Positions 1 to 64,000 of a DNA stretch of 64,000 bases are shown piece after piece. Where the stretch lies: assembly GCA_945872795.1 (NCBI GenBank), contig CAMCAZ010000010.1, forward strand, positions 2,135 to 66,134. Direction: 5' to 3'. The notes beneath the pieces are model-generated. The model saw only the letters and a list, made by a program, of their open reading frames with translations. It was not told where the DNA came from and searched no databases. The position numbers and the translations under genes were made by a program. Within the stretch, counting starts at the first letter, position 1, and the number at the start of each line of letters is the position of its first letter. Source of the DNA: Chryseobacterium gleum (GTDB lineage Bacteria > Bacteroidota > Bacteroidia > Flavobacteriales_F > PHOS-HE28).

Positions 1-231
1 GTACTGGGTCAGACCTGTTCAAGACGGTCTATTGGACCGCTCCCGACAGGAGCGCGCTTTGTACGTAGTGTAGGAGTTCCCGGATCGTGGCGGTGATCCA
101 CATTGGGTAACGACCTTCATGGGGGAGCACTCGTCCGAGGTGTGACCGTGTCGGATCTCGCGATCTCCGGTCCGCTGACCTCGATCCCCCGGCGGTCTGC
201 GGTGCTGACCGTGGTGTCCCCCTCCGGAATG

Positions 232-270
232 AAAGAACCCCGCTGTTCCGAAGAAGGCGGGGTTCCCGTG
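232..270 (-). terminator. GC-rich hairpin (GAACCCCGC...GCGGGGTTC) just downstream of gap on the minus strand; candidate intrinsic terminator
   Basis: Inverted repeat seen directly in sequence; followed on the minus strand by a short T/A-rich run. Confidence 0.35.
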
Positions 271-283
271 AAGCACAATAGGA

Positions 284-1741
284 TCAGTAGTAGATCAGGC
301 GACGCACCTTGGCGATATGCTTCGCAAGACGGATCACCTGTTTTGTATATCCGAATTCGTTGTCGTACCAAGCATAGAGAACCACCGTCTTCCCGTCGGG
401 AGCGACGATGGTGGCGTTGCTGTCGAACACACTGCAGCAGGTATCGCCGATGATGTCACTGCTCACCAGCTCGGGGTCCATCTGGTAGTGGATCTGGTTC
501 ACCAATTCACCGTTCAAGGCCGCATGACGGATCATGTCGTTCATGGCCGCCAGGTCGGTGATGGGCTTTTTCAGCGTCAGGTTCATGATGGCCAGTGAAC
601 CGTTCGGCGTGGGAACACGCACGGCGTTCGCGGTCAGCTTGTCTTTAAGGCTCGGGATGGCCTTCGCCACGGCAGTGCCGGCCCCGGTGCTGGTGATCAC
701 CATGTTGATGGCTGCACTACGACCACGACGTGGACCCTTGTGATAGTTGTCCAGCAGGTTCTGGTCGTTCGTATAAGCGTGCACCGTTTCGATGTGCCCT
801 TTCTCGATGCCCAGGTTGTCCTCCACCACCTTCAGGATGGGGCAGATGGCGTTCGTGGTGCAGCTCGCAGCACTGAAGATCTTCTCGTTCTCGATGTCCA
901 GGTCATTGTGATTGATCCCGTACACCACGTTCGGGATCTCCTTGCCCGGAGCGGTGAGCAGCACCTTGGCCACGCCCTTGGACTTCAGATGGCGCTCCAG
1001 ATCTGCACGTTTCGTGAATGCACCGGTATTGTCGATGACCAGGGCATTGTGGATGCCATAGGTGGTGTAATCGATATCCTCCGGGTTGCTGGCAGCGATG
1101 AGCTGGATGAGCTGACCGTTGACCCAGATGGCCTTGTTGGGGATATCCTCCACCACGGTGCCTTTGAAGGTCCCGTGCACACTGTCATTGCGGAGCAGCG
1201 CTGCACGTTTCACGATCTCGGCATCGGTGAGCGTACGCGTGACGATGGCCCGCAGCCTGAGCTGTTGCCCTTTGCCGGCCTGCTTGACGAGTTCACGTGC
1301 GGCGATGCGACCGATCCGGCCGAAGCCGTAGAGCACCACATCCTGCGGCTGGAAGGTGTGCTTGTCCTGGCCGATGAAACCGCTCAGGTGGTCCTTCAGG
1401 AAGGCGTGTACGGAGGTGCCGCCACTCAAGGAGTATTCATGGGTCAACCGTCCGATGTCGATCTTGCTGGGGGCCAGATCGAGCTCGAGCAGTCCACGAG
1501 CCACTTCGGCCGTGGTGAACACATCGATCGGTTTCTTCACCACCTGTTCGGCGTAGGAGAAGAGCTTGATGACCTCGGAGATGCTGATATCCAGCAGGTG
1601 GTTCCGGAATAGGACGAGTTCGACGCCCCTGCCATACATCAACTGCCCGACGGAATTGGTCAGGTCGACGGCCGCGCGCTCGCGGTCCACGTACTCCTTC
1701 AGGCCGGCCTCATAGCCGAGCTTGGGTTCTGCGGTCTGCAT
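284..1741 (-). CDS. gap: glyceraldehyde-3-phosphate dehydrogenase, long form (485 aa, ~140-aa N-terminal extension)
   Basis: NAD-binding GFGRIGR motif and catalytic ASCTTN signature in the translation. Confidence 0.9.
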   Translation of the reverse strand: MQTAEPKLGYEAGLKEYVDRERAAVDLTNSVGQLMYGRGVELVLFRNHLLDISISEVIKLFSYAEQVVKKPIDVFTTAEVARGLLELDLAPSKIDIGRLTHEYSLSGGTSVHAFLKDHLSGFIGQDKHTFQPQDVVLYGFGRIGRIAARELVKQAGKGQQLRLRAIVTRTLTDAEIVKRAALLRNDSVHGTFKGTVVEDIPNKAIWVNGQLIQLIAASNPEDIDYTTYGIHNALVIDNTGAFTKRADLERHLKSKGVAKVLLTAPGKEIPNVVYGINHNDLDIENEKIFSAASCTTNAICPILKVVEDNLGIEKGHIETVHAYTNDQNLLDNYHKGPRRGRSAAINMVITSTGAGTAVAKAIPSLKDKLTANAVRVPTPNGSLAIMNLTLKKPITDLAAMNDMIRHAALNGELVNQIHYQMDPELVSSDIIGDTCCSVFDSNATIVAPDGKTVVLYAWYDNEFGYTKQVIRLAKHIAKVRRLIYY

Positions 1742-1784
1742 ATTCGGAAAATGGTGGTTAGGATGCGGTTCTACGAGGAGCGGA

Positions 1785-2660
1785 TCAGCCGAGGTACGCC
1801 TTCAGCAGCTTGCTGCGGCTGGTGTGGCGCAGTCGACGGATGGCCTTCTCCTTGATCTGGCGAACGCGCTCACGGGTCAGGTCGAACTTGGCCCCGATCT
1901 CCTCCAAGGTTAGTCCGTGGTTGATGCCGATGCCGAAGAACAGCTTCACCACATCACGCTCACGCTCGGTGAGGGTGCTCAACGCGCGCTCGATCTCCTT
2001 GGCCAGGGACTCGTTGAGCAGCAGGCGGTCGGCGGGTGCACTGTCGTTGTTCGGCAGCACGTCCAGCAGGCTATTGCTTTCGCCTTCCACGAAGGGGGCG
2101 TCCATGCTGATGTGACGACCGCTCACCTTCATGGTATCAGCCACCTTCTCGGCGGGCAGGTCCAGCAGGGTGGCGAGTTCGTCCGCACTGGGCGGGCGCT
2201 CATACTCCTGTTCGAGCTTTGCGAAGGCCTTGTTGATCTTGTTCAGTGAACCCACTTGGTTCAGAGGAAGGCGCACGATCCGGCTCTGCTCAGCCAGGGC
2301 TTGGAGGATGCTTTGGCGGATCCACCAAACAGCGTAGCTGATGAACTTGAAACCGCGGGTCTCATCGAATCGCTGGGCGGCCTTGATCAGACCGAGGTTA
2401 CCCTCGTTGATCAGATCGGGCAGGCTCAGACCCTGGTTCTGGTACTGCTTGGCAACGGACACGACGAAGCGCAGGTTGGCCTTCACCAATTTCTCCAGCG
2501 CACGTCCGTCACCTTCCTTGATCTTGCGGGCAAGCTCCACTTCCTGGTCCGCGGTGATGAGGCCTTCCTTGCCGATCTCCTGTAGGTACTTGTCCAGCGA
2601 CTGGCTTTCCCGGTTGGTGATCGACTTGGTGATCTTGAGTTGGCGCATCCTTGAAGCCAC
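1785..2660 (-). CDS. rpoD: RNA polymerase primary sigma-70 factor, short Bacteroidetes form
   Basis: Regions 2-4 of sigma-70 ([13 protein letters not shown], 4.2 HTH region); ~290 aa as in Bacteroidetes SigA. Confidence 0.9.
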
Positions 2661-2813
2661 GGTGGTCAGGTTTTATGGTTGATAAAAAGGGAATCCCAGG
2701 AACCCCTTACGCTCCTCTACGGTCGGCAAAGGTACGCCCCCCCGGTTCTACGGGACAAGGGCAAAACGACGGAAGATGGAGGCCTTTTCGCAAGGTCTTC
2801 TGGATCAGTGTTT

Positions 2814-4262
2814 TCAGAGCCCCAGGCCATAGTAGGCACGCACTCCATTGGGATAGATGCCTTCGATCAGCACACCGCCCCGCTTGGCTGCCAGGATGCG
2901 TTCAAGATCGTCCACGGTTCGGATCTGCTCCTGGTCGATGCGGGTGATGATGAAGCCCTCCTTGATCCCGCTGCTGCGCAGTTTGCCGCCGTCCAGGGAC
3001 AACACCTTCACACCATGGTCCAGTTTCAGGGCCTTCAATTCCTCGGGAGATGCTGCGCGCAGGTCTGCGCCCAAGGACGAACGACTGTTGACAGGGCTCT
3101 TTACCGCCACAGTCGTGGTCCCCTCCTTGCCGAGCAGGGTCATGTTCACCACCTGTTCCTTCCCTGTTCGCACATAGGTGACCGGTACGCTCTCGCCGGG
3201 GCGGAAGCGGCCCACCTGCTCCTGGAGCTGGGGCACATTGTCCACGTTCATGGTGCCGACCTTCACGATGACATCGCCTGCGCGCAGTCCGGCCTTCTCG
3301 GCGGCACCGCCCTCGGTGATCCCATTGATATATACCCCGCCGATCCGTCCCAGATCGGCCTCATCGGCGAGTTTCTGGTCCACATCGCGGATGCTGACAC
3401 CCAGATAAGCACGCTGCACACTGCCGAATTCCAGCAGGTCATCCGCCACCTTTTTCACGATGTTCACCGGCACGGCGAAGGAATATCCTGCGTACTGCCC
3501 GGTGGTGCTGGCGATGGCGGTGTTGATGCCGATGAGCTCTCCGGCGGAATTCACCAGCGCTCCGCCACTATTCCCCGGGTTCACGGCCGCATCAGTCTGG
3601 ATGAAGGATTCGATGGGGAAGATATCCCGGCTTGGGTCGTACTGGAGCAGGTTGATGTTGCGGGCCTTTGCACTGACGATGCCGGCGGTCACGGTGCTGG
3701 TGAGGTTCATGGGGTTACCCACGGCGAGCACCCATTCGCCCACGCGCACACCATCGGAATCACCATATCCCAGTACATCCAGATCATCGGCCTCCACTTT
3801 CAGCAGGGCGATGTCGGTGCTGGGGTCGCGCCCGATCACCTCGGCGTCGAACACCCGCCGGTCGTTCAGGTGGACCTTGATCTTGTCGGCGCCCTCGATC
3901 ACATGGTTGTTGGTGACGATGTATCCATCGCGGGACACGATCACCCCGGAACCGGCGCCTTGCCGCTGCTGTTGGGCCGGAGGTCGGTAGCCCCAGAAGA
4001 ACTCCGCAAAGGGATCACGGACGTTCACCGTGGTCTCCGTGGTCACGTGGACCACGGCGTTCACCGTGCGTTCAGCGGCGGCCGTGAAGTCCACCGCCAG
4101 ATCGGGGCCGTTGGGCCCGGGAAGGCTCACATAGCGCACCGGAGCGGCGGAAGGTGTGGAGGTGTCGGCTGCGTAAGGCGAAGTTGGAACGATCCGGCCG
4201 ATGGCCACGGCGAGCAGACCACCGGCCAGTGCAGTGAAGAAATATGCGAAGGTGCGTTTCAT
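2814..4262 (-). CDS. htrA: HtrA/DegP-family periplasmic serine endoprotease with PDZ domains
   Basis: GNSGGAL catalytic serine motif, signal peptide, two PDZ-like C-terminal segments; start placed at MKRTF.. with signal peptide. Confidence 0.88.
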   Translation of the reverse strand: MKRTFAYFFTALAGGLLAVAIGRIVPTSPYAADTSTPSAAPVRYVSLPGPNGPDLAVDFTAAAERTVNAVVHVTTETTVNVRDPFAEFFWGYRPPAQQQRQGAGSGVIVSRDGYIVTNNHVIEGADKIKVHLNDRRVFDAEVIGRDPSTDIALLKVEADDLDVLGYGDSDGVRVGEWVLAVGNPMNLTSTVTAGIVSAKARNINLLQYDPSRDIFPIESFIQTDAAVNPGNSGGALVNSAGELIGINTAIASTTGQYAGYSFAVPVNIVKKVADDLLEFGSVQRAYLGVSIRDVDQKLADEADLGRIGGVYINGITEGGAAEKAGLRAGDVIVKVGTMNVDNVPQLQEQVGRFRPGESVPVTYVRTGKEQVVNMTLLGKEGTTTVAVKSPVNSRSSLGADLRAASPEELKALKLDHGVKVLSLDGGKLRSSGIKEGFIITRIDQEQIRTVDDLERILAAKRGGVLIEGIYPNGVRAYYGLGL

Positions 4263-4420
4263 GGTCATTGATCTAACGGGAACACCAATGATCAAACGGT
4301 GTGCCCCGGTGCTTTCCAGAACGTTCTGTCAGGCCTGAAGTATCCCGGTGTCACGTTAAAAAGTGTTGATCGGACCGAAGGGCGGTCCCGTCGCGCGACA
4401 TGCGATATTTGTTCCCGCAG

Positions 4421-5215
4421 ATGGACATCCGATTCAGCAAGTGGGAGGGTACGGGGAACGACTTCATTCTTTTGGATGATCGGCAGGGAAGGCATGGTGC
4501 AATGGCCGACACCTGGGTGCGGCGCATGTGCGACCGCCATTTCGGCATCGGGTCGGACGGTCTGATCCTGATCCAGGCGCCCAGGGAACCCGGCACCCGT
4601 TACCACATGGAATTCCTCAACCCCGATGGCTCGCGCAGTTTCTGCGGCAACGGCAGCCGCTGTGCCTTTGCGTTCTGGCGGTCGCTGGAGAACGGTGCAC
4701 TGGCCCCGGGTGAGGAGGTGGGGTTCACCGCCATCGATGGATCGCATCGCGCTCGTCTGCTGGCCGATGGACAGATCGGGATCGCCATGCGCCCTCCCCG
4801 CGAGCAGGAGCAACTGGCACCTGAGATGGACCACCTGCACACCGGTTCGCCCCATGTCGTGGTCTGGGTGGAGGATCCGGAAAAGGTCGACCTGTTGAGG
4901 GTCGCCCATGGCATCCGGTACAACAGCCGCTTCAAGCAGGCCGGCGTGAACGTGAACCTCGCAGCATGGATCGATGGGGCCGTTCACATGCGCACCTATG
5001 AACGGGGAGTGGAGGATGAGACCTTGAGCTGCGGAACCGGTGTGACCGCAGCAGCGTGGAGCGCCCGGGAGCGTGGGTTGGCCACGGGGGATGTGATCTC
5101 CGTCCGGACGCGCGGTGGAGCCCTGCGGGTGGACCTTGGCGATGCAGCGCGCAGTGGCGAAGCCCTGCTCTGCGGCCCCGTGCGCGAGGTCTTCACCGGT
5201 ACCTATCTGTTCTGA
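4421..5215 (+). CDS. dapF: diaminopimelate epimerase
   Basis: FSKWEGTGNDFILLD N-terminal motif and two catalytic Cys regions. Confidence 0.85.
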   Translation: MDIRFSKWEGTGNDFILLDDRQGRHGAMADTWVRRMCDRHFGIGSDGLILIQAPREPGTRYHMEFLNPDGSRSFCGNGSRCAFAFWRSLENGALAPGEEVGFTAIDGSHRARLLADGQIGIAMRPPREQEQLAPEMDHLHTGSPHVVVWVEDPEKVDLLRVAHGIRYNSRFKQAGVNVNLAAWIDGAVHMRTYERGVEDETLSCGTGVTAAAWSARERGLATGDVISVRTRGGALRVDLGDAARSGEALLCGPVREVFTGTYLF

Positions 5216-5218
5216 TCG

Positions 5219-6253
5219 ATGCGTAAGGGGCTTCGCATATTTCTGTTCGTTCTGGCCCTTCTGGCGGTCGCGGCCGGTCTGTGGGGTTGGCAGATGTGGC
5301 AGCGCGTGTTCGCCCCGGCGACGGCTGTGGATACGGTGCACTACCTGCACATTCCCACCGGTGCCGATTTCGACCAGGTGATGGACAGCCTGGAGGTCAA
5401 CCGCCTTGTGAAGGACCCCGACGCTTTCCGGTGGACGGCCGAACGGAAGAATTATCCGAACAAGGTCCGACCGGGGCGCTATCGGATTGAACCCGGGCTT
5501 AGTACCAATACTTTGGTGGACCGGCTGCGCAGCGGAGAGCAGGAACCCGTAAGGCTCACGCTGACGAACATCAACTGGATGCATGAGCTGGCGGGCAGGG
5601 TCGCTCAACGGTTGGAGTGCGATTCCATTGAACTTCTGGAACGATTGCGGAGCGAAGAGGTGGCCTCCCGTTACGGGTTCACGCGTGCCACCTTCATCGG
5701 CATGTTCGTGCCCGATACCTATGAGTTCTGGTGGAACACCGATCCGGAGGCTTTCCTGGACCGGATGGCAAAGGAGTACCGGCGCTACTGGACCCCTGAA
5801 CGGCAGGCCAAGGCCAAGGCCCTGGGCCTTACCCAGAGCGAGGTGAGCACGCTGGCCAGCATTGTCCAGGCGGAGACCGGTGTGGCCAGCGATGCACCCT
5901 TGATCGCTGGTGTGTACCTCAACCGCTTGCGCATCGGCATGCCGCTGCAGGCCGACCCCACGCTGAAATACGCCCTCGGGATGGACAGCATCAGCCGCGT
6001 CCTGGACCGGGACAAGTTGGTGGATTCACCTTACAACACCTACCAGCACAAGGGACTTCCTCCGGGGCCCATCAACCTGCCCGAGGCCCGGTTCATCAGC
6101 GCCGTTCTCGATGCCGGGAAACACGACTATTTGTACTTCTGTGCACGATCCGACCTTAGCGGGCATTCCGATTTTTCACGGACCTACGAACAGCATCTGG
6201 TCTATGCTCGGAAGTACCAGAGGGCATTGGACCAACGTCAGATCTACCGCTGA
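5219..6253 (+). CDS. mltG: endolytic murein transglycosylase MltG/YceG
   Basis: N-terminal TM helix and YceG-like domain (YLYFCA motif near the C-terminus). Confidence 0.8.
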   Translation: MRKGLRIFLFVLALLAVAAGLWGWQMWQRVFAPATAVDTVHYLHIPTGADFDQVMDSLEVNRLVKDPDAFRWTAERKNYPNKVRPGRYRIEPGLSTNTLVDRLRSGEQEPVRLTLTNINWMHELAGRVAQRLECDSIELLERLRSEEVASRYGFTRATFIGMFVPDTYEFWWNTDPEAFLDRMAKEYRRYWTPERQAKAKALGLTQSEVSTLASIVQAETGVASDAPLIAGVYLNRLRIGMPLQADPTLKYALGMDSISRVLDRDKLVDSPYNTYQHKGLPPGPINLPEARFISAVLDAGKHDYLYFCARSDLSGHSDFSRTYEQHLVYARKYQRALDQRQIYR

Positions 6254-6320
6254 GCAACAACATCCGCAGTTCCACATAACAAGGGCCTTCTAATTTCGCC
6301 CCCTTCAACGATTTTCTCTC

Positions 6321-7727
6321 ATGACCAAGATCAAGTTCGGTACTGACGGCTGGCGTGCCATCATCGCTGCGGATTTCACTGTGGATAATGTGGCGCGCGT
6401 GAGCGTAGCCGTCGCGGCCTGGGTGAAGCGGAATTATCCCACGGACCCCAACATCGTGTTGGGCCATGATTGCCGCTTCGCCGGTGAGCTCTTCGCCGAG
6501 ACGGCCGCCAAGGTCTTCGTTAACGCAGGGGTCAAGGTGCACCTTGCCAAGGGTTTTGTGAGCACGCCGATGATCTCGCTCGGTGCCTACAATTTGAAGA
6601 GCGCCATGGGCGTGGTGCTCACTGCGAGCCACAATCCGCCCAGCTACAACGGGTACAAGCTGAAGGGCATCCACGGTGGCCCGCTGGTGCCTAGCAAGGT
6701 GCAGGAGGTGGAGGACATGATCCCCGAACAGCACGGTCTGGACCTGGTCTCCATCGACCTTGCCAAGGCAGAGGCGGAGGGGCTGCTGAGCTACATTGAT
6801 CTGGAGAGCATCTATGTGAAGCATGTGGAGGCGAACTTCGACCTGAAGGCCATTCGTTCCAGCGGCATGCGCCTGGGCTACGATGCCATGTACGGTGCCG
6901 GCCAGAGCGTGGTGCGCCGCATCCTTCCCGAGGCCACCCTGCTGCATTGCGAGTACAATCCCTCGTTCCATGGTCAGGCCCCCGAGCCGATCCATAAGAA
7001 CCTGATCGAGTTCAGTGAGCTGATCAAGAACTCGAACATCGATTGTGGGCTGGCCACCGATGGGGATGCCGATCGGATCGGCCTTTACAACGGGAAGGGC
7101 GATTTCATTGATTCGCACCACATCATCCTGCTGCTGATCCACTACCTGGTGAAGTACAAGAAGTTCACGGGCAAGGTGGTGGTGGCCTTCAGTGCCACGC
7201 CCAAGGTGAAGAAGATGTGTGCGCACTATGGCCTCGAGTACCAGGTGACCAAGATCGGTTTCAAGTACATCGCCGAGATCATGATCAGTGAGGACGTTCT
7301 GTTGGGCGGGGAGGAGAGCGGTGGCATCGCCATCAAGGGCCACATCCCGGAGCGCGATGGTATCTGGATGGGCCTTACCATCTGGGAGTTCATGGCCAAG
7401 AGCGGCAAGAGCCTGGATGACCTGATCGAGGAGGTGTACGCCATCGTGGGACCCTTCAAGTACGAGCGGAACGATCTGCACATCAGTGAGGCGCTGAAGC
7501 AGGAGGTGCTGGCACGCTGCCAGGCCGGCACGTTCACTGCTTTCGGTGATCTTGTGGTGCGTCAGGTGGAGACCATCGACGGCTTCAAGTTCCACTTCGA
7601 CAACGACCAGTGGTTGATGATCCGCGCGAGCGGAACGGAGCCTGTGCTGCGCTGCTATGCGGAGTCGGATACCTTGGAGAACGCGAGGGCGATCCTGGCG
7701 GCCTGCCAGGACAGCATAGGCGCCTAG
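6321..7727 (+). CDS. phosphoglucomutase/phosphomannomutase family phospho-sugar mutase
   Basis: Active-site TASHNPPSYNGYK phosphoserine loop; DGDADR metal-binding loop; GEESGG sugar-binding loop. Confidence 0.85.
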   Translation: MTKIKFGTDGWRAIIAADFTVDNVARVSVAVAAWVKRNYPTDPNIVLGHDCRFAGELFAETAAKVFVNAGVKVHLAKGFVSTPMISLGAYNLKSAMGVVLTASHNPPSYNGYKLKGIHGGPLVPSKVQEVEDMIPEQHGLDLVSIDLAKAEAEGLLSYIDLESIYVKHVEANFDLKAIRSSGMRLGYDAMYGAGQSVVRRILPEATLLHCEYNPSFHGQAPEPIHKNLIEFSELIKNSNIDCGLATDGDADRIGLYNGKGDFIDSHHIILLLIHYLVKYKKFTGKVVVAFSATPKVKKMCAHYGLEYQVTKIGFKYIAEIMISEDVLLGGEESGGIAIKGHIPERDGIWMGLTIWEFMAKSGKSLDDLIEEVYAIVGPFKYERNDLHISEALKQEVLARCQAGTFTAFGDLVVRQVETIDGFKFHFDNDQWLMIRASGTEPVLRCYAESDTLENARAILAACQDSIGA

Positions 7728-7962
7728 GCCTGTTCAAGATCTTCTGGTGGTGATGGGTGCTTTGCGGCATGCCAACACAGCCTGGCACGCGCAAGTCCTG
7801 CCAGAGCGACATCAGCCGAGAGGAATTCGAGGTGATCCGTGTGGGCCGTGAGGGACATAAGAAGCGGACATGCCCGCGCCGATCGTGGACCTGGTGGCGT
7901 GATACACTCTTACCGTGGCCTCAAGGCCGGGGCTTCACCGGGAGGCGGATATCTTTGTAAGG

Positions 7963-8889
7963 ATGCCGGCGCATGGAACGGATGGGGTGGTGGTTTACCG
8001 CGAGCTGACGCTACGACTTCTGGCCTTGCTGGTTTCGCTGTTACTGGCTGCGTTGTACGCAGCCGCCCAACCCTTGGATACGCTGGGGGCGGAGCGCTCA
8101 GGTCGCTGTGTGCGCCGCACAGTGATGGGGCTGGGGGCGGGTATGGCCGGGACGTACGTGCTTCTCGACCGGGCCTGGTATGCGGACTATGAGCGTTCGC
8201 CCATGCACGCCTTCAACGATGGCGATGAGTGGATGCAGATGGATAAGGCCGGTCATGTCTTCAGTGCTTACACGCTGGGCAGCTGGGGGCATGCCATGCT
8301 CTCCCGGTGTGGAACGGACCAACGCCTCGCGGTATGGGCAGGTGGCAGCCTGGGGCTGGTCTTCCTCACCGGTGTGGAACTGTTGGACGGCACCTCTGCG
8401 GCTTGGGGATTTTCCTGGTGGGACATGGCGGCGAACGTGGGGGGGGCTGGCCTGTTCATGGGGCAGCAGGCCTGGTGGAAAGAGCAGCGGCTTCAGATGA
8501 AGCTATCGGCCCACCTGACCACTTATGCCGAGCAGCGCCCCGACCTGCTGGGGGAGAGCATCCCGGAGCGCCTGCTCAAGGACTACAATGGCCAGACCAT
8601 CTGGTTGAGCGGGAACATCCGGTCGTTCGCGCCCAAGAGCGGCATCCCCAAGTGGTTGAACCTTGCCGTAGGCATGGGGGCTGAAAGCATGACCACCGCT
8701 TCGCCTGAACCCGGTGACGGCCGCTATCGCCAGATCTACGTGAGCCCCGACATCGACCTCACCCGCATCCCGACGCGCTCACCATTGGTGCGAACGCTGT
8801 TGTTCGTCCTCAATGGCATAAAATTCCCGGCCCCGGCCGTGGAATTCAGGAGCACCGGGCAGGTGGTTGGACACTGGGTCTATTTCTGA
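7963..8889 (+). CDS. DUF2279-like secreted/lipoprotein, function unknown
   Basis: Signal peptide; conserved YADYERSPMHAFNDGDEWMQMDKAGH block typical of DUF2279. Confidence 0.5.
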   Translation: MPAHGTDGVVVYRELTLRLLALLVSLLLAALYAAAQPLDTLGAERSGRCVRRTVMGLGAGMAGTYVLLDRAWYADYERSPMHAFNDGDEWMQMDKAGHVFSAYTLGSWGHAMLSRCGTDQRLAVWAGGSLGLVFLTGVELLDGTSAAWGFSWWDMAANVGGAGLFMGQQAWWKEQRLQMKLSAHLTTYAEQRPDLLGESIPERLLKDYNGQTIWLSGNIRSFAPKSGIPKWLNLAVGMGAESMTTASPEPGDGRYRQIYVSPDIDLTRIPTRSPLVRTLLFVLNGIKFPAPAVEFRSTGQVVGHWVYF

Positions 8890-9452
8890 GCCCGCAGCAG
8901 ACCGTCGTCCAGCAAGCGCTGGACCTTCAGCACGGCGGCCACGGTGAGGCTGTCGCGCAGATCGCCGCTCATCACCCGGTCGAACAGTTCACGGAACGGC
9001 ACCTTGCGCATGGCGAGCTCCTCATTGTGGTCCGGCTCTGGTTCGTGGAAGCTCAGGTCCTGCGCCACGAAGATCACCGCTTCCTCATCACTGGCCGAGT
9101 TGCTGAGGTCCATGCGCAGCACCTCGGTCCAGGTGCCTGCCATGATGCCGACCTCCTCCCGGAGTTCCCGTTTCGCGCTTTCCACGGGGGGGAGGTCGCG
9201 ACTGCCACCGCCTTCGGGGATCTCCCAGCTGTAGGCTTGTATGGGATACCTGTACTGCCCCACGATCCAAGTGTTCAGGTCCTCATCCAACGGAATGACC
9301 CCCACCGCCAGGTTCTTGAAGTGGATGACGCCGTAAATGCCCGGGGCACCGGAGGGGTCGATCACTTCGTGATGGCTCACGGCGATCCATGGCGTGGCGT
9401 AGCGTTCCTCGATGCTCACGGTCTTCCATGGTCCACGTTCCTCCATTGCCAT
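8880..9452 (-). CDS. NUDIX hydrolase (ADP-ribose pyrophosphatase-like)
   Basis: NUDIX box GGGSRDLPPVESAKRELREEVGI; start chosen at MAMEERG... (upstream ORF extension lacks homology). Confidence 0.8.
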   Translation of the reverse strand: MAMEERGPWKTVSIEERYATPWIAVSHHEVIDPSGAPGIYGVIHFKNLAVGVIPLDEDLNTWIVGQYRYPIQAYSWEIPEGGGSRDLPPVESAKRELREEVGIMAGTWTEVLRMDLSNSASDEEAVIFVAQDLSFHEPEPDHNEELAMRKVPFRELFDRVMSGDLRDSLTVAAVLKVQRLLDDGLLRAQK

Positions 9453-9475
9453 TCGTTCGGTGCTTACTGATGTGT

Positions 9476-10240
9476 TCAACGGGTCTCCTTGGGCAGTCTG
9501 AACTGGATGCTCACCTGCATGGTGCTGCGCACGCGCTGACCGTCCAGCACGGCCGGCGCCCAAGGTGTGCGATAGAGCAATCGCATGGCCTCATCGGTGC
9601 AGCCGCCTCCCACGTCCTGCAGGGCGCGCATGTTCGACAGGTTCCCGGAGGTCTCCACCACGAACTCCACCACCACCTCACCCTCCAGGCTGTACCGGTA
9701 GGCTTCGGGCGGGTACTTCAATTCACTGGCCAGGTGGTTGGGCAAGGCCTTGATCCCCCCTTTGATGATCGGCCTGGCCTGCTCTGTCACTTGGCGAGCG
9801 GTGCGGATCGTGAGCGCCGTATCGGCGGGCAGATCGAACACCGGGTCCACGTGCTCCATTCGGTTCTTGAGCCAGCGCTTGTACTTCTTGGGGTCGAAGG
9901 ATATGCGGAAGTGGCGTTCTTCGGCCCGTTTCTCCTCCACGGCGGGTGCCAGTCCCCAGCGGATCAAAGCGCCAAGCCGCAAGGCCTCGGCATCGCACTC
10001 CGGGCTCACGGAGCGCAGCACGCGGATGGTCTTCACAGCACCATCAGGTCCGATCATCAAGGCCAGCGTCACCTCACCGGCGACTCCCGCCTCCAAAGCG
10101 GCGGGCGGGTAACGGAGTTCCTGCTCAAAGAACAGATCGGCGGCGCGCTGGCCTCCGTAGGGCACCCAGGTCTCGAAGCCCTGGGCCTGCAATTGCATTA
10201 GGGTGGCCAGGTAAAGCAGAAGGGAAGTGAATGTTCTCAT
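9476..10240 (-). CDS. TonB C-terminal domain protein (tandem TonB_C-like domains), secreted
   Basis: Signal peptide MRTFTSLLLYLATLMQLQAQ; two TonB_C-like repeats (…RVLRSVSPECDAEALR… and …QDVGGGCTDEAMRLL…). Confidence 0.55.
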   Translation of the reverse strand: MRTFTSLLLYLATLMQLQAQGFETWVPYGGQRAADLFFEQELRYPPAALEAGVAGEVTLALMIGPDGAVKTIRVLRSVSPECDAEALRLGALIRWGLAPAVEEKRAEERHFRISFDPKKYKRWLKNRMEHVDPVFDLPADTALTIRTARQVTEQARPIIKGGIKALPNHLASELKYPPEAYRYSLEGEVVVEFVVETSGNLSNMRALQDVGGGCTDEAMRLLYRTPWAPAVLDGQRVRSTMQVSIQFRLPKETR

Positions 10241-10272
10241 GATCGCGGGTTGCGGCCGTGTAAATTTGCACC

Positions 10273-10857
10273 ATGTCCGCCACATTGCTTCATCCGGGTG
10301 ACCGTGTTTCCTTCGTGGATGAGGTGGGAGGTGGAATCATTCTCCAGGTGCTGGGTCATAATATGGTGCGGGTCCGCACGGACGATGGGTTCGAACTGGA
10401 CCGCGCCGCGCGCGGTCTGGTGCGGGTGAGCAGTGAATTGCGTACGGCCTTGGGCAAAGTGAGCGATCATCAGGCCAAACTGATCGCCGCGAACGATACC
10501 TTGGAGGAGAAGCGGGAGAAGCAAAAAGGGGTGCGTCCCGGAAAGACGCCCAAAAAGCCGGAGGACAACAGCGTGGCCGAGGTGGACCTTCACCTGCACG
10601 AACTGCTGGACGACGAGCGGAACCTGAGCGATGGCGAGAAGTTGGAGTTCCAGCTTCGCTATTTCGAACGGGCCTTGGAGTCGGCCATCCGCAATGGCAA
10701 GCGCAAGCTGATCGTCATTCACGGTGTGGGGGAAGGCGTGCTGAGGGAGGAGGTCCGGCGCATGCTTCAGTACTATGACACGGTGCAGTTCCATGATGCG
10801 GATATGCGTCGCTATGGTGTGGGGGCCACGGAGGTGATCATTCACCGCACGCGTTGA
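10273..10857 (+). CDS. Smr (small MutS-related) domain protein
   Basis: C-terminal Smr domain (EVDLHLHEL…KLIVIHGVGEGVLREEV). Confidence 0.75.
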   Translation: MSATLLHPGDRVSFVDEVGGGIILQVLGHNMVRVRTDDGFELDRAARGLVRVSSELRTALGKVSDHQAKLIAANDTLEEKREKQKGVRPGKTPKKPEDNSVAEVDLHLHELLDDERNLSDGEKLEFQLRYFERALESAIRNGKRKLIVIHGVGEGVLREEVRRMLQYYDTVQFHDADMRRYGVGATEVIIHRTR

Positions 10858-10877
10858 GTTCCAGAACGTTCATTGAC

Positions 10878-11276
10878 ATCCTGTGCATCGCTCCATCGTT
10901 CCGGTCCTTTGGGCCGGGGAGGAAAGTCCGGGCAGCTTAGGGTGCCGTGCTTCCTAACGGGAAGGGGCTTCACTGGTGACGGTGACGCCACGGAAAGTGC
11001 CGCAGAAAGGGAGACCGCCGACCCACCGCAAGGTGGAGGTAAGGATGAAAAGGTGGGGTAAGAGCCCACCAGCATGCCGTGCGAGCGGCGTGGCTTGGTA
11101 AACCCCACGGGCTGAAAGACCATGTATACCGGGGCTTCACCGCAAGGTGGATAAGAACGACCCGTTCGATCCCGGAGGGTAGGTCGCTAGATCGTGCCGG
11201 TGACGGTACGGCCAGATAGATGATGGAGATCCGCCGCAAGGTGGATACAGGACCCGGCTTACAGATGCACAGGCTT
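10878..11276 (+). ncRNA. rnpB: RNase P RNA, bacterial type A
   Basis: Universal GGAAAGTCCGGGC motif, P4-region GATGAAAAGGTGGGGTAAGAGCCCACCAG, ACAGGACCCGGCTTACAG near the 3' end, and a P1 helix pairing CCTGTGCATC (10880-89) with GATGCACAGG (11264-73). Confidence 0.85.
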
Positions 11277-11375
11277 TTCTTGAAGGGCTCCCCACACCAT
11301 GGGGGGCCCTTCCTCATTCCTGCTCCGATCATGGAACGGAACTTGAAGTTCGGGCCAAGTACCTTTGGACCTCCG

Positions 11376-12095
11376 ATGCGCCCAGCGATCCGCGTTGCCC
11401 TTTTCCTCCTCCTGCTCCCCTTCATGGCGCGCGCGCAGGAAATGGTCACCATCCATGGCCAGGTGGTGTCCTCCACGCAGGAACGGACGTACTACGACCT
11501 GATGATCGTGAACAAGCGCACCCGGTCGGGCACCTTCGGGAATGCCGATGGGTCCTTTGCGGTGAGCGCCCTGCGCACCGATACGCTGCTGGTGGGTTCC
11601 GTGGGGCATGTCACCCAGTTCATCTGCATGAAGGACAGTCTGCCGAAACCCAGCTACCACGTGACCGTGTATCTGCGGCAGTTGAACGTGCAATTGCGCG
11701 AGGTGGAGATCCTGAGCCCGCGCACGCTGGCCCAGATCCAGAAGGACATCGACAAGCTGGGTTATCGCGAGAGCGACTACCGCATCAGCCAGGTGGACGC
11801 GCTGCAGAGCCCCATCACCTTCCTTTACCAGGAATTCAGCCGGCGTGAACGCAGCAAGCGGCTGGTGGCCCAACTGGAGAACGAGGACCGCAAGCGGGAG
11901 CTGCTCAAGGAACTGCTCCAGAAGTACGTCGAGTATGACATCATCAACCTGAGCGATGAGTCCTTCGATGATTTCATCGACTTCTGCGCGGTGCCCGATG
12001 AGGTGATCAAGGGCCTTACACAGTACGAGTTTCTGCTGTACGTCAAGAAGAAGTATGAGCTGTACTCCTCGCTGGGCCCCACCCGCAGGCATTGA
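11376..12095 (+). CDS. secreted hypothetical protein with CarboxypepD_reg-like N-terminal domain
   Basis: Signal peptide then MVTIHGQVVSS…GTFGNADGSFAV beta-sandwich motif; start placed at MRPAIRV. Confidence 0.5.
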   Translation: MRPAIRVALFLLLLPFMARAQEMVTIHGQVVSSTQERTYYDLMIVNKRTRSGTFGNADGSFAVSALRTDTLLVGSVGHVTQFICMKDSLPKPSYHVTVYLRQLNVQLREVEILSPRTLAQIQKDIDKLGYRESDYRISQVDALQSPITFLYQEFSRRERSKRLVAQLENEDRKRELLKELLQKYVEYDIINLSDESFDDFIDFCAVPDEVIKGLTQYEFLLYVKKKYELYSSLGPTRRH

Positions 12096-12188
12096 GCCCT
12101 GATGGCAGCCAACCGGATGATCGACGGGTCGGTGCAGGGTGCACAGCATCGTCTACGAGCGACGGCGCAGGACCGTACAGGCTGGTGG

Positions 12189-13100
12189 ATGACCCTTCTG
12201 TTCTGTTCGATCGCGCTCGCTGCCCGCGCCCAGCCCGATACCCTGTTCAAGCACATCCAACTGGATGAGGTGGTGATCAGCGCGCGTTCACAGGGCTTCA
12301 GCGTGGCCGACTTCGTACGGCAGGTGCGCACCGACACCACCTTTCACAAGGCCTTCCTGAACACCCGGTACCACCCACACCGGATGCACAGTGCAGTGCG
12401 GGTGCGCAACAAGGGGGAGAAGGAGACGGCCACCATGCAGCGTTCGGGCCGTCTGGTGCGCGAAGGCGAGCGGGCCCGACTGGAATTGGACAGCGTGCAG
12501 GAGACCGGGCGACTGCGCGACCGCAAGGGCGGATTCCGCTTTCTGACCGTGGAGATGTACGATGATGTGTTCTTCCCCAAGGGCACCTTCACGGCGAACA
12601 ATACCGTGGCGTCGCGCAAGCTGGAGCTGGGCCGGGGCAGTCGCTTCGACAAGTACAAGAGCGAACTGAAGAAGTTCATGTTCGACCCGGGCACGGAGAT
12701 CGCCACGGTCCCGTTCATCGGTGACAAGCTGGCCCTGTTCAGCCCGGAGATGGAGCCGCTCTACGACTTCCGCATCTGGAGCGATACCCGCGAGGGACGC
12801 GACTGCTGGGTGTTCAGCGCCGAGGCCAAGCCGGAGTTCCGTGATGGACGCACCGTGATCAAGACCATGGACACCTGGTTTGATCAAGTGAGCGGTGATG
12901 TGATGGCCCGCAACTACCGCATCGCCAGCAGTTCGGTGGTCCTGGATTTCGACATCACCATCCGGGTGCAGAACACCATGGTGAACGGCGCTTTGGTCCC
13001 GGTGAGGGTGGATTATGACGGCGATTGGGACATCCCCTTCAAGAGCCGCGAACTGGTGCGCTTCTACCTGGCCTACAGCGATTGGGAGGTGATGCCCTGA
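12189..13100 (+). CDS. secreted hypothetical protein
   Basis: Signal peptide (MTLLFCSIALAARAQ); no recognisable catalytic motif. Confidence 0.45.
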   Translation: MTLLFCSIALAARAQPDTLFKHIQLDEVVISARSQGFSVADFVRQVRTDTTFHKAFLNTRYHPHRMHSAVRVRNKGEKETATMQRSGRLVREGERARLELDSVQETGRLRDRKGGFRFLTVEMYDDVFFPKGTFTANNTVASRKLELGRGSRFDKYKSELKKFMFDPGTEIATVPFIGDKLALFSPEMEPLYDFRIWSDTREGRDCWVFSAEAKPEFRDGRTVIKTMDTWFDQVSGDVMARNYRIASSSVVLDFDITIRVQNTMVNGALVPVRVDYDGDWDIPFKSRELVRFYLAYSDWEVMP

Positions 13101-13262
13101 GCACGAAAGTGCCAGCCGCCTGCTGCAGCCGGTTTTCTTGCCGACTTCCCACAGGAAAACACCGATACAGGAGTACTACTGCTCATCGAAGCCTTGGATG
13201 AAGTACTGTTCGGACATGGCTTCTGAGGCAGAGCGGCGACAATGGGCCTCAGGTCACTATGG

Positions 13263-14213
13263 TCAGTGCTTGCCATTGGCGGCCAGCCAACGCTCGGCAT
13301 CCAATGCAGCCATACAGCCGGTGCCAGCGCTGGTCACCGCCTGTCGGTAGACCTTGTCCGCGGCATCACCGGCAACAAAGATCCCGGGCACCTTGGTGCT
13401 GGTCCGATCGGCGTCGTGCTTCAGGTAACCGGCCTCATCCATGTCCAGCCACTGTTTGAATATCTCGGTGGCGGGGGTGTGGCCAATGGCGACGAAGAGC
13501 CCCGTGACATCCAGGGTTCGCTCCTCTCCGGTCCTGTTGTTCACGGCCAGAACACCGGTCACGGTCTGGTCACCGAGCACATCCTTCACTTCAGTATTGA
13601 AGAGCACCTCGATGTTGGAGGTGTTCTCCACGCGGTGCACCATGGCCTTGCTGGCCCTGAACTCGTCCTTGCGCACAAGCATGTACACTTTGGGGCAGAG
13701 CTTGGCCAGGTAGGTAGCCTCCTCGCAGGCGGTGTCTCCAGCACCCACAAGGACCACCTCCTGTCCCTTGTAGAAGAAACCGTCGCATACCGCACAGGCG
13801 GTCACGCCACCACCGATATCGCGAAGACGGATCTCGTTGGGCAGTCCCAGCCACTTGGCACTGGCACCGGTACTGATGATCACGGTGTCGGCATGGATCT
13901 CCGTCTTCTCATCCACCCACACCTTGTGGACAGGACCGCTGAAGTCCACCTTGTTCACCCACCCGTTGCGGATATCGGTCTTGAAGCGGAGCGCCTGTTG
14001 TTTCAGGTCCTCCATCATGTCAGGACCACTTCGGCCCTGGGGATAGCCGGGGTAGTTGTCCACCTCGGTGGTCTGGGTGAGCTGTCCACCGGGCAGGGGG
14101 CCTTCGATCATCAACGGCTTCAGGTCTGCACGGGCGGCATAGATGGCGGCGGAGTATCCGGCAGGTCCCGATCCAATGATCAGGCATTTGACGTGTTCGG
14201 GGGTGGTGCTCAT
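13263..14213 (-). CDS. trxB: thioredoxin-disulfide reductase
   Basis: FAD motif GSGPAGYSAA, redox-active CAVCDG, NADPH motif. Confidence 0.9.
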   Translation of the reverse strand: MSTTPEHVKCLIIGSGPAGYSAAIYAARADLKPLMIEGPLPGGQLTQTTEVDNYPGYPQGRSGPDMMEDLKQQALRFKTDIRNGWVNKVDFSGPVHKVWVDEKTEIHADTVIISTGASAKWLGLPNEIRLRDIGGGVTACAVCDGFFYKGQEVVLVGAGDTACEEATYLAKLCPKVYMLVRKDEFRASKAMVHRVENTSNIEVLFNTEVKDVLGDQTVTGVLAVNNRTGEERTLDVTGLFVAIGHTPATEIFKQWLDMDEAGYLKHDADRTSTKVPGIFVAGDAADKVYRQAVTSAGTGCMAALDAERWLAANGKH

Positions 14214-14319
14214 GGCGTTGTTGGGGGCGTAAAGTTAGCCGTGTGCCACGCACGTGGAAGTGACCATGGTTACGGGATGGTTAATACCCCGTGCACGCAG
14301 AACCGCTCTATGGTGGAGC

Positions 14320-15303
14320 TCAGGGCTGGCACACCACGGTGTCCAACACCGGCACGCCCCAGCCGCTCCATACGCCGAGCCCGCCATCGATGTTGCTCAA
14401 CACATTGGCCGGGTTGCTGAATACATCCCCTTGCGAGGCCACGTTGTTCTGGAAGGAGTTGTAGAACAAGAAGGAGGCCCGGTCAAGGCTCACGAGCTTC
14501 ACCACCACCGTGTCGCCACGCTTGAAGTAGCCCCGTTCCTCGTTCTCATCGTCTTCGGCCTCGCTGTAGGGTTGGACGCCGCGGTTGAAGTTGAAGTCGA
14601 AGGACAGGCCATTGACGAATCGGTCCTCAAAAACGGAGAAGAATGGTGCCACAAAACCATCATCCTTGGGGCTTCCGTCCGGACCGGCGTTTATTCGCCT
14701 GGCCAGCCATCGGTAGTGGTTGCCAAGCGAGTCAGGATCGGAAAGACGCGCCCACACGAAGCCCAGCGAGTCGTCATCGGGCTGTTGTTGGGCAAGCCTG
14801 AACCACAACGAATCCAGTGCCACGGCCTGGGGAATGGTGGTGGTCGCCGATAGATCCTTTCCGTCGGCCTGGATGTTCAGCCGGTAGGAACGGCCGGGTT
14901 CGCCGAGCAGCGTTAGTTTGGTCCAGGCGCAAATGTTGGCGTTGGAGAGCAACGTCGCATCCAGGCCGGTGAGCCCGGCGATCAGCGCGATCTGTTCCTC
15001 GGTCAGCTCACCGCTGCACATGCGGTCCAACGGATGGGTGGTGGTGCCATCGAAAATGGACACCGAGGCCTCGTTGACGAAGCTGGCAGCGATGCTGTTG
15101 AGGTCGGTGGGCGCGAAGTAGCTCTGGGTACGCGTGAGGATCACGATCGGTGGAGCACCGGTCTCGATGGTGCCTTCCACGACGATGCGGGGCTCGGTGA
15201 CCGGGAGGTCAACTGTGATCTCCTTCTCGCAGGCGACAAACGCGAATGTCGATGCCAATAGGAGGATGCTGGCTCGGTGTTGGATGAATGCGGCCATGTG
15301 CAT
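14320..15303 (-). CDS. DUF4249-family lipoprotein, partner of the upstream TonB-dependent receptor
   Basis: Lipoprotein signal (…LASTFAFVAC); Ig-like N-terminal domain; 1-bp stop/start junction with the receptor gene. Confidence 0.6.
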   Translation of the reverse strand: MHMAAFIQHRASILLLASTFAFVACEKEITVDLPVTEPRIVVEGTIETGAPPIVILTRTQSYFAPTDLNSIAASFVNEASVSIFDGTTTHPLDRMCSGELTEEQIALIAGLTGLDATLLSNANICAWTKLTLLGEPGRSYRLNIQADGKDLSATTTIPQAVALDSLWFRLAQQQPDDDSLGFVWARLSDPDSLGNHYRWLARRINAGPDGSPKDDGFVAPFFSVFEDRFVNGLSFDFNFNRGVQPYSEAEDDENEERGYFKRGDTVVVKLVSLDRASFLFYNSFQNNVASQGDVFSNPANVLSNIDGGLGVWSGWGVPVLDTVVCQP

Positions 15304-17711
15304 CAGAATTGGAAGTTCCAGGTAACGGACGGCAGGATGGAGAACAGGGAGACCTGTTTGGCCACCACTTGGAACGTGTTCGTTGCCGGGTTGCCCGAGG
15401 CGTCGAAGTAGATGAAGTAGGGGTTCGCCCGATTGTAGGCGTTATAGATGGAGAAGGTCCAGCTGCTTTTCCATCGGCGTGATATCTCCGTGGTCTCCTG
15501 GGTCACCGGGTCGGTCACGGTGCGGGTGGTCCTGTTGTGCAGTGTGGCAGCAAGGTCCAGGCGGTGGTAGGGGACCATGCGGTAGCCGTTCCGTTGGGTG
15601 TACTCGCTCACGACGCGGCCTTCGTAGAAGTAGCGGTTCACGGGCAGCGTCACGGCCTGCCCGGTGGAATAGACGAAGTTGGCGCCGAAGCTCCAGCGCT
15701 TGTTGGGCTCGTAGGCCAGCACCACCTTCAGGTCGTTGCGGCGGTCCCAGCGACTGGGGAATTCCACACCCTCGTTGATGTCGGGAAAAGTGCGCATGGT
15801 CTTGCTCCAGGTGTAGCCCACCCACCCGTTCATATTACCCAGTCGTTTTTTGATGAACAGTTCTGCACCATAGCTGTACCCCTCGCCGAAGATCAGTTGG
15901 GCGTCATAGTTGGTGTTACCGTTGTTGGCCGGTTCGGCGCCCTCGGCGTATTCGATCAGGTTGTCAAAGTCCTTGTAGTACACCTCCACGCTGGTCTCGA
16001 ACAGGCCCTCCATCAGGTCCCGGAAATAGCCGGCGGCATACTGGGTGCCGATCTGGGGACGAACGTTGGTGCTACTGGGGATCCACACATCGGTGGGCAG
16101 CGGAGTGCTGCCGAAGCTGGCCAGGTGCACGTACTGTTGCCCCCGGTTGAAGGACGCCTTGATGCTCCCCTGACGCAGGCGGTAGCGGACAGAGAACCTG
16201 GGCTCGAGAGCGGCGTAGCTGGAGATGGGGCTACCGGGGGCGAATTCCTCCGGTTCACCGGTCGCGCGGCCCGCCTCATCCAGTTCATACAGTTTGAACG
16301 GCCCCACGTGTGCGAAGGTGGTGAGCCGCACACCTGCGTTCAGCCGAAGTTTGTCGGTCACATCGAAGTCGTCCATGACATAGAGCGCGGTCTCGTGGGC
16401 GTGCAGCTTGGGTGGCGTGTCAATGTCGAAATCGGTGTCACCGCTGCTCACGTTCACCGTGCTGGTGGTGTAGACGTGGTAGATGTATTGTCCGCCGTAT
16501 TTCAGGCGATGACGACCGTTGGGATAGTGGGAGAGGTCCACCTTGAGGCTGTAGTCCTTGATGCCACTGAACAGTTCAAAGGCGAACTGGTCCTGGTCGG
16601 CTTGGAAGGCGAACGAGTAGTCGCTGAAGGTGGCCGTGGTGTTCATGAACAGCTTGGGGCCGAACACATGGTTCCATCGCGCGGCGAGGGTGGCATTGCC
16701 CCAGGGGATGCGGAATTTCGGGTCGCCCTCCTGGCTGCCGGAGAAGTCGAAGACATCGCGGCCGAAGTAGCCGCTCAGGAACACCCGGTCCTTGTCGCTA
16801 AAACGGTAGTTCGCTTTCGCGTTCAGGTCATAGAAGTAGTACCCACTGCCCGAGAACGCACTTTCCGGGTTGATGAAGGGTTTGGTGACCACATCGATGT
16901 AGGTGCGCCTGCCGCTCACGATGAACGAGCTGCGGTCCTTCACAATAGGGCCCTCCAGGGTGAGCCGTGAGGAGATGAGCCCGATTCCACCCTGACCATG
17001 GAAGGACTTGTCGTTTCCGTCCTTCATGGTGATGTCCAGTACGGAGGAAATGCGACCTCCGTAATTGGCCGGCATTCCGCCCTTGATCAGTTCGATGTTC
17101 TTCACGGCATCCGCGTTGAACACACTGAAGAAGCCGAAAAGGTGGCTGGCGTTGTAAACAGTAGCCTCATCCAATAGGATCAGGTTCTGGTCCGGCCCCC
17201 CACCACGCACGTAGAACCCGCTATTGCCTTCCCCGTTGCTGGCCACGCCGGGCAGGAGTTGGATCGTCTTCAGGATGTCCACCTCGCCGAGGAACGCGGG
17301 CAGGGTGTTCAGTTTCTGCACGTCGAGTTCCACGGTCCCCATCTGCGTGCCTTCCGTGTTATCCTTCCGCTCGCCCACCACTTCAAATTCCTTGGATAGG
17401 ATGGCTTTCGGAGCGGCATCGATGTTCATCTTCAGATCTCCCTTCACCTCGATGGTCCGGGTCCAATCCTCGTAGCCCACGTAGCTCATGGCCAGCGTGT
17501 AGGTGCCCGGCGCCAGGCTCAGCACGTAATACCCGTAGACGTTGGTGGCCGTGCCACGCATGGTCTCCTTCACGAAGACGTTGGCACCGACCAGGGTCTC
17601 ACCGGTGCTTGCATCGGCCACATAACCGCTCACACTGAAGACCTGTTGAGCCTGGGAAGCCATGGCAAGCAGGCTTAGGGTCAAGGAAAGGACAAACGAA
17701 AGGTGGCGCAT
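15303..17711 (-). CDS. TonB-dependent outer-membrane receptor with N-terminal CarboxypepD_reg domain
   Basis: Signal peptide, CarbopepD_reg fold, plug motif (DILKTIQLLPGV), beta-barrel ending in aromatic residue F. Confidence 0.85.
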   Translation of the reverse strand: MRHLSFVLSLTLSLLAMASQAQQVFSVSGYVADASTGETLVGANVFVKETMRGTATNVYGYYVLSLAPGTYTLAMSYVGYEDWTRTIEVKGDLKMNIDAAPKAILSKEFEVVGERKDNTEGTQMGTVELDVQKLNTLPAFLGEVDILKTIQLLPGVASNGEGNSGFYVRGGGPDQNLILLDEATVYNASHLFGFFSVFNADAVKNIELIKGGMPANYGGRISSVLDITMKDGNDKSFHGQGGIGLISSRLTLEGPIVKDRSSFIVSGRRTYIDVVTKPFINPESAFSGSGYYFYDLNAKANYRFSDKDRVFLSGYFGRDVFDFSGSQEGDPKFRIPWGNATLAARWNHVFGPKLFMNTTATFSDYSFAFQADQDQFAFELFSGIKDYSLKVDLSHYPNGRHRLKYGGQYIYHVYTTSTVNVSSGDTDFDIDTPPKLHAHETALYVMDDFDVTDKLRLNAGVRLTTFAHVGPFKLYELDEAGRATGEPEEFAPGSPISSYAALEPRFSVRYRLRQGSIKASFNRGQQYVHLASFGSTPLPTDVWIPSSTNVRPQIGTQYAAGYFRDLMEGLFETSVEVYYKDFDNLIEYAEGAEPANNGNTNYDAQLIFGEGYSYGAELFIKKRLGNMNGWVGYTWSKTMRTFPDINEGVEFPSRWDRRNDLKVVLAYEPNKRWSFGANFVYSTGQAVTLPVNRYFYEGRVVSEYTQRNGYRMVPYHRLDLAATLHNRTTRTVTDPVTQETTEISRRWKSSWTFSIYNAYNRANPYFIYFDASGNPATNTFQVVAKQVSLFSILPSVTWNFQF

Positions 17712-18165
17712 GAGGACGGACGGGAAAGGAGGCGCAAAGGTATCCTGAGGGTGGTCGGCGACCCTTCCGTTCATCGTAGCGAACGACCATTGGTCCAATT
17801 GATTCAGGGTGATTTCACATTGCGCTGTTGGCAACTCCACGTCGTTCAACAGTGCGGGAACATTGCGGAAACACCCTGTGGCGGAGCTTTGCAGGCATCA
17901 ATCCCTGAGACCATGAACGCCATTCTCCGGAAGTACAGCGCAGGTATCCTCACCACGGTGGTCTATGCGGTGGTGGTCACGTTCGCCATCTGCTGTACCC
18001 TCGGGCTGATCTGAGATCGCCGGGCGTAACCGATGTGCGCTGCACGGGCCCACAAGGGTCTGGTGTTCGGCGGGTTGTTGGCCGTTCAGCGGCGTTCCGT
18101 AAAACTCTCTTGCCGGATGTTCCCGTTCGATCACATCATTTTCTACATTTGCGGCCCTTACGGGC

Positions 18166-18225
18166 TTAACTCAGCCCGGTAGCGCATCCCGCCAAGGTGG
18201 CGGGATGGTCGCAACGAAATGTGGG
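18166..18225 (+). other. degenerate tRNA-like fragment (D-arm and GC hairpin with 5-nt loop, decayed T-arm)
   Basis: Shares AGCCCGGTAGCGCATCCCGC…GCGGGATGGTCGC with the tRNA fragment at 18605; lacks acceptor stem and canonical anticodon loop. Confidence 0.4.
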
Positions 18226-18235
18226 ACAATTTCCT

Positions 18236-18309
18236 CGGGGTGTAGCGCAGCCCGGTAGCGCACTTGCATGGGGTGCAAGTGGTCGCTGGTTCGAATCCAG
18301 TCACCCCGA
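18236..18309 (+). tRNA. tRNA-Pro (anticodon GGG)
   Basis: Manual fold: acceptor CGGGGTG/CACCCCG, U8, D-arm GCGC-AGCCCGGTA-GCGC, anticodon stem CTTGC/GCAAG with loop ATGGGGT (U33, GGG, G37), T-arm GCTGG-TTCGAAT-CCAGT, discriminator A; no encoded CCA. Confidence 0.8.
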
Positions 18310-18361
18310 CTGGCTGATACAAGAAGGCCGTTCTCCCCGGAGAGCGGCCTTCTGCATTTCC
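18281..18361 (+). repeat. 81-bp direct repeat, copy 1 (tRNA T-arm and 3' acceptor plus downstream terminator-like hairpin)
   Basis: Matches 18641-18721 with a single mismatch; contains hairpin AAGGCCGTTCTCCCCGGAGAGCGGCCTT. Confidence 0.9.
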
Positions 18362-18369
18362 GAACGCTG

Positions 18370-18618
18370 GTGCATTTCTACATCCTTCATTCCGCCATCC
18401 TGGATCGATACTACTTGGGCCACACCAGCGAGGCGTTGGATGAACGGTTGCGCAAGCATTTGAGCGCCCACAGCGGCTGGACGGCCCGGGCCAAGGACTG
18501 GCGCCTGGTCCACCATGAGCTATTTGCCACGAAGAGTGAAGCCTATCGGCGTGAACTGGAGGTGAAGGGCTGGAAGAGCAGACCACGGCTTGAGGCCTTG
18601 ATCGGCGCAGCCCGGTAG
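18370..18618 (+). CDS. GIY-YIG nuclease superfamily protein (small stand-alone URI domain, ~82 aa)
   Basis: GIY-YIG motifs HFYILHS…RYYLGHT…RLRKH…; conserved downstream E in ATKSEAYRRE; GTG start; stop codon lies inside the D-loop of the downstream tRNA fragment. Confidence 0.75.
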   Translation: MHFYILHSAILDRYYLGHTSEALDERLRKHLSAHSGWTARAKDWRLVHHELFATKSEAYRRELEVKGWKSRPRLEALIGAAR

Positions 18619-18721
18619 CGCATCCCGCTTTGGGCGGGATGGTCGCTGGTTCGAATCCAGTCACCCCGACTGGCTGATACAAGAAGGCTGTTCTCCCCGG
18701 AGAGCGGCCTTCTGCATTTCC
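18605..18721 (+). repeat. 5'-truncated tRNA-like 3' fragment plus 81-bp direct repeat copy 2
   Basis: D-arm through 3' acceptor present but no 5' acceptor strand; 18641-18721 duplicates 18281-18361. Confidence 0.85.
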
Positions 18722-18862
18722 AGGCAGCAAGCGACGAACATGATCGACCAACAGGAGCTCATGCTCAGCGCCAAGTGGTAACAGGGGGCCATCGGTGGGA
18801 TAAGTTGTGGGGCCTCCCGAGGGCCACAGTTCTACCTTTGTGCTACCCACGCTCGTGAACTC

Positions 18863-20731
18863 ATGATGAAGTCCTTGACGCCGGTGGCGCTGTTCAGCGC
18901 GATCCTGCTTCTCTCTTGTTCCTCCAAACCGGCCTCCAAAGAGGCCAGTGCCACGACCACCCCGAACGCACCCATGGACAGCCATAGTCACGCGAGCGCT
19001 TCCGCTGCGCGGATCACCCACCTTGACCTCGACATCACCGTGGACATGGCCGCGCGTGCCATCCATGGTGTTGCCAGCTATGACATCGCACCCAACGGGG
19101 CGGATACCATCATCCTGGATGTGGATGGTCTGCTGGTCGATCAAGTGCTTGTGGATGATGCGAAGGCAGCCTTTTCCTTGGGCGACAGTTCGTTCATGGG
19201 GCAGGGTTTGAGGATCCCGATCGGTCCGGACAGCAAACGATTGGCGGTGACCTACCGAACATCCAGCGATGCCAAGGCCCTGCAATGGTTGTCCCCCCAG
19301 CAGACGGCCGACCGCATCCATCCCTTCCTGTTCACCCAAGGCCAGGCGATCCTGACCCGCACATGGATACCGATCCAGGACAGTCCGGGGATCCGGCTCA
19401 CCTACATGGCACGCGTGAAGGTGCCGCAGGAGCTGATGGCCGTGATGAGCGCCTCCAACCCACAGGAGCGTTCGGCGGATGGCACCTACTCGTTCCGGAT
19501 GGACCAGCCCATACCGGCCTACCTGATCGCACTGGCCGTGGGTGATCTCGCCTTCGAGGGCATCGGTGAACGGACGGGGATCTATGCGGAGCGCAGTGTG
19601 GTGAAGAAGGCGGCCTGGGAGTTCGCCGAAATGGAGCGCATGCTGGAAGCAGCGGAAGCCCTCTACGGCCCTTACCGCTGGGAACGGTATGACGTGATCG
19701 TCCTTCCGCCGAGCTTCCCCTTCGGCGGGATGGAGAACCCGCGCCTGACCTTCGCAACGCCCACGATCATCGCCGGCGACCGATCGCTCACGGCGCTCAT
19801 CGCACACGAGATGGCGCACAGCTGGAGCGGCAACCTGGTGACCAATGCCACGTGGGATGACTTCTGGCTGAACGAAGGGTTCACCGTGTACTTCGAGAAC
19901 CGCATCTGTGAAGCGATCTACGGCAAGGACAGGGCCCTGATGTTGCAGGTGCTGGGCCGGCAGGACCTGGAGGGAACGCTGAGCAAACTGGAGAAGAGCG
20001 GCCAAGCGCACGACACCCATCTGCGACTGCTTCTGGAGGGACGCGACCCTGACGACGGCATGACGGATATCGCCTACGAGAAAGGCTTCGCATTCCTGAT
20101 GTTGCTGGAATCGAAAGTGGGTCGGGAGAAGTTCGACGCCTTCCTGCGCACCTACTTCGATCGCTTTGCTTTCCAGAGCATGACCACCGACCGTTTCCTG
20201 GCCTATCTGGACGAGGAGCTCCTGAAGCCCAACAACGTCACGGTGGATGTCGCTGCGTGGGTGGACGGTCCGGGATTGCCCATGGACGCCCTGATCCCGA
20301 GCTACACCGGGTTCACCAGTGTGGAACAGGAGGTGGAACGGTGGCAGAAGGGTGCCGGTGCAAAGGAGCTGAACACGGCGGATTGGAACGCCTTCCAGTG
20401 GATCCACTTCCTGCGCCTTCTTCCACCGGGGATCAGCGAGGACCGTCTGACGGACCTGGACCAAGCCTTCGGCTTCTCAGCGAGCGGTAATGCCGAGATC
20501 CTCGCAGCCTGGTATGAGCAGTGCATCCGCAATGACCATGATGCCGCCTACCCGGGCCTTGACCGTTTCCTCACGAACGTCGGGCGTCGCAAATTCCTGG
20601 TGCCCTTGTACACCGAGCTCGTGAACACCGAGAAGGGAAAGGTGCTGGCGCAGGCCATCTACCAGCATGCCCGGCCGAACTATCATGCGGTATCGGTGCG
20701 TACCCTTGATGAACTGCTGGCCTGGAAGTAG
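18863..20731 (+). CDS. M1-family zinc metallopeptidase (leukotriene-A4-hydrolase-like aminopeptidase), lipoprotein
   Basis: HEMAHSWSGN…(18 aa)…E gluzincin motif; lipoprotein signal LLLSCSS. Confidence 0.85.
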   Translation: MMKSLTPVALFSAILLLSCSSKPASKEASATTTPNAPMDSHSHASASAARITHLDLDITVDMAARAIHGVASYDIAPNGADTIILDVDGLLVDQVLVDDAKAAFSLGDSSFMGQGLRIPIGPDSKRLAVTYRTSSDAKALQWLSPQQTADRIHPFLFTQGQAILTRTWIPIQDSPGIRLTYMARVKVPQELMAVMSASNPQERSADGTYSFRMDQPIPAYLIALAVGDLAFEGIGERTGIYAERSVVKKAAWEFAEMERMLEAAEALYGPYRWERYDVIVLPPSFPFGGMENPRLTFATPTIIAGDRSLTALIAHEMAHSWSGNLVTNATWDDFWLNEGFTVYFENRICEAIYGKDRALMLQVLGRQDLEGTLSKLEKSGQAHDTHLRLLLEGRDPDDGMTDIAYEKGFAFLMLLESKVGREKFDAFLRTYFDRFAFQSMTTDRFLAYLDEELLKPNNVTVDVAAWVDGPGLPMDALIPSYTGFTSVEQEVERWQKGAGAKELNTADWNAFQWIHFLRLLPPGISEDRLTDLDQAFGFSASGNAEILAAWYEQCIRNDHDAAYPGLDRFLTNVGRRKFLVPLYTELVNTEKGKVLAQAIYQHARPNYHAVSVRTLDELLAWK

Positions 20732-20746
20732 AGCAAGCCCACGGTC

Positions 20747-21388
20747 TCATTCTGAGGCCGTCAGCAGGCGCTTCAGCAGGATGGGTTCCAATTTGTGCCC
20801 TCCGGTGAACAGATGCGTCCGATGGGGAATACCCGAGGTGGCCATCCGTTGCGCCATGTGCTGGAGCACCTCCGGCCCGGCGTAGACATCTCCATCACCC
20901 AGCACCAGGTCCACGTGGATGTTCCGCCATGTGCTGAGCATTTCGCGGTCCAGTTCGGCCGGCAATGATCCGGCCCAGAGCACCAAGCGCTTGATCGACG
21001 TGCCGCCCTTCAGCGCCCACCGGGCAACGGTGGCCACGCCTTGTGAAAAGCCCAGAACGTTCACCGTAGTGCCGGTCGGTGCATCGCGCAGCAGTGTGGC
21101 GGTGAGCCGATCGAGGTAGGCGATGTGGTCCTCGATCTCGTGCAGGCGGTCCTCGCGGGTCATCCAGGTGGCGCCCACGCGGCTGTGCTCGGCATCCAGG
21201 TAGAAGCGGCTCAGCCCTTCGGGGGCCACGATGCAACGGCCTTCCTCCATGCCAGTGAAGTTGTTCAGGAAGTAGCGGCCGAGCTGCCCGTATCCGTGGA
21301 CCACGACCCACAGCTCACGGCATGTACGGATATCGCCCAGGACATGGAAGCGTGCCGTACGTTCCACCCGGATGAACCGCTCCTCCAT
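20747..21388 (-). CDS. alpha/beta-hydrolase fold esterase (phospholipase/carboxylesterase family)
   Basis: GFSQG nucleophile elbow and HGYG oxyanion region; only the C-terminal 213 codons of the 448-aa ORF look like a real protein. Confidence 0.7.
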   Translation of the reverse strand: MEERFIRVERTARFHVLGDIRTCRELWVVVHGYGQLGRYFLNNFTGMEEGRCIVAPEGLSRFYLDAEHSRVGATWMTREDRLHEIEDHIAYLDRLTATLLRDAPTGTTVNVLGFSQGVATVARWALKGGTSIKRLVLWAGSLPAELDREMLSTWRNIHVDLVLGDGDVYAGPEVLQHMAQRMATSGIPHRTHLFTGGHKLEPILLKRLLTASE

Positions 21389-21396
21389 GGCAGTGG

Positions 21397-23517
21397 TCAA
21401 TAGTCCAGCAGTTCCTTGAGCACCACACCCACCTTCTCCGCACTGGGGATCATGGTCGCCTCCAGGGTGCTGTTCAGTGGTATTGCAGGCATGTCCGTAG
21501 CACCGATCGTGCGCACGGGTGCGTCGAGGTGTTGGAAGCAGGTGTTGCCGATGCGGCCCGCCAGTGCTTGTGCGAAGCTGTTGGTGATCTGTTCCTCGGT
21601 GACCACCAGGCAGCGACCGTGGCGTTGCACCTGCGCCATCACGGTCTCCTCGTCCAATGGAGCCAGGGTGCGCAGATCGACGATGGTGACCCGGCCGGGG
21701 AAGTCCTTCGCGGCAGCCTTGGCCCAGTATACGCCCATGCCGTAGGTGATGATGACCGCTCCCTTGCCCTTGTCGAGCTGATCGGCAGAAGCCTCCTGCA
21801 CGATGCGCGCCTTGCCGAAGGGGATCACATAATCCGCTGATGGTTCGATGGTCTTCGCGTCCTCCGTGCCCTTGATCTTGCTCCAGTAGAGGCCCTTGTG
21901 TTCGAGCATCACCACGGGATTGGGGTCGTGGTACGCGGCCTTCATCAGGCCCTTGAGGTCCGCACCCGTGCTGGGGTAGGCGATCTTGATCCCCTTGATG
22001 TTGCAGAGCACGCTCTCCACACTGCTGCTGTGGTAGGGACCGCCGCTGCCATAGGCGCCGATGGGCACGCGCAGGATGCAGCTCACGGGCCATTTGCCGT
22101 TGCTGAGGTAGCAGCTGCGGGCCACTTCGGTGAAGAGCTGGTTGAGCCCGGGCCAGATGTAGTCCGCGAACTGCACCTCCACGATGGGTTTGAGCCCGGC
22201 GGCGCTCATCCCCACGGTACTGCCGATGATGAAGGCTTCCTGGATCGGGGTGTTGAACACGCGGTGGTCTCCGAAATCGCGGGCCAGGGTGGCGGCCTCG
22301 CGGAACACGCCGCCGAGGCGACCGCCCACGTCCTGCCCGTACAGCAGGCAGTTGGGGTCCTCCTGCATCAGTTCGCGGATGGCGAAGAGGGCGCTGTCCA
22401 CCATCACGGTGGGCTGGCGGTCGGAGGGTGCCCGTTCGCCGCGCTCCTCGGTGATGGGCGTGGGAGCGAAGACATGGGTCGTGAGGTCCTCCGGTCCTGG
22501 GTCCTCCGCGAGTTTGGCGCGTTCGAAATCGGCCTTCACCCGGGCGATGGCATCCTGCTCGAGTTTCCGCAGGCCGTCGAGTTGGAAGCGACGGTCCTGC
22601 AGCTGCTGCATGAAGCGCGGGAAGGGATCACGCTTGCGGTGCTCGACCAGGTTCTCTTCGCTGCGATAGAACTCCATGCGTACACCGCTGGTGTGATGGT
22701 TCAGCAAGGGCACCTTGGCATGTACCAGAAAGGGCCGGCGTTCCTTGCGCACCAAGGCGATCACTTCCTCCAGGGTGGAGTAGCAGCTAATGAAATCGGT
22801 GCCGTCGATGCTGCGCACCTCGAGCCCTTTGAAGCCCTTGGCGTACTCACTGGCATCGGCCACACGGATCTCGTCGGCGCTGGCGCTGATGTCCCACTCA
22901 TTATCCTGGACGAGGTAGATGATCGGCAGCTTCTTCAGCACCGCCATTTGGAAGGCCTCGGCCACTTCACCCTCGGTGATGGAGGCATCGCCCAGGGAGC
23001 AGACCACGACGGGCATCTCGGAGGGTCCTGGACCCTCCGAGGCGCCCTGATGAGGAATGCCTGCCTTTTCCTTGTACCACATCCCCAGCGCGATGCCCGT
23101 GGTGGGGATCGCCTGCATGCCTGTGGCGCTGCTCTGGTGCGGGATCTTCGGCATGTTGTCCCGCCGCAGGCTGGGATGGCTGTAGTAGGTGCGCCCGCCG
23201 CTGAACGGATCATCGCGCTTGGCCATCAGCTGCAGCATGAGCTCGTAGGGCTCCATGCCGATGCCGAGCAGGATGCTGTCGTCACGGTAGTAGGGCGCCA
23301 CGTAGTCCTGAGGCTTCAGTTGCAGGCCCAGTGCGAGCTGGATGGCTTCATGGCCCCGGCTGGTGGCATGCACGTATTTGGCGGTGAACTTGGCGTTCTC
23401 CTCGTACAGTTCGGTCATCGCCTTGGCAGTGCACATCAGCTCCCAGGCGCGGAGGAGGATCTCGTTCGAAAGTGCGGTGGCGGCTGGTGCCGGGCTGGTC
23501 TTGGTGGAAGGCATCAA
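21397..23517 (-). CDS. 2-oxoacid dehydrogenase E1 component, fused alpha/beta subunits (TPP-dependent)
   Basis: E1 alpha TPP-binding region fused to transketolase-like beta region; ~700-aa fusion as seen in Bacteroidetes. Confidence 0.8.
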
Positions 23518-23622
23518 GGCAGGGCTTGGTCTACAGGAGCGGCCAATTTACGCCTTGGGCGGCGCATGGCGCGTCCTTCGACGTCGATAGCTTTGTGCCA
23601 TTCAATCGAACCACCTGAGCCC

Positions 23623-24423
23623 ATGAGCCGCCAAGCCCACGAACTCGACCACCGCATCGTCGGTGATGACATGCAATGCGTGGAGATCACGCTGGACCCG
23701 ATGGAGACCGTCGTCGCCGAGGCGGGGACCATGATGATGCTGGACGAAGGCATCCAGATGGAGACCATCTTCGGTGATGGCCGCGGGCAGTCACAGGGCT
23801 TCCTGGACAAGATGTTCAGCGCAGGGAAACGGGTGCTTACGGGTGAAAGCCTGTTCATGACCACCTACACGAACATGAGCACCGTGCGCCGTACGGCCTG
23901 GTTCGCTGCGGCCTATCCGGGCAAGATCATGGCCATGGACCTGCGCGACTACCAAGGCAAGTTGGTCTGCCAGAAGAACAGCTTCCTGTGCGCCGCGAAA
24001 GGGGTGAACATCGGCATCGCCTTCCAGAAGCGTATCGGTGCTGGGCTTTTCGGCGGCGAAGGCTTCATCATGCAGAAGCTCGAGGGCGATGGCCAGGTGT
24101 ACATCCATGCGGGTGGCACCACCGTGCAACGCGACCTGAAGCCCGGCGAATCGCTCCGGGTGGACACCGGTTGCCTGGTGGCCATGACGCAGGATGTGGA
24201 GTACGACATCCAATTCGTGGGCGGTATCAAGAACACCCTGTTCGGCGGTGAGGGGCTCTTCTTCGCCACCCTGCGCGGACCCGGTCATGTCTGGATCCAG
24301 TCGCTGCCCTTCAGCCGTCTGGCCGACAACATCATCGCCGCTGCACCGCGCGCGGGAGGACGCGGCAGGGAGGAGGGAAGCGTGCTGGGTGGCTTGGGAC
24401 GCCTTTTGGACGGCGACAACTAA
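23623..24423 (+). CDS. AIM24/TIGR00266 (DUF124) family protein
   Basis: Tandem beta-rich repeats with GEGLFF and GPGxVWIQ motifs characteristic of AIM24. Confidence 0.7.
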
Positions 24424-24479
24424 GCCATTCCGGAAAACTGCAATTGTGAGGGCCGGGTCATTGATCCGGCCTTCGTGCG

Positions 24480-24836
24480 TTAACGCTGGTCATTGTTCGC
24501 AGGCCGGTCCAGCGCTTGCAGGAAGCCCTGCACAATGGAGAGCAGGAGGCTGAAGCCCAGTGCCCACCAGAAGCTTTCCACCACGAAGCCGGGTACGATC
24601 GTGGAGGCCAGGAGCACCATGCCGGCATTGATGACCAACAGGAACAGGCCCAGCGTGACCAAGGTGACCGGAAGGGTCAACAGCACGAGCAAGGGCTTGA
24701 GGAACGTGTTCAATAGGCTGAGCGTGATGGCCACAAGCAGCCCGGTCAGGAAATCCTCCGCATGCACGCCGGGGAGCAACAGGTCCGTGACCAGCACGGC
24801 GATGGTGGAGATGATGAGGCGGATGATCAGTTGCAT
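24480..24836 (-). CDS. DUF360/YvlD-family small membrane protein (holin-like superfamily IV)
   Basis: ~119 aa with 4 predicted TM segments; start placed at MQLIIRL. Confidence 0.5.
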   Translation of the reverse strand: MQLIIRLIISTIAVLVTDLLLPGVHAEDFLTGLLVAITLSLLNTFLKPLLVLLTLPVTLVTLGLFLLVINAGMVLLASTIVPGFVVESFWWALGFSLLLSIVQGFLQALDRPANNDQR

Positions 24837-24931
24837 GGCGTGAAAGTAAGAAAGGCCACGGTGGGAGCCTTTGGTGCCGCAGCCGTTGTCGATCACGCAC
24901 GTGAAGAAGTTTAGAACCCGTCACGCGTGGT

Positions 24932-25297
24932 TCACTCCCTGAACAGGCGGTCCCTGTCCCGGCGATCGCGCTTGGTGGGCCGGCCCTCACCGGTAGGCCG
25001 GTCCTGTGCCTTGGCCAAGCGCAAGAGCTCCAATTTCTCCAGGTCCTCGAGCGACGTGCGCTCAGCGATGAGCCCTGGAACCAGTTTGGCACCCACCCGC
25101 GAACTTGGCATGGCCAGGATCTCCCAGCTTCGCCATACAGGCGGTTCACGCAGGGCCACGGTGTCACCTGGCTTCACTTCCGCAGAAGGCTTCACCAGGC
25201 GGCCGTTCAGTTGCACCTGTTCGCGTCGGAGGGCATCCGTGGCGAGGCTGCGCGTCTTGAAGAGGCGGACACACCAGAGGAATTTATCGATGCGCAT
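24932..25297 (-). CDS. S4-domain RNA-binding protein (Hsp15/HslR-like)
   Basis: S4 domain MRIDKFLWCVRLFKTRSLATDA…; basic C-terminal tail. Confidence 0.75.
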   Translation of the reverse strand: MRIDKFLWCVRLFKTRSLATDALRREQVQLNGRLVKPSAEVKPGDTVALREPPVWRSWEILAMPSSRVGAKLVPGLIAERTSLEDLEKLELLRLAKAQDRPTGEGRPTKRDRRDRDRLFRE

Positions 25298-25368
25298 CAG
25301 AGCAAAGAAAGGGAGAGCCGCACCAAGAGCACATGAAATGGAAAAGCGCCCTTTCGGACGCTCTTCGG

Positions 25369-25442
25369 TGACCCCGGAGGGATTCGAACCCCCAACCAAC
25401 AGAACCGGAATCTGTCATTCTATCCAATTGAACTACGGGGCC
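25369..25442 (-). tRNA. tRNA-Arg (anticodon CCG)
   Basis: Manual fold of the reverse complement: acceptor GGCCCCG/CGGGGTC (one G-U pair), D-arm GTTC-AATTGGATA-GAAT, anticodon stem ACAGA/TCTGT with loop TTCCGGT, T-arm GGGGG-TTCGAAT-CCCTC, discriminator A. Confidence 0.85.
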
Positions 25443-25515
25443 GGATCGCTTCACCAGATGCGAGCAAGCGAGCGCAAAGATACAGCGGCAAGTCGGATCG
25501 CGTTCGGTGGCCGGT

Positions 25516-26106
25516 TCACTCGGACCTGCGCAGTCGCAGGTTCAGGCCGAACTCGTTCGGCTCTTGCAAGAGCAGTGTGGAAGGTCTCATGACGCGGAAC
25601 GTCACTGCGCTATCATCGGTCTTGAGCAGAACACGGTCCCCGTCCTGCGTCCACGCCCCTTCACGGTCGATCCTCGAGCCGTTGCCGGGGGTGAGCGCAA
25701 AGCTGAACCGTCCGTCCTTGCCGATGAGCAATTTGGCCGAGGCTTCACCATCGTTCACGGCGTCCTGGCTATAGAGGCCGGGTAGGTTGAATGGGCAGGG
25801 CGAGTCGGTGCTCATGTCCACCACCCGGCCTTGGGAGTAGGTGGTATCGGTTGCCTCGATCGTGACCCAGTGATCCTTCGCGGGTCCGGCGGTGTTGGCA
25901 CGTGCCACGGCTGTGGCCACGGAGTCGCGCAGGGCGCCCGTCAGTTCCACGAACGTAAGGTCGCATCCGGCCAGGGTCGTACGGCCTAGATTGGTCACCA
26001 ACAGGCCAGTGTAGTTGACGCTGGTCAAAGGCGTTTCGCTGCATCCAGCGAGGAGAAGGAGACAAGTGATACCGGTGAGGACGGCGTGTGCGACTGGCTG
26101 TTTCAT
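25516..26106 (-). CDS. lipoprotein of unknown function
   Basis: Lipoprotein signal LLLLAGCSE; no catalytic motif. Confidence 0.5.
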   Translation of the reverse strand: MKQPVAHAVLTGITCLLLLAGCSETPLTSVNYTGLLVTNLGRTTLAGCDLTFVELTGALRDSVATAVARANTAGPAKDHWVTIEATDTTYSQGRVVDMSTDSPCPFNLPGLYSQDAVNDGEASAKLLIGKDGRFSFALTPGNGSRIDREGAWTQDGDRVLLKTDDSAVTFRVMRPSTLLLQEPNEFGLNLRLRRSE

Positions 26107-26182
26107 ACTGCGAATATGATGCATTCACATTGGATGGCACTATAAGCGCTACCTTTGCAGGCCTTTTTTCGGCCACCAGTCC

Positions 26183-27997
<1,815 letters not shown>

Positions 27998-28003
<6 letters not shown>

Positions 28004-28169
28004 TGTCGCAACCCGTAAGTTCCTTAACCATCTCCGCCCCTCTTTCACCTTCCTGCCGCGTTGGAACATTTTGTCGTAGCGCCCGCTACGCCGTGCATGT
28101 TCCGCCTTGCATGAAGGCGAAATAGTGGCAGACCTTCAGTTAACCAACTTACGGGTTGCGACACTAGGC
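27998..28169. repeat. perfect 24-bp inverted repeat (GCCTAGTGTCGCAACCCGTAAGTT / AACTTACGGGTTGCGACACTAGGC) flanking a 124-bp spacer; left arm overlaps the typA stop codon
   Basis: Reverse complement checked base by base; weaker match continues in the flanks (CTTAACC vs GTTAACC). Confidence 0.8.
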
Positions 28170-28188
28170 TTCTTCGGTCCATGATCCT

Positions 28189-28225
28189 GGAACGCCGATC
28201 TTCGTGGTCGGCGTTCCGCGTTTCC
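28189..28225 (+). terminator. hairpin GGAACGCCGA-(9 nt)-TCGGCGTTCC followed by GCGTTTCC; candidate intrinsic terminator
   Basis: 10-bp perfect stem seen in sequence; weakly T-rich tail. Confidence 0.4.
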
Positions 28226-28286
28226 GGGCGCTCGGCCAAGGCCCTGGATCTTCGGGGACCCTTCGCCTGACCTCGTCCTTTTCCGG

Positions 28287-29228
28287 CTAGTGGAGGATGA
28301 CCGCTTGTATGGGGAGATGATCCCGGATGGTGATCGTGTAGGACCCGTTCGCAAGGTGATGCGTATCCATGCTCCATAAGGAGCTGTTGATCTGTTGTTG
28401 AAGGACGGTCCTGCCCATCGCATCACGCAAAGTCACGGTATGGCCCTGATGTCCGGAAGGCAGCCTGATGTGCAGCCATTCGTTTGCAGGGTTGGGGAAC
28501 AAGGCGGGTCGGGCATCGGTGTTCGCTTCCAAGCCAGTGCTTAGCTCAAGCAACCACTCCAACGCATCGCGCATGTGCACGCGGAACAGGGCGTCACTGG
28601 TGTAGTTCTCCTGCGCGTGGCCCAGTGCTGTATAGAACACGCGGGACCCGACCGCCGGCGTTCGGTACCAGCTCATGGGTCGCGCGGCATCGTAACTGTT
28701 CTCCTGCCCGTTCGGCCCCACCGTCCCCTCCACGCGCAGCACCTCAGTATTGTCCGTTCCGTAGTAGCCTCCCTCCCAATAGTAGTACTCCTCGTTCTTC
28801 AGCCACGGGTCAGGCAGATCGGCCGTGCTGGCGTGCGCACCAATGTGGGACATACTGTACTGCGGCGTGCCATTCACGTGGTTGGGGTTCTCCTGCACAC
28901 TGGCACCGATCAGCTCGGCGTAGAAATCCCATGTCCCCGTGTTGTTTCCGTTGGCCGTACTGTGCCGGTAGGTGTCGCTGGCCGCATGGATGCCCAGCAC
29001 CTGACCGCCGTTCGCCACCCACGCCTCAAAATTGATCCGCTGCTGCGCGTTGAGGATCGCATTCCCACTGGTGTTGCTGAAGACGATCACAGCGTATTGG
29101 TCAAGGGTGCCGGGATCGCTGAACGGGTCCCCCGAGGCATCGTCATCGACCACCACGCCCAGCTCCGCGCCGATGGACTGGAACATGGCGTAGGATACCG
29201 AGCGTGTACCGTGATCATCGACCCTCAT
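28287..29228 (-). pseudogene. ThuA-like (class-I glutamine-amidotransferase-like) protein with T9SS type-A C-terminal sorting domain; 5'-truncated, no signal peptide
   Basis: ThuA core (…VFSNTSGN…GGQVLGIHAASDT…) and CTD (LFPNPANEWLHIRLP…). The first beta-strand and signal peptide are absent, and the ORF extension upstream has no homology. Confidence 0.6.
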
Positions 29229-29316
29229 GCGGTGAGCGCCGATCCGGCCACTACGGCCATGGTGGGCATGGCGTTGCTGCGGCTCGGTAACACGCGGGAC
29301 CAGGGGGGGCAGGCAG

Positions 29317-29781
29317 ATGGGCGTCGATCTTTCGTTGACCCCGTCCCGGCATTTCAGCGGCCGTGGGTTGACCAACCGCTTCAGCACGTTGTGGGGTTCC
29401 TGGGTCCTGGAAGGTGCCGGGAAACGCTTGTACTTCGGTGCCGACTCGGGCCCCTCGACGACCTTCGCAGAGATCGGTCAGCGTTACGGTGCATTCGACC
29501 TGGTGTTGCTCGAATGCGGGGCCTACAATGAGAAGTGGGCGGACATCCACATGCGCCCCGAAGAGACGGCGCAGGCGGCGAAGGACCTGGCGGCGAAGGT
29601 GCTGATGCCGATCCACTGGGCCAAGTTCAACCTGGCCATGCATGCGTGGAAGGAGCCTGTTGAGCGCCTATCCGTCGAGGCGTTGGAACTGGGCATCCCA
29701 CTGCTCACACCGCGGATCGGCCGGATCGTGAACGGCCCGAACATGGCAGTGAGCGAACGCTGGTGGAGCACCGTGGAATGA
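29317..29781 (+). pseudogene. C-terminal ~150 codons of an MBL-fold metallo-hydrolase; N-terminal ~220 codons missing
   Basis: RLYFGADSGPSTTFAEIGQRYGAFDLVLLECGAYNEKWADIHM…PIHWAKF matches the C-terminus of MBL-fold hydrolases; upstream sequence is occupied by the opposite-strand ThuA gene. Confidence 0.6.
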
Positions 29782-29823
29782 AAGAGCGCCGCCCATCGGA
29801 CGGCGCTCCTTCATCATCAGGAC

Positions 29824-30411
29824 CTACCGGCTGATGGCAATCCGTCCGCTGGCCTGAAGGGTCCCGGCTGTATCCCTCAACACCGCCGTATAACTCCCGG
29901 CGGAGAGCTGCGTGATGTTGATGCGGTCGTTGCCCTGCACCGTCCAGTGCAGTACTTCACGCCCCTGCATGTCGATGAGCACAAGCTCTGCGCCCGGCGC
30001 GAGCGTGGTGCTGAGCACCAGTTCGTCACTTGCTGGGTTCGGGTAAAGCGTGAAGCTGCGGTCGAAGGCCTGTTCCGCGAGGCCGGTGCTTGATTCCACC
30101 ACGATGCGCCCCTTCATGCCCATGTTGGCGTGCGGTGAGCAGACATAGTAGTAGGTGCCGGGTATCGTGAGGTTCAGGGTGTTCGTACCAGGACCGAAGT
30201 TGAACCCACCGTTGGAGGTGTTGCCGTTCGCGTTCCACGTGGCCTCGCTCACCTCGGTCATGGTGTGCTGGCCGCCAATGGTCACGGTGATGTCGGTGCC
30301 GGCCTGCACGGTCAGCAGGGCGGGCGAGAATGTGAAGCCCACCGTGCTGATGGATTGGGCGCTCAGCAGGAAGGGTAGGACAGTGGCAAAAAGAGTAAGT
30401 GTATGCTTCAT
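29824..30411 (-). CDS. cupredoxin-like (type-1 blue copper, plastocyanin/azurin family) protein with T9SS C-terminal sorting domain
   Basis: Signal peptide; type-1 copper ligand pattern YYYVCSPHANMGMKG (Cys-x2-His-x4-Met); C-terminal LYPNPASDELVL… T9SS CTD. Confidence 0.7.
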   Translation of the reverse strand: MKHTLTLFATVLPFLLSAQSISTVGFTFSPALLTVQAGTDITVTIGGQHTMTEVSEATWNANGNTSNGGFNFGPGTNTLNLTIPGTYYYVCSPHANMGMKGRIVVESSTGLAEQAFDRSFTLYPNPASDELVLSTTLAPGAELVLIDMQGREVLHWTVQGNDRINITQLSAGSYTAVLRDTAGTLQASGRIAISR

Positions 30412-30474
30412 GGTTTTGGGTTTTGTTTCCTGATGACGCATCGGGGTGTCGTTCCGCTGCCTCTGTAGGGATGG

Positions 30475-33400
30475 TCAGTTCGCCCCATAGCGGGGATCTT
30501 GTTTCCACGGGAGCTTCTCCATGTGTTCCACGCTCAGGGAGCAGTGCCCGAATTCCTCCTCCACCTTGCCCGTGAGGCGATAGACGCCGCGCCCCCGGAA
30601 CGGATACTTCGCCTCCACATTGGGGAACTGCGTGCTGTCCCAGAAATCACCTGCCGGGTCGATGAAACTGCCGAAGCTCATGCGTTCCCCGGTGCCGGTC
30701 CGCGTGGGCTTCACGTGCACCACATAACCCAGCATGGTCACCGTGCGGCCGTTATGGGCAGGCATATCGCGGGCCAATATCACAGGAGGTGTGATGTGTG
30801 AAGTGTTTGGTGTGAACTGTGAAGTGGTCGCATTCCCATCGCGCCTTCGCGAAGCCTTCGGTGAAGCGAGGTCATCCGTTTGTCCGATCACCTGTTCGTC
30901 CGATCCGCCCTTGACCAGTAGGAAGGGATCGCACAGCGGGAAGCCGAGCAGTTCCAGTTCGTCATAGGCATCGCTGAGGTCGAAGTGCTGGAGTTCTGGC
31001 AGCTTCGTTTGCGGAGTTTTGGTGATGAAGAGGTCGACGCTGCGCTCGATGGCCTTCGCGCCGGGATGCAGCAGCGTGAGGTCCCACAGCAGCTCGGGTT
31101 TGCTCTTTCCGGTGAAGCGGAAGGCTCCCACGCGGATCAGCATGCGGGCCTGTTCCACGCCGATGGACACGCGGCGCAACAGGTCGGGGAGGTCGGCGAA
31201 GGGGCCGTGACGGCGGCGGTCCGTGAGGATGCGTTCCACCGTGGCGGAGTCCAGGGATCTGATGTTCCGGAGACCGAGATAGATGCTGGCCTTTAGCCGT
31301 GGGCTACTGGCTTCTGGCCGATCATCGGAACGGCCAGAAGCCAGCGGCCAAGGGCCAGCAGCGTGCAACGTGCAGAGCTCCCCGCTCCGGTCCACGCACG
31401 GTGCCTCGATCACCGCCCCGGCGCGTTTCGCCTCGTGCAGGTAGAACTCCGTGTGGTAGAAGCCGCCGAAGTTGTTCGCCACGGCCACCATGAACTCCAG
31501 CGGGTGGTAGGCCTTCAGGTAGAGGCTCTGATAGCTCTCCACCGCATAGCTGGCGCTGTGGCCCTTCGCGAAGCTGTAGCCGGCGAAGCTCTCGATCTGC
31601 CGCCAGATCTCGGCGCTCTCCTCCGCCGGGTAGCCCTTCTTCATGCAGTTGTCGAAGAAGCGCTCCTTCACGCGTTGGAACTCCTCCCGGCTGCGGTACT
31701 TGCCACTCATGCCGCGACGCAGGATGTCGGCCTCGGCCAGCGTGAGCCCCGCATACAGGTGCGCCACCTTGATCACGTCCTCCTGATAGACCATCACTCC
31801 GTAGGTGTCGGGCATGATCTTCAGCATCGCCGGGTGCGCCTGCTTGCGCCGTTCGGGATCGCGGTGCCGCAGGATGTACTCGCGCATCATGCCGCTCTGC
31901 GACACACCGGGTCGGATGATGCTGCTCGCCGCCACCAAGGTCAGGTAGTCCTGCACGCCCAGCTTCTTCAGCAGCATCCTCATGGCCGGGCTCTCCACAT
32001 AGAAGCAGCCGATGGTGTCGCCGGTGCGAAGGAGTTCGTTGATCTTCGGATCGTGCTTGAAGCGTTCGATGGCGTGAATATCGATCAGGGGTCGACCCAG
32101 TGGGTCGACGGTACGGGTGCTTCGACCATACGTAAGCGCCATCACTGCACCCGTTCCGATCGCCGTTTCAGGTTCCGGCTCGCTGGCCATCTGTGATGAG
32201 GTGCAATTCCCATTTTCTGATCGTCTGATCATCTGATCATCTGATCCGCATTCCACGAGCTCCACCGCATCCCGTATATGCCCCAGGCCCCGCTGGCTGA
32301 GGATGTCGAACTTATACAGCCCCAGGTCCTCGGCCTCGAGCATGCTGAACTGCGTGGTGGCGAAGCCCTTCGGCGGTAGGTGCAGCGCGGTGTAGTGGGT
32401 GAGGGGCTGCTCGCTGATCAGCACGCCGCCGACGTGGATGCTCAGGTGGTGCGGATGCTCATGGAAGTGCTCCGCGTAACGCAGGATGGTGCGGGCGATG
32501 CGTTCGTTGTCGATCTCCACGCTGCCGCCGTTCGAGGCCTTCGCGTTGTCGCCGCGCCCGATCCAGCGCGAGTGACCCGCATCCCCTTCGGCGAGCGCGT
32601 CGATGTCCGCCGGCGGAAGGCCGAAGACCTTGCCCAGTTCGCGCACCACGGCGCGGCGCTGGTACGTGCTGTACGTGGCGAGCAGCGCGACCCTGCGCTG
32701 TGCACCGTAGGTGTCGAAGAGGTACTGCGTTACCTGGTCACGGTCCTTCCAACTGAAGTCCAGGTCGAAGTCGGGCGGGCTGCTCCGGCTGGGGTTGATG
32801 AAGCGCTCAAAGTAGAGGTCGAGCTCGATGGGGTCCACGTCGGTGATGCCCAGGCAATAGGCCACCAAGCTGTTGGCGCCACTGCCGCGCCCCACGTGGA
32901 AGAAGCCCTTGCGCTTCGCGAAGCGGATCAGGTCCCAGTTGATCAGGAAGTAGCTCACGAAGTCCTTCTGGGCGATCACGGTGAGTTCGCGATCCATACG
33001 GTCCATCACCTTCTGCGAAGGTGCGGGATAGCGGCGAAGCAACCCCGCCTGGGTCTCCGTGCGCAGCAGTTCGAGGTCCGCTGAAGCATCATTGCTCCAG
33101 GTCCTCCGGTTCTTGCTCTTGCCATGGGCGAAGTGCACATCGCACTGGTCCATCAGGCGGCGCGTGTTCCACACCAGCTCGGGCACATCGGCGAAGGCGG
33201 TGCACACCTGCTCCTCGCTCAGGAAGCGGTTCTCCGGTACTGAGACATGTGCTGTCGGTGTGGTGCTCAGCAGGGTGTTGGTGTCCACCGCACGTTTCAA
33301 GCGGTGCACGTTGAAGTCGCGTTTGCCCAAGGGCACATCACTGTGGAAGGTGGCTGTGACCAGGGCGAGCAGCTTCTCTTTGCGTGCCATCCACGGCGAG

Positions 33401-33825
33401 AAGCGCAGGCGGTTCACATCGCCCGACCGCACGCCGATGAACTCGTTGGGGCGCAGTTTGGCCGGAATGTTCACGGCACCGTACAGGTAGATGATGAAGG
33501 CGTCCGGAAGTTCCGGTGCTTGTTCAGGAAGCGCGTTGCCGTCCAGCAACCGGTCCGTCAGCAGGGAGGCCAGCTGCTGCACTCCTGCGTTGTTCCGCGC
33601 GATGCCGATGTACAGCGTTCGTGCCCCCACTTTGAACTCGATCCCCGCCAAGGGCCGCACCTTGTATTTGTCCGCCAGCCGGAACAGGTCGCTCCAGCCC
33701 GCCGTGCAGTTGATGTCGGTGAGCGCCACCTGCTGAAGCCCCAGGTCGTGCACCTCCTGCAGCACCTGCTCGGGCGAGAGCACGCCGTGGTTGAGGCTGA
33801 ACCAGCTGTGGACGTTGAGGAGCAC
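30475..33825 (-). CDS. dnaE2: DNA polymerase III alpha-subunit family, error-prone DnaE2-like (1116 aa) with a 53-aa in-frame insertion
   Basis: N-terminal PHP domain, polymerase core motifs (GRGSGANSLVAYCLGITDVDP, FDLDF), OB-fold C-terminus. Length and N-terminus fit DnaE2 better than replicative DnaE. Confidence 0.75.
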   Translation of the reverse strand: MLLNVHSWFSLNHGVLSPEQVLQEVHDLGLQQVALTDINCTAGWSDLFRLADKYKVRPLAGIEFKVGARTLYIGIARNNAGVQQLASLLTDRLLDGNALPEQAPELPDAFIIYLYGAVNIPAKLRPNEFIGVRSGDVNRLRFSPWMARKEKLLALVTATFHSDVPLGKRDFNVHRLKRAVDTNTLLSTTPTAHVSVPENRFLSEEQVCTAFADVPELVWNTRRLMDQCDVHFAHGKSKNRRTWSNDASADLELLRTETQAGLLRRYPAPSQKVMDRMDRELTVIAQKDFVSYFLINWDLIRFAKRKGFFHVGRGSGANSLVAYCLGITDVDPIELDLYFERFINPSRSSPPDFDLDFSWKDRDQVTQYLFDTYGAQRRVALLATYSTYQRRAVVRELGKVFGLPPADIDALAEGDAGHSRWIGRGDNAKASNGGSVEIDNERIARTILRYAEHFHEHPHHLSIHVGGVLISEQPLTHYTALHLPPKGFATTQFSMLEAEDLGLYKFDILSQRGLGHIRDAVELVECGSDDQMIRRSENGNCTSSQMASEPEPETAIGTGAVMALTYGRSTRTVDPLGRPLIDIHAIERFKHDPKINELLRTGDTIGCFYVESPAMRMLLKKLGVQDYLTLVAASSIIRPGVSQSGMMREYILRHRDPERRKQAHPAMLKIMPDTYGVMVYQEDVIKVAHLYAGLTLAEADILRRGMSGKYRSREEFQRVKERFFDNCMKKGYPAEESAEIWRQIESFAGYSFAKGHSASYAVESYQSLYLKAYHPLEFMVAVANNFGGFYHTEFYLHEAKRAGAVIEAPCVDRSGELCTLHAAGPWPLASGRSDDRPEASSPRLKASIYLGLRNIRSLDSATVERILTDRRRHGPFADLPDLLRRVSIGVEQARMLIRVGAFRFTGKSKPELLWDLTLLHPGAKAIERSVDLFITKTPQTKLPELQHFDLSDAYDELELLGFPLCDPFLLVKGGSDEQVIGQTDDLASPKASRRRDGNATTSQFTPNTSHITPPVILARDMPAHNGRTVTMLGYVVHVKPTRTGTGERMSFGSFIDPAGDFWDSTQFPNVEAKYPFRGRGVYRLTGKVEEEFGHCSLSVEHMEKLPWKQDPRYGAN
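32089..32247. repeat. 159-bp interspersed repeat (copy A) inserted in-frame inside dnaE2
   Basis: GGTCGACCCAGTGGGTCGAC palindrome, ACGGGTGCTTCGACC block, CCATTTTCTGATCGTCTGATCATCTGATCATCTGATCC tail. Related copy at 46674-46795 and partial copies at 43408-43559. Confidence 0.8.
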
Positions 33826-33891
33826 GGATCATAGATCGACAGGATATACGTCGATCTGTTGATCATAAGGTAAGCGATCGACACTGCTGGC

Positions 33892-36800
33892 TTACAGCAC
33901 CAATCGATCATCCTCCCCCTCCCGGTCGAAGAACAAGTGGTCCGGGTCGAGCAAGACCTCCAAGGGCTTCAGGGACGTGGTGATGTGAACGTGGTTCTTC
34001 CCGCTGAGCGAACGTACCCGTTGCTTCACCTCTTTACCGCCTTCCACCCGTACACTGACATCGATCCAGTCGTTCATCGGCACCTCCGTTTCCTTTCCCG
34101 AGGGATCGGCATGGAGCTTCGCGCAGGTGATGGAAGCGGTAACGGTCCACGACCCATCCGTATGCTGTACGGCCGAGGCGGAGGACAGTGCGTTCCTGTG
34201 GAAGGTGATCTGCTCCAGACCATCCACCAACAGGTAGTGCAGACTGTCCGGGGTCACGGCCTCCAACGCGCGATACAGGTCAAGCGTGGTGGGGTAGGGG
34301 GCTTCACCGAAAGCGAAGGAATCCACCATCGATCGATAAGCGGAATTCACCTGTTCCTCGCCGATCAGGTCTCGCAGGGCATACATCACCACACTGCCTT
34401 TGTTGTAGTGGATGTACTGCTGGTCCTCCACCCGCATCAGCGGCAATTCCCCAATGCCTTCCTGTCCCCGACCGCGTAGGTAGTTGTCGCGCTCGTACTT
34501 CAGGAAGCGGCGCATCGCCTTGCGACCATACTCCTTCTCCATCACCATGAGCGCGGTGTATTGCGCCATGCTCTCCACGAGCATGGTGGATCCCTGCATG
34601 CGCGGCCCCAGCACCTGGTGGCCCCACCATTGATGGGCCACCTCGTGCGCCACCACGTAGTAGACCATGTCGATGCGGCTGGTGTCGCGCAGGTCGGTGA
34701 TGAAGCCGATGGCCTCGCTGTACGGCATGGTGCCCGGGAAGGATTGCGCGAAGCGGCGGTACCTGGGGAACTCGATGATGCGGGCCACCTCATGCTGATA
34801 GGGGCCGAATTCGGTGGAGGCATAGCTCAGTGCGTCACGCATGGCCTTCAACATGCGCGGAACGTTCGTGCCGTGCTCCGGATGGTGGTACACCTCCAAG
34901 GTGACCGGGCCGGCCTGCTCACGGGCCACTTGATAGCGCGCGCTCAGCACCGCCCAGAAGTTGAAGATGGGTGCCTGGCAGACGTAGCGGTACCAGCGTT
35001 TTCCATCCGCCGTCCAGTCCTTCACCAGGGTCCCCGGTGCGATACCGATCTGGTCCGGTGCGGTGCCGATGGTACAGGCGAAGCGGATGCGGTCGGCATG
35101 GTCCATGGTCTCGTTCGTGGCACGGTCACGCGGATCATCGCTCAAGGGTGCGGTGCGCGGTCGCACCGGTAGGCCGGCCTTTCGACGTTCGCCCGGTTCG
35201 GACAGCTCCACTTGGTCCTGGTAGCCGATCATGGGCAACAGGTCCATCGTGTTCAAGAAGGTCCCGTTCTCCACCAATGACAGGAACTCCACATCGTTCG
35301 TGAAGCCCTTGGGCGCCCATTCCCCGGTGACCACGACCCGTACGGAGTCGCCGGTGCTGAGGGAGCGATCCAAGCGGAACATCCGCTGGAAACGGGCGCT
35401 ATCGTTCAGCACCAAGCGGGCGCTCGGCACCTCGAAGCTCATGTGCATGTGATCGGGCAGGCTGAACCACAACGTATCCACCGGAGCGTCACCCTTGTTG
35501 GTGAGCATCATCTCAGCCGTGTATCGGATGCTGCGTTCCTCGGGCTCAAGCTCCACGGTGATATCCACGGCGGTGAAGTGTGGAAGAGCGGTGTTGGTGA
35601 AGCGCTTGTAGGTCCGTTCGTAGTCGACCTGGAGCGCCTCCGTATCCTGTTCGGTGACCGGTCGGTTCAGGATACGGGTGTTGTAGAAGCCGATGAGCAG
35701 CAACACGACCCACGCGCCGAATGCCAGAGCTCCCGTTCTCCAGGATCGCTTCCATCGGATCCCCGCGATGCGCCAGCGCCAACCCCAAGTGGTCTCACCA
35801 CCGCGCACCACGAAGAGCGAGGCGATGAAGAGCAGGCACACAGCGAAGGCGAGCCAGTAGGCCCGGAAGAACGTCCAGGGCATCATAAATGGACCGAAGC
35901 CGTTCATGTCCGAGTACAGCAGCCGAGGTCCGCCATAGAACACCAGTAGGTTGGACTCCACCTTCAGGAAGCGCCAGATCAGCGTGTTCACAGCGAAGAG
36001 CACGACGAACAGGCCGAAACCGACGTACTTATGGTGAACGAGCGTTTGGATGGTCAAGGCCACCATGGACCAGAACGCGAACGCGATGACGCCGGGCAGG
36101 ATGAAGCCCAGCAGGTAGGTCACGGGCTGGTTGTCGGTGTAGCCCTGCGCCAGTTGACCGATCACCCCGATCACGGCCATGAGTGTGAGGACGAACGCCC
36201 CGACAAGGATGAGCGTGCTGAGCTTGGCCAACAGGGGGAATGAGGTGCGCACAGGAAGCGCGTTCATGATCCCCTCCAGGCCGGCATCGCGATCACGCCA
36301 CAGGAGTTCACCGCTGTAGAAGGTGATCAGCACCATCACGAACAACATGGACATGCCCCGCAGCATCTCGGCCACGTGGTAGGTCACCGGCCAGCTGTGG
36401 TTGCCGAAGGCCGAGGTCACTTCGCTCAGGCTGATGGCGGTCATCAGTAGGCCGAGGCCAGTGATGATCCAGAACACGGGTGAGCCGAGAATGCCACGCA
36501 GATCGGAACCTATCAAAGCAAAGAAGCGCCTCCACTGGGATGTCCACCCATAGTGGAGTTGGATGTTCGGGAGCGTCTTATCCGCTCCGGAGTGCAGCGC
36601 TTCGTCAGCGACCTTGAGGTGACCGGGTCGCCGCCGTTCGGTGAACGTGAAGCGGAGGTACCCCACAAGGAAGATCACCGCTGCGATCCCCAGCCAGAGA
36701 AAGCGATTCCAGATGAGGGCGCCGCTCAATGGGAGCAGGGCGCTGTTCCGTTCATCCACGCTCCAGTAGCGCGTCACTTCATCCAGTGCCTGGTTGGCGA

Positions 36801-37428
36801 AAGGGTCCAAGAGCGCGGCAAGCAGACCATTGTCCACTTCCGTGGAATAGGCCGTGGCGATCACGTTGAGCACGACCAGGGCTATGGACGTGACGAACGC
36901 CGCTGCCGCCGAGCGTACCACGGTGGCCACCGCGAACATCACCGCGCTTTGGAAGAGGATGCTGGTCACCGCGAACAAGAGGAAGGTCTGCGCATGGACC
37001 ATCGGATCGTTCGGACCGAAGCGGATGGGGTCGCCCGAAGGGATCCAACTGCCGACGATGAGGCCCGCGGAGATCCCCAGCGTTGGGATGAGGGCCACCA
37101 CGGTGCTGCCCAGGAAGCGGCCCAGCACGTACTGGCGTTTACTGACCACCGTGCTGAACACGATGTCCGAGGTATGGTGTGCGAAATCGCGGATCGCGGT
37201 GGCGTTCACGAACGCCGTGACCATGGGGAGCCAAAGGAAGGCCAGGTTGGCATAGAGCTCATAGACGTGTGAGGGCGAGTTCACGTGCACCATCCCCGGG
37301 CTACCCTTGCCGCCGCTCTCGAACACCGCCAGTAAGCAGGCGAATGTGAAGGCCATGCCGAGGAAGATCCACAGCTGGGGTTGACGCAGCCAGAAGCGGA
37401 GCTCGAAGTGGATGAGGCGTGTGATCAT
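33892..37428 (-). CDS. fusion protein: N-terminal ABC-2-type permease (multi-TM) and C-terminal M1 zinc aminopeptidase domain (paralog 2)
   Basis: ~550-aa polytopic N-terminus; C-terminal gluzincin motif VVAHEVAHQWWGHQV…E (Glu at +20 rather than the canonical +19) and GxMEN-like region; paralogous to 37599-41210. Confidence 0.75.
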   Translation of the reverse strand: MITRLIHFELRFWLRQPQLWIFLGMAFTFACLLAVFESGGKGSPGMVHVNSPSHVYELYANLAFLWLPMVTAFVNATAIRDFAHHTSDIVFSTVVSKRQYVLGRFLGSTVVALIPTLGISAGLIVGSWIPSGDPIRFGPNDPMVHAQTFLLFAVTSILFQSAVMFAVATVVRSAAAAFVTSIALVVLNVIATAYSTEVDNGLLAALLDPFANQALDEVTRYWSVDERNSALLPLSGALIWNRFLWLGIAAVIFLVGYLRFTFTERRRPGHLKVADEALHSGADKTLPNIQLHYGWTSQWRRFFALIGSDLRGILGSPVFWIITGLGLLMTAISLSEVTSAFGNHSWPVTYHVAEMLRGMSMLFVMVLITFYSGELLWRDRDAGLEGIMNALPVRTSFPLLAKLSTLILVGAFVLTLMAVIGVIGQLAQGYTDNQPVTYLLGFILPGVIAFAFWSMVALTIQTLVHHKYVGFGLFVVLFAVNTLIWRFLKVESNLLVFYGGPRLLYSDMNGFGPFMMPWTFFRAYWLAFAVCLLFIASLFVVRGGETTWGWRWRIAGIRWKRSWRTGALAFGAWVVLLLIGFYNTRILNRPVTEQDTEALQVDYERTYKRFTNTALPHFTAVDITVELEPEERSIRYTAEMMLTNKGDAPVDTLWFSLPDHMHMSFEVPSARLVLNDSARFQRMFRLDRSLSTGDSVRVVVTGEWAPKGFTNDVEFLSLVENGTFLNTMDLLPMIGYQDQVELSEPGERRKAGLPVRPRTAPLSDDPRDRATNETMDHADRIRFACTIGTAPDQIGIAPGTLVKDWTADGKRWYRYVCQAPIFNFWAVLSARYQVAREQAGPVTLEVYHHPEHGTNVPRMLKAMRDALSYASTEFGPYQHEVARIIEFPRYRRFAQSFPGTMPYSEAIGFITDLRDTSRIDMVYYVVAHEVAHQWWGHQVLGPRMQGSTMLVESMAQYTALMVMEKEYGRKAMRRFLKYERDNYLRGRGQEGIGELPLMRVEDQQYIHYNKGSVVMYALRDLIGEEQVNSAYRSMVDSFAFGEAPYPTTLDLYRALEAVTPDSLHYLLVDGLEQITFHRNALSSASAVQHTDGSWTVTASITCAKLHADPSGKETEVPMNDWIDVSVRVEGGKEVKQRVRSLSGKNHVHITTSLKPLEVLLDPDHLFFDREGEDDRLVL

Positions 37429-37598
37429 TCAACGCGTGATGAAGCGAAAGCGACCCAATAACGAACGCGATCGAACAGGGAATGCGCAACGGCCCGTTCC
37501 GTTACGGACGCATCCCCGTTCGACCGATCAAGGCCGCAACCACTGGACGACCGACCTCATTCAACTTCCAATCACCGATCGTTCCGATCGACCGTTCC

Positions 37599-40500
37599 TC
37601 ACTCCACCTCCACCTTCTTCACATTGTCCTGCATCACGCGATCGAAGAACAGGTTGTCGCGGTCGATCACGGCCTGCATGGGTTTCTCCTGTACGATGAA
37701 GGTCAGCTTGTTCACACCCGAGCGCAGGCGCAGCCGTTGGTGTACGAGCGGCACCTCGTTCAGCGACTTGTCCGCCTTCCTTCCCAGCTTTGGGTAGCGC
37801 AGGATGCTGACGTCCATCCAGTCGTTCATGGGAGCTGGTGTCTCGCGACCGAGGGAATCGGCATAGTTCTTCTCACCGAAGAGTTCGAGCGTCACTTCGT
37901 AGGTGCTGTCCGGCAACATGCGGGCGCTGGCCTTGTCCACCCGGTTGTTGTAAAGCGTGATCCGTTTGAAGCCATCGATCAGCAGGTACTCCAGGCTATC
38001 AGGTACCACCTGCTCCAGTTCGCGGTACATGTCCAGCGCGGTGGGGTATGGCGGCTCCGCATAAGCGAAGGTGTCCACCAGCGCCTTGAAGGCCCTGTTC
38101 AGGTTCTCCTCGCCCACGAAGTCGCGCAGGCCGTAGAGCACCACGCTCGCCTTGTTGTAGTGCACGTACGGCTGGTTCTCCACCTCCATCAGGGGCACCT
38201 CCTTCAGCTCCTCGGTGCCGCGTGCACGCTGGTACCGGTCGCTCTCCAGCTTCAGGAACTTGCGCATCTGCGCCCGGCCGTACTCGTCCTCCATCACCAT
38301 CAGGGCACTGTACTGGGACATGCTCTCGCTGAGGAGGGTGCTGCCCTGCATGTCGGCGCCGATCACTTGGTGGGCCCACCACTGGTGCCCCATCTCGTGC
38401 GCCACCACGTAGAACACCATGTCGATGTCGGTGGTGTCGCGCAGGTCGGCGATGAAACCGATGGACTCGCTGTAGGGCATGGTGCCCGGGAAGGCCTGGG
38501 CGAAGCTGAAGTACCGGGGGAACTCGATGATGCGCGCCTGCTTGTGGCGGTAGGGGCCGAAGTTGTCGCTGTAGTACTGGAGCGACTTGCGGATGCTGTT
38601 CGCCATGCGCGGCACGTTCTCGGCGTGGTCCGCGTGGTAATAGACCTCCACGTCCACACTCTGCCCTGAGCCTGTCGAAGGGTGCCACTTCTCACGGTGC
38701 ACCGCGTAGTCGGCGCTCATGAACGAGTAGAAGTTCATGCTCGGATGGTCCACCACGTACTCGAAATAGCGTTTGCCGTTCTCCGTCCACTCGCGCTTCA
38801 GGCTGCCCGGTGCGATGGCGATCTGGTCGGGCGTGGTGCTGATCACGGTGCGCACGGTCACCCAGTCACTGTTCGGCACCAGGTAGGTCTGCATGCGCGC
38901 TGCGCTATCGGCTGAGAGGCGCGGCATGCGCTCCTTCGCAGGAAGCCCGCGGTCCTTACGCTCGCTCTTGTCCTGCAGTTCGCCTCCGGCCGAGTAGCCG
39001 ATGCCGGGCAGCAGGTCCATGTTGTTGAAGAAGGTGCCGTTGTGGTTCAGTTGCGCCACGCGGGGCTCGTTCTCGAAGCCCTTCTCCACGTGGGTGGCGG
39101 TGACGGTGAAGCGTAGGTCCTCGCCGGGCATCAGGGGCCTGGCGAGCTTGTAGATGCGGTAGTTCACGCGCTCGTCGTTCAGCACTAGTTGAGCGCCGGG
39201 CAGGTCCACCTCCTGCTCGATGCCGCCGCCGCCCATGTTCAGGTGCAGCGAGTCGATCGGAGCGTTGCCCTTGTTGTGCACGGTGACCTCCGCCACGGCG
39301 TGCAGGCTGCGCTCGGCGGGTACCAGGTCGATGGTGAAGCGGATGTCGGTGTAGTGCGGCTGCAGCATGCCCTCGTACCGCTTGTAGGTGCGCTCGTAGT
39401 ATTCCAGGTCGTCCTCCATGGTGGAGGCATCGGGCATCTCGTTCAGCACCTTGGTATTGTAGTAACCCCAGGCGCCGAGCAGCACCCAGGCGGAGAGGGC
39501 GGGGATGGCGTATCGCTTGTTGGTGCGCAGGCGGCCCCCGGCGATGGCCAGTCGCTTGCGGAAATGTGTTTCCCGGCCGCGCACCCAGAAGAGCAGCGTG
39601 ATCACGAGCAGCACGGCGGAAAAGGCCCACCAATAGGCCTTGAACCACAGCCAGCCCGTGAGCGCCGTGCCATAAGTGTTCATGTCGCTGTAGCTGAGGT
39701 TCGGCGCGCTGTTGAACTGCACCAGGTGGCTCGTGACCTTGAGCGCCGGCCACAGGATGAGGTTCACGGCCAGCACCACGAGGAACACCGCATAGCCCAC
39801 GTACTTGTTATTCACCAGCACGTGGCAGAGGAACGAGAGCGCGGCCAGCGCCCCGAAGCCCAGCAGGCCGGGCACGATGTAGTAGCCGAGGTAGACACCC
39901 GGCTCGATGCGCGTGTAGCCGTTGATGAGCTGGAAGACCATGCCCCCCAGCGCAGTGACCAGCAATACGGTGAGCAGCAACAGCAGCAATGCCGTGTACT
40001 TCGCCAGCAGCCCGATGCCCAGCGGCAGCGGCGTGGCGTCATGCACCTCGTCCAGCTTGGGCTCGCGCTCTTTCCACACCAGCAGCCCGCTGTAGAAGAC
40101 GATGAGGATGGTGGTGAAGAGACCGAAGCCCCCTTCGATGACGTCGATGACGTTGTAGGTGACCGGGTGTATGGTGTTCTCGTAGAGCGAGGTGCTGAAC
40201 GAGAGGTTGAGGAACATGTTGAGCAGCCCTATGCCGGTGACGAGCAGGAAGGCCACGCCGCGGGTCATGCCGGTATAGTCGTTCCACGCAATGCGGCGGA
40301 ACTGCCGGATGCGCGCCACGGCGCCGTGGCTGCGATCCACCCGGGGCAGGGGCACGGCTGCTGGGGCCGCGACGGGACTCACGGCGGGCTCGGCCAGGGG
40401 CGCACGCTGCCGCCGGTCGGTGAAGCTGAAGCGCCAGTAGCCGAAGGCGAAGATGCCGGCGGCGACCGCGGTCCAAAGGATGCGGTTCCACAGCAGCACA

Positions 40501-41210
40501 CCGCTCATCGGCAGCAGCAGCGTGTTCTTGTCGTCCACGGTCCAGTAGCGGGTGATATAGCTGAATGCGGTGCTGCCGAAGGGGTCCAGGAGCGAGGCCA
40601 GCACCTGGTTCTCCATCTCGGTCATGAGCGAGCCGGCCACGCCGCTGCCCACCATGATGAGCACGGCCGTGATGAAGGCCGCCGCCGTGCTGCGCACCAG
40701 TACGGCCACCGCGAAGATCACGGCAGCGCTGAAGACGATGTTGGGCAGGGTGAGGTATAGGTAGGCCTGCAGGTGCGCGCCCATCAGGTTGGGGCCGATC
40801 TTCTCGGGATCGAGCCACCACATCCAGCTGCCCACCACGATGCCGAGCGACACCCCCAGCATGGGCAGGCTGGCGACGAAGGTGCTACCCAGGAAACGGC
40901 TCAGCAGGTAGTGCCGCTTCTTCAGCGGGGTGCTGAACATGATCTGCTGCGTGTTGTACGTGAAGTCGCGGATGGCGCTCGCGTTCACGAAGGCGGTGAC
41001 CATCAGCAGCCCGAAGAAGGCCAGGGTGGCATAGTAGACGAACACCTTGTAGGGCGCGTTGTACTTCACGTTGGCCAGTTCGGCACCCACCTGCACCTCG
41101 TCGATCACCAGGCTCAGGTAGCTCAGCAGGGCGAAGAGCAGCAGGAAGATGTACGCCATGGGCTGCCTCAGCCAATGGCGCAGTTCGATGAGGAGGAGCC
41201 GCCAGGTCAT
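37599..41210 (-). CDS. fusion protein: N-terminal ABC-2-type permease and C-terminal M1 zinc aminopeptidase domain (paralog 1); start overlaps the ATPase gene stop (ATGA)
   Basis: Same architecture; VVAHEMGHQWWAHQV…E; 4-nt overlap with upstream ABC ATPase gene indicates translational coupling. Confidence 0.75.
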   Translation of the reverse strand: MTWRLLLIELRHWLRQPMAYIFLLLFALLSYLSLVIDEVQVGAELANVKYNAPYKVFVYYATLAFFGLLMVTAFVNASAIRDFTYNTQQIMFSTPLKKRHYLLSRFLGSTFVASLPMLGVSLGIVVGSWMWWLDPEKIGPNLMGAHLQAYLYLTLPNIVFSAAVIFAVAVLVRSTAAAFITAVLIMVGSGVAGSLMTEMENQVLASLLDPFGSTAFSYITRYWTVDDKNTLLLPMSGVLLWNRILWTAVAAGIFAFGYWRFSFTDRRQRAPLAEPAVSPVAAPAAVPLPRVDRSHGAVARIRQFRRIAWNDYTGMTRGVAFLLVTGIGLLNMFLNLSFSTSLYENTIHPVTYNVIDVIEGGFGLFTTILIVFYSGLLVWKEREPKLDEVHDATPLPLGIGLLAKYTALLLLLLTVLLVTALGGMVFQLINGYTRIEPGVYLGYYIVPGLLGFGALAALSFLCHVLVNNKYVGYAVFLVVLAVNLILWPALKVTSHLVQFNSAPNLSYSDMNTYGTALTGWLWFKAYWWAFSAVLLVITLLFWVRGRETHFRKRLAIAGGRLRTNKRYAIPALSAWVLLGAWGYYNTKVLNEMPDASTMEDDLEYYERTYKRYEGMLQPHYTDIRFTIDLVPAERSLHAVAEVTVHNKGNAPIDSLHLNMGGGGIEQEVDLPGAQLVLNDERVNYRIYKLARPLMPGEDLRFTVTATHVEKGFENEPRVAQLNHNGTFFNNMDLLPGIGYSAGGELQDKSERKDRGLPAKERMPRLSADSAARMQTYLVPNSDWVTVRTVISTTPDQIAIAPGSLKREWTENGKRYFEYVVDHPSMNFYSFMSADYAVHREKWHPSTGSGQSVDVEVYYHADHAENVPRMANSIRKSLQYYSDNFGPYRHKQARIIEFPRYFSFAQAFPGTMPYSESIGFIADLRDTTDIDMVFYVVAHEMGHQWWAHQVIGADMQGSTLLSESMSQYSALMVMEDEYGRAQMRKFLKLESDRYQRARGTEELKEVPLMEVENQPYVHYNKASVVLYGLRDFVGEENLNRAFKALVDTFAYAEPPYPTALDMYRELEQVVPDSLEYLLIDGFKRITLYNNRVDKASARMLPDSTYEVTLELFGEKNYADSLGRETPAPMNDWMDVSILRYPKLGRKADKSLNEVPLVHQRLRLRSGVNKLTFIVQEKPMQAVIDRDNLFFDRVMQDNVKKVEVE

Positions 41211-42094
41211 GCCGCCACGGTGTTGGGGGTGTCCAGGATGCGGCTGAAGAAGACGTCCTCCAGCCCGGGCTCGGCCGCAGTGAAGCCGTCGCCCGGGGGC
41301 GTGTCGCTGAGGATGTGGATGGAGGGCCGCCCACTGATGAGCTTGTTGCTGATCACATGGTATCGGGCATGGTGATCCTCCAGCTCGGCCTTGGCGATGC
41401 TCTTCTCCCAGATGCGGCCCTTCACCTCGCGCAGCGCATCGTTCGGCGATCCGGCGAACAGCAGGCGTCCCTTGTTGATGATGGCCATGTTGCGGCAGAG
41501 TTCCTGCACGTCCTGTACGATGTGGGTGCTGAGGATCACCACCACGTTCTCGCCGATCTCCGTGAGCAGGTTGTAGAAGCGGTTTCGCTCGCCGGGGTCG
41601 AGGCCGGCAGTGGGTTCGTCAACGATGATGAGCTTGGGTTCGCCGATCAGCGATTGGGCGATGCCGAAGCGCTGCTTCATGCCTCCACTGAATCCGGCAA
41701 TGCGGCGCTTGCGGTGCTCCCACAGGTTCACCTTCTGCAGCAGCGCCTCCACCAGGTCCTTCCGCTGGCCGTTGTTGATCACCCCCTTCAACAGGGCGAT
41801 GTGGTCGAGCATCTGGTAGGCGCTCACCCGCGGGTACACCCCGAACTCCTGTGGCAGGTAGCCGAGCACCTTCCGCACCTCGTCCTTCTGGCGCAGCACA
41901 TCGATGTTCCCGAGCATCACCGTGCCGGCATCGGCCTCCTGCAGCGTGGCCAGGATCCGCATGAGCGAGCTCTTGCCCGCACCGTTGGGACCCAGCAGGC
42001 CGAACATGCCGGTGGGGATGGTGAGGGTGACGTTGTCCAGCGCCTTCACGCCATTGGCGTAGGTCTTGCTGAGGCCGTTGATGACAAGTTCCAT
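41207..42094 (-). CDS. ABC transporter ATP-binding protein
   Basis: Walker A GPNGAGKSS, Q-loop, signature LSGGMKQR, Walker B IIVDEPTAGLD, H-loop. Confidence 0.9.
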   Translation of the reverse strand: MELVINGLSKTYANGVKALDNVTLTIPTGMFGLLGPNGAGKSSLMRILATLQEADAGTVMLGNIDVLRQKDEVRKVLGYLPQEFGVYPRVSAYQMLDHIALLKGVINNGQRKDLVEALLQKVNLWEHRKRRIAGFSGGMKQRFGIAQSLIGEPKLIIVDEPTAGLDPGERNRFYNLLTEIGENVVVILSTHIVQDVQELCRNMAIINKGRLLFAGSPNDALREVKGRIWEKSIAKAELEDHHARYHVISNKLISGRPSIHILSDTPPGDGFTAAEPGLEDVFFSRILDTPNTVAA

Positions 42095-42248
42095 GTGGGG
42101 TGTCGGAAATTATGCTCGCAAGATGCACAGGGAAGTGCCAACCTGATGCTCGAATACATGAGCGGTCGGGAGGGTCGGACGGGCGGTGGTCGGACAGGTA
42201 GCCTGCCTGTCCGCAGACAAACCGCCGACGCGGGAAACGCGGGGTATA

Positions 42249-43161
42249 TCACTCCTCCCCGAAGAAGTCGCTGTCGATGCGCTTCACAGCGTAGGTGCGC
42301 TGGGTGGTGACGCCGAGATCGTGGTCGATCATCAGTTGGGTGAGCTCCTCACCGTCGAGAAGGACGATCTTGGTCTCGTTGCGGGGTATGTACTCGCGGG
42401 CTTCTTTGCTGAACGAAGAGGTGGTGATGAAGATGCCCTTCTTTGCGCCCTGCCCGGCCAATGCTCCTACGAACTTCTGGATCTCTGGACGGCCCACGGT
42501 GTTGCCGGTATTCCACTTCTTGGCTTGGATGTAGATGATGTCCAGCCCCAGTTTGTCCTCTTTGATGGTGCCGTCGATGCCTTCGTCGCCACCCTTGGTA
42601 AGCGCACGACCTGCGTCCTTCACGGAACCGCCGTATCCCATGCGTACGAGCAGCTGCACCACGAGGCGTTCGAAGTCCATCCAGGTGAGGGATCGGACTT
42701 TTGCGAGGAGTTCTTGGCCGATGGTTTCCCGGATCTGTTCGTATGCACCATCCAGTAATTCTTCCGGTGTGCGCGAGTTGTCCGCGTCGGCGGTCTGGGC
42801 TGAAGGAGTATTATCCCGCTTCATGGTCTGGAACTCCACGAATTCCGGGAAGCGTCTGAGGTAGCCTACGTCGATGCGTTCCGGTTTTTGCTTCAGTATC
42901 TCCAAGCCACGAGGCGTTATCTGCATCATCGCGCGTTTGGGTGAAGCGACCAGACCGGCCTTCTTGAGATACGTACGTGCCCATCCTACGCGGTTGTCGA
43001 ACGCGGCCTGCATACCGCTCTAGCATCTCACGTCGCTCCTCCTCGGTCAGTTTGAACTGTGTGGCCAAGCCCTCCACAACATCACGAAGTGCATGCACCC
43101 TGTTGTCGGATAGATAGCTCAACAAGGGCAACATGATGCTTTGATAATCGGGAACGGCCAT
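42249..43161 (-). pseudogene. mrr: Mrr-family type IV restriction endonuclease, interrupted by a frameshift near 43010
   Basis: Mrr N-terminal winged helix (MAVPDYQSIMLPLLSYLSD…) in one frame (43161-~43010) and Mrr catalytic domain (…NRVGWARTYLKKAGL…GIDG…IYIQAKKW) in another frame (42249-43013). Confidence 0.7.
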
Positions 43162-43407
43162 GATGTGATCGGTTCAGTTGAGAGGGTAAGATCGTTGATC
43201 CATCCGGTTGTTGTGCGTGAGGGATGGTAGCGGCAGCTTGCCGCCGGACCGGCCCAGCAGCGTAAGGAGCGAGGAGGCCCGACGATAGGAGGGACCCCGC
43301 AGCCCGATGCGATGCGGGCCGGGCCAAGGCAACTACAGCGGACAGCCCGACCCCGCGCGCTGGCCGGTGGGAGGAAGGGGGGCACGCCCGAAGGCCAATC
43401 AGACTAT

Positions 43408-43559
43408 GAGAAGATCAGACGATCAGATGATCGCCCGCGCGCATGCCCACCCCAATGCCGATCAAATGGTCACAAGATCCTGGCTGTGGTTCTTCGCTGG
43501 TATGGTCGGCGGCAGGCATTTCCATTTTCTGATCTTCTCATTTTCTGATCGTCTGATCC
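43408..43559. repeat. MITE-like structure: inverted copies of the GATCAGACGATCAGA / TCTGATCGTCTGATC motif flanking ~110 bp
   Basis: 43408-43432 GAGAAGATCAGACGATCAGATGATC and 43523-43559 CATTTTCTGATCTTCTCATTTTCTGATCGTCTGATCC, same motif family as 32208-32247 and 46752-46795. Confidence 0.6.
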
Positions 43560-43564
43560 CCTAT

Positions 43565-43615
43565 GTTCTCCTATTCGCCAACAATACCGGCGCCTGTCCA
43601 TCGAAGGGGCGTTAT
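43565..43615 (-). repeat. orphan copy of the dinB 3' terminus (encodes PFDGQAPVLLANRRT-stop on the minus strand)
   Basis: ~80% identical over ~70 bp to 45391-45460; within the 16 shared codons all 7 nucleotide differences are synonymous. Confidence 0.75.
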
Positions 43616-43740
43616 CACGGCCGCAATGCCGAGCAATAGTTTCGGTTCCGTATTATTGCCATACGAACCAGTGCGGAGGTGCTGTGGCATTAGTCGGGAG
43701 CGCATGGCAGGATTCAGAGCGGTTCGAGAAGCTCTTCGTC

Positions 43741-45381
43741 ATGAAAACCCTTTACACCCTTTTGGCGACCTCGGTGATCCTGAGCACGGATCTCGTGGCA
43801 CAGACGTTCTCGAACACCACAGCAGCTGCCTGCAACACGTGGGATTCGGGGAATGCCTACACGGGTTTTCAACGGACCATCGCAGTGGCCGCCTTGCCTA
43901 CGCCGTTGGGCGCTTCGGGAACGGTCTTGCGCCAAGTGAACCTGCAACTGGGCACTGCGGCGTGCAAAGGCAACCTGTCCACGTACTACGCACGCATCGT
44001 ATCACCTACGGGTACTGTCATCCAGTTGTTCGGGCCGTTCACCACGACGAGCACGAGCCAATGGATGAACATCAAGTTCCGAGATGACATCGCCTTGGAA
44101 CGTGTCCGCGACTACAGCACGACCACGCAACAGGGCTACCACCCGTGGAACGTAGGCTACTGCCGCACGGATGCGGTCAATGCGTTCACCACGGTGAACG
44201 GGGAAGACCCGAACGGCAACTGGACCTTCCAATTGGCTGAGAACACGACATCCGAGGTCTCGTTCCAACGTGTTGAACTCGTCTTCGGGCCACCCATCGT
44301 CGTGACCGATGTGACCGGTGGCTCAGGAAACGATTTCTGCAGCGGGGCCACCTGTATCGATGGATTGTCCGTGATCCGCGGAACGAACCTCGCTTATCCG
44401 CCACTTGATCCCTTTTACCCGGGCGATGTGGTGGGTGGCTGTGGTTGGAACGGTGCGAACAACAATAACGGATGGTACCGCTTCGTCGCATCCGGAACCA
44501 CAGCGAACATCACTGTGAGCGGCATGGTGAACACCACCGGTACAGGCACGGCGGACATGCAACTGGTCGTGGTCCAGCAGACCAACCCCATCTGCTCCGG
44601 TCCTCCGACCCTAGTGCCGACGGGAGGCTGTCCGGACCCCCCCGGTGTGAACAATACATCTTATGCCGCGCCGAACGGTGGTGTTGGTACAATGGCCAAT
44701 GTTTACTTGAACGGGATCACTGCGAATTGCGAGTTCAACCTCTCGGGGCTTACGGCCGGGAACAGCTATTACCTGATCATCGATGGGAACGGTGGTTTGT
44801 CATCCACCTTCTACATCGAGATGCCGAGTGGCGGGATCGACTGCAACATCCTGCTGCCGGTCACGTGGACGGCTTTCAACGTGGAATGCGAGATGGGCAA
44901 CCGGCGGATCTCCTGGACGGTGGCTACCCAGCAGGACAATGATCATTTCGAAGTGGAACGCAGTCTGGACGGCTCCTCTTGGAATGTGTTCGCTACTGTT
45001 CCCGGGGAAGGGACCACGCAAACGACCATGTCCTATGAAGTGCTGGACGACAACAGCGATATGCTCTTCGAACAGCCACTGATCTATTACCGGGTGAAAC
45101 AAGTGGACGTGAACGGGAACTTCAGCTTCACGCCGGTCGAGGCGAGCAGTTGTTCTGTGCTGCTGTACCCCAATCCGGCAAGCGATCACATCATCGTGGC
45201 TGTGCCCTTTGCCGGTGTCGATGTGCAGCTAGTGGATGCCATCGGACGGGTGGTGGAGATGCGCAAGACGCAAGGCACTACCATTCGGATGGACATCGGC
45301 CATCTGGCCTCCGGTTATTATGCGTTGCAGCTCCTCAGTTCTGGTGACCTGCTTGGCTCGGCCGTGGTGGTCAAGTTCTGA
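43741..45381 (+). CDS. secreted protein with proprotein-convertase P-domain-like module and T9SS type-A C-terminal sorting domain
   Basis: Signal peptide MKTLYTLLATSVILS; P-domain-like GEDPNGNWTFQLAENT; C-terminal LLYPNPASDHIIVAVP… CTD. Confidence 0.65.
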   Translation: MKTLYTLLATSVILSTDLVAQTFSNTTAAACNTWDSGNAYTGFQRTIAVAALPTPLGASGTVLRQVNLQLGTAACKGNLSTYYARIVSPTGTVIQLFGPFTTTSTSQWMNIKFRDDIALERVRDYSTTTQQGYHPWNVGYCRTDAVNAFTTVNGEDPNGNWTFQLAENTTSEVSFQRVELVFGPPIVVTDVTGGSGNDFCSGATCIDGLSVIRGTNLAYPPLDPFYPGDVVGGCGWNGANNNNGWYRFVASGTTANITVSGMVNTTGTGTADMQLVVVQQTNPICSGPPTLVPTGGCPDPPGVNNTSYAAPNGGVGTMANVYLNGITANCEFNLSGLTAGNSYYLIIDGNGGLSSTFYIEMPSGGIDCNILLPVTWTAFNVECEMGNRRISWTVATQQDNDHFEVERSLDGSSWNVFATVPGEGTTQTTMSYEVLDDNSDMLFEQPLIYYRVKQVDVNGNFSFTPVEASSCSVLLYPNPASDHIIVAVPFAGVDVQLVDAIGRVVEMRKTQGTTIRMDIGHLASGYYALQLLSSGDLLGSAVVVKF

Positions 45382-45390
45382 ACGGTCAGG

Positions 45391-46638
45391 CTACGTCCTC
45401 CTATTCGCCAACAACACCGGTGCCTGCCCATCAAAAGGGTTGTCCATCCGCCCGATGCTCTTCGCATCCATGCCGGCCGCGCGCATCACGGTGCGGTCGC
45501 CGAAGCGCTTGCGGATCTTGTCCATGGCCTGGTACAGGTCCATGGCCTCCTGCGTGTCGGTGAAGGCATCCATCTGGTGGCCGCCACCCACCAGGTGACT
45601 GAAGCGCACGCCGATCAAGCGGATCCGTTGGCGACGGTCGTACAGCGCGCGGAAGAGGTCGTGTACTGCGGGTAGGATGATGTGGTCGCAGGCCGTGTAG
45701 CCCACGCGCGCTTGTTTGGTGTGCGTGTTGAAATCGGCGTAGCGGATCTTCACCGCGATGCAGCTGGTGAGCTTGTCGCCCTTGCGCAATTGGAAGGCGA
45801 GGCTTTCGGCCATGGCGGTGAGCAGGCCTTTCAGTTTCACCACATCGATGGTATCGCGCTCGAAGGTGCGCTCCGTGCTGATGCTCTTGCGCTCGTGCCA
45901 GGCGATCACCGGACTATCATCGATGCCGTTGGCCTTGCGCCACAGCACAGGCCCGTGCTCGCCCAACAACCGGTGCATCAGGTCCACCTGCAGCTCTTGT
46001 AGCGTGTGGATCTTCGCCACGCCCATGCTGCGCAACAGGTGCGCGGTCTTCTCGCCCACGCCGGGGATGCGTTCTATGGGCATGGGCGCCAGGAAGGGTT
46101 TCTCCGTGCCGCGCTCCACGTACCATTCGCCCGCGCCGTTCTTCGCCTCGCCGGTGGCCACCTTGCTCACCGTCTTGTTGATGCTCAGCCCGAACGAATT
46201 CGGCAGCCCGCTATCCTTGATGATCTTCTGCCGCAGCTCCACCGCCAGCTTCCTGCTGCCGTGGAATTTGTCGGTGCCGCTCAGGTCCACGTAGAATTCG
46301 TCCACGCTGCTCTTCTCGAACAGCGGCACGTTCGCGCGGATGATCTCCGTCACCTCATCGCTCTTCTTCAGGTACGCTCCGCTGTCGCCGCGCAGGATGA
46401 TCGCCTCCGGGCACAACTGCTTGGCCATCTTCATCGGCATCGCGCTGCGCACCCCGAAGGCCCGCGCCTCGTAGCTGCAACTGGCCACCACGCCGCGGTC
46501 GCTGTCGCTCCCGATCAGCACGGGTCTCCCGTTCAGCTTCGGGTTCTCCAGCCGTTCCACGCTCACGAAGAAGGTATTGAGGTCCAGGTGGAGGATGGTT
46601 CGTTCGCCGTTGATCATTCTACATTCTTCATTCATCAT
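45391..46638 (-). CDS. dinB: Y-family DNA polymerase IV
   Basis: Catalytic LDLNTFFVSVE and SVDEFYVD motifs; little-finger domain; 415 aa. Confidence 0.85.
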   Translation of the reverse strand: MMNEECRMINGERTILHLDLNTFFVSVERLENPKLNGRPVLIGSDSDRGVVASCSYEARAFGVRSAMPMKMAKQLCPEAIILRGDSGAYLKKSDEVTEIIRANVPLFEKSSVDEFYVDLSGTDKFHGSRKLAVELRQKIIKDSGLPNSFGLSINKTVSKVATGEAKNGAGEWYVERGTEKPFLAPMPIERIPGVGEKTAHLLRSMGVAKIHTLQELQVDLMHRLLGEHGPVLWRKANGIDDSPVIAWHERKSISTERTFERDTIDVVKLKGLLTAMAESLAFQLRKGDKLTSCIAVKIRYADFNTHTKQARVGYTACDHIILPAVHDLFRALYDRRQRIRLIGVRFSHLVGGGHQMDAFTDTQEAMDLYQAMDKIRKRFGDRTVMRAAGMDAKSIGRMDNPFDGQAPVLLANRRT

Positions 46639-46673
46639 TTTTCATTCCCCCTGCTGCCATCACCACGCTGTTA

Positions 46674-46795
46674 GGTCGACCCAGTGGGCCCGAGGCCTCG
46701 GGCGACACTACGGGTGCTTCGACCCAGATACCTGCATACCATCGTCCACAGGCATTCCCATTATCTGATCGTCTGATCATCTCATTATCTGATCC
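46674..46795. repeat. interspersed repeat copy B (122 bp), 36 bp upstream of the dinB start
   Basis: GGTCGACCCAGTGGG, an added GCCCGAGGCCTCGGGC palindrome, ACGGGTGCTTCGACC, CCCATTATCTGATCGTCTGATCATCTCATTATCTGATCC. Confidence 0.8.
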
Positions 46796-46976
46796 GTAGT
46801 TGGCCGCCTTAACGGGCTGTTCGCTGTAGTCCCGCACGGCCATGCCAGCGGTGGCGGCACTGCGGGGTTCCGCCGTACGGCGGACCTCCTCGTTGCACGC
46901 CCCCACAAGGCCCGGCCGTGCGGGAGCTGCCGCTCCCATCCCTGGCGGAAGATCCCGTCCCACCAACAGTTTCGTG

Positions 46977-47026
46977 TTGACAAAATATCTGTCATGTTGC
47001 AGTCGGTAAATTAGTCATTAGATTTG
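46977..47026 (+). promoter_or_regulatory. candidate operator palindrome TGACA-N7-TGTCA overlapping a Bacteroidetes-type promoter (-7 box TAGATTTG at 47019-47026) for the ORF6N/lexA-like operon
   Basis: Palindrome TTGACAAAATATCTGTCATG at 46977-46996; TAnnTTTG motif ~25 bp before the ORF6N start. Confidence 0.4.
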
Positions 47027-47050
47027 TCCGTCGGATAACTGGTCAACAGA

Positions 47051-47790
47051 ATGATGGGAACCCTGGCAATCAACCTTCGTCCTGCCGAAGCCTCTGGCGT
47101 AGGAGGACTCACCCGCAAGTCCCCGCACACGGACCTGCTGCCCTTGGAGTACCTCGTGGCCGCGGAACCTGCGCCTACCTACACGCCCGTGGCCCCGCCC
47201 GATGCCGCCATCACCGGCCGCATACACATCATCCGTGGGCAAAAGATCATGTTGGATCGCGACCTTGCTGAACTCTACGGCGTGGAGACCAAACACCTCA
47301 AGCGCCAAGTGAGAAGGAACCTGGGTCGCTTTCCGGAGGACTTCATGTTCGAACTTACCGCAGCGGAATGGGCCACTTTGAGGTACCAATTTGGCACTTC
47401 AAAGGACGAAATGCTCTCAGAACGAGGCGGTTCCAGGGTGCTCCCCATGGCCTTCACCGAGCAAGGCGTGGCCATGCTATCCAGCGTCTTGAACAGCGAG
47501 CAGGCCATCCTGGTCAACATCCATATCATTCGTGTCTTCTCACGTACCTGCCTGCCGGCAGGCAGGTGCGCGAAGTGCTCCTTTCGCACCGAGAGATCCT
47601 CCAGAAACTGGAACAACTCGAGGGTCGCCTCACCGGCCACGACGAGGAGGTCCAGGCCATTTTCGATCACCTCACGGAACTGGTCTCCCCAGCGGAGCAA
47701 GCGCGTAAGCCTATCGGCTTCAAACCGGAAGCTTCATCACCTTCTACTTGTCCGCCAGCTCCCAACTCCGGCAACTGTTCACCCGCATAA
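47051..47790 (+). pseudogene. ORF6N/KilA-N-domain protein, frameshifted at a 22-bp palindrome
   Basis: ORF6N domain ([21 protein letters not shown]…FPEDFMF…[25 protein letters not shown]) in frame 1; conserved C-terminal coiled-coil ([21 protein letters not shown]…PIGFKPE) continues in another frame from ~47560. Confidence 0.65.
47546..47567. repeat. perfect 22-bp palindrome ACCTGCCTGCCGGCAGGCAGGT at the ORF6N frameshift point
   Basis: Seen directly in sequence; homology switches reading frame across it. Confidence 0.8.
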
Positions 47791-47847
47791 GACGGTCCTT
47801 CAACCGTCATAGGACATTCCCTTCAACCGTCATAAGACACCCTTCAC
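47781..47847 (+). promoter_or_regulatory. tandem direct repeats (CCTTCAACCGTCATAGGACATTC / CCTTCAACCGTCATAAGACACCC, plus a third CATAAGAC half-site) immediately upstream of the lexA-like start
   Basis: Seen directly in sequence; two ~23-bp units and three CATARGAC cores within 65 bp. Confidence 0.5.
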
Positions 47848-48675
47848 ATGGCAAATCCCGTCTTCGGCTCCAACATCAAGCTCCTGCGCACCCGCCGTGG
47901 CCGCTCGCAAGAAGAGACCGCCATCGCCCTCGAGGTGAAACGTTCCAGCTACAGCGGCTACGAGAACGGTACGGCAGAACCCTCGTTCGAGCTGCTCGTA
48001 CGCATGAGCGAGTACTTCAAGGTGAGCATCGACAAACTGCTGCGCGATGATCTGGGCGCCCTCAGCGACAGCCAGATGGGCGTGCTGGAGCGCGGTGGTG
48101 ACATCGACCTCAGCGGTAGGCGCCTGCGGGTGCTGGCCACCACGGTCGATCGCGAGGACCGCGAGAACGTGGAACTGGTGCCCGAGAAGGCCAAGGCCGG
48201 CTACGCGCTGGGCTACGCCGATCCGGAGTACATCAGCATCCTGCCCACCTTCCAGATGCCCTTCCTGGCGCGTGACCGCAAGTACCGGACCTTCCAGATC
48301 AGCGGCGACAGCATGCCCCCCGTGGCGGACGGTTCCTGGGTCACCGGCGAGTATGTGCAGAACTGGCAGACCGTCCGCGATGGCCAGCCGTACATCGTGG
48401 TCACCAAGGATGATGGCATCGTCTTCAAGGTGGCCTACAACCAACTGAAGGAAAAGGGCACCCTACTGCTGTGCAGCACCAACCCGCTCTACGCGCCCTA
48501 CGAGGTGCAGGTCACCAATGTGCTGGAGATCTGGAAGTTCGTGCACTTCATCAGTGCCGAGCTGCCCGAGCCCAACATGAGCCGGGATGAGCTCGCCCGA
48601 AGCGTGGTGGAGCTTCGAAAGGAGGTGGGGCAGTTGCGCCTGGCCATGGAGCAGCAAGGGAGGCTGTCGTTCTGA
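47848..48675 (+). CDS. LexA-like repressor: XRE-family HTH fused to S24 peptidase (autocleaving) domain
   Basis: N-terminal HTH (IKLLRTRRGRSQEETAIALEV…), C-terminal S24 domain with catalytic Ser (FQISGDSMPP) and Lys region (GQPYIVVTKDDGIVFK). Confidence 0.8.
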   Translation: MANPVFGSNIKLLRTRRGRSQEETAIALEVKRSSYSGYENGTAEPSFELLVRMSEYFKVSIDKLLRDDLGALSDSQMGVLERGGDIDLSGRRLRVLATTVDREDRENVELVPEKAKAGYALGYADPEYISILPTFQMPFLARDRKYRTFQISGDSMPPVADGSWVTGEYVQNWQTVRDGQPYIVVTKDDGIVFKVAYNQLKEKGTLLLCSTNPLYAPYEVQVTNVLEIWKFVHFISAELPEPNMSRDELARSVVELRKEVGQLRLAMEQQGRLSF

Positions 48676-48732
48676 ACCCGGCAGGGGGCTGGGTTATCTT
48701 GTGTCCCCATCCGTCAGTATCCGATCGATCGT

Positions 48733-50034
48733 TTGCATAGGCCCTTCCACGATCTCCTGCGCGATCAATCCACCGGCGGGGTCCTCCTCTTCGTGGTGGC
48801 CGTGATCGCCATGGTCTGGGCCAATTCGCCTTGGAAGGAGAGCCACCATCACCTGTGGGAACATACCATGGCCATCAGCTTCGATGCGTGGAAGGTGGAA
48901 CGCACGCTGAACCATTGGATCAATGATGGTCTCATGGCCATGTTCTTCTTCCTGGTCGACCTCGAACTGAAGCGTGAAATAGTAGGGGGCGAACTGTCCC
49001 GACCACACGATGCGGTGCTTCCCTTAGCGCCCTGATTTGGAGGTATGATCGTGCCAGCGCTCATCTTTCTGCTGTTCAACCCGAGCGGCGAATCCCATGC
49101 GGTATGGGGCATCCCCATGGCCACGGACATTGCCCTCGCTATCGGACTGTTGGCCCTGTTGGGCAGTCGTGCCCCCATCGCCCTCAAGCTCTTCATCACC
49201 ACGTTGGCCATCGCCGATGGCCTGGGTGCGGTGCTGGTCATCGCCATCTTCTACAGGTCGGATATCAGCTTCATCAACCTCGCGATCGGTGCTGGGTTCC
49301 TGCTCATGCTCGTCGCCGGCAAAGTGCTGGGCGTTCGCAGTCCGTGGTACAACGCCCTGTTCGGTGTCGATGGGATGTGGACGGCCTTTCTGCTCAGCGG
49401 CATCCACGCCACGGTGGCCAGGGTGCTGCCGGCCTTCGCCATCCCCGCCGTGACGCGGATTGACGAGGTGACCTACATCAGGCGCATCACCAAGTAAGTG
49501 CGGGAGTTCGCCGCGCTGAAGCCGAACGAGCTTCCCACGCTCACCGAAGAGCAGTTGCACGTGATCGAGAAGATCGATGAGGCCAGCGAGAACGCGGAGA
49601 CCCCGCTCCAGCGCTTGGAGCACAAGCTCCAGCCTCTGGTGATGTTCGGGGTGATGCCGCACCTTGCCATGGCCAATGCGAGGGGGGAACTGCCGGACGA
49701 CATGGGCGCGGCGCGCGCCAGTTCGGTCACCCTGGGCGTAGGTCTGGGCCTGCTGCTGGGCAAGCCGCTGGGGATCCTGCTCACCTGCTGGATCTTCGTT
49801 CGCCTGGGCCCGCATCGGACCGGTGCTCACTTGGAGCCATCTCGTCGGTGCCGCCTTTCTTGCCGGGGTGGGCTTCACCAGGTCGCTGTTCGTGCATGAA
49901 CTGGCCTTTGTTTCCCCCTGCTGCGGCAACAGGCCAAGTTGGGTATTCTCGTGGCTTCCGTGCTGGCGGGCACCATCGGCTTCCTTCTCCTTCGCCGATC
50001 GCCGCCGGTCACAGAAGGGTCGGATGGGGAATGA
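48733..50034 (+). pseudogene. nhaA: Na+/H+ antiporter NhaA, disrupted by two in-frame stops and two frameshifts
   Basis: NhaA homology runs along the whole span (…WINDGLMAMFFFLVDLELKRE…GIPMATDIALAIGLLALLG…SPLQRLEH…). In-frame TGA at 49036 and TAA at 49495. Frame change near 49810, back near 49930. Confidence 0.75.
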
Positions 50035-50129
50035 ACCGTGATCCGTTGAAGAGTTCATGTTAAGCCTATGTTAACATGAAGTGAACATTCGTGTACCTTT
50101 GGACGTACTGAAGGTCGAGACACGAACAC

Positions 50130-50525
50130 ATGCGCATCTTCCTGGTCATCGTATCCCTGTTGTCGCTGGGCACTGTCTCAGCGCAGGAACTGCTTGGTCA
50201 GGAGCGCTGGCCGGATGGCAGCTTGAAGGCGACCCGCTACAGCGAGGGTGACCGTATCCACTTCATCACCTACCACGAGAACGGCAAGGTGAAGGAGATG
50301 GGGACCTTCCTTCAGGGCAAGCGCGACGGCGAATGGAAGCAGTACACAGATAGCGGTGCCCTGGTGGCGCGGGCGGCCTTCAACAAGGGAGTGCGTCAGG
50401 GGGTGTGGGAGTTCCGCAACGGTGCCGATCGGCCGCTGGGCCTTCTGGTCTACAGCAACGGGGCACTGGTCCGTGGGGAGACCTACGACGAGGGCGGTGG
50501 CCTGTTGGCGCAACGCGATTACTGA
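50130..50525 (+). CDS. secreted MORN-variant repeat protein (YwqK-like family)
   Basis: Signal peptide; repeated G-x-W-x-x-Y/F MORN-like units (GKRDGEWKQYTDSG, GVRQGVWEFRNG). Confidence 0.55.
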   Translation: MRIFLVIVSLLSLGTVSAQELLGQERWPDGSLKATRYSEGDRIHFITYHENGKVKEMGTFLQGKRDGEWKQYTDSGALVARAAFNKGVRQGVWEFRNGADRPLGLLVYSNGALVRGETYDEGGGLLAQRDY

Positions 50526-50535
50526 GCGATCACCA

Positions 50536-50578
50536 CGGAATGGAAGAGGGGCGCTGATGAGGCGCCCTTCCTGCTTTC
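50536..50578 (+). terminator. GC hairpin (GGAAGAGGGGCGC…GCGCCCTTCC) followed by TGCTTTCTT; candidate intrinsic terminator
   Basis: Inverted repeat plus T-rich tail right after the stop codon. Confidence 0.5.
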
Positions 50579-50684
50579 TTGGTGCGTTACGCAGCTTCCC
50601 GTGGATGTGGTCGGGACTCCGAACACCGTATCCCCGTCACTGCAGAGGCTGCGACCAACCAAAGGTTGATCGCCGTTCTGGCCG

Positions 50685-51101
50685 TCAGGCCTTCCGGAAC
50701 ACGTCCTCCGGATCGGGGAAGGCCTTGAACTCGATGGCGTGCCCGTCCGGGTCCTCGATGAACATGCTCATCTGTTCACCCACCTCTCCCTTCATCACGG
50801 TGCGGGGCTCGATGAAGAACGGGTGTCCCACCTTCTTCAATTTGTCGCGCAGCTTCTTCCAGTCGGACATGCCGAGCACGATGCCCCAATGGTCGCTGGG
50901 CACATTGGACTTCGGGTTGTAGATCCGCGCGGTCTTGATCAGTTTGGGCACCTGCTGTATGGTCAGTTGGTGCCCGAAGAAATCGTAATCCACCCAGCTG
51001 TCGGCGCTGCGCCCTTCGCGGCAGCCTAGGAATTTGCCATAGAAGGCCTTGATCCGTTTGAGGTCCGTGGTGGCAAAGGCGAGGTGGAAGGTGCCGTGCA
51101 T
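50685..51101 (-). CDS. VOC-family (glyoxalase/bleomycin-resistance/dioxygenase fold) protein
   Basis: Paired beta-alpha-beta-beta-beta modules with HLAF…/…HAIEF metal-ligand-like positions. Confidence 0.7.
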   Translation of the reverse strand: MHGTFHLAFATTDLKRIKAFYGKFLGCREGRSADSWVDYDFFGHQLTIQQVPKLIKTARIYNPKSNVPSDHWGIVLGMSDWKKLRDKLKKVGHPFFIEPRTVMKGEVGEQMSMFIEDPDGHAIEFKAFPDPEDVFRKA

Positions 51102-51196
51102 GGGGTGGGTATCGGATGCCCCAAAGTAGCAACGGCCTTGATCGCCGGGATCAAGGCCGTTGACGTGTTATCAGCAACCAGGGGTGAATGGAGCGG

Positions 51197-51592
51197 TCAG
51201 TCCTCATCATCGTCGCCGCTGTCATCGGCAACGTCATCCGCATCGGTATCCTCGTCCGCATCGTCCTCCGTGGCATCGTCATCGCTTTCTGCGCTGTCGT
51301 CGTCGCCACCGATCTCGCTGGCTTCATCCATGTCATCGCCAACGGGCGCTGCATCCTCCTGGTCCAGGAATTCCTCGATCTCCGCCCGGCTCTCCGGGTT
51401 GATCTTGATGAGGTACATGGCGTCCGGGGTGCGCAGTTCGATGACGCGCAGGATATCCCCCTTGGCCGTGGGGATGGTCTTGATGTGGGTGCTGTCGATA
51501 CCGTCCGGATACTGCTCTTGCAGGGTTTCCTTGAGGGTGTCGGTCAGGGTGTTGAAGGAGCGGATCAGGCGTTGCATGGGGTGGTTGCTCAC
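51197..51592 (-). CDS. hypothetical protein with extremely acidic C-terminal tail (~55 residues, almost all D/E)
   Basis: Globular N-terminus then DDMDEASEIGGDDDSAESDDDATEDDADEDTDADDVADDSGDDDED; start overlaps the stop of the upstream DHS-like gene (ATGA). Confidence 0.45.
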   Translation of the reverse strand: MSNHPMQRLIRSFNTLTDTLKETLQEQYPDGIDSTHIKTIPTAKGDILRVIELRTPDAMYLIKINPESRAEIEEFLDQEDAAPVGDDMDEASEIGGDDDSAESDDDATEDDADEDTDADDVADDSGDDDED

Positions 51593-52566
51593 ATGTCGAG
51601 GACGTATGCAAATATCAGTGGCGCAACGATCGTGGCGTCACTTTCGATGATGAATTTCGGCGTATCAATGTCCAATTTGCCCCAGGTGATCTTCTCGTTG
51701 GGCACGGCACCACTATAGCTTCCATAGCTGGTGGTGCTGTCGCTGATCTGGCAGAAATAGCTCCAGAACGGAATGCTCTCACGCTGGAGGTCCTGGTGTA
51801 GCATGGGCACCACACAGATGGGGAAGTCCCCGGCGATACCTCCACCGATCTGGAAGAAGCCGATGCCGTCGGTCCCGCAGTTGTTGGTGTACCAGTCGGC
51901 GAGGAACATCATGTACTCGATGCCGCTCTTCATCATCCCGGGTTTGCAGTCGCCCACGATGCAATGACCGGCGAAGATGTTGCCCAAGGTGCTGTCCTCC
52001 CATCCGGGACAGATGATGGGCAGGTTGCGCTCGGCAGCGGCCACCATCCAACTGTCCTTGGGGTCGATCTGGTAATACTGCTCCAGGACCCCGGAGCGGA
52101 TCATCTCATAGAAATACTCATGGGGAAAGCGGCGGTTCCCGCTCTTGTCATCGGCCGTCCACAGGTCCACCACGTGCTTCTCCAAGCGCCGGAAGGCCTC
52201 GTGCTCGGGGATGCAGGTGTCCGTCACCCGGTTCATGCCCCGGTCCAGCAGGTCGCGTTCTTGGGCGGGTGTAAGATCCCGGTAGTTGGGTACACGCTCG
52301 TAGTGGTCATGGGCCACCAGGTTCATCACATCCTCCTCCAAGTTGGCGCCGGTGCAGCTGATGATGTCCACCTTGCCCTGACGGATCATCTCAGCGAAGA
52401 TCTTTCCGAGCTCGGCGGTGCTCATGGCGCCGGCAAGGGTCACCATCATTTTGCGGCCTTGGGCCAGGTGGGCTTTGTATCCTTGGGCGGCATCCACGAG
52501 CGCTGCTGCATTGAAGTGCAGGTAGTGCTTTTCCATGAAGGCCGAGAGAGGGCGGTTGGTGCTCAT
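51589..52566 (-). CDS. deoxyhypusine synthase family protein (bacterial DHS-like / homospermidine-synthase-like)
   Basis: DHS family core motifs (ISCTGANLEEDV, FQIGGGIAGDFPI); 325 aa. Confidence 0.8.
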   Translation of the reverse strand: MSTNRPLSAFMEKHYLHFNAAALVDAAQGYKAHLAQGRKMMVTLAGAMSTAELGKIFAEMIRQGKVDIISCTGANLEEDVMNLVAHDHYERVPNYRDLTPAQERDLLDRGMNRVTDTCIPEHEAFRRLEKHVVDLWTADDKSGNRRFPHEYFYEMIRSGVLEQYYQIDPKDSWMVAAAERNLPIICPGWEDSTLGNIFAGHCIVGDCKPGMMKSGIEYMMFLADWYTNNCGTDGIGFFQIGGGIAGDFPICVVPMLHQDLQRESIPFWSYFCQISDSTTSYGSYSGAVPNEKITWGKLDIDTPKFIIESDATIVAPLIFAYVLDM

Positions 52567-52641
52567 CGCAATGATCGGGGTCGAAATATAGATGCGTGAT
52601 GTGAATTGGAAAGCGGGTGCCGTGAAGTTCCTTGAAACGTC

Positions 52642-54039
52642 CTAGGTGGGAAGGTAGCCCAACAACTGGAGCATCCGTTCCGCGGTCTGTTGCTCGGCGA
52701 AGACGCGGTCCACCAAGGTGCCATCGGGAAGTCGGTCCAACAGCACGTGCCTCGGCTTGGGGATCAGGCAATGCTGGATGCCACCGAATCCACCCAAGGT
52801 GTCCTGGTATGCGCCGGTGTTGAAGTAGCCGATGTACTGCTTGCGGTCCTCGCGGTACTTGGGCAGGTAGATTGCGTTGATGTGCTGCTCGCTGTTGTAG
52901 TAGTCATCACTGTCGCAGGTCATACCGCCCAGGAACACGCGCTCATACTCATCATCCCAGTTGTTCACCGGCAGCATGATGAAGCGTTTGCTGATGGCCC
53001 AGGTGTCCGGCAGGGTGGTCATGAACGATCCATCGATCATGTTCCAGCGCTCCTTTTCGTTCTGCTTCTTCTGGTAGAGGATGCTGAAGAAGGTGGCACC
53101 GCTGTCGCTCACGGTGAAACTGCCGAACTCACTGAAGATGTTCGGTTCCTGGACCTTATTCTCCTCGCAGATGTCCTTGATGCGCCCCACGATCTCGCCG
53201 ATCATGTAGTCCAGGTCGAAGCTGAAGTTGAGGCTGTTCTTGATGGGAAGGCCACCGCCGATATCCAGGGTGTCCAGCGTGCGACACAGCTTCCACAGAT
53301 CGCAATAGACGTTCACGCACTTGGTGAGCTCGTTCCAGTAATAGGCCGTGTCCGTGATGCCGGTATTGATGAAGAAGTGCATCAGCTTCAAGCGGAACTT
53401 CTTCTGCTTGCTGATGTTCCGCATGTAAAAGGGGATGATGTCCTTGTACCCGATGCCCAGTCGGCTGGTATAGAACTCGAACTTGGGCGCCTCCTCAGCG
53501 GCGATGCGGATGCCGATGTCGCAGTTCCCTTCGATCACCTCGTCCAGCGCATAGATCTCCGACATGTTGTCGATGATGGGCACGATGTTGTAGCCCCGGT
53601 TGGCGAGCTTGCCGATCCCCTTGATGTAGCGTTCGTCCTTGAAGCCGTTGCAGAGGATCGTGGCGTCCTTGGTGATGCGGCCGCGTTCGATGAGCAGCTC
53701 GATCATCTCCAGGTCATAGGCGCTGCTGGTCTCCAGGTTCACGCCCTTGTCCAGCACCTTGTCGATGACATAGCTGAAGTGATTGCTCTTGGTGCAGTAG
53801 AAGTACTCGTACGAACCACCGTACTGGTGCTCCGTGATGGCCTTGTTGAAGCTGTTCCTGGCCAGATCGATCTTCTCGCCGATCTTGGGCAGGTAGGTGA
53901 TGCGCAGGGGAGTACCGTGCTTTTCCAACAGCTCTGTGAGCGGCAGGTCGTTCCATAGAAGCTTGTCGGCCTCCAACTTGAACTCATCCCGTGGAAAATC
54001 GAAGGTCTGTTCGATCAGGTCGATGTAGCGGGTCTTCAT
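52642..54039 (-). CDS. speA: biosynthetic arginine decarboxylase (PLP-dependent, fold III)
   Basis: Orn/DAP/Arg decarboxylase family 2 motifs (YCTKSNH PLP-lysine region, GGG loop). Confidence 0.85.
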   Translation of the reverse strand: MKTRYIDLIEQTFDFPRDEFKLEADKLLWNDLPLTELLEKHGTPLRITYLPKIGEKIDLARNSFNKAITEHQYGGSYEYFYCTKSNHFSYVIDKVLDKGVNLETSSAYDLEMIELLIERGRITKDATILCNGFKDERYIKGIGKLANRGYNIVPIIDNMSEIYALDEVIEGNCDIGIRIAAEEAPKFEFYTSRLGIGYKDIIPFYMRNISKQKKFRLKLMHFFINTGITDTAYYWNELTKCVNVYCDLWKLCRTLDTLDIGGGLPIKNSLNFSFDLDYMIGEIVGRIKDICEENKVQEPNIFSEFGSFTVSDSGATFFSILYQKKQNEKERWNMIDGSFMTTLPDTWAISKRFIMLPVNNWDDEYERVFLGGMTCDSDDYYNSEQHINAIYLPKYREDRKQYIGYFNTGAYQDTLGGFGGIQHCLIPKPRHVLLDRLPDGTLVDRVFAEQQTAERMLQLLGYLPT

Positions 54040-54377
54040 TGATCGGAAAAGCCGGTGTCAAATGGTGAACAGGGGGCGGACGGTCGGAGGACGGCCGGGG
54101 CCATGCAATTGCTTCGGACCGATCGAGGGAAACTTGCCGTTGGCAGGGCACGGTGGGCTTCAGTTGCCCGGTCACGCTTGGTGCGAACGGCGGGATGCGT
54201 CATCGGAATGCGCTGGACGGCACCCAAGCGGCGCATCCCTCCAATGACCGGCAGATAGCTGCCGCAAGGGTGGTATGGCGTCCGGATGGGTTCATGCTGT
54301 ACGGTGCAAAAGTAGAGGGCTGTGCGGTCCGCCGATCCACCGGGGTGAAATTGTGGTGTTCCGGTCCATCCCCGGTG

Positions 54378-55439
54378 TCACAGCCAGCGTTTCTTCCGGA
54401 ACCAGAGCAGCATCAGGACGGCGATGAGGGTCATGGTGCCCATCACACCGAAATAGCCGTAGCGCCATTCCAGTTCGGGCATGTGATGAAAGTTCATTCC
54501 GTACACGCCCACCACGAAGGTGAGCGGGATGAAGATGGTGCTGATCACCGTCAGCAGCTTCATCACCTGACCCATGCGCATGTTCACGCCCGCATGGTAG
54601 GTGTTCTCCAGGCTGCCCAGCATTTCGCGGAAGGTGGCGATGGTCTCGGCGATGTAGACGGTGTGGTCCTGCAGGTCGTTGATGTAGCGCCGGGTGGGCT
54701 TCTCGATCAGCGGGCTTTGGATGGTGTTCAGGCGGCCCGCCAATTCCCGGGTGGGGGTGACGTAGCGGTTCACGAGAATGAGCATGCTGCGGAGCTCCTG
54801 AATGGTGATCAGGTCCTCGTTCCCGGGGCGGACCAGCACCTTGCGCTCCAGTTCCTCGATGCGCTTGCCCAGGTCCTCCACGATCAGGAAGTAATGGTCG
54901 ACGATCACGTCCAGCAAGGCATAGAGCAGGTAATCCGCACCAGATCGGCGGACCCGCCCCAGGTCCTTTCGGATCCGTTCCCGGATGGGGTCCAGCACAT
55001 CTCCGGGACGCTCCTGGAAGGAGATCACGAGGCTTTTGCGCAGTACGAAACAGATCTGTTCGGTGTGGATACCTCCCGTTTCCTCGTCTAGCTGGAGCAT
55101 CTTGACCACCACGAACAGGGTGTCCTGGTACTCCTCCACCTTGGGGCGATGGTCGGTGTTCAGGATGTCCTCGAGCAGCAGCGGGTGCAGGTTGAACAGT
55201 TCACCTGCCGAGTGGATGGTCCGGTCCGAGGTCAAACCGTCCACGTCCAGCCAGGTGGTGAATTGTTCAGGGTCCGGAATGATCAGGTCGGAAAGCTCGC
55301 TCAAGGGCTGCTCCTTGTATCCGGCGGTGTTGTAGTAGAACAGCCGGATGGAGTTCCGGGCCCCCTCATCCACACCCACGTGGATGAGCGATCCCGGAGG
55401 GAGGCCGATCTTCCCGGCACGGCTTTTCACCTTCTTCAT
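54378..55439 (-). CDS. corA: CorA-family magnesium/cobalt transporter
   Basis: Two C-terminal TM helices with YGMNF (GMN) signature. Confidence 0.85.
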   Translation of the reverse strand: MKKVKSRAGKIGLPPGSLIHVGVDEGARNSIRLFYYNTAGYKEQPLSELSDLIIPDPEQFTTWLDVDGLTSDRTIHSAGELFNLHPLLLEDILNTDHRPKVEEYQDTLFVVVKMLQLDEETGGIHTEQICFVLRKSLVISFQERPGDVLDPIRERIRKDLGRVRRSGADYLLYALLDVIVDHYFLIVEDLGKRIEELERKVLVRPGNEDLITIQELRSMLILVNRYVTPTRELAGRLNTIQSPLIEKPTRRYINDLQDHTVYIAETIATFREMLGSLENTYHAGVNMRMGQVMKLLTVISTIFIPLTFVVGVYGMNFHHMPELEWRYGYFGVMGTMTLIAVLMLLWFRKKRWL

Positions 55440-55504
55440 TGCGTGGACACTTGGTCGTTCACTGGCACTGACCTACTGGATCGGTGGACCGTTGCAGTTG
55501 AGTG

Positions 55505-56218
55505 TCAGGGACGGAGGTCGGTGAGGTCCTTGCGGAAGCTGGTGCCGTCCAGCACGGTCAACGTTGCCTGCCCATGCCTGAACAGTTTCATGTCCCGGCC
55601 TTTCAGGGTCACTTTGCCATCCTGTATGTGCAGAAGCGAGCCTTCACGCAAGCCTGCCACGGGCATCGCTGGGTTCATCGCCAGGAATTCGGCGATGCGT
55701 TGGTCGCGGCTTTCCCCACCGTGGCCGGGAATGCTGGCCTCGGTATAATGCGGATTGATCTGGAAGGGCACGAGATGCATCGCCCGAAGTGATGGTGGTT
55801 CCACCACGGGCATGTCGTTGGTGGTCATGATGGTGGGGCAGGCCACATTGCTCCCTGCGCTCCAGCCCAGGTAGGGCATGCCTTTCCGAACGCGATCGGC
55901 CACGGTGCGCACCAGTCCCGTCCGGTACATCTGACGGAGCAACAGGAAGGAATTGCCCCCTCCGACCGCCACGGCATCCGCACTGTCCAGCGCCGCCGCC
56001 ATGTCCATCTCACCCATCAGGGGCACCAGTTCCACGTTCATTCCCGCGAACACCGCAGCCACCTTTGCCACATAGTCGGCCTGCTGTTCGGGAACAGCGG
56101 CCAAGGGTACGAAAGCCAGACGCTTTTTGCCCTGCAGGAAGTTCGCCACATGGGCGGCCGGCCAATGGAAGAAGGGCTCGCCGGGAAGGGTGGAGTTGGA
56201 GAGGAGGAGCAGTTCCAT
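55505..56218 (-). CDS. pepE: dipeptidase E (peptidase S51, alpha-aspartyl dipeptidase)
   Basis: S51 family nucleophile region GWSAGSNVA and His/Glu region. Confidence 0.8.
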   Translation of the reverse strand: MELLLLSNSTLPGEPFFHWPAAHVANFLQGKKRLAFVPLAAVPEQQADYVAKVAAVFAGMNVELVPLMGEMDMAAALDSADAVAVGGGNSFLLLRQMYRTGLVRTVADRVRKGMPYLGWSAGSNVACPTIMTTNDMPVVEPPSLRAMHLVPFQINPHYTEASIPGHGGESRDQRIAEFLAMNPAMPVAGLREGSLLHIQDGKVTLKGRDMKLFRHGQATLTVLDGTSFRKDLTDLRP

Positions 56219-56223
56219 GTGGG

Positions 56224-58473
56224 CTAAGGTATCACCGTGCCCAGGATGATCAGTTCAACCTTGCTCGGCACGCCATCGGTGGTGATGGTCACCGTGCGCT
56301 TCAGGCTTCCGAGCGGTGCGCGGCCGCTGAAATGGATGGATACCGGAATTTCGGTTCCTGGGCGAATGGCCTGCTGTGGCAGTTCTGCCGTGGTGCAGCC
56401 GCAGTCGGCGGTGCTCTCCAGTAAACGCAAAGGCCGCGAACCTTCGTTCCGGATGGGGAACAGGATGGCGCGTTCCTGGTCCTGTTGGATGTTCCCCAGG
56501 TCCTGGGTTATCTTTATCGTTCCTGTGGTGTTCAACGTGCGTTCCACCAGGTCCACGGCGATCACCTCGATCCGTCGTTCACGCGCAGCCTCCACGCTGT
56601 ACACCGAGCGTTGGAGGTCGCCGATGTCATCACTGACACCCGCGACCGAGCGCTCCTCGCCGAAGGGCAGTTCACGCACCTGCAGCATGGCACCGTTCGT
56701 GGCAGTGTCGTTCAGGTAGGGGGCCAACACTCCATCGTTCACCATGCGGAGGTGCTGCCGCAGGCTCTCGATCCGGCGGCTCGACAGGTTCCGGTTGTAA
56801 TCGTTGCGGGCCAAGGGGCTGGCGTGTCCCCTGACATCGAGCGTGATGCTGGCACCTTGTTCCAATTCCGTGGTCAGGACCTCGACCAGTTCGCCGAGGG
56901 CTTGGAAACCTCCATCGACCTCCTCCCGAAAGAAGTCCTCCAGAGGCTTCGGGTCCTTCTGGTCGCGGAGGTAGTCGGGCACCAGCTTCTTGTACCGTGT
57001 GTAGGTAGTTCCATAATCCTGTGCGGTGGTCACGGCCCACGAGCGGGGCTCCGGTTCGTCGTTATGGAAGTAAAGCTTCAGGGGGAAGCGACGACGGATG
57101 TCGGCGATGTTACTTGCGGCCAACGTTCGTTGAACGACAGAGGTGCTGTCCGGAACCAGCGCGACGGGGCCTGTACGCGGGCCGGAAAGGGTCCAGCGAT
57201 ACAGGTCATTGCAGCAGGTTTCGCCCTTTGCGGCGAATGATCCGACGCGGTTGCTGGTCAGCCAGCCTTCACCACGTTCCGGAAAGATCGCCGGGTACAG
57301 GTCGTTGGCGGGGCTGTTGATCGGGACGCCGGCATTGATGGCCTCGGTGAACACATCATTCTCCAGCGTGGCCGTGAAGATGTCGTAACCGCCGAGGCCG
57401 GGAAGGTGGTCCGAACTGAACCATAGCGCTTGGGAAAGCGTGTCGTACCAAGGGCTGCGTTCGTTGCCTGGGCTGTTCACCGAAGCGCCGAGCGGGTACA
57501 CTTCCACAGCACGACCGTTCTCCAGCCGCGCCTGCCAGATGTCCGTTCCACCCTGCCCGCCCTCACGGTCGCTGACGAATAGCAGCATCTCACGGTCCTC
57601 CCACCTCACCACCATGGGTTGGGTGCTCATGGCCTCTCCCAGGCCTTCCAGCGGTGTGGCGATGATGTCCGTTACATTGAACGGGCTATAGTGGATCCGG
57701 CAGGGCCCATCATCCGGACACAGGGTGAACAGCATCCATTGGGAACTGAGCGTCCAAGTGGGATTCGCAAGGTCTCCCTGTCCGCTGATCGGATCCATGA
57801 TACCAGGCTCGTTCCATTGGTCGCCATCGCCCGTACTCCGGAAGATCCTGGTCCTGTAGGTGGCCGGATCAAGCACTTCTCCCTCGGGGTTCAGCGCTCC
57901 CCGAAGACTCGTGAAATAGAGGGCACTGTCCGGACCGATGCGTGCCCCGAACTCACTGTCGTAGGTATTGATCGGCGCGGTCAGATGTTCAAGTTCCACG
58001 GGCGATGGCTGCACGTTCACCGCACGCGCCAGCTGGATGCCGGCCAGGGCATTGGTCGCCCGTAAGGCCAGCACCGACCGCTTGTCCTTTTCCTTCTGGA
58101 GGACCTTGTTCCAGGTGCGCTCGGCATCGTCGTACGCTCCCATCGACAGCTGCATCTCTCCCAGCCAGCGCAGGGCTTCGGGATAGGTGCGACCCATGTC
58201 CTTGCGTTGCACTTTGTCGTAGAGCGCGGCGGCGCGGTCATATTGGTTGCTCAAGCGACAGGCTTCAGCCTGTTTCCATTGCAGGCTCATGCGTCCGGGT
58301 TCCAACACAAGGGCACCATCATAGAAGCGCGATGCACCGTAATGCTCGCCGCGGGCCATGGAGGCGTCGCCCCAAGTGGTCCACTGCTCCAGTGACTGCC
58401 CTGCGATCGTTCGGGCGGCCAGCAGGAGCGCCAGCAAGGTGAGGGTGCGAAAGGAGAAGGTGGACAAGGCCAT
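56224..58473 (-). CDS. PorE-like T9SS-associated protein: TPR, TolB-like beta-propeller, OmpA_C peptidoglycan-binding domain, plus C-terminal DUF1573-like domain
   Basis: Signal peptide; TPR N-terminus; PD40/WD40-like propeller repeats; OmpA_C (…DVRGHASPLARNDYNRNLSSRRIESL…); C-terminal CGCT-containing DUF1573-like fold. Confidence 0.6.
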   Translation of the reverse strand: MALSTFSFRTLTLLALLLAARTIAGQSLEQWTTWGDASMARGEHYGASRFYDGALVLEPGRMSLQWKQAEACRLSNQYDRAAALYDKVQRKDMGRTYPEALRWLGEMQLSMGAYDDAERTWNKVLQKEKDKRSVLALRATNALAGIQLARAVNVQPSPVELEHLTAPINTYDSEFGARIGPDSALYFTSLRGALNPEGEVLDPATYRTRIFRSTGDGDQWNEPGIMDPISGQGDLANPTWTLSSQWMLFTLCPDDGPCRIHYSPFNVTDIIATPLEGLGEAMSTQPMVVRWEDREMLLFVSDREGGQGGTDIWQARLENGRAVEVYPLGASVNSPGNERSPWYDTLSQALWFSSDHLPGLGGYDIFTATLENDVFTEAINAGVPINSPANDLYPAIFPERGEGWLTSNRVGSFAAKGETCCNDLYRWTLSGPRTGPVALVPDSTSVVQRTLAASNIADIRRRFPLKLYFHNDEPEPRSWAVTTAQDYGTTYTRYKKLVPDYLRDQKDPKPLEDFFREEVDGGFQALGELVEVLTTELEQGASITLDVRGHASPLARNDYNRNLSSRRIESLRQHLRMVNDGVLAPYLNDTATNGAMLQVRELPFGEERSVAGVSDDIGDLQRSVYSVEAARERRIEVIAVDLVERTLNTTGTIKITQDLGNIQQDQERAILFPIRNEGSRPLRLLESTADCGCTTAELPQQAIRPGTEIPVSIHFSGRAPLGSLKRTVTITTDGVPSKVELIILGTVIP

Positions 58474-58476
58474 GGC

Positions 58477-59574
58477 TCAGCGTTGATCGGGACAGGCCTT
58501 GAACTGCACAGGGATCAAGGGGCGCTGCTTGAAGATGCGCACCATGGTGAATTCGATGCCCCCCCGGTTGCGGCTCGCAGGGACCAGGTCACTGGTGTTC
58601 ACATCATAGCTCACGCCAAAGGTCCAATCGTCGTATTCCAGTCCGGCATGCACATACCCGGCATCGGCGGCCCGGTAATGAAGCCCCAGTACGAGGGCTC
58701 TCGTCAGGGCGAAACGGTCCAAGAGGATGTATCGGACGTTGGCGCCGAGGTCCAGTTCGGTGAACGTTCCCTGTGCCATGTACTGTGCCATGGGCAACAG
58801 GTCGATCTTGTTGGCGATGGGGAATTGGGTGATGGCATGCACCCCGAGCCGGCGGTCGAGCGGTGATCCCGGACCACCCAGAAAACCGATCGTGGGAGTG
58901 GTGAGGTTGAACAGCGAGAAACCCAGCTGCAGCAAGCGTCTCGCATCGGGATGGTATCGGTAGACCGCACCCGCATGGACATCGGGGTGGAGGAGTCCAT
59001 CACGGGCAAAGGTCTCGCCGTTGTCGCGCTGCGGGTCGTAGTATAAGCCGTTGTATTGCGCATCGAAGGAGAGGCCTCCGTTGTCCAAGGTCAGGGAGGT
59101 GAAACCGGCCTGCATTCCCGCGGTGATGCTGTGGTCAGCATCGCCGCCGAACCGTTCCGTCCAGCTGGCACCGATGCTCAGGTGGAACTGGTTCAGACGA
59201 CTGTCCCCTGCGCGGTCATTGAAGATCCACGCGCCCACCCCGAGCTGCTCGACCCCTGCGAAGTGTGCCACGTCGCCGCCAAGCCCGAACGTTCGATAGG
59301 GCACAGTGACCGAACGCCATTGTTGCCGGAAGACACCGCTCAAACGCTGGTCTCCATCGAACTGGCCGATGCTCCCCGGACCCAAGGCGAGGGGTGTGTT
59401 GAAGAATTGGGAGAAGTGGATGTCCTGTGCGGCGCTCCTCAGCGAGTTCAGCGCGAACAGCATGACCAGCGAACCGATGAGCCGGTAATGGAGCAAGCGG
59501 GCAGTGCGTGGTGCGTGGGTGCACCCAGCACCCCACTCGCCGATCGTAACCCGGATCACTCGACTTTGCTTCAT
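58477..59574 (-). CDS. PorP/SprF-family T9SS outer-membrane protein
   Basis: Family signature QDIHFSQFFNTPLALGPGSIG…RQQW; start overlaps the upstream cargo gene stop (ATGA). Confidence 0.8.
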   Translation of the reverse strand: MKQSRVIRVTIGEWGAGCTHAPRTARLLHYRLIGSLVMLFALNSLRSAAQDIHFSQFFNTPLALGPGSIGQFDGDQRLSGVFRQQWRSVTVPYRTFGLGGDVAHFAGVEQLGVGAWIFNDRAGDSRLNQFHLSIGASWTERFGGDADHSITAGMQAGFTSLTLDNGGLSFDAQYNGLYYDPQRDNGETFARDGLLHPDVHAGAVYRYHPDARRLLQLGFSLFNLTTPTIGFLGGPGSPLDRRLGVHAITQFPIANKIDLLPMAQYMAQGTFTELDLGANVRYILLDRFALTRALVLGLHYRAADAGYVHAGLEYDDWTFGVSYDVNTSDLVPASRNRGGIEFTMVRIFKQRPLIPVQFKACPDQR

Positions 59575-62500
59575 CGGACCACGGTCACATTTCCCTTGGT
59601 GAAGTAGCGCTGTCCATCCACGCACCAGGCGGTCAGGTGATAGACGAACACGGCCGGGTCCACCGGTCGCCCTTCAAAGGTGCCATCCCAGCCGATGGAG
59701 CGGTCCGTCGTCTCGAAGACCTTCTCGCCCCAGCGGTTGAAGACCATGAACTCCATGCGTTCGATGTGCCTGCCACGGACCAGGAGCTGGTCATTGCTTC
59801 CGTCGCCGTTCGGTGTGAAGGTGTTCGGTACGAAAATGTCCGGACCCGCGCAGAGCAGCTCATATACCTTCACCTCCACGGATGCATTGCGCGTGCAGAT
59901 CCCATCGCTGACGGCCACCGTGAAGAGGGTGGTCGCCTGCACGAGCGCAGTGGGGTCGGCGATGGTGGGGTCGCTGAGCGGAGCAGCGGGGGACCAACTG
60001 TAGGTGACGCCTTCGGACGGAGTGGCCAGCAATTGCACCGTGGTGCCGGGCAACACGATGGCCTGGTCCACGGATGCACTGATGGAACTGGCATTGATCG
60101 GCGAGACGGCCACAGTGAAGGTCGAAGTCCACGTGCAGCCGGATGGAGCGCTGACCGTTACCGAGTACGATGCCGATTCCACGGGAGCGACGATGATCGT
60201 CGTGGTACCCTGGCCACCGAGGATCGCCTCCGTTGGCGACCAGGTGATCGTGCTTCCGGCGTCCGCCCCGATCAGTGCCAGCCGTGCGGTATCGGCCGCG
60301 CAGATCAGCGTATCACCTTCAAGTGCGATGCTCCCGAGGGATATGACGACCGACACGCTGTCCCGTGCCGGGCATCCGTCATTGGTCGTGGCCTGGACGT
60401 AATAGATGCCACTGGCCGCCGGGCTGATCGTGGCCGTGCTGTCAGCGGCGTCCTGGTTCAGCCGGTCCGTGAACTGCGCGTTGGTGCTCCAATGGAAACT
60501 GTCCGCATCACCATTGCTGTTGGCGAACAACGTGAAGGATGCGACCGGCCCACAGACCAGGGTATCGTTCATCGCTTGGAGGAAGGGTGTTGCGCCCGCC
60601 ACCACAATGGTCCGGGTGGCAAGGTCCTGGCCATTGCAGGTGAGTCCGTTCACTACCGTCAGCGTTACGGTGTAGGTTCCGGGTTGGGCGTAGGTGTAGG
60701 TGGGCGAGGTGACCGTGGACGTGCCGATGCCATCACCGAAGTCCCAGGACTGTGAAGCGGCATCATTGCTCAGGTTGGTGAAGGGAATGGGCACGTTCGC
60801 ACAGACCGTATCAGGAGCGGTGAAAGCCGCGATGACCAGCGGTGCATCGAAGTCGAACTTCAGCAGGCCATTGTTGCACCCCGTGCTGTTGTTGGTGGAG
60901 CTCCATGCGCCCGGGGTGGTGGGAAAATCATCGTTGTTCTGGCAGCCCGCGCATACCGATTGGTACACCCGGCCCCGGCGGTCGAAGCGGCTGGTGCCTC
61001 CATCCACATGCTCGGGGCTCACGCTCCCACCGTAGAACGTGGCATAGGAAAGTGCGTCCATGTTGATGTCGAACACGGCGAGGTAGAGGTCATGACCGGT
61101 GGTGGTGCTCTGATGGGCGTCGCTCGTCACGGGAAGACCAGTCGTGGTGAGCGCCCCGCCAAGCCCTCCGGCACTGCTACCCCAACCACTGGTGTAGATC
61201 TTGTCGCAGACATCGACCAGAAAGGCGGTCGGGGAGATGTCTGGCGTACCATCCCCACTGCCGATGCGCGAGCTCAGCAACAGGGTGCTCAACTCACTGT
61301 TGAGCTTGGTGATGAACTGTCCTCCACCGGGCAGGTTGTAGGGTGCGTTGAAGATCAGGGAGCCTGACGGGGCGGAGGTCTGACCGAACAGGTAGATATC
61401 CCCGGGTCCATCGATCTCCACGAAATAGGCTTGATCATAGGCCGGTGATCCCCAATACGACAGTGCATCGATGGCGCTGCCGGTCGTGTTGAAGCGAGCC
61501 ACGAATGCATCCGCCTGTCCTCCATTGAATGTCGTGGATAGGGCGTTGGACGAAGTGGGCAGGTCGGTGCTGGTGGTGCCTCCGCAGACGAACAGTCGAC
61601 CGATAGGGTCCAGTTCGCCGGCATACACCGCATCAGCCCCGGAGCCCCCGATGTAGCTGCCATAGAGCAATTGGCTAAGTCCGGGGTTCAAGAGCGCCAC
61701 ATACCCATCATGACTACCACCCGCGTAGCTGGATTGCGCAGCCCCGGGAGTGACCGACATGTTCGTGCTCTGCGTACAACTCGTGACCCACACGTTCCCA
61801 CTCGGGTCCAACAACACCTCGCCGCGCACTTCGTCGGCATAATTGAACTTCAGGGCGGTCGCGGAGTTCAGGCCATCATTCCCGCTACCCCCCAGGTAGG
61901 TTGATCCGATCAGTGCCGATCCGTTGGCATTGAGACGCGCCACGATCATGTCGGATCCATTGGGGTAGGAGAGGCCAAGACCGGATGGAGTGAACGGCGT
62001 ACCGCCCGCAAAGGAGGCGTCGTAGGCCCCCGCACTGGTCGGGAAGTCAGTGGATGCTGTGGTGCCCAACACGACCAGTTGGTCGTTCTGGTCCACGATG
62101 AGGCTGTGCGGCATTTCAGCGGCCGAGCCCCCGAGATAAGTGCTCCATACCAAGAAGGTGCCCGTGGTATCGTACTTGGTCAGTGCGATGTCCGTGGTCC
62201 CTCCCGCCCACGTGGTCCGGTAGGCGCCCAGTGTGGTGGGATACTGGTTCCCGAATGCGGTGCTGCCCGCATAGAGGAAGCCTGCGGCATCAGAGGTGGC
62301 CGTATAGCCGAAGTTGTTGCTGACCGAACCGGAATAGGTGGCGAAGGAAAGCTCGGGGTCGATCACAAGAGGATGGGCCTTGTCATAGGGGCCCGGTCGG
62401 ACCCCGATGACGCCACGCTTCAGGGTGTAGGAACAGGTCACCGGACGGCGTTCCCCGTTCAGGTCCTGATAGGCGAGTGGGATACGCTCCACCAAGCGGC

Positions 62501-63083
62501 CCAACGATGTCTCCACCAGGAGCGCACCATTACGCAGGCTCAGTGCATCCGCGCCTTCATAGGTGAATTGGATGGCAGCAGGATCTGCGCCCGGAGCCAG
62601 GACGAGGTCGTACTTCAATCCCGATCGACCTTCCCTGAACACGGCATCACAACCGGGTGCCACGGCGACCATCGTGAGCATTGCGAAAGGCCGAGCATTG
62701 ATGGCCCACTTTCCGGGGTCATTGCCGATGAAGTAGTTGTAGTGTCCCGTGAGGAGCGTGGAGGCCTCGTTCCGTGGTGTTACCGGGGCGTTCAGGAACT
62801 TCAACCGAACGGCGTGGTGGTCCAACTGGGAGTTGGCCGGTGCTGTGGGGTCAAAGGCGATGTTCGCGTGGGCACGGTCCAACAGCTCTTGGTCGAATCG
62901 GTCGATGACCACGGCCCCACGTTCGATCCAGAGGGTGGCTCCGGGCATCTCCGCACGGTGGGTCACTTGTCCAGGCCACTGCCCCTTGTTCTCGATGAAG
63001 CGGAAACCTCCTTGCGCGAGCGTAGAGGCGCACGCTGTGAGGCTGAACAGGAGCAGGAGGACAAGGCGGTGGGGTACCGGCAT
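59571..63083 (-). CDS. large secreted SBBP beta-propeller repeat / Ig-like (PKD) protein with T9SS type-B (gliding-motility-associated, CHU_C) C-terminal domain
   Basis: Signal peptide; SBBP repeats (YSGSVSNNFGYTATSDAAGFLYAGST…); C-terminal FVPNTFTPNGDGSNDQL…FNRWGEKVF… type-B CTD. Confidence 0.75.
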   Translation of the reverse strand: MPVPHRLVLLLLFSLTACASTLAQGGFRFIENKGQWPGQVTHRAEMPGATLWIERGAVVIDRFDQELLDRAHANIAFDPTAPANSQLDHHAVRLKFLNAPVTPRNEASTLLTGHYNYFIGNDPGKWAINARPFAMLTMVAVAPGCDAVFREGRSGLKYDLVLAPGADPAAIQFTYEGADALSLRNGALLVETSLGRLVERIPLAYQDLNGERRPVTCSYTLKRGVIGVRPGPYDKAHPLVIDPELSFATYSGSVSNNFGYTATSDAAGFLYAGSTAFGNQYPTTLGAYRTTWAGGTTDIALTKYDTTGTFLVWSTYLGGSAAEMPHSLIVDQNDQLVVLGTTASTDFPTSAGAYDASFAGGTPFTPSGLGLSYPNGSDMIVARLNANGSALIGSTYLGGSGNDGLNSATALKFNYADEVRGEVLLDPSGNVWVTSCTQSTNMSVTPGAAQSSYAGGSHDGYVALLNPGLSQLLYGSYIGGSGADAVYAGELDPIGRLFVCGGTTSTDLPTSSNALSTTFNGGQADAFVARFNTTGSAIDALSYWGSPAYDQAYFVEIDGPGDIYLFGQTSAPSGSLIFNAPYNLPGGGQFITKLNSELSTLLLSSRIGSGDGTPDISPTAFLVDVCDKIYTSGWGSSAGGLGGALTTTGLPVTSDAHQSTTTGHDLYLAVFDINMDALSYATFYGGSVSPEHVDGGTSRFDRRGRVYQSVCAGCQNNDDFPTTPGAWSSTNNSTGCNNGLLKFDFDAPLVIAAFTAPDTVCANVPIPFTNLSNDAASQSWDFGDGIGTSTVTSPTYTYAQPGTYTVTLTVVNGLTCNGQDLATRTIVVAGATPFLQAMNDTLVCGPVASFTLFANSNGDADSFHWSTNAQFTDRLNQDAADSTATISPAASGIYYVQATTNDGCPARDSVSVVISLGSIALEGDTLICAADTARLALIGADAGSTITWSPTEAILGGQGTTTIIVAPVESASYSVTVSAPSGCTWTSTFTVAVSPINASSISASVDQAIVLPGTTVQLLATPSEGVTYSWSPAAPLSDPTIADPTALVQATTLFTVAVSDGICTRNASVEVKVYELLCAGPDIFVPNTFTPNGDGSNDQLLVRGRHIERMEFMVFNRWGEKVFETTDRSIGWDGTFEGRPVDPAVFVYHLTAWCVDGQRYFTKGNVTVVR

Positions 63084-63392
63084 GGCCCACGAAGTTATTC
63101 CATCACGCGGCACCGACGTGCCACCATGCCCCCGGAACCGGGCCTATCAGGTTTTAATTCTTCGCACGCTCTCGCGGAATGCGTCGGAGTAGGATGCGGA
63201 CTTGCGCTTGAGGTTCAGGGTGAGCTTAGGGGTCTGATCACGCATCCTTAAAGCTGGGGATCAAGTACCCACCACGCCGATCGATCAACCGCCCTTCGTG
63301 GATTCAAGACCCGATAGCCCTGGGGGGCGGTGTTCTCGCTCCGGTCGACCGTTACCTTACAGCCCGGTCGGCATTGCGGTCGTTGATAGCAG

Positions 63393-63929
63393 ATGGATCG
63401 GAACGAGGAAGAAGCCCTGATAGCGGAGGCCAAACGCAGGCCGGAGGCCTTTGCGCCCCTCTATGAGCTGCACTTCGGGGCGATCTTCCGTTTCATCCTG
63501 CGTCGTGTCGGTGAACGGGAGCTCACCAATGACCTTACCCAGCAGACCTTCCTGAAGGCCATGCTCGCGCTTCCGGGTTATGAGCCCAGAGGATATCCGT
63601 TCAAAGCCTTTCTCTATCGCATCGCACTGAATGAACTGAAGATGCACTGGCGAAAGCGCAAGGAGGTCACCATGGATATGAGCTATGCCGAGGTCCGTGG
63701 GCTTTCCATGGAGATCGGGCTGGAGGAGCAGGATGCCGACATGCAGCGTCTGGCCCACGCATTGAGCCGACTGCAGGAGGACAAGGCCCGGCTGATCGAA
63801 CTCCGGTACATGGACGGACTGAGCTTTGCCGAGATGGGCCAGGTGCTCGGTCTGGGGGAGGATGCCGCGAAGATGAGGACCCACCGTGTGCTGGCCACCC
63901 TGCGCACCTACCTTTCGCCACGGGTATGA
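63393..63929 (+). CDS. ECF-subfamily RNA polymerase sigma-70 factor
   Basis: Sigma-70 region 2 (…FRFILRRVGERELTNDLTQQTFLKA…) and region 4 HTH (…LSFAEMGQVLGLGEDAAKMRTHR…). Confidence 0.85.
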   Translation: MDRNEEEALIAEAKRRPEAFAPLYELHFGAIFRFILRRVGERELTNDLTQQTFLKAMLALPGYEPRGYPFKAFLYRIALNELKMHWRKRKEVTMDMSYAEVRGLSMEIGLEEQDADMQRLAHALSRLQEDKARLIELRYMDGLSFAEMGQVLGLGEDAAKMRTHRVLATLRTYLSPRV

Positions 63930-64000
63930 GAACACGTTACCGCATATCGCCCGAAGGTCGTCCGGCGGAACCCACGGATGAGGAACTGGCCCGTTACCGC
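63927..64000 (+). CDS. partial ORF (5' end only); possible anti-sigma factor, overlaps the ECF sigma stop (ATGA)
   Basis: Position and ATGA coupling only; too short for homology. Confidence 0.25.

Follow-up and report, generated by a model that had tools for sequence, protein, structure and literature searches.

How does a DNA polymerase gene come to contain, within its coding sequence, a segment that resembles DNA lying between genes? This question is raised by a C-family polymerase gene in the window, i.e., the whole 64,000-nt stretch of DNA analyzed here, for which a sequence-only reading had reported a 159-bp repeat that is inserted in frame and adds 53 residues. The insertion as such was confirmed, as the open reading frame at 30475-33825 stays open across positions 32089-32247 (codons 527-579), a site that we named S5. 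The coordinates of all features are given in Table 1.

Table 1. Polymerase gene, its inserts, and related repeats and genes in the window
Feature	Position	Strand	Description and basis
C-family DNA polymerase gene (DnaE2/ImuC-like), host of the inserts	30475..33825	minus	1116 aa; ORF and translation
Site S7, third in-frame insert of the host polymerase	30784..30909	minus	aa 973-1014; diverged octamer array, nested palindrome (GCCTTCGCGAAGGC), and GATGGGAATGCGACC...
Site S6, second in-frame insert of the host polymerase	31284..31362	minus	aa 822-847; palindrome
Site S5, 159-bp in-frame composite insert	32089..32247	minus	codons 527-579, GSDDQ...PLGRP
REP-like palindrome of S5	32090..32120	minus	GCACCCGTAC-C-GTCGACCC-ACT-GGGTCGAC-C; translated (T)RTVDPLGRP
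Hypervariable core patch of S5	32119..32157	minus	three-way gene alignment; DNA fold
Octamer-array module of S5	32206..32247	minus	GATCAGAT, GATCAGAT, GATCAGAC, GATCAGAA, then AATGGGAAT; translated GSDDQMIRRSENGN
Complete MITE form	43398..43560		two inverted octamer arrays ~100 bp apart, intergenic
Pol IV (DinB) gene	45391..46638	minus	Pfam IMS and IMS_C; NCBIfam NF002677, 273 versus cut-off 256
Heptamer array	46615..46648	minus	AATGNNN repeats on the minus strand; abuts Pol IV gene start
Intergenic composite copy	46674..46795	minus	S5 module order kept; upstream of Pol IV gene
HTH and peptidase S24 (LexA-like) repressor gene	47848..48675	plus	Pfam; synteny

The host polymerase contains the Pfam domains PHP, DNA_pol3_alpha, DNA_pol3_finger, and HHH_6, and its catalytic aspartate triad is intact: D352, D354, and D507 align with D401, D403, and D555 of the E. 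coli alpha subunit and are conserved among the homologues. The protein lengths of close homologues range from 973 to 1229 residues. The earlier label "DnaE2-like" agreed with the gene order in relatives, but not with the family models. In L003 and L004, an HTH-S24 gene is followed, in divergent orientation, by an IMS gene and then by the orthologue of the host polymerase, so that a Y-family polymerase and a LexA-like repressor lie alongside it as in a damage-response cassette. Judged by this synteny, the Pol IV gene is the ancestral operon partner of the host polymerase. In the window, the polymerase, Pol IV, and HTH-S24 genes are all present, but 12 kb apart. Of the NCBIfam models, the superfamily model TIGR00594 was the only one passed, and the score for the curated error-prone polymerase family NF004225 (480 bits) was below the cut-off of 939.

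S5 is located 20 residues past the third catalytic aspartate, where it takes the place of a loop of 6-7 residues, giving a net gain of ~47 residues. Alignment with homologues placed the boundaries where they had been claimed. Five relatives with ~60-67% identity (P0053, P0058, P0069, P0080, and P0110) lack the insert and read ...VELVEQRTGERIDIH... at this position, and the alignment with E. coli Pol III alpha runs through residue 572 before S5 and resumes at residue 580, with residues 573-579 at the S5 position. An equivalent native segment was absent from these relatives, which have the short loop instead. The junction peptides as encoded are VECGSDDQMIR and TVDPLGRPLIDIHAIER. In an AF2 model of the host polymerase, low-confidence coil was predicted exactly at all three insert segments, with pLDDT values below 50 and no secondary structure over residues 527-577 (S5) and with coil at residues 823-844 (S6) and 973-1010 (S7). 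Because this model was poor overall (mean pLDDT 60, pTM 0.37), it is weak evidence for a disordered loop. The proposal of a tolerated surface-loop expansion was right at its core: repeat DNA occupies a polymerase loop in frame and is tolerated there, with the catalytic aspartates intact, and the loop may be disordered.

The 159 bp are a composite of two separate repeat families and a variable core, not one unit. On the coding strand, S5 comprises a 42-bp array of GATCAGAN octamers, the core, and a GTAC-tagged palindrome with an 8-bp stem. The GC content of the array is 40%, compared to 63% for the host gene. When S5 was compared with the window by blastn, the intergenic composite copy (46674-46795), which has a 14-bp palindrome nested within its REP arm, aligned in three collinear blocks (15/15, E = 0.027; 22/25, E = 0.002; 39/42, E = 1e-12). 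The octamer array recurs at 46754-46795 and at 43518-43559 (36/42, E = 8e-9), and its inverted arm was matched at 43398-43427 (26/30, E = 5e-5). Both ends of S5 are significantly similar to intergenic DNA, as had been claimed, but no second copy of the central ~78 nt (32128-32205) was found within the window. In the core patch of ~35 nt, ~20 positions differ from L001 and L079 at unchanged length, and the version present in the window creates a ACGGGTGC/GCACCCGT stem in the DNA fold. An octamer array upstream of the palindrome was present in 7 of 135 sampled REP copies. The earlier description as one MITE-like interspersed repeat can therefore be kept with respect to interspersed repeat DNA, but not with respect to a single element, as two families with a fast-changing core between them were found.

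A 21-nt pattern derived from the octamer module matched 90 stretches, almost all of them titled as Flavobacteriales or Bacteroidota MAGs. The family consists of 80- to 250-bp elements with terminal inverted repeats that are mostly intergenic and often touch gene ends, with 3 to 5 units per array, and full MITE forms with inverted octamer arrays were common across the sampled loci. The complete form in the window has arms of 30 nt that are 83% complementary, with a 15-nt core of 100%. The polymerase-borne module has one arm only and no terminal inverted repeats; as two-armed copies exist, it is therefore a half-element of this MITE family. Inspection by eye of the flanks of ~20 octamer copies revealed no consistent target-site duplication, although a duplication of GATC or TA might be masked by the repetitive ends. 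In 94 loci, a sample of ~0.7 Mb and not a whole genome, no transposase was found between inverted array pairs, and where the two arrays of a pair are separated by 0.5-1.8 kb, the genes between them are small cargo genes only. A literature search with the octamer strings retrieved no matching paper. SOS operators and Bacteroidota promoters were considered for the arrays and rejected, as the arrays adjoin unrelated genes and do not contain TTTG or TAnnTTTG motifs.

The 708 kb sampled contained 106 octamer arrays, of which 16 are located deep within genes, every one of them in the forward orientation and in a single phase. Only the forward array occurs within genes because the reverse orientation contains TGA in all three frames, and the unit in which TGA would otherwise fall in frame has C as its last base (AGA CGA). 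Twelve of these 16 arrays are situated in the host polymerase gene. Tolerance alone does not fully explain this concentration, which is partly a matter of sampling, as the pattern came from that gene and the species inherited copies. Further genes with in-frame repeat copies include those for Pol I, Mfd, RadA, Lhr, and ArgRS; as a linker about as long occupies the position of the ArgRS array in the yeast enzyme, that array does not translate into an insertion of defined size.

The other part of S5, GTCGACCC-ACT-GGGTCGAC, is a short REP palindrome with a perfect 8-bp stem and a 3-nt loop; some copies are extended to palindromes of ~41 nt. The first 94 loci (~700 kb) contained 19 REP copies, and a scan of metagenomes gave at least 135 copies in at least 120 stretches. 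Among the at least 135 copies listed, the tag one base from the stem is GTAG in 98 and GTAC in 37, and the palindrome in S5 carries GTAC, the stop-free variant. About 80% of the copies listed are not deep within ORFs, and the family is numerous and mainly extragenic. In-frame REPs occur in ~17 other gene families, where they are mostly translated as [RC][TS]VDP.GR[PQ] or [AP]V[AP]STH.VD. RAYT-like ORFs with HUH and Y motifs were found in L174, L177, L195, and L211, each with a REP at most 30 nt upstream and another one inside. Their scores for Pfam Y1_Tnp are 21.6-27 bits (cut-off 23), and NCBIfam REP_Tyr_transpos gave E = 1e-13 and 51 bits, below the equivalog cut-off of 80. All of these ORFs are located on related metagenome contigs other than the genome of the window. 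A RAYT motif expression gave no match over the first 770 kb, and the ORFs surfaced only under REP-targeted sampling. The genes found between paired REPs in L043 and L047 were paa and suf genes. Both the octamer and the REP family are scattered through a clade of "Flavobacteriales" MAGs with ~60% GC.

The suggestion that the insertion is very recent was not borne out. S5 is common to orthologues with 81-97% protein identity, and the REP is present at the S5 junction even in the more distant lineages L015 and P0051. Other close relatives carry different repeat families at S5, in the case of L002 a full inverted-repeat element of the heptamer-array family, and the relatives with ~60-67% identity carry none. 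The S5 site is a hot spot, occupied by one repeat family or another depending on the sister lineage. The octamer part is identical (60/60) among genes that are 92-97% identical (P ~0.05), which could hint at constraint. Including S5, the host polymerase has three in-frame inserts. The palindrome at S6, absent from P0069 and P0080, has perfect arms of 13-14 bp, with GTAG after them on the coding strand; the only other copies found are those in the L001 and L062 orthologues, which does not show S6 to be interspersed. S7, absent from P0051 and P0080, contains a copy of array family D2 at 30865-30907.

We consider it likely that S5 is selfish repeat DNA, namely two unrelated non-autonomous repeats that a mutagenesis-type C-family polymerase acquired in frame in a permissive loop, where they became fixed. 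One part would be a single arm of an inverted-repeat MITE built of tandem GATCAGAN octamers and the other a GTAG/GTAC-tagged REP palindrome of the kind mobilized by RAYT (Y1, HUH) transposases, and the short core between these modules would turn over by patch replacement. In the order of events that we infer, the REP landed in the loop following the helix after the third catalytic aspartate, and since this made the loop a safe harbor, further repeats then settled next to the REP. The survivors would be stop-free variants with a length that is a multiple of three. Such a filter for length and stop codons would explain the forward-only arrays in genes, the unit ending in C, and the presence of GTAC instead of GTAG. 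The mRNA would be translated straight through, as is suggested by frame conservation, the one observation that bears on this point, and the 53 residues would form a disordered surface loop that leaves the catalytic residues in place and has no required function.

Alternatively, the inserts might be functional, if slippage of the octamers, which are not a whole number of codons long, switched the polymerase on and off or if the repeats or their peptides tuned its expression or activity in the manner of a mutator or evolvability switch. This idea, which in its mutator form was raised by Di Nocera et al. (2013; PMC3733652), seems unlikely to us. It is in line with the presence of four tandem octamers within a coding sequence, with the variation from 3 to 5 units among array copies, and with homologue P0047, which ends inside the S7 array, but the units in S5 are imperfect and only four in number, and the length of the array does not differ between the window, L001, L079, and L062. 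The concentration of deep intragenic arrays in the host polymerase would be expected under this explanation, and of the 17 gene families in which REPs lie in frame, 7 act on DNA (binomial P = 8e-4, assuming that genes of this kind account for 10% of the coding length); on the other hand, sampling was biased toward the host polymerase gene. The inserted peptides are wholly different between sister lineages, which argues against a conserved peptide function. We judge it similarly improbable that the pile-up of repeats in the error-prone polymerase and other repair genes was selected as a mobile switch or rheostat of mutagenic repair, in which octamer slippage would frameshift the polymerase on and off or mRNA hairpins would set its expression. 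If this were true, selfish repeats would control the evolvability of their host.

It is highly unlikely that S5 never reaches the mature protein due to intron-like removal from the RNA, translational bypassing, or splicing of a mini-intein. The element does form stable hairpins (-32.6 kcal/mol, z = -2.1), but no Rfam family matched at S5, and all intragenic copies are stop-free and a multiple of three in length, with base changes that abolish in-frame TGA or TAG, which argues against removal before or during translation, as this would not require them. In agreement with the statement of the sequence-only reading that S5 is not an intein, Pfam revealed no Hint/intein domain, the 53 residues compare with a minimum of ~130, and S5, which starts with G after C and ends with ...GRP before L, has neither a terminal His-Asn nor a following nucleophile. 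That S5 is native polymerase sequence later copied elsewhere is hardly credible: several orthologues possess it, but a loop of 6-7 residues is present at this position in relatives with ~60-67% identity and in the solved structures of Pol III alpha, the two modules are each found at unrelated sites between and within genes, hundreds in number, and the GC content of the array departs from that of the gene. An assembly artifact, i.e., a repeat collapsed into the gene, has a negligible probability. Repeats are generally a known cause of misassembly, and nothing specific pointing to one was found here; S5 is present at the same site in L001 (JGI; 97% nucleotide identity), L079 (NCBI MAG; 92%), L062, and the protein clusters P0001-P0005, and its occurrence in independent assemblies from different projects argues against this explanation. 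Searches with the S5 peptide were uninformative, as they are for short repeat peptides: a profile search of a word-indexed protein collection returned only the spurious ORF over the intergenic copy, and HMMER with the 53-residue peptide gave three low-complexity matches among 1.84 billion representative proteins.

The reading as selfish repeat DNA has precedents. Intragenic REPs in repair genes are already known; the new aspect is a Bacteroidota example. Di Nocera et al. (2013; PMC3733652) reported REPs within the genes of DnaE2, helicases, Pol I, and tRNA synthetases, and the GTAG repeats of their survey were confined to Proteobacteria, Cyanobacteria, Chloroflexi, and the PVC group. The family described here shares with GTAG REPs/REPINs and their RAYTs the 8-bp stem, the 3-nt loop, the GTAG or GTAC tag one base from the stem, the many interspersed and mostly extragenic copies, the RAYT-like genes directly beside them (on related contigs), and in-frame copies in the same types of genes. 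It differs from the surveyed GTAG REPs in its Bacteroidota host, and in the polymerase copy by the GTAC tag and the connection to an unrelated octamer module. Rickettsia palindromic elements (Ogata et al. 2000, as summarized in PMC10969869) are likewise in-frame repeats of ~100-150 bp in unrelated housekeeping genes that reuse one reading frame and are apparently compatible with the protein fold, and in-frame insertion with a recurring frame was also found here. According to that source, they end in CGTC and have no dedicated transposase, and their sequences and hosts are unrelated to ours; in addition, S5 combines two families, and the one site is contested by several. Membership of S5 in this group was therefore rejected, as consensus, tag, and host all differ, and S5 only acts like such an element.

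The octamer family resembles bacterial MITEs such as Correia, ERIC, and Nezha in size, terminal inverted repeats, and a mostly intergenic location, but its inverted repeats consist of tandem 8-bp units, neither a target-site duplication nor a parent insertion sequence was found in the sample, and the polymerase copy is one-armed, while a full two-armed copy could not be read through. With simple-sequence contingency loci, as in phase-variable genes of Neisseria and Haemophilus, the array has in common that tandem units not divisible into whole codons lie within a coding sequence; in contrast to these loci, the S5 array consists of four imperfect units with conserved flanks, is itself dispersed, and showed no variation in unit number at S5.

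With these repeats, an uncultured clade of ~60% GC Flavobacteriales, largely from activated sludge, joins the bacteria with translated palindromic repeats in housekeeping proteins, and the unexplained link of repeats to replication and repair genes, DnaE2 especially, recurs in another phylum. For annotation, it is relevant that the inserts inflate protein lengths, that intergenic copies give spurious ORFs, and that repeat peptides can mimic native domains. The inserts also provide a natural map of insertion-tolerant loops in a C-family polymerase, in which three sites in the polymerase studied here take 25-53 residues and at least six sites are used across the clade.

The sequence-only reading had described 159 bp lying in frame within the polymerase ORF and adding 53 residues, and this was exactly so at codon resolution (see the table below). 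The protein was compared with its 120 best matches (881-1229 aa), which came from high-GC 'Flavobacteriales bacterium' metagenome-assembled genomes (MAGs); the GC content of the window is 61%. In a 27-sequence alignment, VELVEQRTGERIDIH was found at the S5 position in the five most distant homologues (P0053, P0058, P0069, P0080, and P0110; 60-67% identity), where 53 residues sit in the window protein. When aligned with E. coli Pol III alpha, the protein matched up to residue 572 and again from residue 580 past the insert, and therefore the S5 insert substitutes for a 7-residue loop. The insert boundaries were confirmed by these alignments. Residues D352, D354, and D507, the counterparts of D401, D403, and D555 in E. 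coli Pol III alpha, were invariant in the homologue alignments, and the insert starts 20 residues past D507, the counterpart of the catalytic D555, at what we take to be the start of the fingers domain by the domain limits of Lamers et al. 2006. An AlphaFold2 model from a shallow alignment was poor overall (pLDDT 60, pTM 0.37), and its structure-free low-confidence stretches include exactly residues 527-577, 823-844, and 973-1010. Translation and Pfam revealed no intein features in the 53-residue segment, in agreement with the earlier view that it is too short for an intein and lacks the motifs.

The designation of the gene as DnaE2-like held in part. It is based on synteny, since in the related loci L003 and L004 the polymerase gene lies downstream of a Y-family polymerase gene, which adjoins a divergent HTH-S24 repressor gene. 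However, NCBIfam assigned the protein to the Pol III alpha superfamily only, and the error-prone polymerase model was not reached (480 bits versus a cut-off of 939). In the window, two tandem paralogous genes stand between the polymerase gene and the Pol IV and repressor genes, with a separation of 12 kb. These paralogues (33892-37428 and 37599-41210; 1178 and 1203 aa) have common repeat blocks of 71-77% nucleotide identity and, relative to L003 and L004, part the polymerase from its ancestral partners. The counterpart of the first paralogue in locus L002 matched Peptidase_M1 and, weakly, ABC2_membrane.

Coordinates of the features in the window and of the RAYT-like genes in related contigs
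Feature	Position	Strand	Description
Polymerase ORF	33825 to 30475	minus	1116 codons; Pfam PHP, DNA_pol3_alpha, DNA_pol3_finger, HHH_6
S5 insert	32089-32247	minus	exactly codons 527-579; peptide GSDDQMIRRSENGNCTSSQMASEPEPETAIGTGAVMALTYGRSTRTVDPLGRP
S5 octamer array (part a)	32206-32247	coding strand	four octamers GATCAGAT GATCAGAT GATCAGAC GATCAGAA, then AATGGGAAT
S5 palindrome (part c)	32090-32120	coding strand	GCACCCGTAC-C-GTCGACCC-ACT-GGGTCGAC-C
S6 insert, in frame	31284-31362		aa 822-847; palindrome with perfect 14-bp arms, then GTAG
S7 insert, in frame	30784-30909		aa 973-1014; diverged octamer array, nested palindrome GCCTTCGCGAAGGC
Pol IV gene	45391-46638		window, 12 kb from polymerase
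HTH-S24 repressor gene	47848-48675		window
RAYT-like gene with own REP, L174	1970-2518
RAYT-like gene with own REP, L177
RAYT-like gene with own REP, L195	1567-2166
RAYT-like gene with own REP, L211

Copies of the segment elsewhere in the window had also been claimed. By blastn, the 159 nt matched 46674-46795 in three collinear blocks (15/15, 22/25, and 39/42, the last with E = 1e-12) and 43518-43559 with 36/42 identities (E = 8e-9), and an inverted arm was found at 43398-43427 (E = 5e-5), whereas no second copy of the central ~78 nt was detected in the window. The repetition is real but confined to the two ends. On the coding strand, the insert consists of three parts: an octamer array with a GC content of 40% compared to 63% for the polymerase gene, a core, and a palindrome with a perfect 8-bp stem, a 3-nt loop, and GTAC in front. 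The palindrome module forms a family of its own, with an octamer array upstream in only 7 of the 135 copies among the matches listed, and therefore the element is a composite of two repeat families and not the single repeat unit assumed before.

When genomes were scanned with a 21-nt pattern taken from the octamer array, 90 stretches matched, nearly all in Flavobacteriales/Bacteroidota MAGs. In the matched loci, the array occurred as the terminal inverted repeat in MITEs of 80-250 bp (43398-43560 in the window), as a solo array often adjoining a start codon, in pairs on both sides of small cargo genes, and, in a minority, followed by the palindrome module. Neither a transposase for the arrays nor a target-site duplication was found in the sampled loci. 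Solo arrays often stop exactly at the gene start (L017 4158-4190, L026, L027, L022, L078, L054), where several small genes and Lhr-like helicase genes apparently initiate at the ATG of ...GATCAGAAAATGG; in bacteria without Shine-Dalgarno sequences, such arrays could supply a translation start region that is AT-rich and mobile. Inverted arrays enclose small cargo genes in L024 (1735-2279), L054 (3484-4045), L051 (3195-3782), L022 (5391-5976), L078 (6079-6640), and L043 (2777-3700), and no transposase was found within these six loci. Judged by sequence, the cargo types are possibly a four-helix-bundle protein of the 23S rRNA intervening-sequence type, a putative conserved 160-aa protein of unassigned function, and possibly a PIN/HicB-like pair. 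L036 (5159-5735) contains a tandem amplification of the MITE, in which a 125-145-bp octamer-array element occurs four times head to tail and a single inverted array closes the series.

The palindrome was present in 19 copies within the loci found by the octamer-array scan and in at least 135 copies in at least 120 stretches of a metagenome scan; 98 of the 135 matches listed carried the tag GTAG and 37 GTAC. The GTAG tag stands one base off the 8-bp stem, many copies are dispersed, and some palindromes measure ~41 nt. In tag, stem, and dispersal, the palindrome agrees with the definition of the GTAG-tagged REP superfamily (Di Nocera et al. 2013, PMC3733652). In the REP-targeted sample of related metagenome contigs, five ORFs of ~180-200 aa (L174, L177, L194, L195, L211) contained HUH (DHLHAI) and tyrosine (YIAENP) motifs, as in a REP-associated Y1 HUH transposase (RAYT), with one REP at most 30 nt upstream and another in frame within the ORF. 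Three of the five, scanned with Pfam Y1_Tnp, scored 21.6-27 bits (cut-off 23), and one, scanned with the NCBIfam model 'REP-associated tyrosine transposase', reached E = 1e-13 and 51 bits, short of the cut-off of 80. Three of the five lie downstream of the same gene, whose product has a conserved ...GPGTKIP... tail. A vertically inherited RAYT is expected at a fixed genomic position, and the common upstream gene accords with this. The in-frame REP of the RAYT-like genes (…PVPSTQWVDPT…) lies after the HUH motif and upstream of the tyrosine motif.

A very recent insertion, considered before, did not agree with the distribution of the insert. It was also present in L001 (97% nucleotide identity over the gene), L079 (92%), P0002, and P0003 and, in diverged form, in P0005, P0017, and P0022 (81-85% protein identity), indicating that it is neither recent nor an assembly artefact. 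On a neighbour-joining tree (980 shared columns), insert types showed a mosaic distribution: the codon that bears the octamer+REP insert in P0003 is occupied in its sister P0016 by a different element with inverted AATGNNN heptamers at its ends (L002), and other close relatives have at least three more types. A REP also occupies this S5 junction (…TCTVDPPGRHPLDIH) in P0051 and in L015, which is more distant, and this suggests that the REP arrived first and that other repeats built up beside it later. Over its first 60 nt, the insert of the window was identical to that of L001/L079. A core patch of ~35 nt (32119-32157) showed about 20 differences from L001/L079 at unchanged length, between flanks with just 1-4 differences over about 50-90 nt, and in the window a new 8-bp stem arises from it; this looks like templated patch replacement or conversion rather than point mutation. 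Repeats of the AATGNNN family also adjoin the Pol IV start codon (46599-46656), and the annotated N-terminus MMNEECRM of Pol IV is repeat-derived; in L002 (~5250-5370), a full inverted-repeat element of this family lies in frame at S5. The DnaE2-like ORF of L015 has a PSPKERG/PLSRGEGE-type repeat at S5 and, at a C-terminal site, more than 10 in-frame tandem copies of EGLTRRREGAKGAEG, a long run broken up by Ns; the same PLSEGEG repeat is also in frame in a CopA ATPase of L082.

The 27-sequence alignment revealed at least six variable insert sites across the clade. The S6 insert was absent from P0069 and P0080, and a search of 1.46 Mb of loci located its palindrome in orthologous polymerase genes only. 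S7, an older in-frame insert derived from the octamer array, was absent from P0051 and P0080, and 12 nt of it were missing from L079. In P0030, P0043, and L088, the same element type occupies three sites of one gene in the same frame. The close homologue P0047 (973 aa; longest contig 279 kb) stops inside the S7 array (…ENAGENDRMIRR), and if the gene is internal to its contig, the polymerase would have been truncated by a repeat.

A perfect GATCAGAT array runs into TGA in every frame because 8 and 3 have no common factor, and three units of its reverse strand (TCTGATC) suffice to place a TGA in each of the three frames. Deep inside coding-like ORFs lay 16 of the 106 arrays of at least three units (708 kb), all 16 oriented forward, sharing one phase (…SDDQMIRRSENGN…), and with C instead of T at the critical junction. 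Judged by sequence, no stop codon occurs in any of the six frames of the GTAC-tagged REP, and TAG arises in one frame of the GTAG form. Such constraints on orientation, phase, and stop codons would be expected from ribosomes reading through the inserts. If the segment were instead removed from the RNA, they would be unneeded; Rfam gave no family match in the S5 region.

In-frame octamer arrays were also found in genes for arginyl-tRNA synthetase (L060) and HsdS (L093). Among the matches listed, 29 of the 135 REP copies lay deep inside coding-like ORFs; three showed antisense-like codon GC, leaving about 26, and the host genes of 20 were named with Pfam. DNA-acting hosts were two DnaE2-like genes, HsdR, RadA, Lhr, Pol I, Mfd, and an MmeI-type enzyme, and the others were MiaB-like, a sensor kinase, SSF transporters, PMT_2, TrhO, allantoicase, CopA, MazG, an epimerase, and AcrB. 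DNA-acting families made up 7 of the 17 REP-hosting families named from the matches listed (binomial P = 8e-4 or 0.008, with an estimated 10% or 15% of coding length as DNA-acting background). The DnaE2-like gene holds 12 of the 16 deep intragenic arrays, a figure inflated because the search pattern was taken from this gene and copies were inherited across species.

A functional or phase-variable role of the inserts, which would be the only reading to give the finding importance, appears improbable to us. We consider the insert likely to be selfish DNA that is tolerated: one half of a MITE and a RAYT-type REP would have become fixed in frame in a permissive polymerase loop and would be translated as a disordered segment. 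The first interpretation was right in essence but was corrected in four respects. In-frame intragenic repeats are already known, since many replication and repair genes contain intragenic REPs (Di Nocera et al. 2013, PMC3733652) and Rickettsia palindromic elements (PMC10969869) are the classic example of palindromic repeats in frame. For Bacteroidetes, the 2013 survey listed only CGTC repeats and not GTAG (PMC3733652). New are the host clade with GTAG repeats, the octamer-array family, whose sequence was not found in a literature search by octamer strings, the composite build of the S5 insert, and the hot spot occupied by several repeat families.

Two further repeat regions were observed in the window. 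At 18236-18310 and 18604-18721, a tRNA-Pro(GGG) is followed 360 bp on by a partial tRNA copy, and an 82-nt direct repeat, 99% identical, spans the tRNA 3′ end and a hairpin; an integrated element may have left this region behind as a scar. At 27995-28172, a pair of 34-nt inverted repeats, 91% complementary and 110 nt apart, lies between two ORFs and may represent either a large terminator or one more small repeat element.

Follow-up and report, generated by a model that had tools for sequence, protein, structure and literature searches.

GATC-rich octamer arrays belong to an undescribed hairpin-forming repeat family of uncultured Flavobacteriales

The runs of GATC-rich 8-mers in the window, by which we mean the whole stretch of 64,000 nucleotides (64 kb) analysed here, are copies of an undescribed hairpin-forming repeat family common to an uncultured clade of Flavobacteriales. 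We consider it likely that the family is of the known REP/MITE type, a lineage-specific set of short interspersed sequences without coding function that are for the most part neutral or, probably, selfish passengers. A search with TCTGATCNTCTGATC, allowing up to two mismatches, gave 11 matches in the window against 0.44 expected, a count that none of 100 shuffles reached. Arrays of (GATCAGAN)n occupy 32207-32246 (element A), 46751-46794 (element B), and 43397-43436 and 43515-43558 (the two arms of element C), and each of the four array loci of the preliminary description was found again. With an nhmmer profile of 78 arms, E-values were 2e-13 for A, 3e-12 for B, 9e-8 for the right arm of C and 2e-7 for its left arm; a weak match at 30886-30904 inside dnaE2 represents one decayed copy (30874-30905). 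The profile detected no further copy in the whole 64 kb, and therefore the earlier statement that the first 28 kb are free of copies holds.

The family extends well beyond the window. CATTWTCTGATCGTCTGATC, a 20-mer derived from the window copies and hence biased to orthologous loci, matched 76 stretches in a genome collection of 596 Gb, for which ~2 chance matches were calculated. Seventy-two of the stretches come from 43 species-level Flavobacteriales/Bacteroidota MAGs (78 occurrences in 72 loci), so the consensus has further genomic copies; the four matches in Psychrobacter all stem from a single conserved 20-mer of coding DNA, lack arrays and have no relation to the family. The fetched flanks contain ~1 additional array per 35 kb. 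Within one MAG the 20-mer was matched exactly up to 6 times, on separate contigs, and the window carries 4-5 loci, that is, dispersed copies as in MITEs. The window statistics together with the copies in other MAGs support the proposal of a genuine short-repeat family. The 20-mer is absent from IMG/VR viral contigs, which argues against a phage origin, and Rfam, at gathering and permissive thresholds, placed no family on the arrays, so that a known RNA family was rejected as their identity. No occurrence of GATCAGACGATCAGA was found in the literature searched.

Architecture of the arms, foldbacks and hairpin module

Each arm consists of a variable number of GATCAGAN octamers, from 2 to 12 units (TRF period of 8), includes variant units AATGAGAN or AATTAGAN that lack GATC, and ends in AATGG(A/G)AATGCC. 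While AATG adjoins the array in all 78 arms by construction of the search pattern, the consensus GAATGCC over the next seven positions holds in 46-79% of them. In the complete form, a foldback of 67-190 bp, the octamer arrays make up the outer arms, AATGGAATGCC lies at their inner ends and the core between them is conserved in neither sequence nor length. All 29 close opposite-strand pairs among those listed run 'forward then reverse' with sharp GATC...GATC ends. Terminal inverted repeats are present in C and in 28 foldbacks from the other loci, and folding z-scores of the foldbacks range from -2.2 to -7.4. At two loci (L063 and L059) the variant units are mirrored between both arms. The complete elements are non-coding, except that a 23S_rRNA_IVP gene lies between the arms in L015, L037, L039 and L070.

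Element C is a complete 162-bp foldback at 43397-43558, with no strand assigned and a folding z of -3.4. Its left arm (43397-43436) reads AATCAGAC TATGAGAA GATCAGAC GATCAGAT GATCGCCC and its right arm (43515-43558) reads GGCATTTCCATTT followed by TCTGATCT TCTCATTT TCTGATCG TCTGATC. The MITE-like inverted arrangement previously proposed at 43.4-43.6 kb is thus borne out, with its bounds corrected to 43397-43558. A near-identical copy of C is found in L008, and foldbacks occupy the same position, 3' of dinB, in L014, L021 and L035. A gene for an Mrr-type endonuclease adjoins C.

Elements A and B are single-armed and represent an asymmetric form, in which one arm is combined with a separate REP-like hairpin, GTA(G/C)-C-GTCGACCC-NNN-GGGTCGAC. 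Element A (32090-32247, minus strand) lies in dnaE2 and comprises four octamers (32246-32215), the inner motif AATGGGAATTGC (32214-32203), a variable spacer and the REP-like module (32127-90), all on the minus strand. The hairpin of this module, GTCGACCC-ACT-GGGTCGAC (32091-32109, minus strand), has an 8-bp stem and a 3-nt loop and is preceded on its 5' side by a GTAC tag (32114-32111, minus strand). Element B (46674-46796, minus strand) lies in the dinB leader, where the array (46794-46763) and inner motif AATGGGAATGCC (46762-46751) are followed on the same strand by a REP-like module with a GTAG tag (46724-46674); the extra nested palindrome noted earlier in B is present at 46688-46703. A and B share 43 bp at 93% identity (32206-32248 versus 46754-46796) as well as an exact 15-mer (32090-32104 and 46674-46688) and an exact 16-mer (32112-32127 and 46709-46724) outside the low-complexity part, in the same order and orientation. 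As such, the similarity survives masking of the GATC runs, and the 5' module suggested to be common to A and B is real.

The GGTCGACCC palindrome had been taken as part of the array family. It is indeed the second module that A and B share, but it belongs to a separate REP-like hairpin family that is array-free at 6 of 13 places. The 8-bp stem and 3-nt variable loop are accompanied by a GTAG tag in B and 5 other copies and by a GTAC tag in A and 6 others, and the composite of array and REP recurs at three unrelated loci. The CGTC REP is defined by a CGTC tag, an 8-9 bp stem starting with A/T pairs, a 4-5 nt loop and a CCA tail (PMC3733652). Membership in that class was rejected, since the first pair of the GTCGACCC stem is G-C, its loop has 3 nt and the CCA tail is absent.

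Copies inside DnaE2 and at gene borders

The placement of a copy in dnaE2 was correct, and the gene is not disrupted: A is an in-frame insertion whose translation adds a loop of 53 aa to the DnaE2-like polymerase, with residues GSDDQMIRRSENGN...STRTVDPLGRP and AlphaFold pLDDT below 50 for residues 528-578. In homologues where the site is empty it is 26-27 aa long. The decayed array at insertion site 2 (30874-30905, minus strand) is translated as GGSDEQVIGQTDD; it is more intact in L065 and decaying in the window. Over 114 homologues, loop lengths are 26-114 aa at site 1, 42-166 aa at site 2 and 27-92 aa at site 3, and the octamer peptide occurs at these sites in 16, 19 and 7 homologues, respectively. 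Some homologues have nothing inserted in the three loops and others hold unrelated repeat families there, among them sister families with 7-nt units, and DnaE2 proteins that are 83-91% identical can carry unrelated fillings of the same loop.

In-frame copies are found in DnaE2, ArgRS and the C-terminus of HsdS, and a SufS-like protein probably has one as well, judging by a short array-like stretch in its sequence. The GATCAGA strand is the sense strand in every in-gene copy found. Reading the sequence, three or more reverse units place TGA in all three frames and T-units block 2/3 of the forward frames; together with the low AlphaFold confidence, this indicates that in-gene copies persist only as stop-free loops. 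In the modules of A, 119/120 positions agree when the window is compared with L065, as against ~94% identity for the neighbouring coding DNA and 52% for the 40-nt spacer. This pattern gives a hint of constraint or gene conversion, as opposed to free decay, and would count against a mobile passenger.

Outside genes, elements abut or overlap ORF ends, at distances of -17 to +10 nt, and often donate the stop codon. Single intergenic arrays are sense to neighbouring genes in ~12 cases and antisense in ~10, with no RNA-strand bias found among them. Their neighbours include unrelated genes such as thiolase, ruvX/dapD, hgd/hppD and permeases. All window copies are in or beside dinB and dnaE2 and track a split lexA-like/dinB/dnaE2 cassette; in L078 the lexA-like gene and dinB-dnaE2 form one cassette. 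B has a conserved promoter/operator block on one side and the start of dinB on the other. The dinB leaders of the window and L026 share a block of 90 bp, after which L026 has only a 90-bp foldback and the window a repeat mosaic of 325 bp; the called dinB start falls within a heptamer array. A Logan contig with dinB ends ~50 nt upstream of the gene, at the start of B. The repeats can break assemblies and mislead gene calling, and they enlarge and diversify proteins such as DnaE2 and ArgRS. The claim that the family is confined to an accessory stretch and marks a plastic region did not stand. Synteny with related MAGs (L065, L048, L014 and L008) extends across 28-47 kb, which argues against an accessory island, and other species have orthologous copies at matching dnaE2 and dinB positions.

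Mobility and relation to known repeats

Flanking direct repeats above shuffled controls are absent at 27 of 29 complete elements, although a 4-bp GATC duplication would stay hidden in this comparison; the exception is one orthologous locus in L040 and L068. The thiolase locus has a ~30-bp flanking duplicate, a single case. No parent IS or transposase was found between arm pairs in ~0.65 Mb of loci and the window, and none of the ~30 of 44 called ORFs of the window that were scanned against Pfam is a transposase. Where two arms are separated by 0.5-3 kb, the DNA between them holds metabolic genes (L018) or, in a single orthologous case, a 23S_rRNA_IVP gene, and no autonomous partner was seen in the loci covered. 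L077 encodes a 150-aa Y1_Tnp, homologues of which elsewhere are named RayT by JGI. The flanks of Y1_Tnp in L077, L080, L081 and L082 carry other palindromes, e.g. GGGCCTTCGGCCC, and neither octamers nor this hairpin, so that a Y1/RAYT link to the octamer arms was rejected at the four examined loci. The search for a cognate transposase was thus negative at these four loci as well.

We envisage that the elements are copied and inserted at new places through catalysis in trans. The likeliest agent would be an enzyme acting on hairpin DNA, for example a Y1/RAYT-type transposase, whose gene is present in the clade and unlinked to the arms. Local side effects would be the extra 53-aa DnaE2 loop, added structure in the 5' leader of dinB and a hairpin at the position that in relatives is immediately 3' of dinB. 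Against mobile repeats, many copies are orthologous in several species, a pattern that gives no direct sign of recent mobility.

The octamer family resembles REP/REPIN/BIME repeats, GTAG-tagged and mobilised by RAYT Y1 transposases, in being small dispersed hairpin repeats at gene borders and in its second module, a short hairpin tagged at the 5' side with GTAG/GTAC. Like them, it forms mosaics with other repeat families, has stop-donating ends and includes in-gene copies; REPs occur inside genes including DnaE2, and their ends donate stop codons (PMC3733652). Where REPs have a palindrome of 20-40 bp, the octamer arms line up 8-nt units as direct repeats; GTAC replaces GTAG as the tag in half of the hairpin copies, and in contrast to the REP/RAYT system (REPtron) no RAYT flanked by octamer-family repeats was found at four loci. 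An arm of 8-nt direct units is unusual for a bacterial REP or MITE, and the enzyme that moves it could show a new recognition mode. The repeated colonisation of loops in an SOS polymerase extends the earlier finding that REPs favour replication and repair genes.

The BrickBuilt MITE of Porphyromonas gingivalis, from the same phylum, is likewise short, non-coding, multi-copy and lineage-restricted, with tandem repeats and inverted ends (PMC4596501). In BrickBuilt, however, a central array of 23-nt units lies between small inverted ends and copies are always intergenic, whereas in the octamer family the tandem 8-mers are themselves the inverted arms and neither a target-site duplication nor a parent IS was found. 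Rickettsia palindromic elements also persist in frame in functional protein genes (PMC3733652), a comparison of in-frame behaviour only, as their sequence and host phylum are unrelated, they lack tandem-unit arms and octamer copies are mostly intergenic. The octamer family is similar to cyanobacterial STRRs in its dispersed short-unit arrays, also in genes, and in its 7-nt sister families in the same Flavobacteriales loops. STRRs are dispersed arrays of 7-nt units and can sit in functional genes, for instance the RNase P RNA gene. They are described as short tandemly repeated repetitive heptamers of cyanobacteria (Vioque 1997, as cited in PMC2858038). Membership in this heptanucleotide family of heterocystous cyanobacteria was rejected by the 8-nt unit (TRF) and the Bacteroidota host; the GATC-containing unit and the inverted arms with a fixed inner motif also differ. 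Eukaryotic Foldback transposons (e.g. Tetris) have long inverted arms of short tandem subrepeats and a variable core. Their arm design is alike, but they are eukaryotic, kilobase-sized and have known transposases, and the analogy is one of form only. The octamer repeats constitute an unrecognised family in abundant uncultured Flavobacteriales, many of them wastewater or environmental MAGs.

Alternative explanations

With low probability, the octamer elements may be one of several co-resident families of 'tandem-unit foldbacks', an undescribed bacterial class with arms of 7-8-nt units. Exchange of such elements would take place at a small set of fixed landing sites (the three DnaE2 loops, the dinB leader and gene junctions), leaving no target-site duplication and needing no classical IS, with modules kept intact by conversion or selection. 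Candidate mechanisms would be an HUH/Y1 enzyme with hairpins in single-stranded DNA as its substrate, or else template switching and gene conversion. If true, the SOS mutagenesis polymerase would possess hypervariable loops.

Somewhat less probable still, and compatible with a mobile origin, is a host-useful structural element such as a terminator, mRNA stabiliser, processing site or leader regulator. The strong hairpins, copies placed exactly between genes, the position of B in front of dinB and the conservation of the A modules over the spacer all fit this role. In one version the foldback would serve neighbouring small RNA elements of Flavo-1-like type as their 3' hairpin: a Flavo-1-like motif is followed by GGGGCACGCCC, 7-9 nt and an octamer foldback at C and in L018, L019 and L050, and the junction of GGGGCACGCCC with a foldback recurs in L014, L021 and L045, the last with a related GC-rich element upstream. 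Flavo-1 (RF01705) scores are 17 bits at window positions 43198-43356, 34-37 in L018, L019 and L040 and 24.8 in L050, all below the gathering threshold of 42, and the GC-rich element beside C was not accepted as a member. A structural role is countered by single arrays in both orientations to transcription, copies within the coding regions of DnaE2 (three loops) and ArgRS, the unconserved core, the lack of an Rfam match for the arrays and foldbacks without a U-tract, true terminators following some arrays (L010 and L049).

A protein-binding or GATC-methylation-sensitive operator array (for a regulator or a Dam/SeqA-like protein), perhaps in SOS control of dinB and dnaE2, is improbable; a methylation-sensitive module had been put forward in the preliminary description. 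The arms do pack GATC sites (4 in A and 3 each in B and both arms of C) spaced a constant 8 bp apart, copies in the window are grouped near lexA-like/dinB/dnaE2, and the Mrr-type gene lies beside C. However, GATC is not enriched in the window (514 observed versus 504 expected from a Markov model, 1.02), and 3 GATC per 40 bp occur at several other places in it. With a spacing of 8 bp, successive sites do not lie on one helix face. The GATC-free variant units, the decay of the DnaE2 site 2 array and the many unrelated genes flanked by arrays, with single intergenic ones in either orientation, also speak against an operator. Non-canonical LexA-like repressors of Bacteroidetes bind the palindromes GGA-N5-TCC or CTAA-N5-TTAG (PMC8565304), unlike the direct octamers of the arrays; the differing motifs and arrays at many non-SOS loci reject this operator.

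Independent local origin by replication slippage at a GATC seed, microsatellite-like and without copying between loci, is very improbable: it would fit the variable unit number, local tandem amplification in L024 and other 7-mer arrays in the same loops, but the unique modules that A and B share in the same order, with chance excluded by the counts, largely refute it, as do the inner consensus, the recurrent array and REP composite and the invariant arm arrangement. Least credible is a phase-variation switch, in which gain or loss of one 8-nt unit, 8 not being a multiple of 3, in the tandem coding tract of dnaE2 would cause a frameshift and turn the mutagenic polymerase on or off, as units are non-identical, arrays are mostly intergenic, and the reading frame is kept in 114 of 114 full-length DnaE2 homologues and at all loci seen.

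Octamer-armed foldbacks in the window and in related genomes

The sequence at the loci singled out in the preliminary description agrees with what it reported there. The octamer pattern has 11 matches in the window against 0.44 expected, far over chance. Element A, an array with a REP-like hairpin inside dnaE2, and element B, the same composite in the dinB leader, are alike over 43 bp (32206-32248 and 46754-46796) at 93% identity. Both also contain two exact matches outside the repeats, 15 and 16 nt long and identically ordered, so their similarity is independent of the low-complexity GATC runs. Run over the whole 64 kb, a profile made from 78 arms matches A, B, both arms of element C (43.4-43.6 kb) and, at 30886-30904, a decayed copy, with no further array detected.

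Element C (43397-43558) is a complete foldback, with two inverted arms around a core. All 29 of the listed close opposite-strand array pairs are built alike: (GATCAGAN)n-AATGGAATGCC comes first, then a core that varies, and last GGCATTCCATT-(NTCTGATC)n. Complete elements are 67-190 bp long, end sharply in GATC and form long hairpins when folded (z −2.2 to −7.4). A variant unit such as AATTAGAN in one arm has its mirror image in the other; the cores lack conservation.

In a one-genome-per-species collection, the 20-mer CATTWTCTGATCGTCTGATC finds 76 matching stretches, where calculation gives about 2 by chance, and 72 of these come from 43 MAGs with Flavobacteriales or Bacteroidota in their titles. 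The remaining four all represent a single conserved coding site of Psychrobacter that has no arrays, and were set aside; among the viral contigs searched with the 20-mer, none match. The window itself, with a G+C content of about 61%, is assigned to Bacteroidota because its encoded proteins carry type IX secretion sorting domains. Flanks fetched around the matches contain roughly one more array per 35 kb. CATTWTCTGATCGTCTGATC was not found in the literature searched. The octamer-armed family is real and apparently undescribed, and is a structural variant of REP/MITE-type repeats in which the arms are made of 8-nt units. In one of the loci fetched from related MAGs or homologue searches (L numbers), L024 5151-5735, an octamer arm with its flank stands in four tandem copies 125-145 bp apart, a local amplification whose last member is a complete foldback.

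Composite elements and in-frame copies in DnaE2

Elements A and B each consist of a single arm and a separate hairpin, CAYCYGTA(G/C)C-GTCGACCC-NNN-GGGTCGAC, with a conserved stem and a variable 3-nt loop. In the loci the hairpin is present at 13 places, six of them with no array nearby, so that what had been described as a 5′ module of the octamer repeats belongs to a second, REP-like family. The composite of array and hairpin is found at three unrelated places, namely DnaE2 site 1, the dinB leader and one conserved gene junction (L023, L031, L038, L058 and L073). When the window is set against L065, identity is 119 of 120 positions for the modules of A, about 94% for the coding DNA nearby and 52% for the 40-nt spacer; this comparison suggests that the modules may be under gene conversion or some constraint.

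The DnaE2-like ORF (30475-33825, minus strand; 1116 aa) is open throughout A. On reading of the sequence, at least three reverse-oriented units place TGA in every one of the three frames, and the forward T-units of A close two frames, leaving open the one that reads GSDDQMIRRSENGN. Reverse-unit stop codons and the single open forward frame together account for every intragenic copy being in 'sense' orientation. REPs within genes, DnaE2 included, and REP ends as a source of stop codons were already reported by Di Nocera et al. (PMC3733652).

Comparison of 114 full-length homologues defines three variable sites in DnaE2. Site 1, flanked by GHIRDAVELVE and IDIH, spans 26-114 aa and contains an octamer peptide in 16 homologues; site 2 spans 42-166 aa (19 homologues) and site 3 27-92 aa (7 homologues). 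The other fillings belong to unrelated families of repeats, with 7-nt arrays as arms. Non-homologous fillings occur in proteins 83-91% identical to that of the window, and at site 2 homology between the window and L083 stops exactly at the site borders. An AlphaFold model of DnaE2 (pTM 0.73) has pLDDT below 50 exactly at residues 528-578 (element A), 825-842 and 975-1010. At least three loops (window residues 418-438, 528-578, 825-842 and 975-1010) are hot spots in which palindromic repeats sit in frame, over a set of more than 100 homologues; several unrelated families fill them, and the turnover of these fillings outpaces protein divergence. Site 2 of the window holds a decaying octamer array and a (TTCACAC)n array of 7-nt units from another family (30789-30826). 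Site 3 holds a foldback with 28-nt arms of 7-nt units (31296-31355), translated as HAAGPWPLASGRSDDRPEASSPRLKAS and conserved in L048 and L065. Upstream of dnaE2, 9 nt from its GTG start, lies the palindrome GATCGAC-N9-GTCGATC (33834-33856), in a stretch with 4 GATC within 40 bp. Further in-frame arrays occur in one arginyl-tRNA synthetase and one HsdS C-terminus, and a SufS-like protein has a short array-like stretch.

Setting of the copies around dinB

A lexA-like repressor gene, dinB and dnaE2 are contiguous in L078 (804-6150). In the window, dinB (46638-45391, minus strand) is faced by an ORF6N gene (47051-47812) and by the lexA-like gene, which encodes HTH_3 and Peptidase_S24 domains (47836-48675); the ORF6N gene thus lies between repressor gene and dinB (45391-48675). 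The cassette is split in this lineage, with about 11.5 kb between dinB and dnaE2 that hold an ABC-transporter/M1 peptidase block, mrr and the gene of a secreted protein. A C-type foldback lies directly 3′ of dinB in L014, L021 and L035, and beside C a 55-bp leftover of the dinB 3′ end persists at 43563-43622 (about 85% identical to 45391-45450). Between this leftover and dinB lies the gene for a T9SS-tailed protein (43684-45381), which seems to have been inserted where dinB and the foldback ancestrally met. The family had been proposed to mark an accessory region; this is unsupported, as the split arrangement is common to related MAGs and the dinB-foldback junction recurs in those three loci. 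From this context and synteny, the copies in the window follow the SOS polymerase genes rather than an accessory island.

Upstream of dinB, a 90-bp block (46965-47050) is conserved with L026, after which L026 has a single foldback whereas in the window a 325-bp mosaic of repeats follows, B among them. This block, between dinB and the ORF6N gene, contains the palindrome TGACA-N7-TGTCA (46978-46994), unlike published Bacteroidetes LexA motifs, and is a candidate operator or promoter region. An (AATGNAG)n array of 7-nt units from another family (46614-46647) spans the called dinB start, and the first 8 codons of the called gene, MMNEECRM, are probably repeat rather than DinB. At the junction of the ORF6N and lexA-like genes (47778-47846), a 23-nt unit stands in 3.2 tandem copies.

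Mode of spread and alternative readings

Intergenic single arrays lie in both orientations (about 12 versus 10). Together with the unconserved cores, the placement of copies at harmless places and the decay of the site 2 array, this fits an interspersed repeat that is either selfish or neutral and spreads by copying and insertion. A structural role in host RNA or DNA is possible and compatible with the selfish-repeat reading, and Flavo-1-like motifs often preceding foldbacks speak in its favor. That the arrays serve GATC methylation or as operators is unlikely, since GATC occurs in the window at its expected frequency, variant units lack GATC and known LexA-like motifs differ from the arrays. 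Phase variation found no support, and independent slippage at each locus is excluded by the unique modules common to loci.

The preliminary description had called for a search for target-site duplications and a cognate transposase. No such duplication was found at 27 of 29 complete elements, and no transposase was found between octamer arms in about 0.65 Mb of loci or in the window. The clade does have a Y1_Tnp gene (L077, E 5e-24), whose relatives in other genomes carry the JGI name RayT; flanks of this gene and of three homologues contain other palindromes and no octamer arms. At L077 2538-3782, and likewise in L080, this IS200-like gene (150 aa; L077 3081-3533) is inserted between hsdM and hsdS, flanked by direct ~110-bp copies of a palindrome-rich repeat and an hsdM 3′-end duplicate. 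A foldback at the 3′ end of a thiolase gene (L040 6465-6561, L068 2986-3091) is flanked by a diverged ~30-bp duplicate of the last codons, at this locus only.

Inverted octamer arms enclose a 23S_rRNA_IVP (four-helix-bundle) gene at one orthologous locus only, the hgd/hppD junction (L070 4006-4564; also L015, L037 and L039), with the start codon inside the AAAATGG of the arm. In form it is like ORF-bearing 23S rRNA intervening sequences. Between bipA and a thuA-like gene, an inverted repeat (27995-28172) has 34-nt arms that are 91% complementary and 110 nt apart; no copy of it was found in the fetched loci. GC-rich, Flavo-1-like palindromic elements lie at 43198-43356 and 46797-46965 in the window and at L018 1081-1157, L019 2127-2210, L040 7777-7860 and L050 334-448. 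They are multi-copy, often stand directly before an octamer foldback and score 17 bits (window) or 25-37 bits (loci) for the Flavo-1 RNA motif, all under the Rfam threshold of 42. One may ask from this if Flavo-1 could be a repeat dispersed in genomes and not a gene for a small RNA.

Follow-up and report, generated by a model that had tools for sequence, protein, structure and literature searches.

We confirmed a split DNA-damage mutagenesis cassette in a 64-kb stretch of Flavobacteriales DNA (64,000 nucleotides, hereafter the window). It is a genuine and fairly ordinary case of a known Bacteroidetes unit, because the same type of palindrome still precedes each polymerase gene. The trio, a non-canonical LexA repressor, a PolY2-type DinB and a DnaE2B polymerase, is probably a rearranged form of the SOS mutagenesis module of Bacteroidetes, a cassette variant that has already been described (PMC6511836, PMC12926913, PMC8565304). 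This assignment builds on gene identities and homology to published families, on synteny, on where the palindromes lie and how far they are conserved, and on the purifying selection that acts on dnaE2.

Organization of the locus

The features of the locus are listed in Table 1. An earlier note on this DNA had placed a LexA-like repressor, a Y-family polymerase and a DnaE2-like polymerase here; all three ORFs are present where it put them, and the Pfam and NCBIfam domain assignments agree. As it also described, both polymerase genes are on the minus strand with dinB upstream. The gap between them is 11,565 bp (45391 to 33825) and holds the T9SS gene, the mrr pseudogene and the ABC/M1 operon. 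Its comparison with known repressor/Y-family/dnaE2 cassettes was correct for the functional set but not for the widespread type: lexA/imuA/imuB/dnaE2 with an inactive ImuB was ruled out, and a Bacteroidetes PolY2 and DnaE2B module under a non-canonical LexA was found instead.

Table 1. Features of the split cassette and of the DNA within it (window positions)
Feature	Position	Strand	Evidence
dnaE2, error-prone C-family polymerase of the DnaE2B type, 1116 aa, GTG start	30475..33825	-	Pfam, homology
In-frame repeat element in dnaE2, codons ~526-576, between palm and fingers domains	32090/32098..32250	-	repeat family
dnaE2 control module: -7-like box and palindrome	33833..33872	-	kept upstream of dnaE2 in relatives
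ABC-2 permease/M1 peptidase fusion, copy b, inserted, lineage-specific duplicate	33892..37428	-	Pfam
ABC-2 permease/M1 peptidase fusion, copy a, inserted DNA	37599..41210	-	Pfam, synteny
ABC transporter ATPase, inserted DNA	41207..42094	-	Pfam, NCBIfam
Mrr restriction endonuclease pseudogene, frameshifted	42249..43161	-	Mrr_cat and partial Mrr_N (Pfam)
~210-bp repeat element, in opposite orientation to the copy at 46760-46943	43220..43431	+	inverted-repeat arms
49-nt duplicate of dinB 3' end	43561..43609	.	direct repeat of 45391-45439, 86% identity
Secreted protein gene with T9SS C-terminal sorting domain, inserted cargo	43684..45381	+	Por_Secre_tail (Pfam, NCBIfam)
dinB, Bacteroid-PolY2-type Y-family polymerase (predicted active) with RecA-N-terminus-like tail	45391..46638	-	Pfam, NCBIfam
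Repeat element between operator/promoter and dinB start codon	46674..46943	-	repeat family
Operator-type palindrome TGACAAAATATCTGTCA, between divergent dinB and ORF6N-repressor promoters	46978..46994	.	sole TGAC-N9-GTCA site in window
ORF6N-domain gene, first gene of repressor transcription unit, frameshifted	47051..47812	+	Pfam
Non-canonical LexA, XRE-type HTH and S24 peptidase	47848..48675	+	Pfam HTH_3 and Peptidase_S24

Relatives, all of them represented by MAGs, supported the earlier reading that the cassette was pulled apart. Contiguous cassettes, in which the repressor is divergent from dinB and dnaE2 follows dinB after 9-21 nt, were found in three of them (L022, L044 and L079), contrary to the possibility that related genomes never have these genes linked. 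In L023, Mrr alone separates dinB and dnaE2. The arrangement of the window recurs in three independent MAGs (L002, L009, L020) and is inverted in another clade, and other relatives carry Mrr, a T9SS-substrate gene or the ABC/M1 operon in varied positions and orientations. Mrr itself occupies three different positions among relatives, with intact copies placed elsewhere in L006, L023 and L028. Despite these rearrangements, the trio or pairs of its members were linked across genomes whose DnaE2 identity to that of the window ranged from 45% to 93%.

Inserted genes and repeats

The two copies of the ABC-2 permease/M1 fusion gene, which is single-copy in most relatives, are arranged in tandem and share a 300-nt repeat (77% identity). 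The ABC/M1 insertion is common to more than 15 species-level genomes, so it is old and not a recent landing. In the Mrr pseudogene the N-terminal codons are in another frame. A role of the T9SS gene as a secretion component was rejected, since a C-terminal sorting domain marks a T9SS substrate. A 92% identical ortholog of this gene adjoins dinB in L041, where it is also flanked by a duplication of the dinB 3' end.

Repeat copies within dnaE2 and in the dinB promoter region, reported in the earlier note, were both found (Table 1). The family consists of repeats of the octamer TCTGATCR and a GGTCGACCCAGTGGG hairpin; the octamer-repeat motif had 11 matches compared to 0.44 expected by chance, all within 32.2-46.8 kb. 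The element at 43220-43431 pairs with that at 46760-46943 through collinear inverted-repeat arms (I1-I3, 77-88% complementary), and a further copy is located at 43506-43560. Alignment of DnaE2 to E. coli DnaE breaks around the in-frame insert (query residues 524/577), which is absent in orthologs from L022-L026, L032, L036, L041, L044, L048 and L079. The repeat upstream of dinB is missing from L022 and L023, in both of which the operator directly adjoins dinB. Insertions and rearrangements thus recur at this locus (Mrr positions, T9SS cassette, M1 duplication, repeats, inversion), in keeping with the proposal that the cassette was a repeated landing zone, the ABC/M1 part being old.

Palindromes and control of the cassette

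The pattern YGACR-N7-YGTCR had exactly two matches in the 64 kb, one in the dinB/repressor control region and the other upstream of dnaE2. The former (TGACA-N7-TGTCA) is kept at the same position in L002, L007, L009, L022 and L023. The latter, AGATCGAC-N9-GTCGATCT (33833-33857; core CGACR-N7-YGTCG at 33837-33853), ends ~7-9 nt before the GTG start and is preceded by the -7-like box TACCTTAT (33865-33872); such boxes were assigned by the Bacteroidetes consensus rather than by mapped start sites of transcription. The pattern lay no more than 65 nt upstream of dnaE2 in 25 of 40 Flavobacteriales loci, compared with a background frequency of 0.03 per kb. Most relatives have the box and palindrome module in front of a detached dnaE2 or a detached dinB, the latter in L027, L028, L032, L037, L038 and L041. 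No match was detected upstream of the ABC, M1, Mrr or T9SS-substrate genes with one mismatch allowed. Hence, when the dinB, repressor and ABC operon promoters are compared for a shared palindrome, one class is found at the dinB/repressor region, and also at dnaE2, but not before the ABC operon. The published motif CTAA-N5-TTAG had zero matches in the window (one mismatch allowed), and all window matches of the other published motif, GGA-N5-TCC, were outside the regions upstream of dinB/repressor and dnaE2. As neither is present in these promoters, the candidate operator is new.

A different regulator could read the dnaE2 palindrome, or it might form a 5'-UTR hairpin and not be the XRE-S24 operator, which would uncouple dnaE2 from dinB and the repressor. 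We consider this unlikely. The two sites do differ: the palindrome by the repressor and dinB starts with T (TGAC), whereas that of dnaE2 has C as its first base and contains a longer, invariant stem (GATCGAC) that is absent at the repressor's site, and as RNA it would fold into an 8-bp hairpin. However, the geometry GACR-N7-YGTC and the location just after a -7-like box match the repressor-proximal site. Moreover, where dnaE2 adjoins the repressor (L021, L031, L032, L036, L039) it is preceded by a TGAC-N9-GTCA-type palindrome, and detached dinB has the C-type site. Position 5 varies between R and Y without keeping the base pair, which argues against a selected RNA stem.

It is still less probable that dnaE2 no longer has control elements of its own and relies mainly on transcripts running through from the ABC/M1 operon, along the lines that the earlier note had suggested. 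The gene does lie downstream of copy b of the fusion gene on the same strand, only 66 bp away, and no intrinsic terminator was detected between them, so read-through may add to its expression. Dependence on it is contradicted by the -7-like box and operator-type palindrome within this 66-bp spacer, whereas the ABC operon itself has no such site. The dnaE2 module was also present whatever precedes the gene, be it Mrr (L023) or unrelated genes (L024, L025, L030, L035, L037, L038).

Identity of the three proteins

DinB scored 273 bits against NF002677, a Pol IV equivalog model with a cutoff of 256 bits, and is predicted to be catalytically intact, its D/DE residues aligning with E. coli Pol IV D8, D103 and E104. 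Across 396 aa it shares 58% identity with C. algicola ADV50500, the PolY2 partner of DnaE2B, and its tail is similar to the N-terminus of RecA. The repressor and WP_151079958.1, a member of the published family (CTAA-N5-TTAG cluster), share 51% identity over 175 aa (E 2e-64) and align at the Ala-Gly site, at the GDSM serine and at the FK lysine. The frameshift in the ORF6N gene falls at a 20-bp palindromic insertion; a tblastn search with the intact L032 ortholog recovered two frames, split at ~47545/47566.

Alternatively, the three genes could be neighbors by chance, with dinB a housekeeping gene, the repressor a CI of prophage type and dnaE unrelated to both. In favor of this, the repressor resembles CI and is encoded behind an ORF6N gene, whose domain is frequent in phages, and a generic Pol IV model recognizes DinB. 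This reading is very improbable and largely refuted by synteny: linkage of all three genes recurs in many related genomes, which is more than chance would give. In addition, the trio shares an operator-type palindrome, phage genes were not found nearby, and the module is described in the literature (PMC8565304, PMC6511836, PMC12926913).

The dnaE2 product has the domains of a DnaE-type Pol III alpha (PHP, DNA_pol3_alpha, finger, HHH_6; Pfam). Its first 400 aa share 46% identity with C. algicola DnaE2B (ADV50501), and its identity to M. tuberculosis DnaE2A is 24%. The aspartates of the polymerase site are retained (PDFDLDF and KFDIL, corresponding to E. coli D401/D403/D555), the PHP metal ligands are lost, and the protein ends ~85 positions before the DnaE1 profile does, lacking the tau-binding region. 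The gene diverges faster than its neighbors. Purifying selection still acts on it (dN/dS about 0.17, range 0.16-0.19 within the split-arrangement clade). That it is the sole replicative Pol III alpha of the organism, as might be thought from the source annotation ('DNA polymerase III subunit alpha'), a DnaE1 model score slightly above that of DnaE2 (523 vs 480 bits, below both NCBIfam cutoffs) and the lack of a second dnaE in the window or any fetched relative locus, is hardly credible given the degenerate PHP site, the missing tau-binding region and N-terminal DnaQ-like domain (the latter present in Bacteroidetes DnaE1 proteins), the tolerance of in-frame repeats and faster divergence, the operon shared with dinB under an S24 repressor in relatives, and orthology to DnaE2B of C. 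algicola, whose genome has DnaE1 besides.

Proposed mechanism

Comparison of the relatives points to an ancestral layout with the repressor divergent from dinB-dnaE2 and a single operator between the two promoters. In this lineage, the ABC/M1 operon, the Mrr gene, the T9SS-substrate cassette and several repeats would have come between dinB and dnaE2, with co-regulation kept in trans. The dinB gene and the ORF6N-repressor unit would share the putative operator at 46978-46994, and dnaE2 would use its own -7-like box and related palindrome. Upon DNA damage, RecA filaments may trigger self-cleavage of the repressor, which combines a CI-like HTH with an S24 domain, opening both the dinB and the dnaE2 promoters. 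DinB, through its predicted RecA-binding tail, could then assemble with DnaE2 and RecA for translesion synthesis. Binding of both palindromes by the repressor, damage-inducibility and complex formation are what we infer from these features.

Comparison with known systems

A PolY-DnaE2B-RecA module was described by Timinskas and Venclovas in 2019 (PMC6511836) and 2026 (PMC12926913). The C. algicola pair (ADV50500-ADV50501) shares with the window a PolY2-group DinB, predicted active, with a RecA-N-terminus-like tail, and a DnaE2B whose polymerase site is intact and whose PHP site is degenerate; ImuA and ImuB are likewise not nearby. However, the genes here form no operon, being separated by 11.5 kb of DNA that carries unrelated genes, and dnaE2 has its own promoter/operator-like module and in-frame repeat insertions.

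An operon of dinB and dnaE under non-canonical LexA repressors was reported by Sanchez-Osuna et al. in 2021 (PMC8565304). These Bacteroidetes regulators have the same architecture (PF01381 HTH and S24, Ala-Gly site, Ser-Lys dyad), divergent orientation from error-prone polymerase genes and a palindrome in their own promoter. In contrast to their CTAA-N5-TTAG and GGA-N5-TCC motifs, the palindrome conserved here is TGACR-N7-YGTCA, with longer spacing, and an ORF6N gene, frameshifted in the window, often precedes the repressor in this clade.

There are precedents for cassettes split into parts that each carry an SOS box, such as M. tuberculosis imuA'-imuB and dnaE2 (mycobacterial case cited in PMC6511836). 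With the classical lexA-regulated imuA-imuB-dnaE2, the window shares a Y-family protein and a second DnaE under an S24 repressor, presumably damage-induced here too. However, no ImuA lies nearby, the Y-family partner appears catalytically intact and has no ImuB-C domain, DnaE2 belongs to group B and not A, and the repressor is of another type than the winged-helix LexA.

Rickettsia palindromic elements are repeats that insert in frame into protein-coding genes. By description, the dnaE2 insert is similar, a short repeat within an intact ORF that adds a peptide at a tolerated surface or linker position, but the element family, host phylum and target gene all differ. What is new here is modest: an operator motif differing from both published ones, a promoter/operator module kept by each detached gene, and in-frame repeats within dnaE2.

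Gene content and arrangement of the region

The window (G+C ~60%) derives from an uncultured Flavobacteriales lineage, and its closest proteins and loci all come from MAGs labelled Flavobacteriales bacterium. Searches with Pfam and NCBIfam models bore out the gene calls of an earlier note made from the sequence alone: dinB and dnaE2 share an orientation and lie 11,565 bp apart, with six other genes in the gap. The mrr gene is a frameshifted pseudogene, since its N-terminal codons are in a different frame. The repeat copies described in the note were also real, the TCTGATCR octamer having 11 matches (0.44 expected), all within 32.2-46.8 kb.

Coordinates of genes, candidate sites and repeats in the window and in related loci (L numbers, fetched MAG loci)
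Feature	Sequence	Position	Strand	Basis
dnaE2, DnaE-type polymerase (PHP, DNA_pol3_alpha, fingers, HHH_6)	window	30475-33825	-	Pfam, NCBIfam
M1b, ABC-2-permease/M1-peptidase fusion	window	33892-37428	-	Pfam, NCBIfam
M1a, paralog of M1b	window	37599-41210	-	Pfam, NCBIfam
ABC ATPase	window	41207-42094	-	Pfam, NCBIfam
Mrr nuclease, frameshifted	window	42249-43013, N-terminal codons in another frame up to 43161	-	Pfam, NCBIfam
T9SS sorting-tail protein (a substrate, not a secretion component)	window	43684-45381	+	Pfam, NCBIfam
dinB, above the Pol IV equivalog cutoff	window	45391-46638	-	Pfam, NCBIfam
ORF6N-domain gene	window	47051-47812	+	Pfam, NCBIfam
Repressor, HTH_3 + Peptidase_S24	window	47848-48675	+	Pfam, NCBIfam
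TGAC-N9-GTCA	window	46978-46994		
In-frame repeat segments in dnaE2	window	32098-32250; ~31285-31362; ~30796-30903		
dinB 3'-end duplicates	window	43561-43609; 45391-45439		
dinB 3'-end duplicates	L041	14690-14736; 16518-16566		
Inverted ~210-bp repeat copies	window	43220-43431; 46760-46943		
ORF6N frameshift	window	near 47545-47566		
tRNA-Pro(GGG) 3' end, hairpin and repeat	window	18236-18310; 18280-18361; 18640-18721		
Intact mrr	L006	9104-9865		
Intact mrr	L023	9178-9936		
Intact mrr	L028	19901-20650		

We fetched 80 genome loci encoding DnaE2 relatives and mapped the window proteins onto them. In L022, L044 and L079 (Parvicellaceae), whose DnaE2 proteins are 60%, 48% and 45% identical to that of the window, the repressor gene is divergent from contiguous dinB and dnaE2 genes separated by 9-21 nt; L023 has the same layout with mrr between the two polymerase genes. 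The window layout (type II), dinB ... ABC-M1 ... dnaE2, was present in three independent MAGs (L002, L009 and L020), and at least eight further clade members had ABC-M1 directly 5' of dnaE2, dinB falling outside the fetched DNA. Another layout (type III) was found in L032, in which the repressor and ORF6N genes are divergent from dnaE2, and the genes that come next, M1, ABC and dinB, have the opposite orientation; the same repressor-dnaE2 junction occurs in L021, L031, L036 and L039, and the opposite-strand M1-ABC-dinB part in L027, L028 and L038. In L037 and L041, dnaE2 and dinB are convergent. Types II and III cannot be interconverted by a single inversion; the minimum is two nested ones.

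The accession numbers of the two polymerase genes are adjacent in Cellulophaga algicola and Rufibacter, and this adjacency, together with published statements, suggests that contiguity is the older state. The contiguous layout of L022 might instead be a secondary deletion, but the deep outgroups (L044, L079, C. algicola and Rufibacter) point the other way. The view put forward in the note, that the cassette has been pulled apart, holds: the contiguous cassettes of L022, L044 and L079 contradict the possibility that relatives never link the three genes, and the region is prone to rearrangement. Rather than a recent event, the ABC/M1 insertion is an old one that is widely shared.

Several other variable features were seen in this neighborhood. 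In both main arrangement types, dinB, ABC and M1 follow one another in this order on a single strand, with a gap varying from 1.7 to 2.5 kb. The ABC-2/M1 fusion gene, single-copy in most relatives, is tandemly duplicated in the window (a 300-nt repeat, 77% identical). Intact mrr genes of relatives occupy different positions, between M1 and dnaE2, dinB and dnaE2, or dinB and ABC.

The DnaE2, DinB and repressor proteins

Aligned with the first 400 residues of C. algicola DnaE2B (ADV50501), the window DnaE2 showed 46% identity (E 5e-115) and was collinear from residue 2; its identity to M. tuberculosis DnaE2A was only 24%. It is accordingly placed by sequence in the DnaE2B group, a class assigned against sequences in the supplement of PMC12926913 and not by NCBIfam. 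Alignments showed that the polymerase aspartates are kept (PDFDLDF and KFDIL, corresponding to E. coli D401, D403 and D555) and that the PHP site is degenerate, with ligand changes H to N, D to H and H to I relative to M. tuberculosis DnaE1. The protein begins directly with the PHP domain and has no N-terminal DnaQ-like domain, whereas Bacteroidetes DnaE1 entries start with MYLIFDTETTGLP, are ~1430-1484 aa long and carry such a domain. Also missing is the end of the DnaE1 profile (~85 positions), and the alignments of insert-free orthologs stop by about position 1062 of 1146.

Could this protein be the sole replicative Pol III alpha of its genome? Neither the window nor any of all 82 fetched loci contained a second dnaE, and no DnaE1, imuA or imuB was found within the 64-kb window; a search of the contig collection for an exact match to the window DnaE2 found none. 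However, the sequence features argue strongly against such a role, because the protein lacks the tau-binding end and the N-terminal DnaQ-like domain, has a degenerate PHP site, harbors repeats inserted in frame, and has a C. algicola DnaE2B ortholog whose genome also encodes a DnaE1 (ADV49222.1). A published table on the PolY-DnaE2B-RecA module likewise lists one DnaE1 in complete genomes with DnaE2B.

The scores of DnaE2 lie below the NCBIfam cutoffs of both the error-prone DNA polymerase model (NF004225; 480 bits, cutoff 939) and the DnaE1 equivalog model (523 bits, cutoff 1002), and automated pipelines therefore name it simply Pol III alpha. Its orthologs scored 410-494 bits on NF004225, and NCBIfam gave insert-free orthologs neither a DnaE1 nor a DnaE2 assignment. 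Among the matches listed, 120 orthologs (P0001-P0120) were all named DNA polymerase III subunit alpha or PolC at source and scored about half of both cutoffs; thus, Bacteroidetes DnaE2B proteins are without a naming model, an annotation gap that invites confusion with the replicase.

DinB has intact catalytic residues, its D and DE aligning with D8, D103 and E104 of E. coli Pol IV. Its identity to C. algicola ADV50500 was 58% over the full length (396 aa, tail included); Timinskas & Venclovas paired this Bacteroid-PolY2 polymerase with DnaE2B (PMC6511836, PMC12926913). The C-terminal tail, LYQAMDKIRKRFGDRTVMRAAGMD, is conserved in ADV50500 and appears to resemble the RecA N-terminus, aligning with residues 11-41 of E. 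coli RecA (E 1e-4) and with C. algicola RecA (E 0.008). No RecA-like or ImuA ORF was found in the 28-51 kb part of the window.

The repressor contains HTH_3 (residues 10-64) and Peptidase_S24 (residues 138-226) domains. Over its C-terminal 175 residues it matched WP_151079958.1, a member of the alignment in PMC8565304, at 51% identity (E 2e-64), with KAKAGY (the Ala-Gly site), ISGDSM (serine) and IVFK (lysine) in register. Judged by these matches, the protein is a predicted non-canonical LexA as described for Bacteroidetes (PMC8565304).

Control regions and a candidate operator

Comparison of control regions revealed a conserved palindrome right after a -7-like box. The sequences are TGACAGATATTTTGTCA and TGACAGGTATTTTGTCA in the window and the related locus L007, TGACGGATATATCGTCA in L022 and L023, and TGACGGTTTCCGCGTCA at loci in which dnaE2 abuts the repressor gene. 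TGAC-N9-GTCA occurs once in the window. The 66-bp spacer between M1b and dnaE2 holds TACCTTAT followed by AGATCGAC-N9-GTCGATCT, ending 7 nt 5' of the GTG codon. The broader pattern YGACR-N7-YGTCR had exactly two matches in 64 kb, namely the dinB/repressor site and the site upstream of dnaE2 (33837-33853), and none was found upstream of the ABC, M1, Mrr or T9SS-substrate genes even with one mismatch allowed. It was present within 65 nt upstream of dnaE2 in 25/40 Flavobacteriales loci (0.03 matches per kb overall), and several other loci had a one-mismatch version there. In relatives with a detached dinB, this gene carries the same module of box plus GATCGAC-N9-GTCGATC.

Published SOS motifs do not explain these promoters: allowing one mismatch still gave no CTAA-N5-TTAG site in the window, and GGA-N5-TCC matches neither the dinB/repressor control region nor the region upstream of dnaE2. 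Instead, the control regions conserve TGACR-N7-YGTCA, which is absent among the 5-bp-spacer variants of Table S10 (PMC8565304). We infer that the XRE-S24 protein binds both palindrome variants.

It had been suggested in the note that dnaE2 may now depend on read-through from the ABC operon, and a search for a palindrome common to the promoters of dinB, the ABC operon and the lexA-like gene had been proposed. A shared palindrome does occur, at the dinB/repressor region and at dnaE2, but not before the ABC operon. We conclude from the sequence comparisons that each detached polymerase gene probably has its own promoter/operator-like module of the same class; read-through would therefore not be required, and the proposed dependence is probably wrong. 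An intrinsic-terminator scan, made with a tool that does not cover Bacteroidetes promoters, found no terminator between M1b and dnaE2, so read-through may contribute to dnaE2 expression. The sigma-70 promoter and terminator counts of this tool equaled chance and gave no useful site.

Repeat insertions and divergence of dnaE2

Three inter-domain linkers of DnaE2 contain repeat-derived low-complexity segments that keep the reading frame. One of these segments (32098-32250) adds 51 codons exactly at a break in the alignment with E. coli DnaE, between palm and fingers; an example of insert sequence, SDDQMIRRSENG, is made of translated TCTGATCR octamers. At these three sites, orthologs differ in the insert that they carry or lack one altogether; their lengths ranged from 976 to 1229 aa. 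These inserts mark linkers that tolerate added peptide, which is useful for structural models of PolY-DnaE2B-RecA.

Within the split-arrangement clade, dN/dS was 0.16-0.19 for dnaE2, 0.12 for dinB and 0.07 for the repressor gene, indicating that dnaE2 is under purifying selection. When the window was compared with the contiguous cassette of L022, dN was 0.26 for dnaE2 and 0.10 for both dinB and the repressor gene (protein identities of 60%, 87% and 85%, respectively); thus, dnaE2 diverged much faster than its partners.

Additional repeats were observed nearby. In both the window and L041, direct copies of the terminal ~49 nt of dinB lie on either side of a 1.8-kb segment whose sole gene encodes the T9SS substrate. 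The cargo gene is 92% identical between the window and L041, compared to only 57% for DnaE2. The segment has the look of a small cassette, mobile or recombining, that targets the dinB 3' end; no integrase is present. The T9SS-substrate gene and dinB together lie between two inverted ~210-bp repeat copies (77-88% complementary), a plausible substrate for the inversions among related genomes. A 20-bp palindromic insertion, CCTGCCTGCCGGCAGGCAGG, marks the frameshift of the ORF6N gene, a lesion common to the window and L007; the gene is intact (180-194 aa) in L021, L031 and L032. Elsewhere in the window, the 3' end of tRNA-Pro(GGG) with its downstream hairpin (82 nt) recurs 360 bp on at 99% identity, resembling a leftover attachment-site-like duplication.

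Relation to known systems

The region documents a case in which an SOS mutagenesis module was physically dismantled with its coordinated control apparently kept, and it widens the range of the Bacteroidetes SOS system, described recently, to an uncultured clade of wastewater and freshwater Flavobacteriales. As a tentative proposal, the non-canonical LexA of uncultured high-GC Flavobacteriales may have a third class of operator, so far unreported, YGACR-N7-YGTCR. It would be combined with the -7 box in a compact module and stay with either polymerase gene on its detachment, such that insertions and inversions could scatter the cassette without loss of SOS control, while dnaE2 repeatedly takes in-frame repeats at three linkers under purifying selection. 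The candidate operator can be used directly for SOS-regulon prediction in MAGs of this clade.

The cassette and its disruption had been recognized correctly in the note, but its type was given imprecisely. The classical imuA-imuB-dnaE2 cassette, with ImuA and a dead ImuB carrying an ImuB-C domain, is ruled out, since no ImuA is nearby and the Y-family protein, unlike the inactive ImuB, has an intact catalytic triad and is a Pol IV by NCBIfam. By sequence, the gene set corresponds to the Bacteroidetes PolY2 + DnaE2B (+ RecA) module under a non-canonical LexA. With the non-canonical LexA of Sanchez-Osuna 2021 (PMC8565304) the repressor shares the PF01381 HTH and S24 domains, an Ala-Gly bond and a Ser-Lys dyad; in contrast, the operators described there (CTAA-N5-TTAG and GGA-N5-TCC) are not those of the window's control regions. 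With the PolY-DnaE2B-RecA module the window shares a DnaE2B-group protein with an intact polymerase site and a degenerate PHP site, a PolY2 partner and a RecA-like tail; however, polY and dnaE2 form one operon in that module, as in the adjacent genes of L022, L044 and L079, and are apart in the window. The system is of a known kind, from which it departs in its split layout, where the operator module is self-contained, and in an operator motif that had not previously been reported.

Follow-up and report, generated by a model that had tools for sequence, protein, structure and literature searches.

Locus organization

The window, the whole 64,000-nucleotide stretch of DNA analyzed here, carries three intact open reading frames on its minus strand, encoding an ABC ATPase followed by two large fusion proteins; the coordinates of these genes refer to this strand, and the reading frames, their positions and their translations agree with an earlier note on this DNA. 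The ATPase gene (41207..42094, 295 aa) was assigned from PF00005 and its motifs, and its stop codon overlaps the start codon of the next gene as ATGA (41207..41210), an overlap reported previously and read again in the sequence. FusA (37599..41210, 1203 aa) joins a double ABC-2 permease to a thirteenth transmembrane helix (TM13) and an M1-like zinc peptidase. The 170-bp spacer that follows (37429..37598) was verified, and beyond it lies FusB (33892..37428, 1178 aa), a diverged tandem paralog with the architecture of FusA. As first described, the N-terminal half of both proteins matches ABC-2 models of Pfam and the C-terminal half matches Peptidase_M1, and the motifs HEMGHQWW and HEVAHQWWGHQV are both found in the translations. 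A scan of positions 33700-42400, which does not cover Bacteroidota promoters, found neither a sigma-70-like promoter nor an intrinsic terminator.

The permease-peptidase fusion is genuine and neither a chance event nor an assembly artefact, a concern raised with the original observation, because the same full-length fused architecture is present in 146 of the best 150 listed 50%-identity cluster representatives and at 79 genomic loci; the substitution pattern of FusB, described below, agrees. Clustering at 50% identity gives the family no fewer than 1,839 clusters; its Gram-negative lineages number in the thousands, and its members come from Bacteroidota, Acidobacteriota, Gemmatimonadota and Proteobacteria. 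Of 72 related loci for which upstream sequence is available, 71 pair one ATPase with one fusion, while the tandem second fusion is limited to one Flavobacteriales clade. Across the 79 loci no third conserved gene that would hint at a substrate was found beside the module, be it a precursor peptide, a regulator or an immunity gene, nor was a conserved solute-binding protein. The architecture is already catalogued at NCBI, under the name "ABC transporter permease/M1 family aminopeptidase", though full-text literature searches found no published functional study of the family, in line with the earlier remark that it is rarely, if ever, discussed functionally.

The ABC ATPase

The translation of the ATPase contains a Walker A motif (GPNGAGKS at aa 35), a signature motif (FSGGMKQR, aa 135-142), a Walker B motif with the catalytic Glu (IVDEP, aa 156-160) and an H-loop (STH, aa 189), which together identify it as an ABC ATPase, and it matches PF00005 at 101.6 bits (E 6.9e-29, cut-off 25). 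Its best sequence matches among solved structures are the nucleotide-binding domains (NBDs) of ABCA1, ABCA7, ABCA4 and ABCA3, with E values from 4e-56 to 4e-48. Other solved chains, among them OpuCA, NosF, Rv1218c and LptB, match at 8e-35 or weaker; Rv1218c is one of the better bacterial matches, and NosF is only a moderate one (E 2e-32). Identity with GldA of the gliding-motility system GldA/GldF/GldG was rejected (TIGR03522, 180.6 bits against a cut-off of 402.6), as was identity with DrrA, whose cut-off the score does not reach. Among the PADLOC anti-phage defence models, FusA and FusB had no match and the ATPase had generic P-loop matches only.

The membrane half

The membrane part of FusA (aa 1-588, 39447..41210) was delimited by hydropathy, Pfam and the model of FusB, from which the helix boundaries were transferred. 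It runs from TMD1 (about 40425-41210) through an Arg/Lys-rich cytoplasmic linker, TMD2 (about 39570-40328) and an Arg/Lys-rich loop to TM13 (about 39450-39524), which ends in an invariant YYNT motif. The corresponding part of FusB spans 35665-37428, with TM13 at about 35668-35742. The AlphaFold2 model of FusB (pLDDT 79.5, pTM 0.71) and the hydropathy profile both give 12 + 1 = 13 helices, more than the six that the earlier note had set as a minimum. Matches to ABC-2 permease models, which had also been anticipated, are marginal: with ABC2_membrane_3, FusA scores 31.7 bits against a cut-off of 31.6 and FusB falls below it at 23.1, and with ABC2_membrane_4 the scores are 20.4 and 19.7 bits, respectively, against a cut-off of 27. 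The fold assignment thus rests on structure comparison. The top Foldseek match of the membrane half is Rv1217c, in an alignment of 583 columns that takes in both halves (TM-scores 0.52/0.61), and Cdr1 aligns over 448 residues. The six-helix module has the type V fold, and the two modules with a separately encoded ATPase correspond to a single-chain double ABC-2 permease of the Rv1217c type. On this modeling, the single chain of each fusion holds two ABC-2 (type V) membrane modules and a 13th helix. Compared directly by profile, the two membrane halves are only weakly similar (hhalign E 0.031). Conserved cytoplasmic segments are IRDF after TM2 and FYSG..W after TM8.

The predicted topology is supported by the distribution of charge. 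Lys and Arg make up 0.175 per residue of the predicted cytoplasmic loops and 0.051 of the periplasmic loops, a 3.4-fold difference over 25 sequences, and the flanks of TM13 carry a net charge of +4.7 before and +0.7 after the helix (148 sequences). TM13 is modeled in FusB as a continuous 25-residue helix with a pLDDT of 85-91. It is moderately hydrophobic (mean Kyte-Doolittle 1.34, FusA TM13 lying under the 1.5 threshold), and 47% of aligned sequences have a charged residue within the segment. TM13 would carry the chain back across the membrane, so that the C-terminal 600 residues, the M1-like part of both fusions, are predicted to be periplasmic, above the exit of the membrane domain.

The peptidase half

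The M1-like part of FusA (aa 589-1203, 37599..39446), delimited by Pfam and alignments, and that of FusB (33892-35664) consist of a beta N-domain, a thermolysin-like catalytic domain and a C-terminal beta sandwich, without helical domain IV. Peptidase_M1 scores are 45.8 bits for FusA and 49.5 bits for FusB (cut-off 27.7), and Foldseek relates the fold to PepN, ERAP1/2 and IRAP over about 600 columns with E about 1e-17. Both proteins have the gluzincin pairing of HExxH with a downstream Glu: HEMGH (38385-38399) and the third zinc ligand in LSES (38322-38333) in FusA, HEVAH (34633-34647) and LVES (34570-34581) in FusB. This Glu lies 19 residues past the second His (X19, canonical X18), one residue further than in the canonical M1 peptidase of the window. 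The catalytic Tyr is found in HYNK (38151-38162 in FusA, 34399-34410 in FusB), where the stretch HYNKG corresponds in the alignments to VSYNKG of ERAP2 and to AYEKG of the canonical M1. Among 262 full-length homologues, HExxH and the Tyr are conserved at 100% and the third-ligand Glu at 99%. Across 146 representatives, conservation peaks in the catalytic domain, and the periplasmic loops rank above the transmembrane segments and the cytoplasmic loops.

The exopeptidase motif GXMEN, in contrast, is lost. GAMEN/GGMEN of ERAP2 and the canonical M1 align with FAQAF in FusA (38490-38504, followed by PGTMPYSE at 38466-38489) and FAQSF in FusB (34738-34752), so that Ala or Ser occupies the position of the Glu, and F-A-Q-[AS]-F is itself kept at 86-98% in the 262 homologues. 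Pfam found no C-terminal helical domain (ERAP1_C/Leuk-A4-hydro_C) in either fusion, and the FusB model has beta strands only after residue 1074, up to its end at 1178. Model confidence drops below 50 at 889-914, the altered GXMEN region, and at 991-1006. Since both the exopeptidase motif and the helical cap are gone, the sequences leave the label "aminopeptidase" unproven; the loss of GXMEN is by itself no proof of endopeptidase activity either.

The stand-alone lipoprotein M1 peptidase noted earlier at 18863-20731 is real and canonical, with Peptidase_M1_N, M1 and Leuk-A4-hydro_C domains, the motifs GGMEN and HEMAH and a lipobox-like LLSC. Its Peptidase_M1 score is 156 bits, compared with 46-50 bits for the fusions.

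FusA versus FusB

FusA and FusB are 46% identical over their full length. Most genomes have a single fusion, and its ortholog here is FusA. The B-type copies group together in one clade on a long stem and only ever adjoin an A-type copy. From FusA to FusB the zinc region changes by M to V and G to A inside HExxH and by A to G after WW; the Glu-for-Gly-type change ascribed to FusB is absent, and both zinc motifs are intact. Of the 56 columns conserved at 95% or more in the 146 family representatives, FusB retains 54, and a dN/dS of 0.16 against its ortholog at locus L001 indicates purifying selection.

Comparison with known systems

In Rv1217c-Rv1218c, a type V ABC exporter of Mycobacterium tuberculosis, the two TMDs of the Rv1217c chain bind a homodimer of Rv1218c (PMC11406275; PDB 8k1m-8k1p), and there, as in the fusions, both six-helix ABC-2 domains lie in one polypeptide and the ATPase is separately encoded. 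Sequence identity with the fusion membrane half is only about 15%, the 13th helix and the extracytoplasmic enzyme domain of the fusions are missing, the substrate is a drug (rifampicin) and the host is an actinobacterium. The two modules per fusion and their full-length superposition on Rv1217c make it likely that the functional unit is two ATPases with a single fusion rather than an assembly of both fusions. Another close structural match is PmtCD, the phenol-soluble-modulin exporter of Staphylococcus aureus (PDB 6xjh, 9q2n), which strips amphipathic peptides from the membrane and confers immunity to them (PMC9974410). PmtD is a single six-helix module that homodimerizes, whereas the fusions have two modules per chain, and PmtCD has no peptidase, so its peptides are released intact.

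In NosDFY (PDB 7o0y, 7qba), NosD is a separate beta-helix protein with no fused peptidase, and identity with this system was rejected: the nos context is absent and the 79 loci have no third conserved gene. NosDFY functions in copper-center assembly. The PCATs share with the fusions the concept of an ABC exporter covalently joined to a cargo-processing peptidase. Theirs is a cytoplasmic, N-terminal cysteine peptidase (C39) on a type IV exporter and cuts a double-glycine leader before export, whereas the fusions carry a C-terminal zinc peptidase, predicted to lie outside the membrane, on a type V exporter; with no C39 match, this identity was also rejected. The eukaryotic ABCA lipid transporters, whose NBDs match the ATPase better by a wide margin than any other solved chain, have the type V membrane fold and a large extracytoplasmic domain, as do the fusions. 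They are, however, single 2000-residue chains with the NBDs fused in, unlike the separate ATPase here, and their extracellular domains, which have no enzyme function, sit between TM1 and TM2. Finally, the M1 aminopeptidases (Escherichia coli PepN, ERAP1/2, IRAP, LTA4H) share the three N-terminal domains by fold, HExxH, the downstream Glu and the catalytic Tyr, and differ from the fusion domain in GXMEN, the X19 spacer, the capping helical domain IV/C-domain and the membrane tether.

Proposed machine and alternatives

The analyses support the composition of the machine; its transport-and-cleavage mechanism is inferred. The ATP-driven complex with a tethered peptidase proposed earlier survives as an ABC permease fused to an M1-type domain in an operon with its ATPase, but not with both fusions together. 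The leading reading, put forward tentatively, is a two-component type V ABC extractor whose periplasmic M1-fold peptidase would cut cargo at the exit. An ATPase homodimer would dock on one fusion, which supplies 2 x 6 helices as Rv1217c does, and the one ATPase would be shared by two alternative complexes, one with FusA and the other with FusB. On ATP binding, a peptide of hydrophobic or amphipathic character would be squeezed from the inner membrane or the cytoplasm and passed directly into the lidless, open active site. This cargo could be an antimicrobial peptide, a peptide fragment residing in the membrane or an N-blocked lipopeptide. Cleavage would resemble that of an endopeptidase or an N-blocked-peptide hydrolase, not of a classical aminopeptidase, giving an extract-and-destroy (or extract-and-process) device for envelope housekeeping or protection. 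The membrane domain has, as modeled, an exporter/extractor fold, and the peptide removal and immunity of PmtCD provide a supporting analogy for extraction.

A clearly less probable account is mechanotransmission, in which the ATP cycle opens, closes or positions the lidless peptidase and no substrate is moved, so that periplasmic or outer-leaflet-anchored proteins are cut on demand. The ABC part would then act much as NosFY does on NosD, or FtsEX on activators of cell-wall hydrolases. The picture drawn in the earlier note, one complex of both fusions, each contributing one permease domain and an exopeptidase for N-terminal trimming coupled to import or export, suits the adjoining fusion genes behind a single ATPase gene, the Peptidase_M1 match and the NCBI name. 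It is nonetheless very improbable and already largely refuted, as each fusion has two modules of its own and aligns full-length with a single-chain double permease, nearly all genomes have one fusion per ATPase, GXMEN is lost throughout the family, the cap is absent, and the exporter fold without a conserved binding protein nearby speaks against import.

Placing the M1 domain in the cytoplasm, with a 13th helix that does not span the membrane and processing before export as by the C39 domain of PCATs, is unlikely. The modest hydrophobicity of TM13 and its frequent charged residue would fit, and bacterial M1 peptidases are commonly cytoplasmic, but the charge drop across TM13, its continuous modeled helix and the conserved periplasmic loops oppose this placement, and the cytoplasmic face must already hold two ATPases. 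That the domain serves without catalysis, for binding or as a scaffold, or that FusB is a decaying duplicate, is barely credible: nothing specific favors it, although the missing GXMEN and the low confidence of the model around the active site can be read that way, and it conflicts with the near-invariant zinc ligands, general-base Glu and catalytic Tyr and with the conserved columns and low dN/dS of FusB. Also unlikely is an ABCA-like lateral extractor of N-acylated or N-blocked membrane molecules that would feed an anchor-less, lidless M1 hydrolase. Candidates are leftover signal peptides, lipopeptides and amino-acid or dipeptide lipids, the last of which are made by Bacteroidota and other phyla holding the family, and LTA4H illustrates that the M1 fold can bind lipid. 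If true, this lateral extractor would represent a hitherto unrecognized system, widespread among diderm bacteria, that cleans up the envelope or remodels lipid headgroups, and it would put the M1 fold to a new catalytic use.

Gene Organization

The operon consists of three intact open reading frames on the minus strand, encoding an ABC ATP-binding protein of 295 aa (41207-42094; Pfam ABC_tran), FusA (37599-41210; 1203 aa) and FusB (33892-37428; 1178 aa). The stop codon of the ATPase overlaps the start codon of FusA in the sequence ATGA, and a spacer of 170 bp (37429-37598) lies between FusA and FusB. The intact frames and the overlap read in the sequence bear out the coupled three-gene operon proposed in an earlier note. 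FusA and FusB share 46% identity over their whole length, and both match ABC2_membrane_3 (~aa 56-219), ABC2_membrane_4 (~aa 320-479) and Peptidase_M1 (~aa 870-1055), in agreement with the permease-peptidase architecture that was claimed for them; the zinc motifs quoted in support are present. The "Glu-for-Gly-type change" ascribed to the zinc motif of the paralog is absent, as HEMGHQWWAHQV and HEVAHQWWGHQV differ only by M/V, G/A and A/G exchanges.

The operon is flanked by a DnaE-like polymerase gene (30475-33825, minus strand), which adjoins FusB, and by a gene for an Mrr endonuclease (42249-43013, minus strand). T9SS sorting domains encoded in the vicinity, along with the best-scoring MAG matches, assign the window to Flavobacteriales. 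A promoter and terminator scan of 33700-42400, uninformative for Bacteroidota promoters, found none. Antisense to the ATPase gene runs a 331-aa open reading frame (41315-42310, plus strand) that is longer than the ATPase frame itself and recurs in seven related loci; it is a shadow frame of a GC-rich gene and not evidence for a second gene.

A Conserved Two-Gene Unit and Its Tandem Copy

The ATPase and the fusions were located by tblastn in 79 fetched loci. Of the 72 loci whose upstream sequence extends for 900 nt or more, 71 have the ATPase gene directly upstream of the fusion on the same strand, at a median gap of 30 nt, and the single exception is a truncated contig. These upstream ATPases are 63-90% identical to that of the window. 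Clustering of all open reading frames from the 79 loci revealed no third conserved gene, and one fusion per ATPase is the rule in most genomes. The order ATPase, FusA-like copy, FusB-like copy is confined to the loci most closely related to the window (L001-L004, L022 and L026), and in a neighbour-joining tree the FusB-like copies group as a single long-stemmed clade next to the FusA-like clade of the Flavobacteriales. Decay of FusB into a pseudogene is ruled out, since its dN/dS against the L001 ortholog is 0.16 and it preserves, as FusA does, 54 of the 56 columns whose conservation across 146 representatives reaches 95% or more. A Flavobacterium laiguense locus (L049) carries two complete ATPase-fusion pairs in tandem (1596-6063 and 7007-11573), which is another route to paralogy than the window's one ATPase with two fusions. 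The FusA-like copy of L001 (4236-7825) aligns in two pieces lying in different reading frames, and the FusB-like copy of L022 (8001-11538) also aligns in two pieces; since the contig names suggest long-read assemblies, indel errors are likelier than pseudogenes.

The family is large. A word-indexed search returned 412 homologues of the fusion, and almost all of the 120 listed are about 1,200 aa long with the same Pfam pair. An exhaustive HMMER search with FusB against 50%-identity representatives gave 7,304 matches at E ≤ 1e-3, of which 1,839 reached E ≤ 1e-30, the best 150 being nearly all full-length, single-stretch alignments to proteins of about 1,200 aa. At least 589 matches were confirmed when each species was represented by one genome. 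Hundreds of full-length homologues thus rule out an assembly artefact or chimeric reading frame. Among the hosts identified by name are Flavobacterium, Spirosoma, Shivajiella, Fibrisoma, Algoriphagus, Ancylomarina, Paludibacter, Saprospiraceae, Chitinophagales and Kapaibacterium; the fusion is also found in Acidobacteriota, in Gemmatimonadota and, within the proteobacteria, in Rhodanobacter, Xanthomonadaceae and Massilia. One contig labelled as a Bifidobacterium breve MAG (L062, CALPIE020000011.1) nonetheless carries a Bacteroidota-like module that clusters with Flavobacterium sequences and is probably mis-binned or mislabelled.

The Membrane Half and the ATPase

Hydropathy profiles divide the membrane half into two sets of six hydrophobic segments joined by an Arg/Lys-rich linker; a very basic loop and then a 13th segment (TM13) follow. 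The AlphaFold2 model of FusB, built from a 25-sequence alignment (pLDDT 79.5, pTM 0.71), likewise contains 13 long helices. Residues 1-612 were also modelled on their own (pLDDT 74) for comparison with the PDB, where the best Foldseek match is Rv1217c (583 columns, TM 0.52/0.61), followed by PmtD, NosY, ABCG2, ABCA7 and CcmB. Pfam ABC-2 scores are marginal, with FusA just over the cut-off and FusB under it. In a profile-profile comparison the two membrane modules are collinear over 235 columns at a weak E of 0.031, so that the internal duplication rests on fold rather than sequence. Given these weak scores and the weak similarity between modules, the ABC-2 assignment rests on the fold, the helix count and the obligatory ATPase partner.

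The ATPase has the full set of catalytic motifs, as read in its translation. By sequence, its nearest relatives of solved structure are the nucleotide-binding domains of ABCA1, ABCA7, ABCA4 and ABCA3 (E 4e-56 to 4e-48), with all other solved chains, NosF, Rv1218c and LptB among them, at 8e-35 and weaker. Membership in GldA or DrrA was rejected, the scores falling under the cut-offs. Because a single fusion supplies both membrane domains, the expected complex comprises two ATPases and one fusion. This architecture and the phyletic pattern suggest that FusA and FusB most likely enter alternative complexes rather than the one heteromer envisaged previously.

The Peptidase Half

Foldseek aligns the peptidase half over about 600 columns with PepN, ERAP1/2, IRAP and PfA-M1 (E ~1e-17), covering the β N-domain, the catalytic domain and then a β sandwich. 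The model stops within this sandwich. The all-helical domain, which is the part that closes the M1 cavity, is missing, and likewise has no Pfam match. Across the motif region aligned for 262 full-length homologues, conservation is 100% for HExxH, 99% for the downstream zinc-ligand Glu and 100% for the catalytic Tyr; the Glu follows after a spacer of 19 residues, one longer than in the window's canonical M1 enzyme. Judged by these residues, the peptidase domain looks catalytically competent.

M1 aminopeptidases bind the free amine of the substrate through the Glu of GXMEN. Two independent alignments (HMM against ERAP2 and MAFFT against canonical M1) place G[AG]MEN opposite FAQ[AS]F, so that this Glu is Ala or Ser in the fusions. 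The replacement is itself conserved, at 86-98% in the 262 homologues. Model confidence drops below 50 at residues 889-914 and 991-1006, exactly around the altered motif region. The fused domain therefore lacks the GXMEN Glu and the helical domain, the two features to which M1 enzymes owe their N-terminal exopeptidase activity, and the aminopeptidase or exopeptidase activity assigned in the earlier note is not supported. More plausible is a predicted activity as an endopeptidase or as a hydrolase acting on N-blocked peptides.

An internal reference for this divergence is the third, stand-alone M1 gene (18863-20731, plus strand), correctly recognized before, whose product is a canonical aminopeptidase of the LTA4H type that has GGMEN and HEMAH and ends in a helical domain (Leuk-A4-hydro_C). 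It scores 156 bits against Peptidase_M1, versus 46-50 bits for the fused domains. A lipobox-like LLSC lies near its N-terminus.

Topology and Proposed Mechanism

With the N-terminus inside, the odd number of helices places the C-terminal 600 residues, and with them the peptidase, in the periplasm. Charge follows the same orientation: lysine and arginine make up 0.175 per residue of predicted cytoplasmic loops versus 0.051 of periplasmic ones (25 sequences), and around TM13 the net charge is +4.7 in the preceding loop versus +0.7 in the following stretch (148 sequences). TM13 is only moderately hydrophobic (mean Kyte-Doolittle 1.34), so the periplasmic placement predicted from sequence is probable rather than certain, and a peptidase half left in the cytoplasm is quite unlikely. 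Near-invariant residues across the family are also most frequent in periplasmic loops (4.2%, versus 1.9% in cytoplasmic loops and 1.3% in TM segments) and include the motifs LLDPFG, YW.V...N and YSDM, together with YNT at the outer end of TM13. This conservation fits a functional periplasmic face.

The best-supported reading, which we put forward tentatively, is that the exporter expels a membrane or cytoplasmic peptide or lipopeptide and the tethered peptidase cuts it at the exit. The type V exporter would move a hydrophobic or amphipathic (lipo)peptide out of the inner membrane or the cytoplasm, and the lidless zinc peptidase would cleave it as it emerges. Nearly all structural relatives of the membrane half are exporters or extractors, and there is a precedent in PmtCD, which rids the membrane of amphipathic peptides and provides immunity (PMC9974410). 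Extraction followed by cleavage is also in keeping with the ABCA-like ATPase, with the covalent tether and with the strongly conserved active site and periplasmic loops. M1 peptidases remove the leaders of class III lanthipeptides (PMC9828337), which shows that the fold is capable of more than N-terminal trimming. A role in a specific peptide-biosynthesis cluster fits less well than a housekeeping one, as the module is conserved in single copy across phyla; no neighbouring conserved gene in the 79 loci hints at a substrate. PADLOC returned no defence-system match for FusA or FusB.

Comparison with Known Systems

To our knowledge, PCATs are the only kind of ABC exporter joined to a peptidase. 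They have a type IV fold joined to a cysteine peptidase in the cytoplasm and offer a parallel in concept, while the module described here combines a type V exporter with a zinc peptidase predicted to lie outside. Rv1217c-Rv1218c is alike in composition to the ATPase and fusion, and PmtCD possibly so, but the module is a member of none of these three families. The peptidase half is homologous to the M1 family, yet lacks the GXMEN motif and helical domain of a classical M1 aminopeptidase. The system is an unstudied variant in which a type V ABC exporter bears, at its C-terminus, an M1-like peptidase that is predicted to be periplasmic and is devoid of GXMEN.

The fusion architecture is already catalogued in databases. 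One member is named "ABC transporter permease/M1 family aminopeptidase" at NCBI, many homologues are labelled as NosY-type permeases at JGI, and full-text literature searches found no publication about an ABC-2 permease/M1 fusion. The window adds one new member and a tandem paralog restricted to one clade. As a rigid unit of two genes, the module is present in 1,839 or more protein clusters at 50% identity, spanning Bacteroidota, Acidobacteriota, Gemmatimonadota and Proteobacteria. If extraction and cleavage are its function, it would represent a common Gram-negative route for clearing or detoxifying membrane-embedded peptides, and the database name would need correction, the defining aminopeptidase motif being missing. 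It also provides a natural system for following proteolysis after cargo leaves a type V transporter. Culturable hosts (Flavobacterium, Spirosoma, Shivajiella, Massilia and Rhodanobacter) make the proposal directly testable, and the module, whose mechanism is inferred, is well defined, widespread and experimentally tractable.

Neighbouring Genes

The DnaE-like polymerase scores 523 bits against a replicative DnaE cut-off of 1002 and 480 against 939 for error-prone DnaE2. A Y-family (IMS) polymerase gene (45391-46638, minus strand) lies upstream of the module on the same strand. Related loci from Flavobacteriales likewise have both polymerase genes in the surroundings of the module, and among the 79 loci adjacency to dnaE is limited to the Flavobacteriales clade; the arrangement is clade-specific synteny. 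The two may represent an ImuB/DnaE2-like mutagenesis pair split by the ABC operon and the Mrr gene. The Mrr_N match of the Mrr-type restriction endonuclease is confined to the last 40 positions of the domain, and its homologues occupy differing positions relative to the module in L002, L021, L023, L025 and L079, which suggests a mobile gene.

Elsewhere in the window, an 841-aa reading frame (21898-24423, plus strand) has a C-terminal AIM24 domain (aa 586-803) as its sole Pfam match, the N-terminal 585 residues matching none. Three proteins carry T9SS C-terminal sorting domains: a 565-aa protein of unknown function (43684-45381, plus strand), a ThuA-domain protein (28287-29387, minus strand) and a cupredoxin (29824-30441, minus strand). 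Their presence points to a Bacteroidota host that has type IX secretion.
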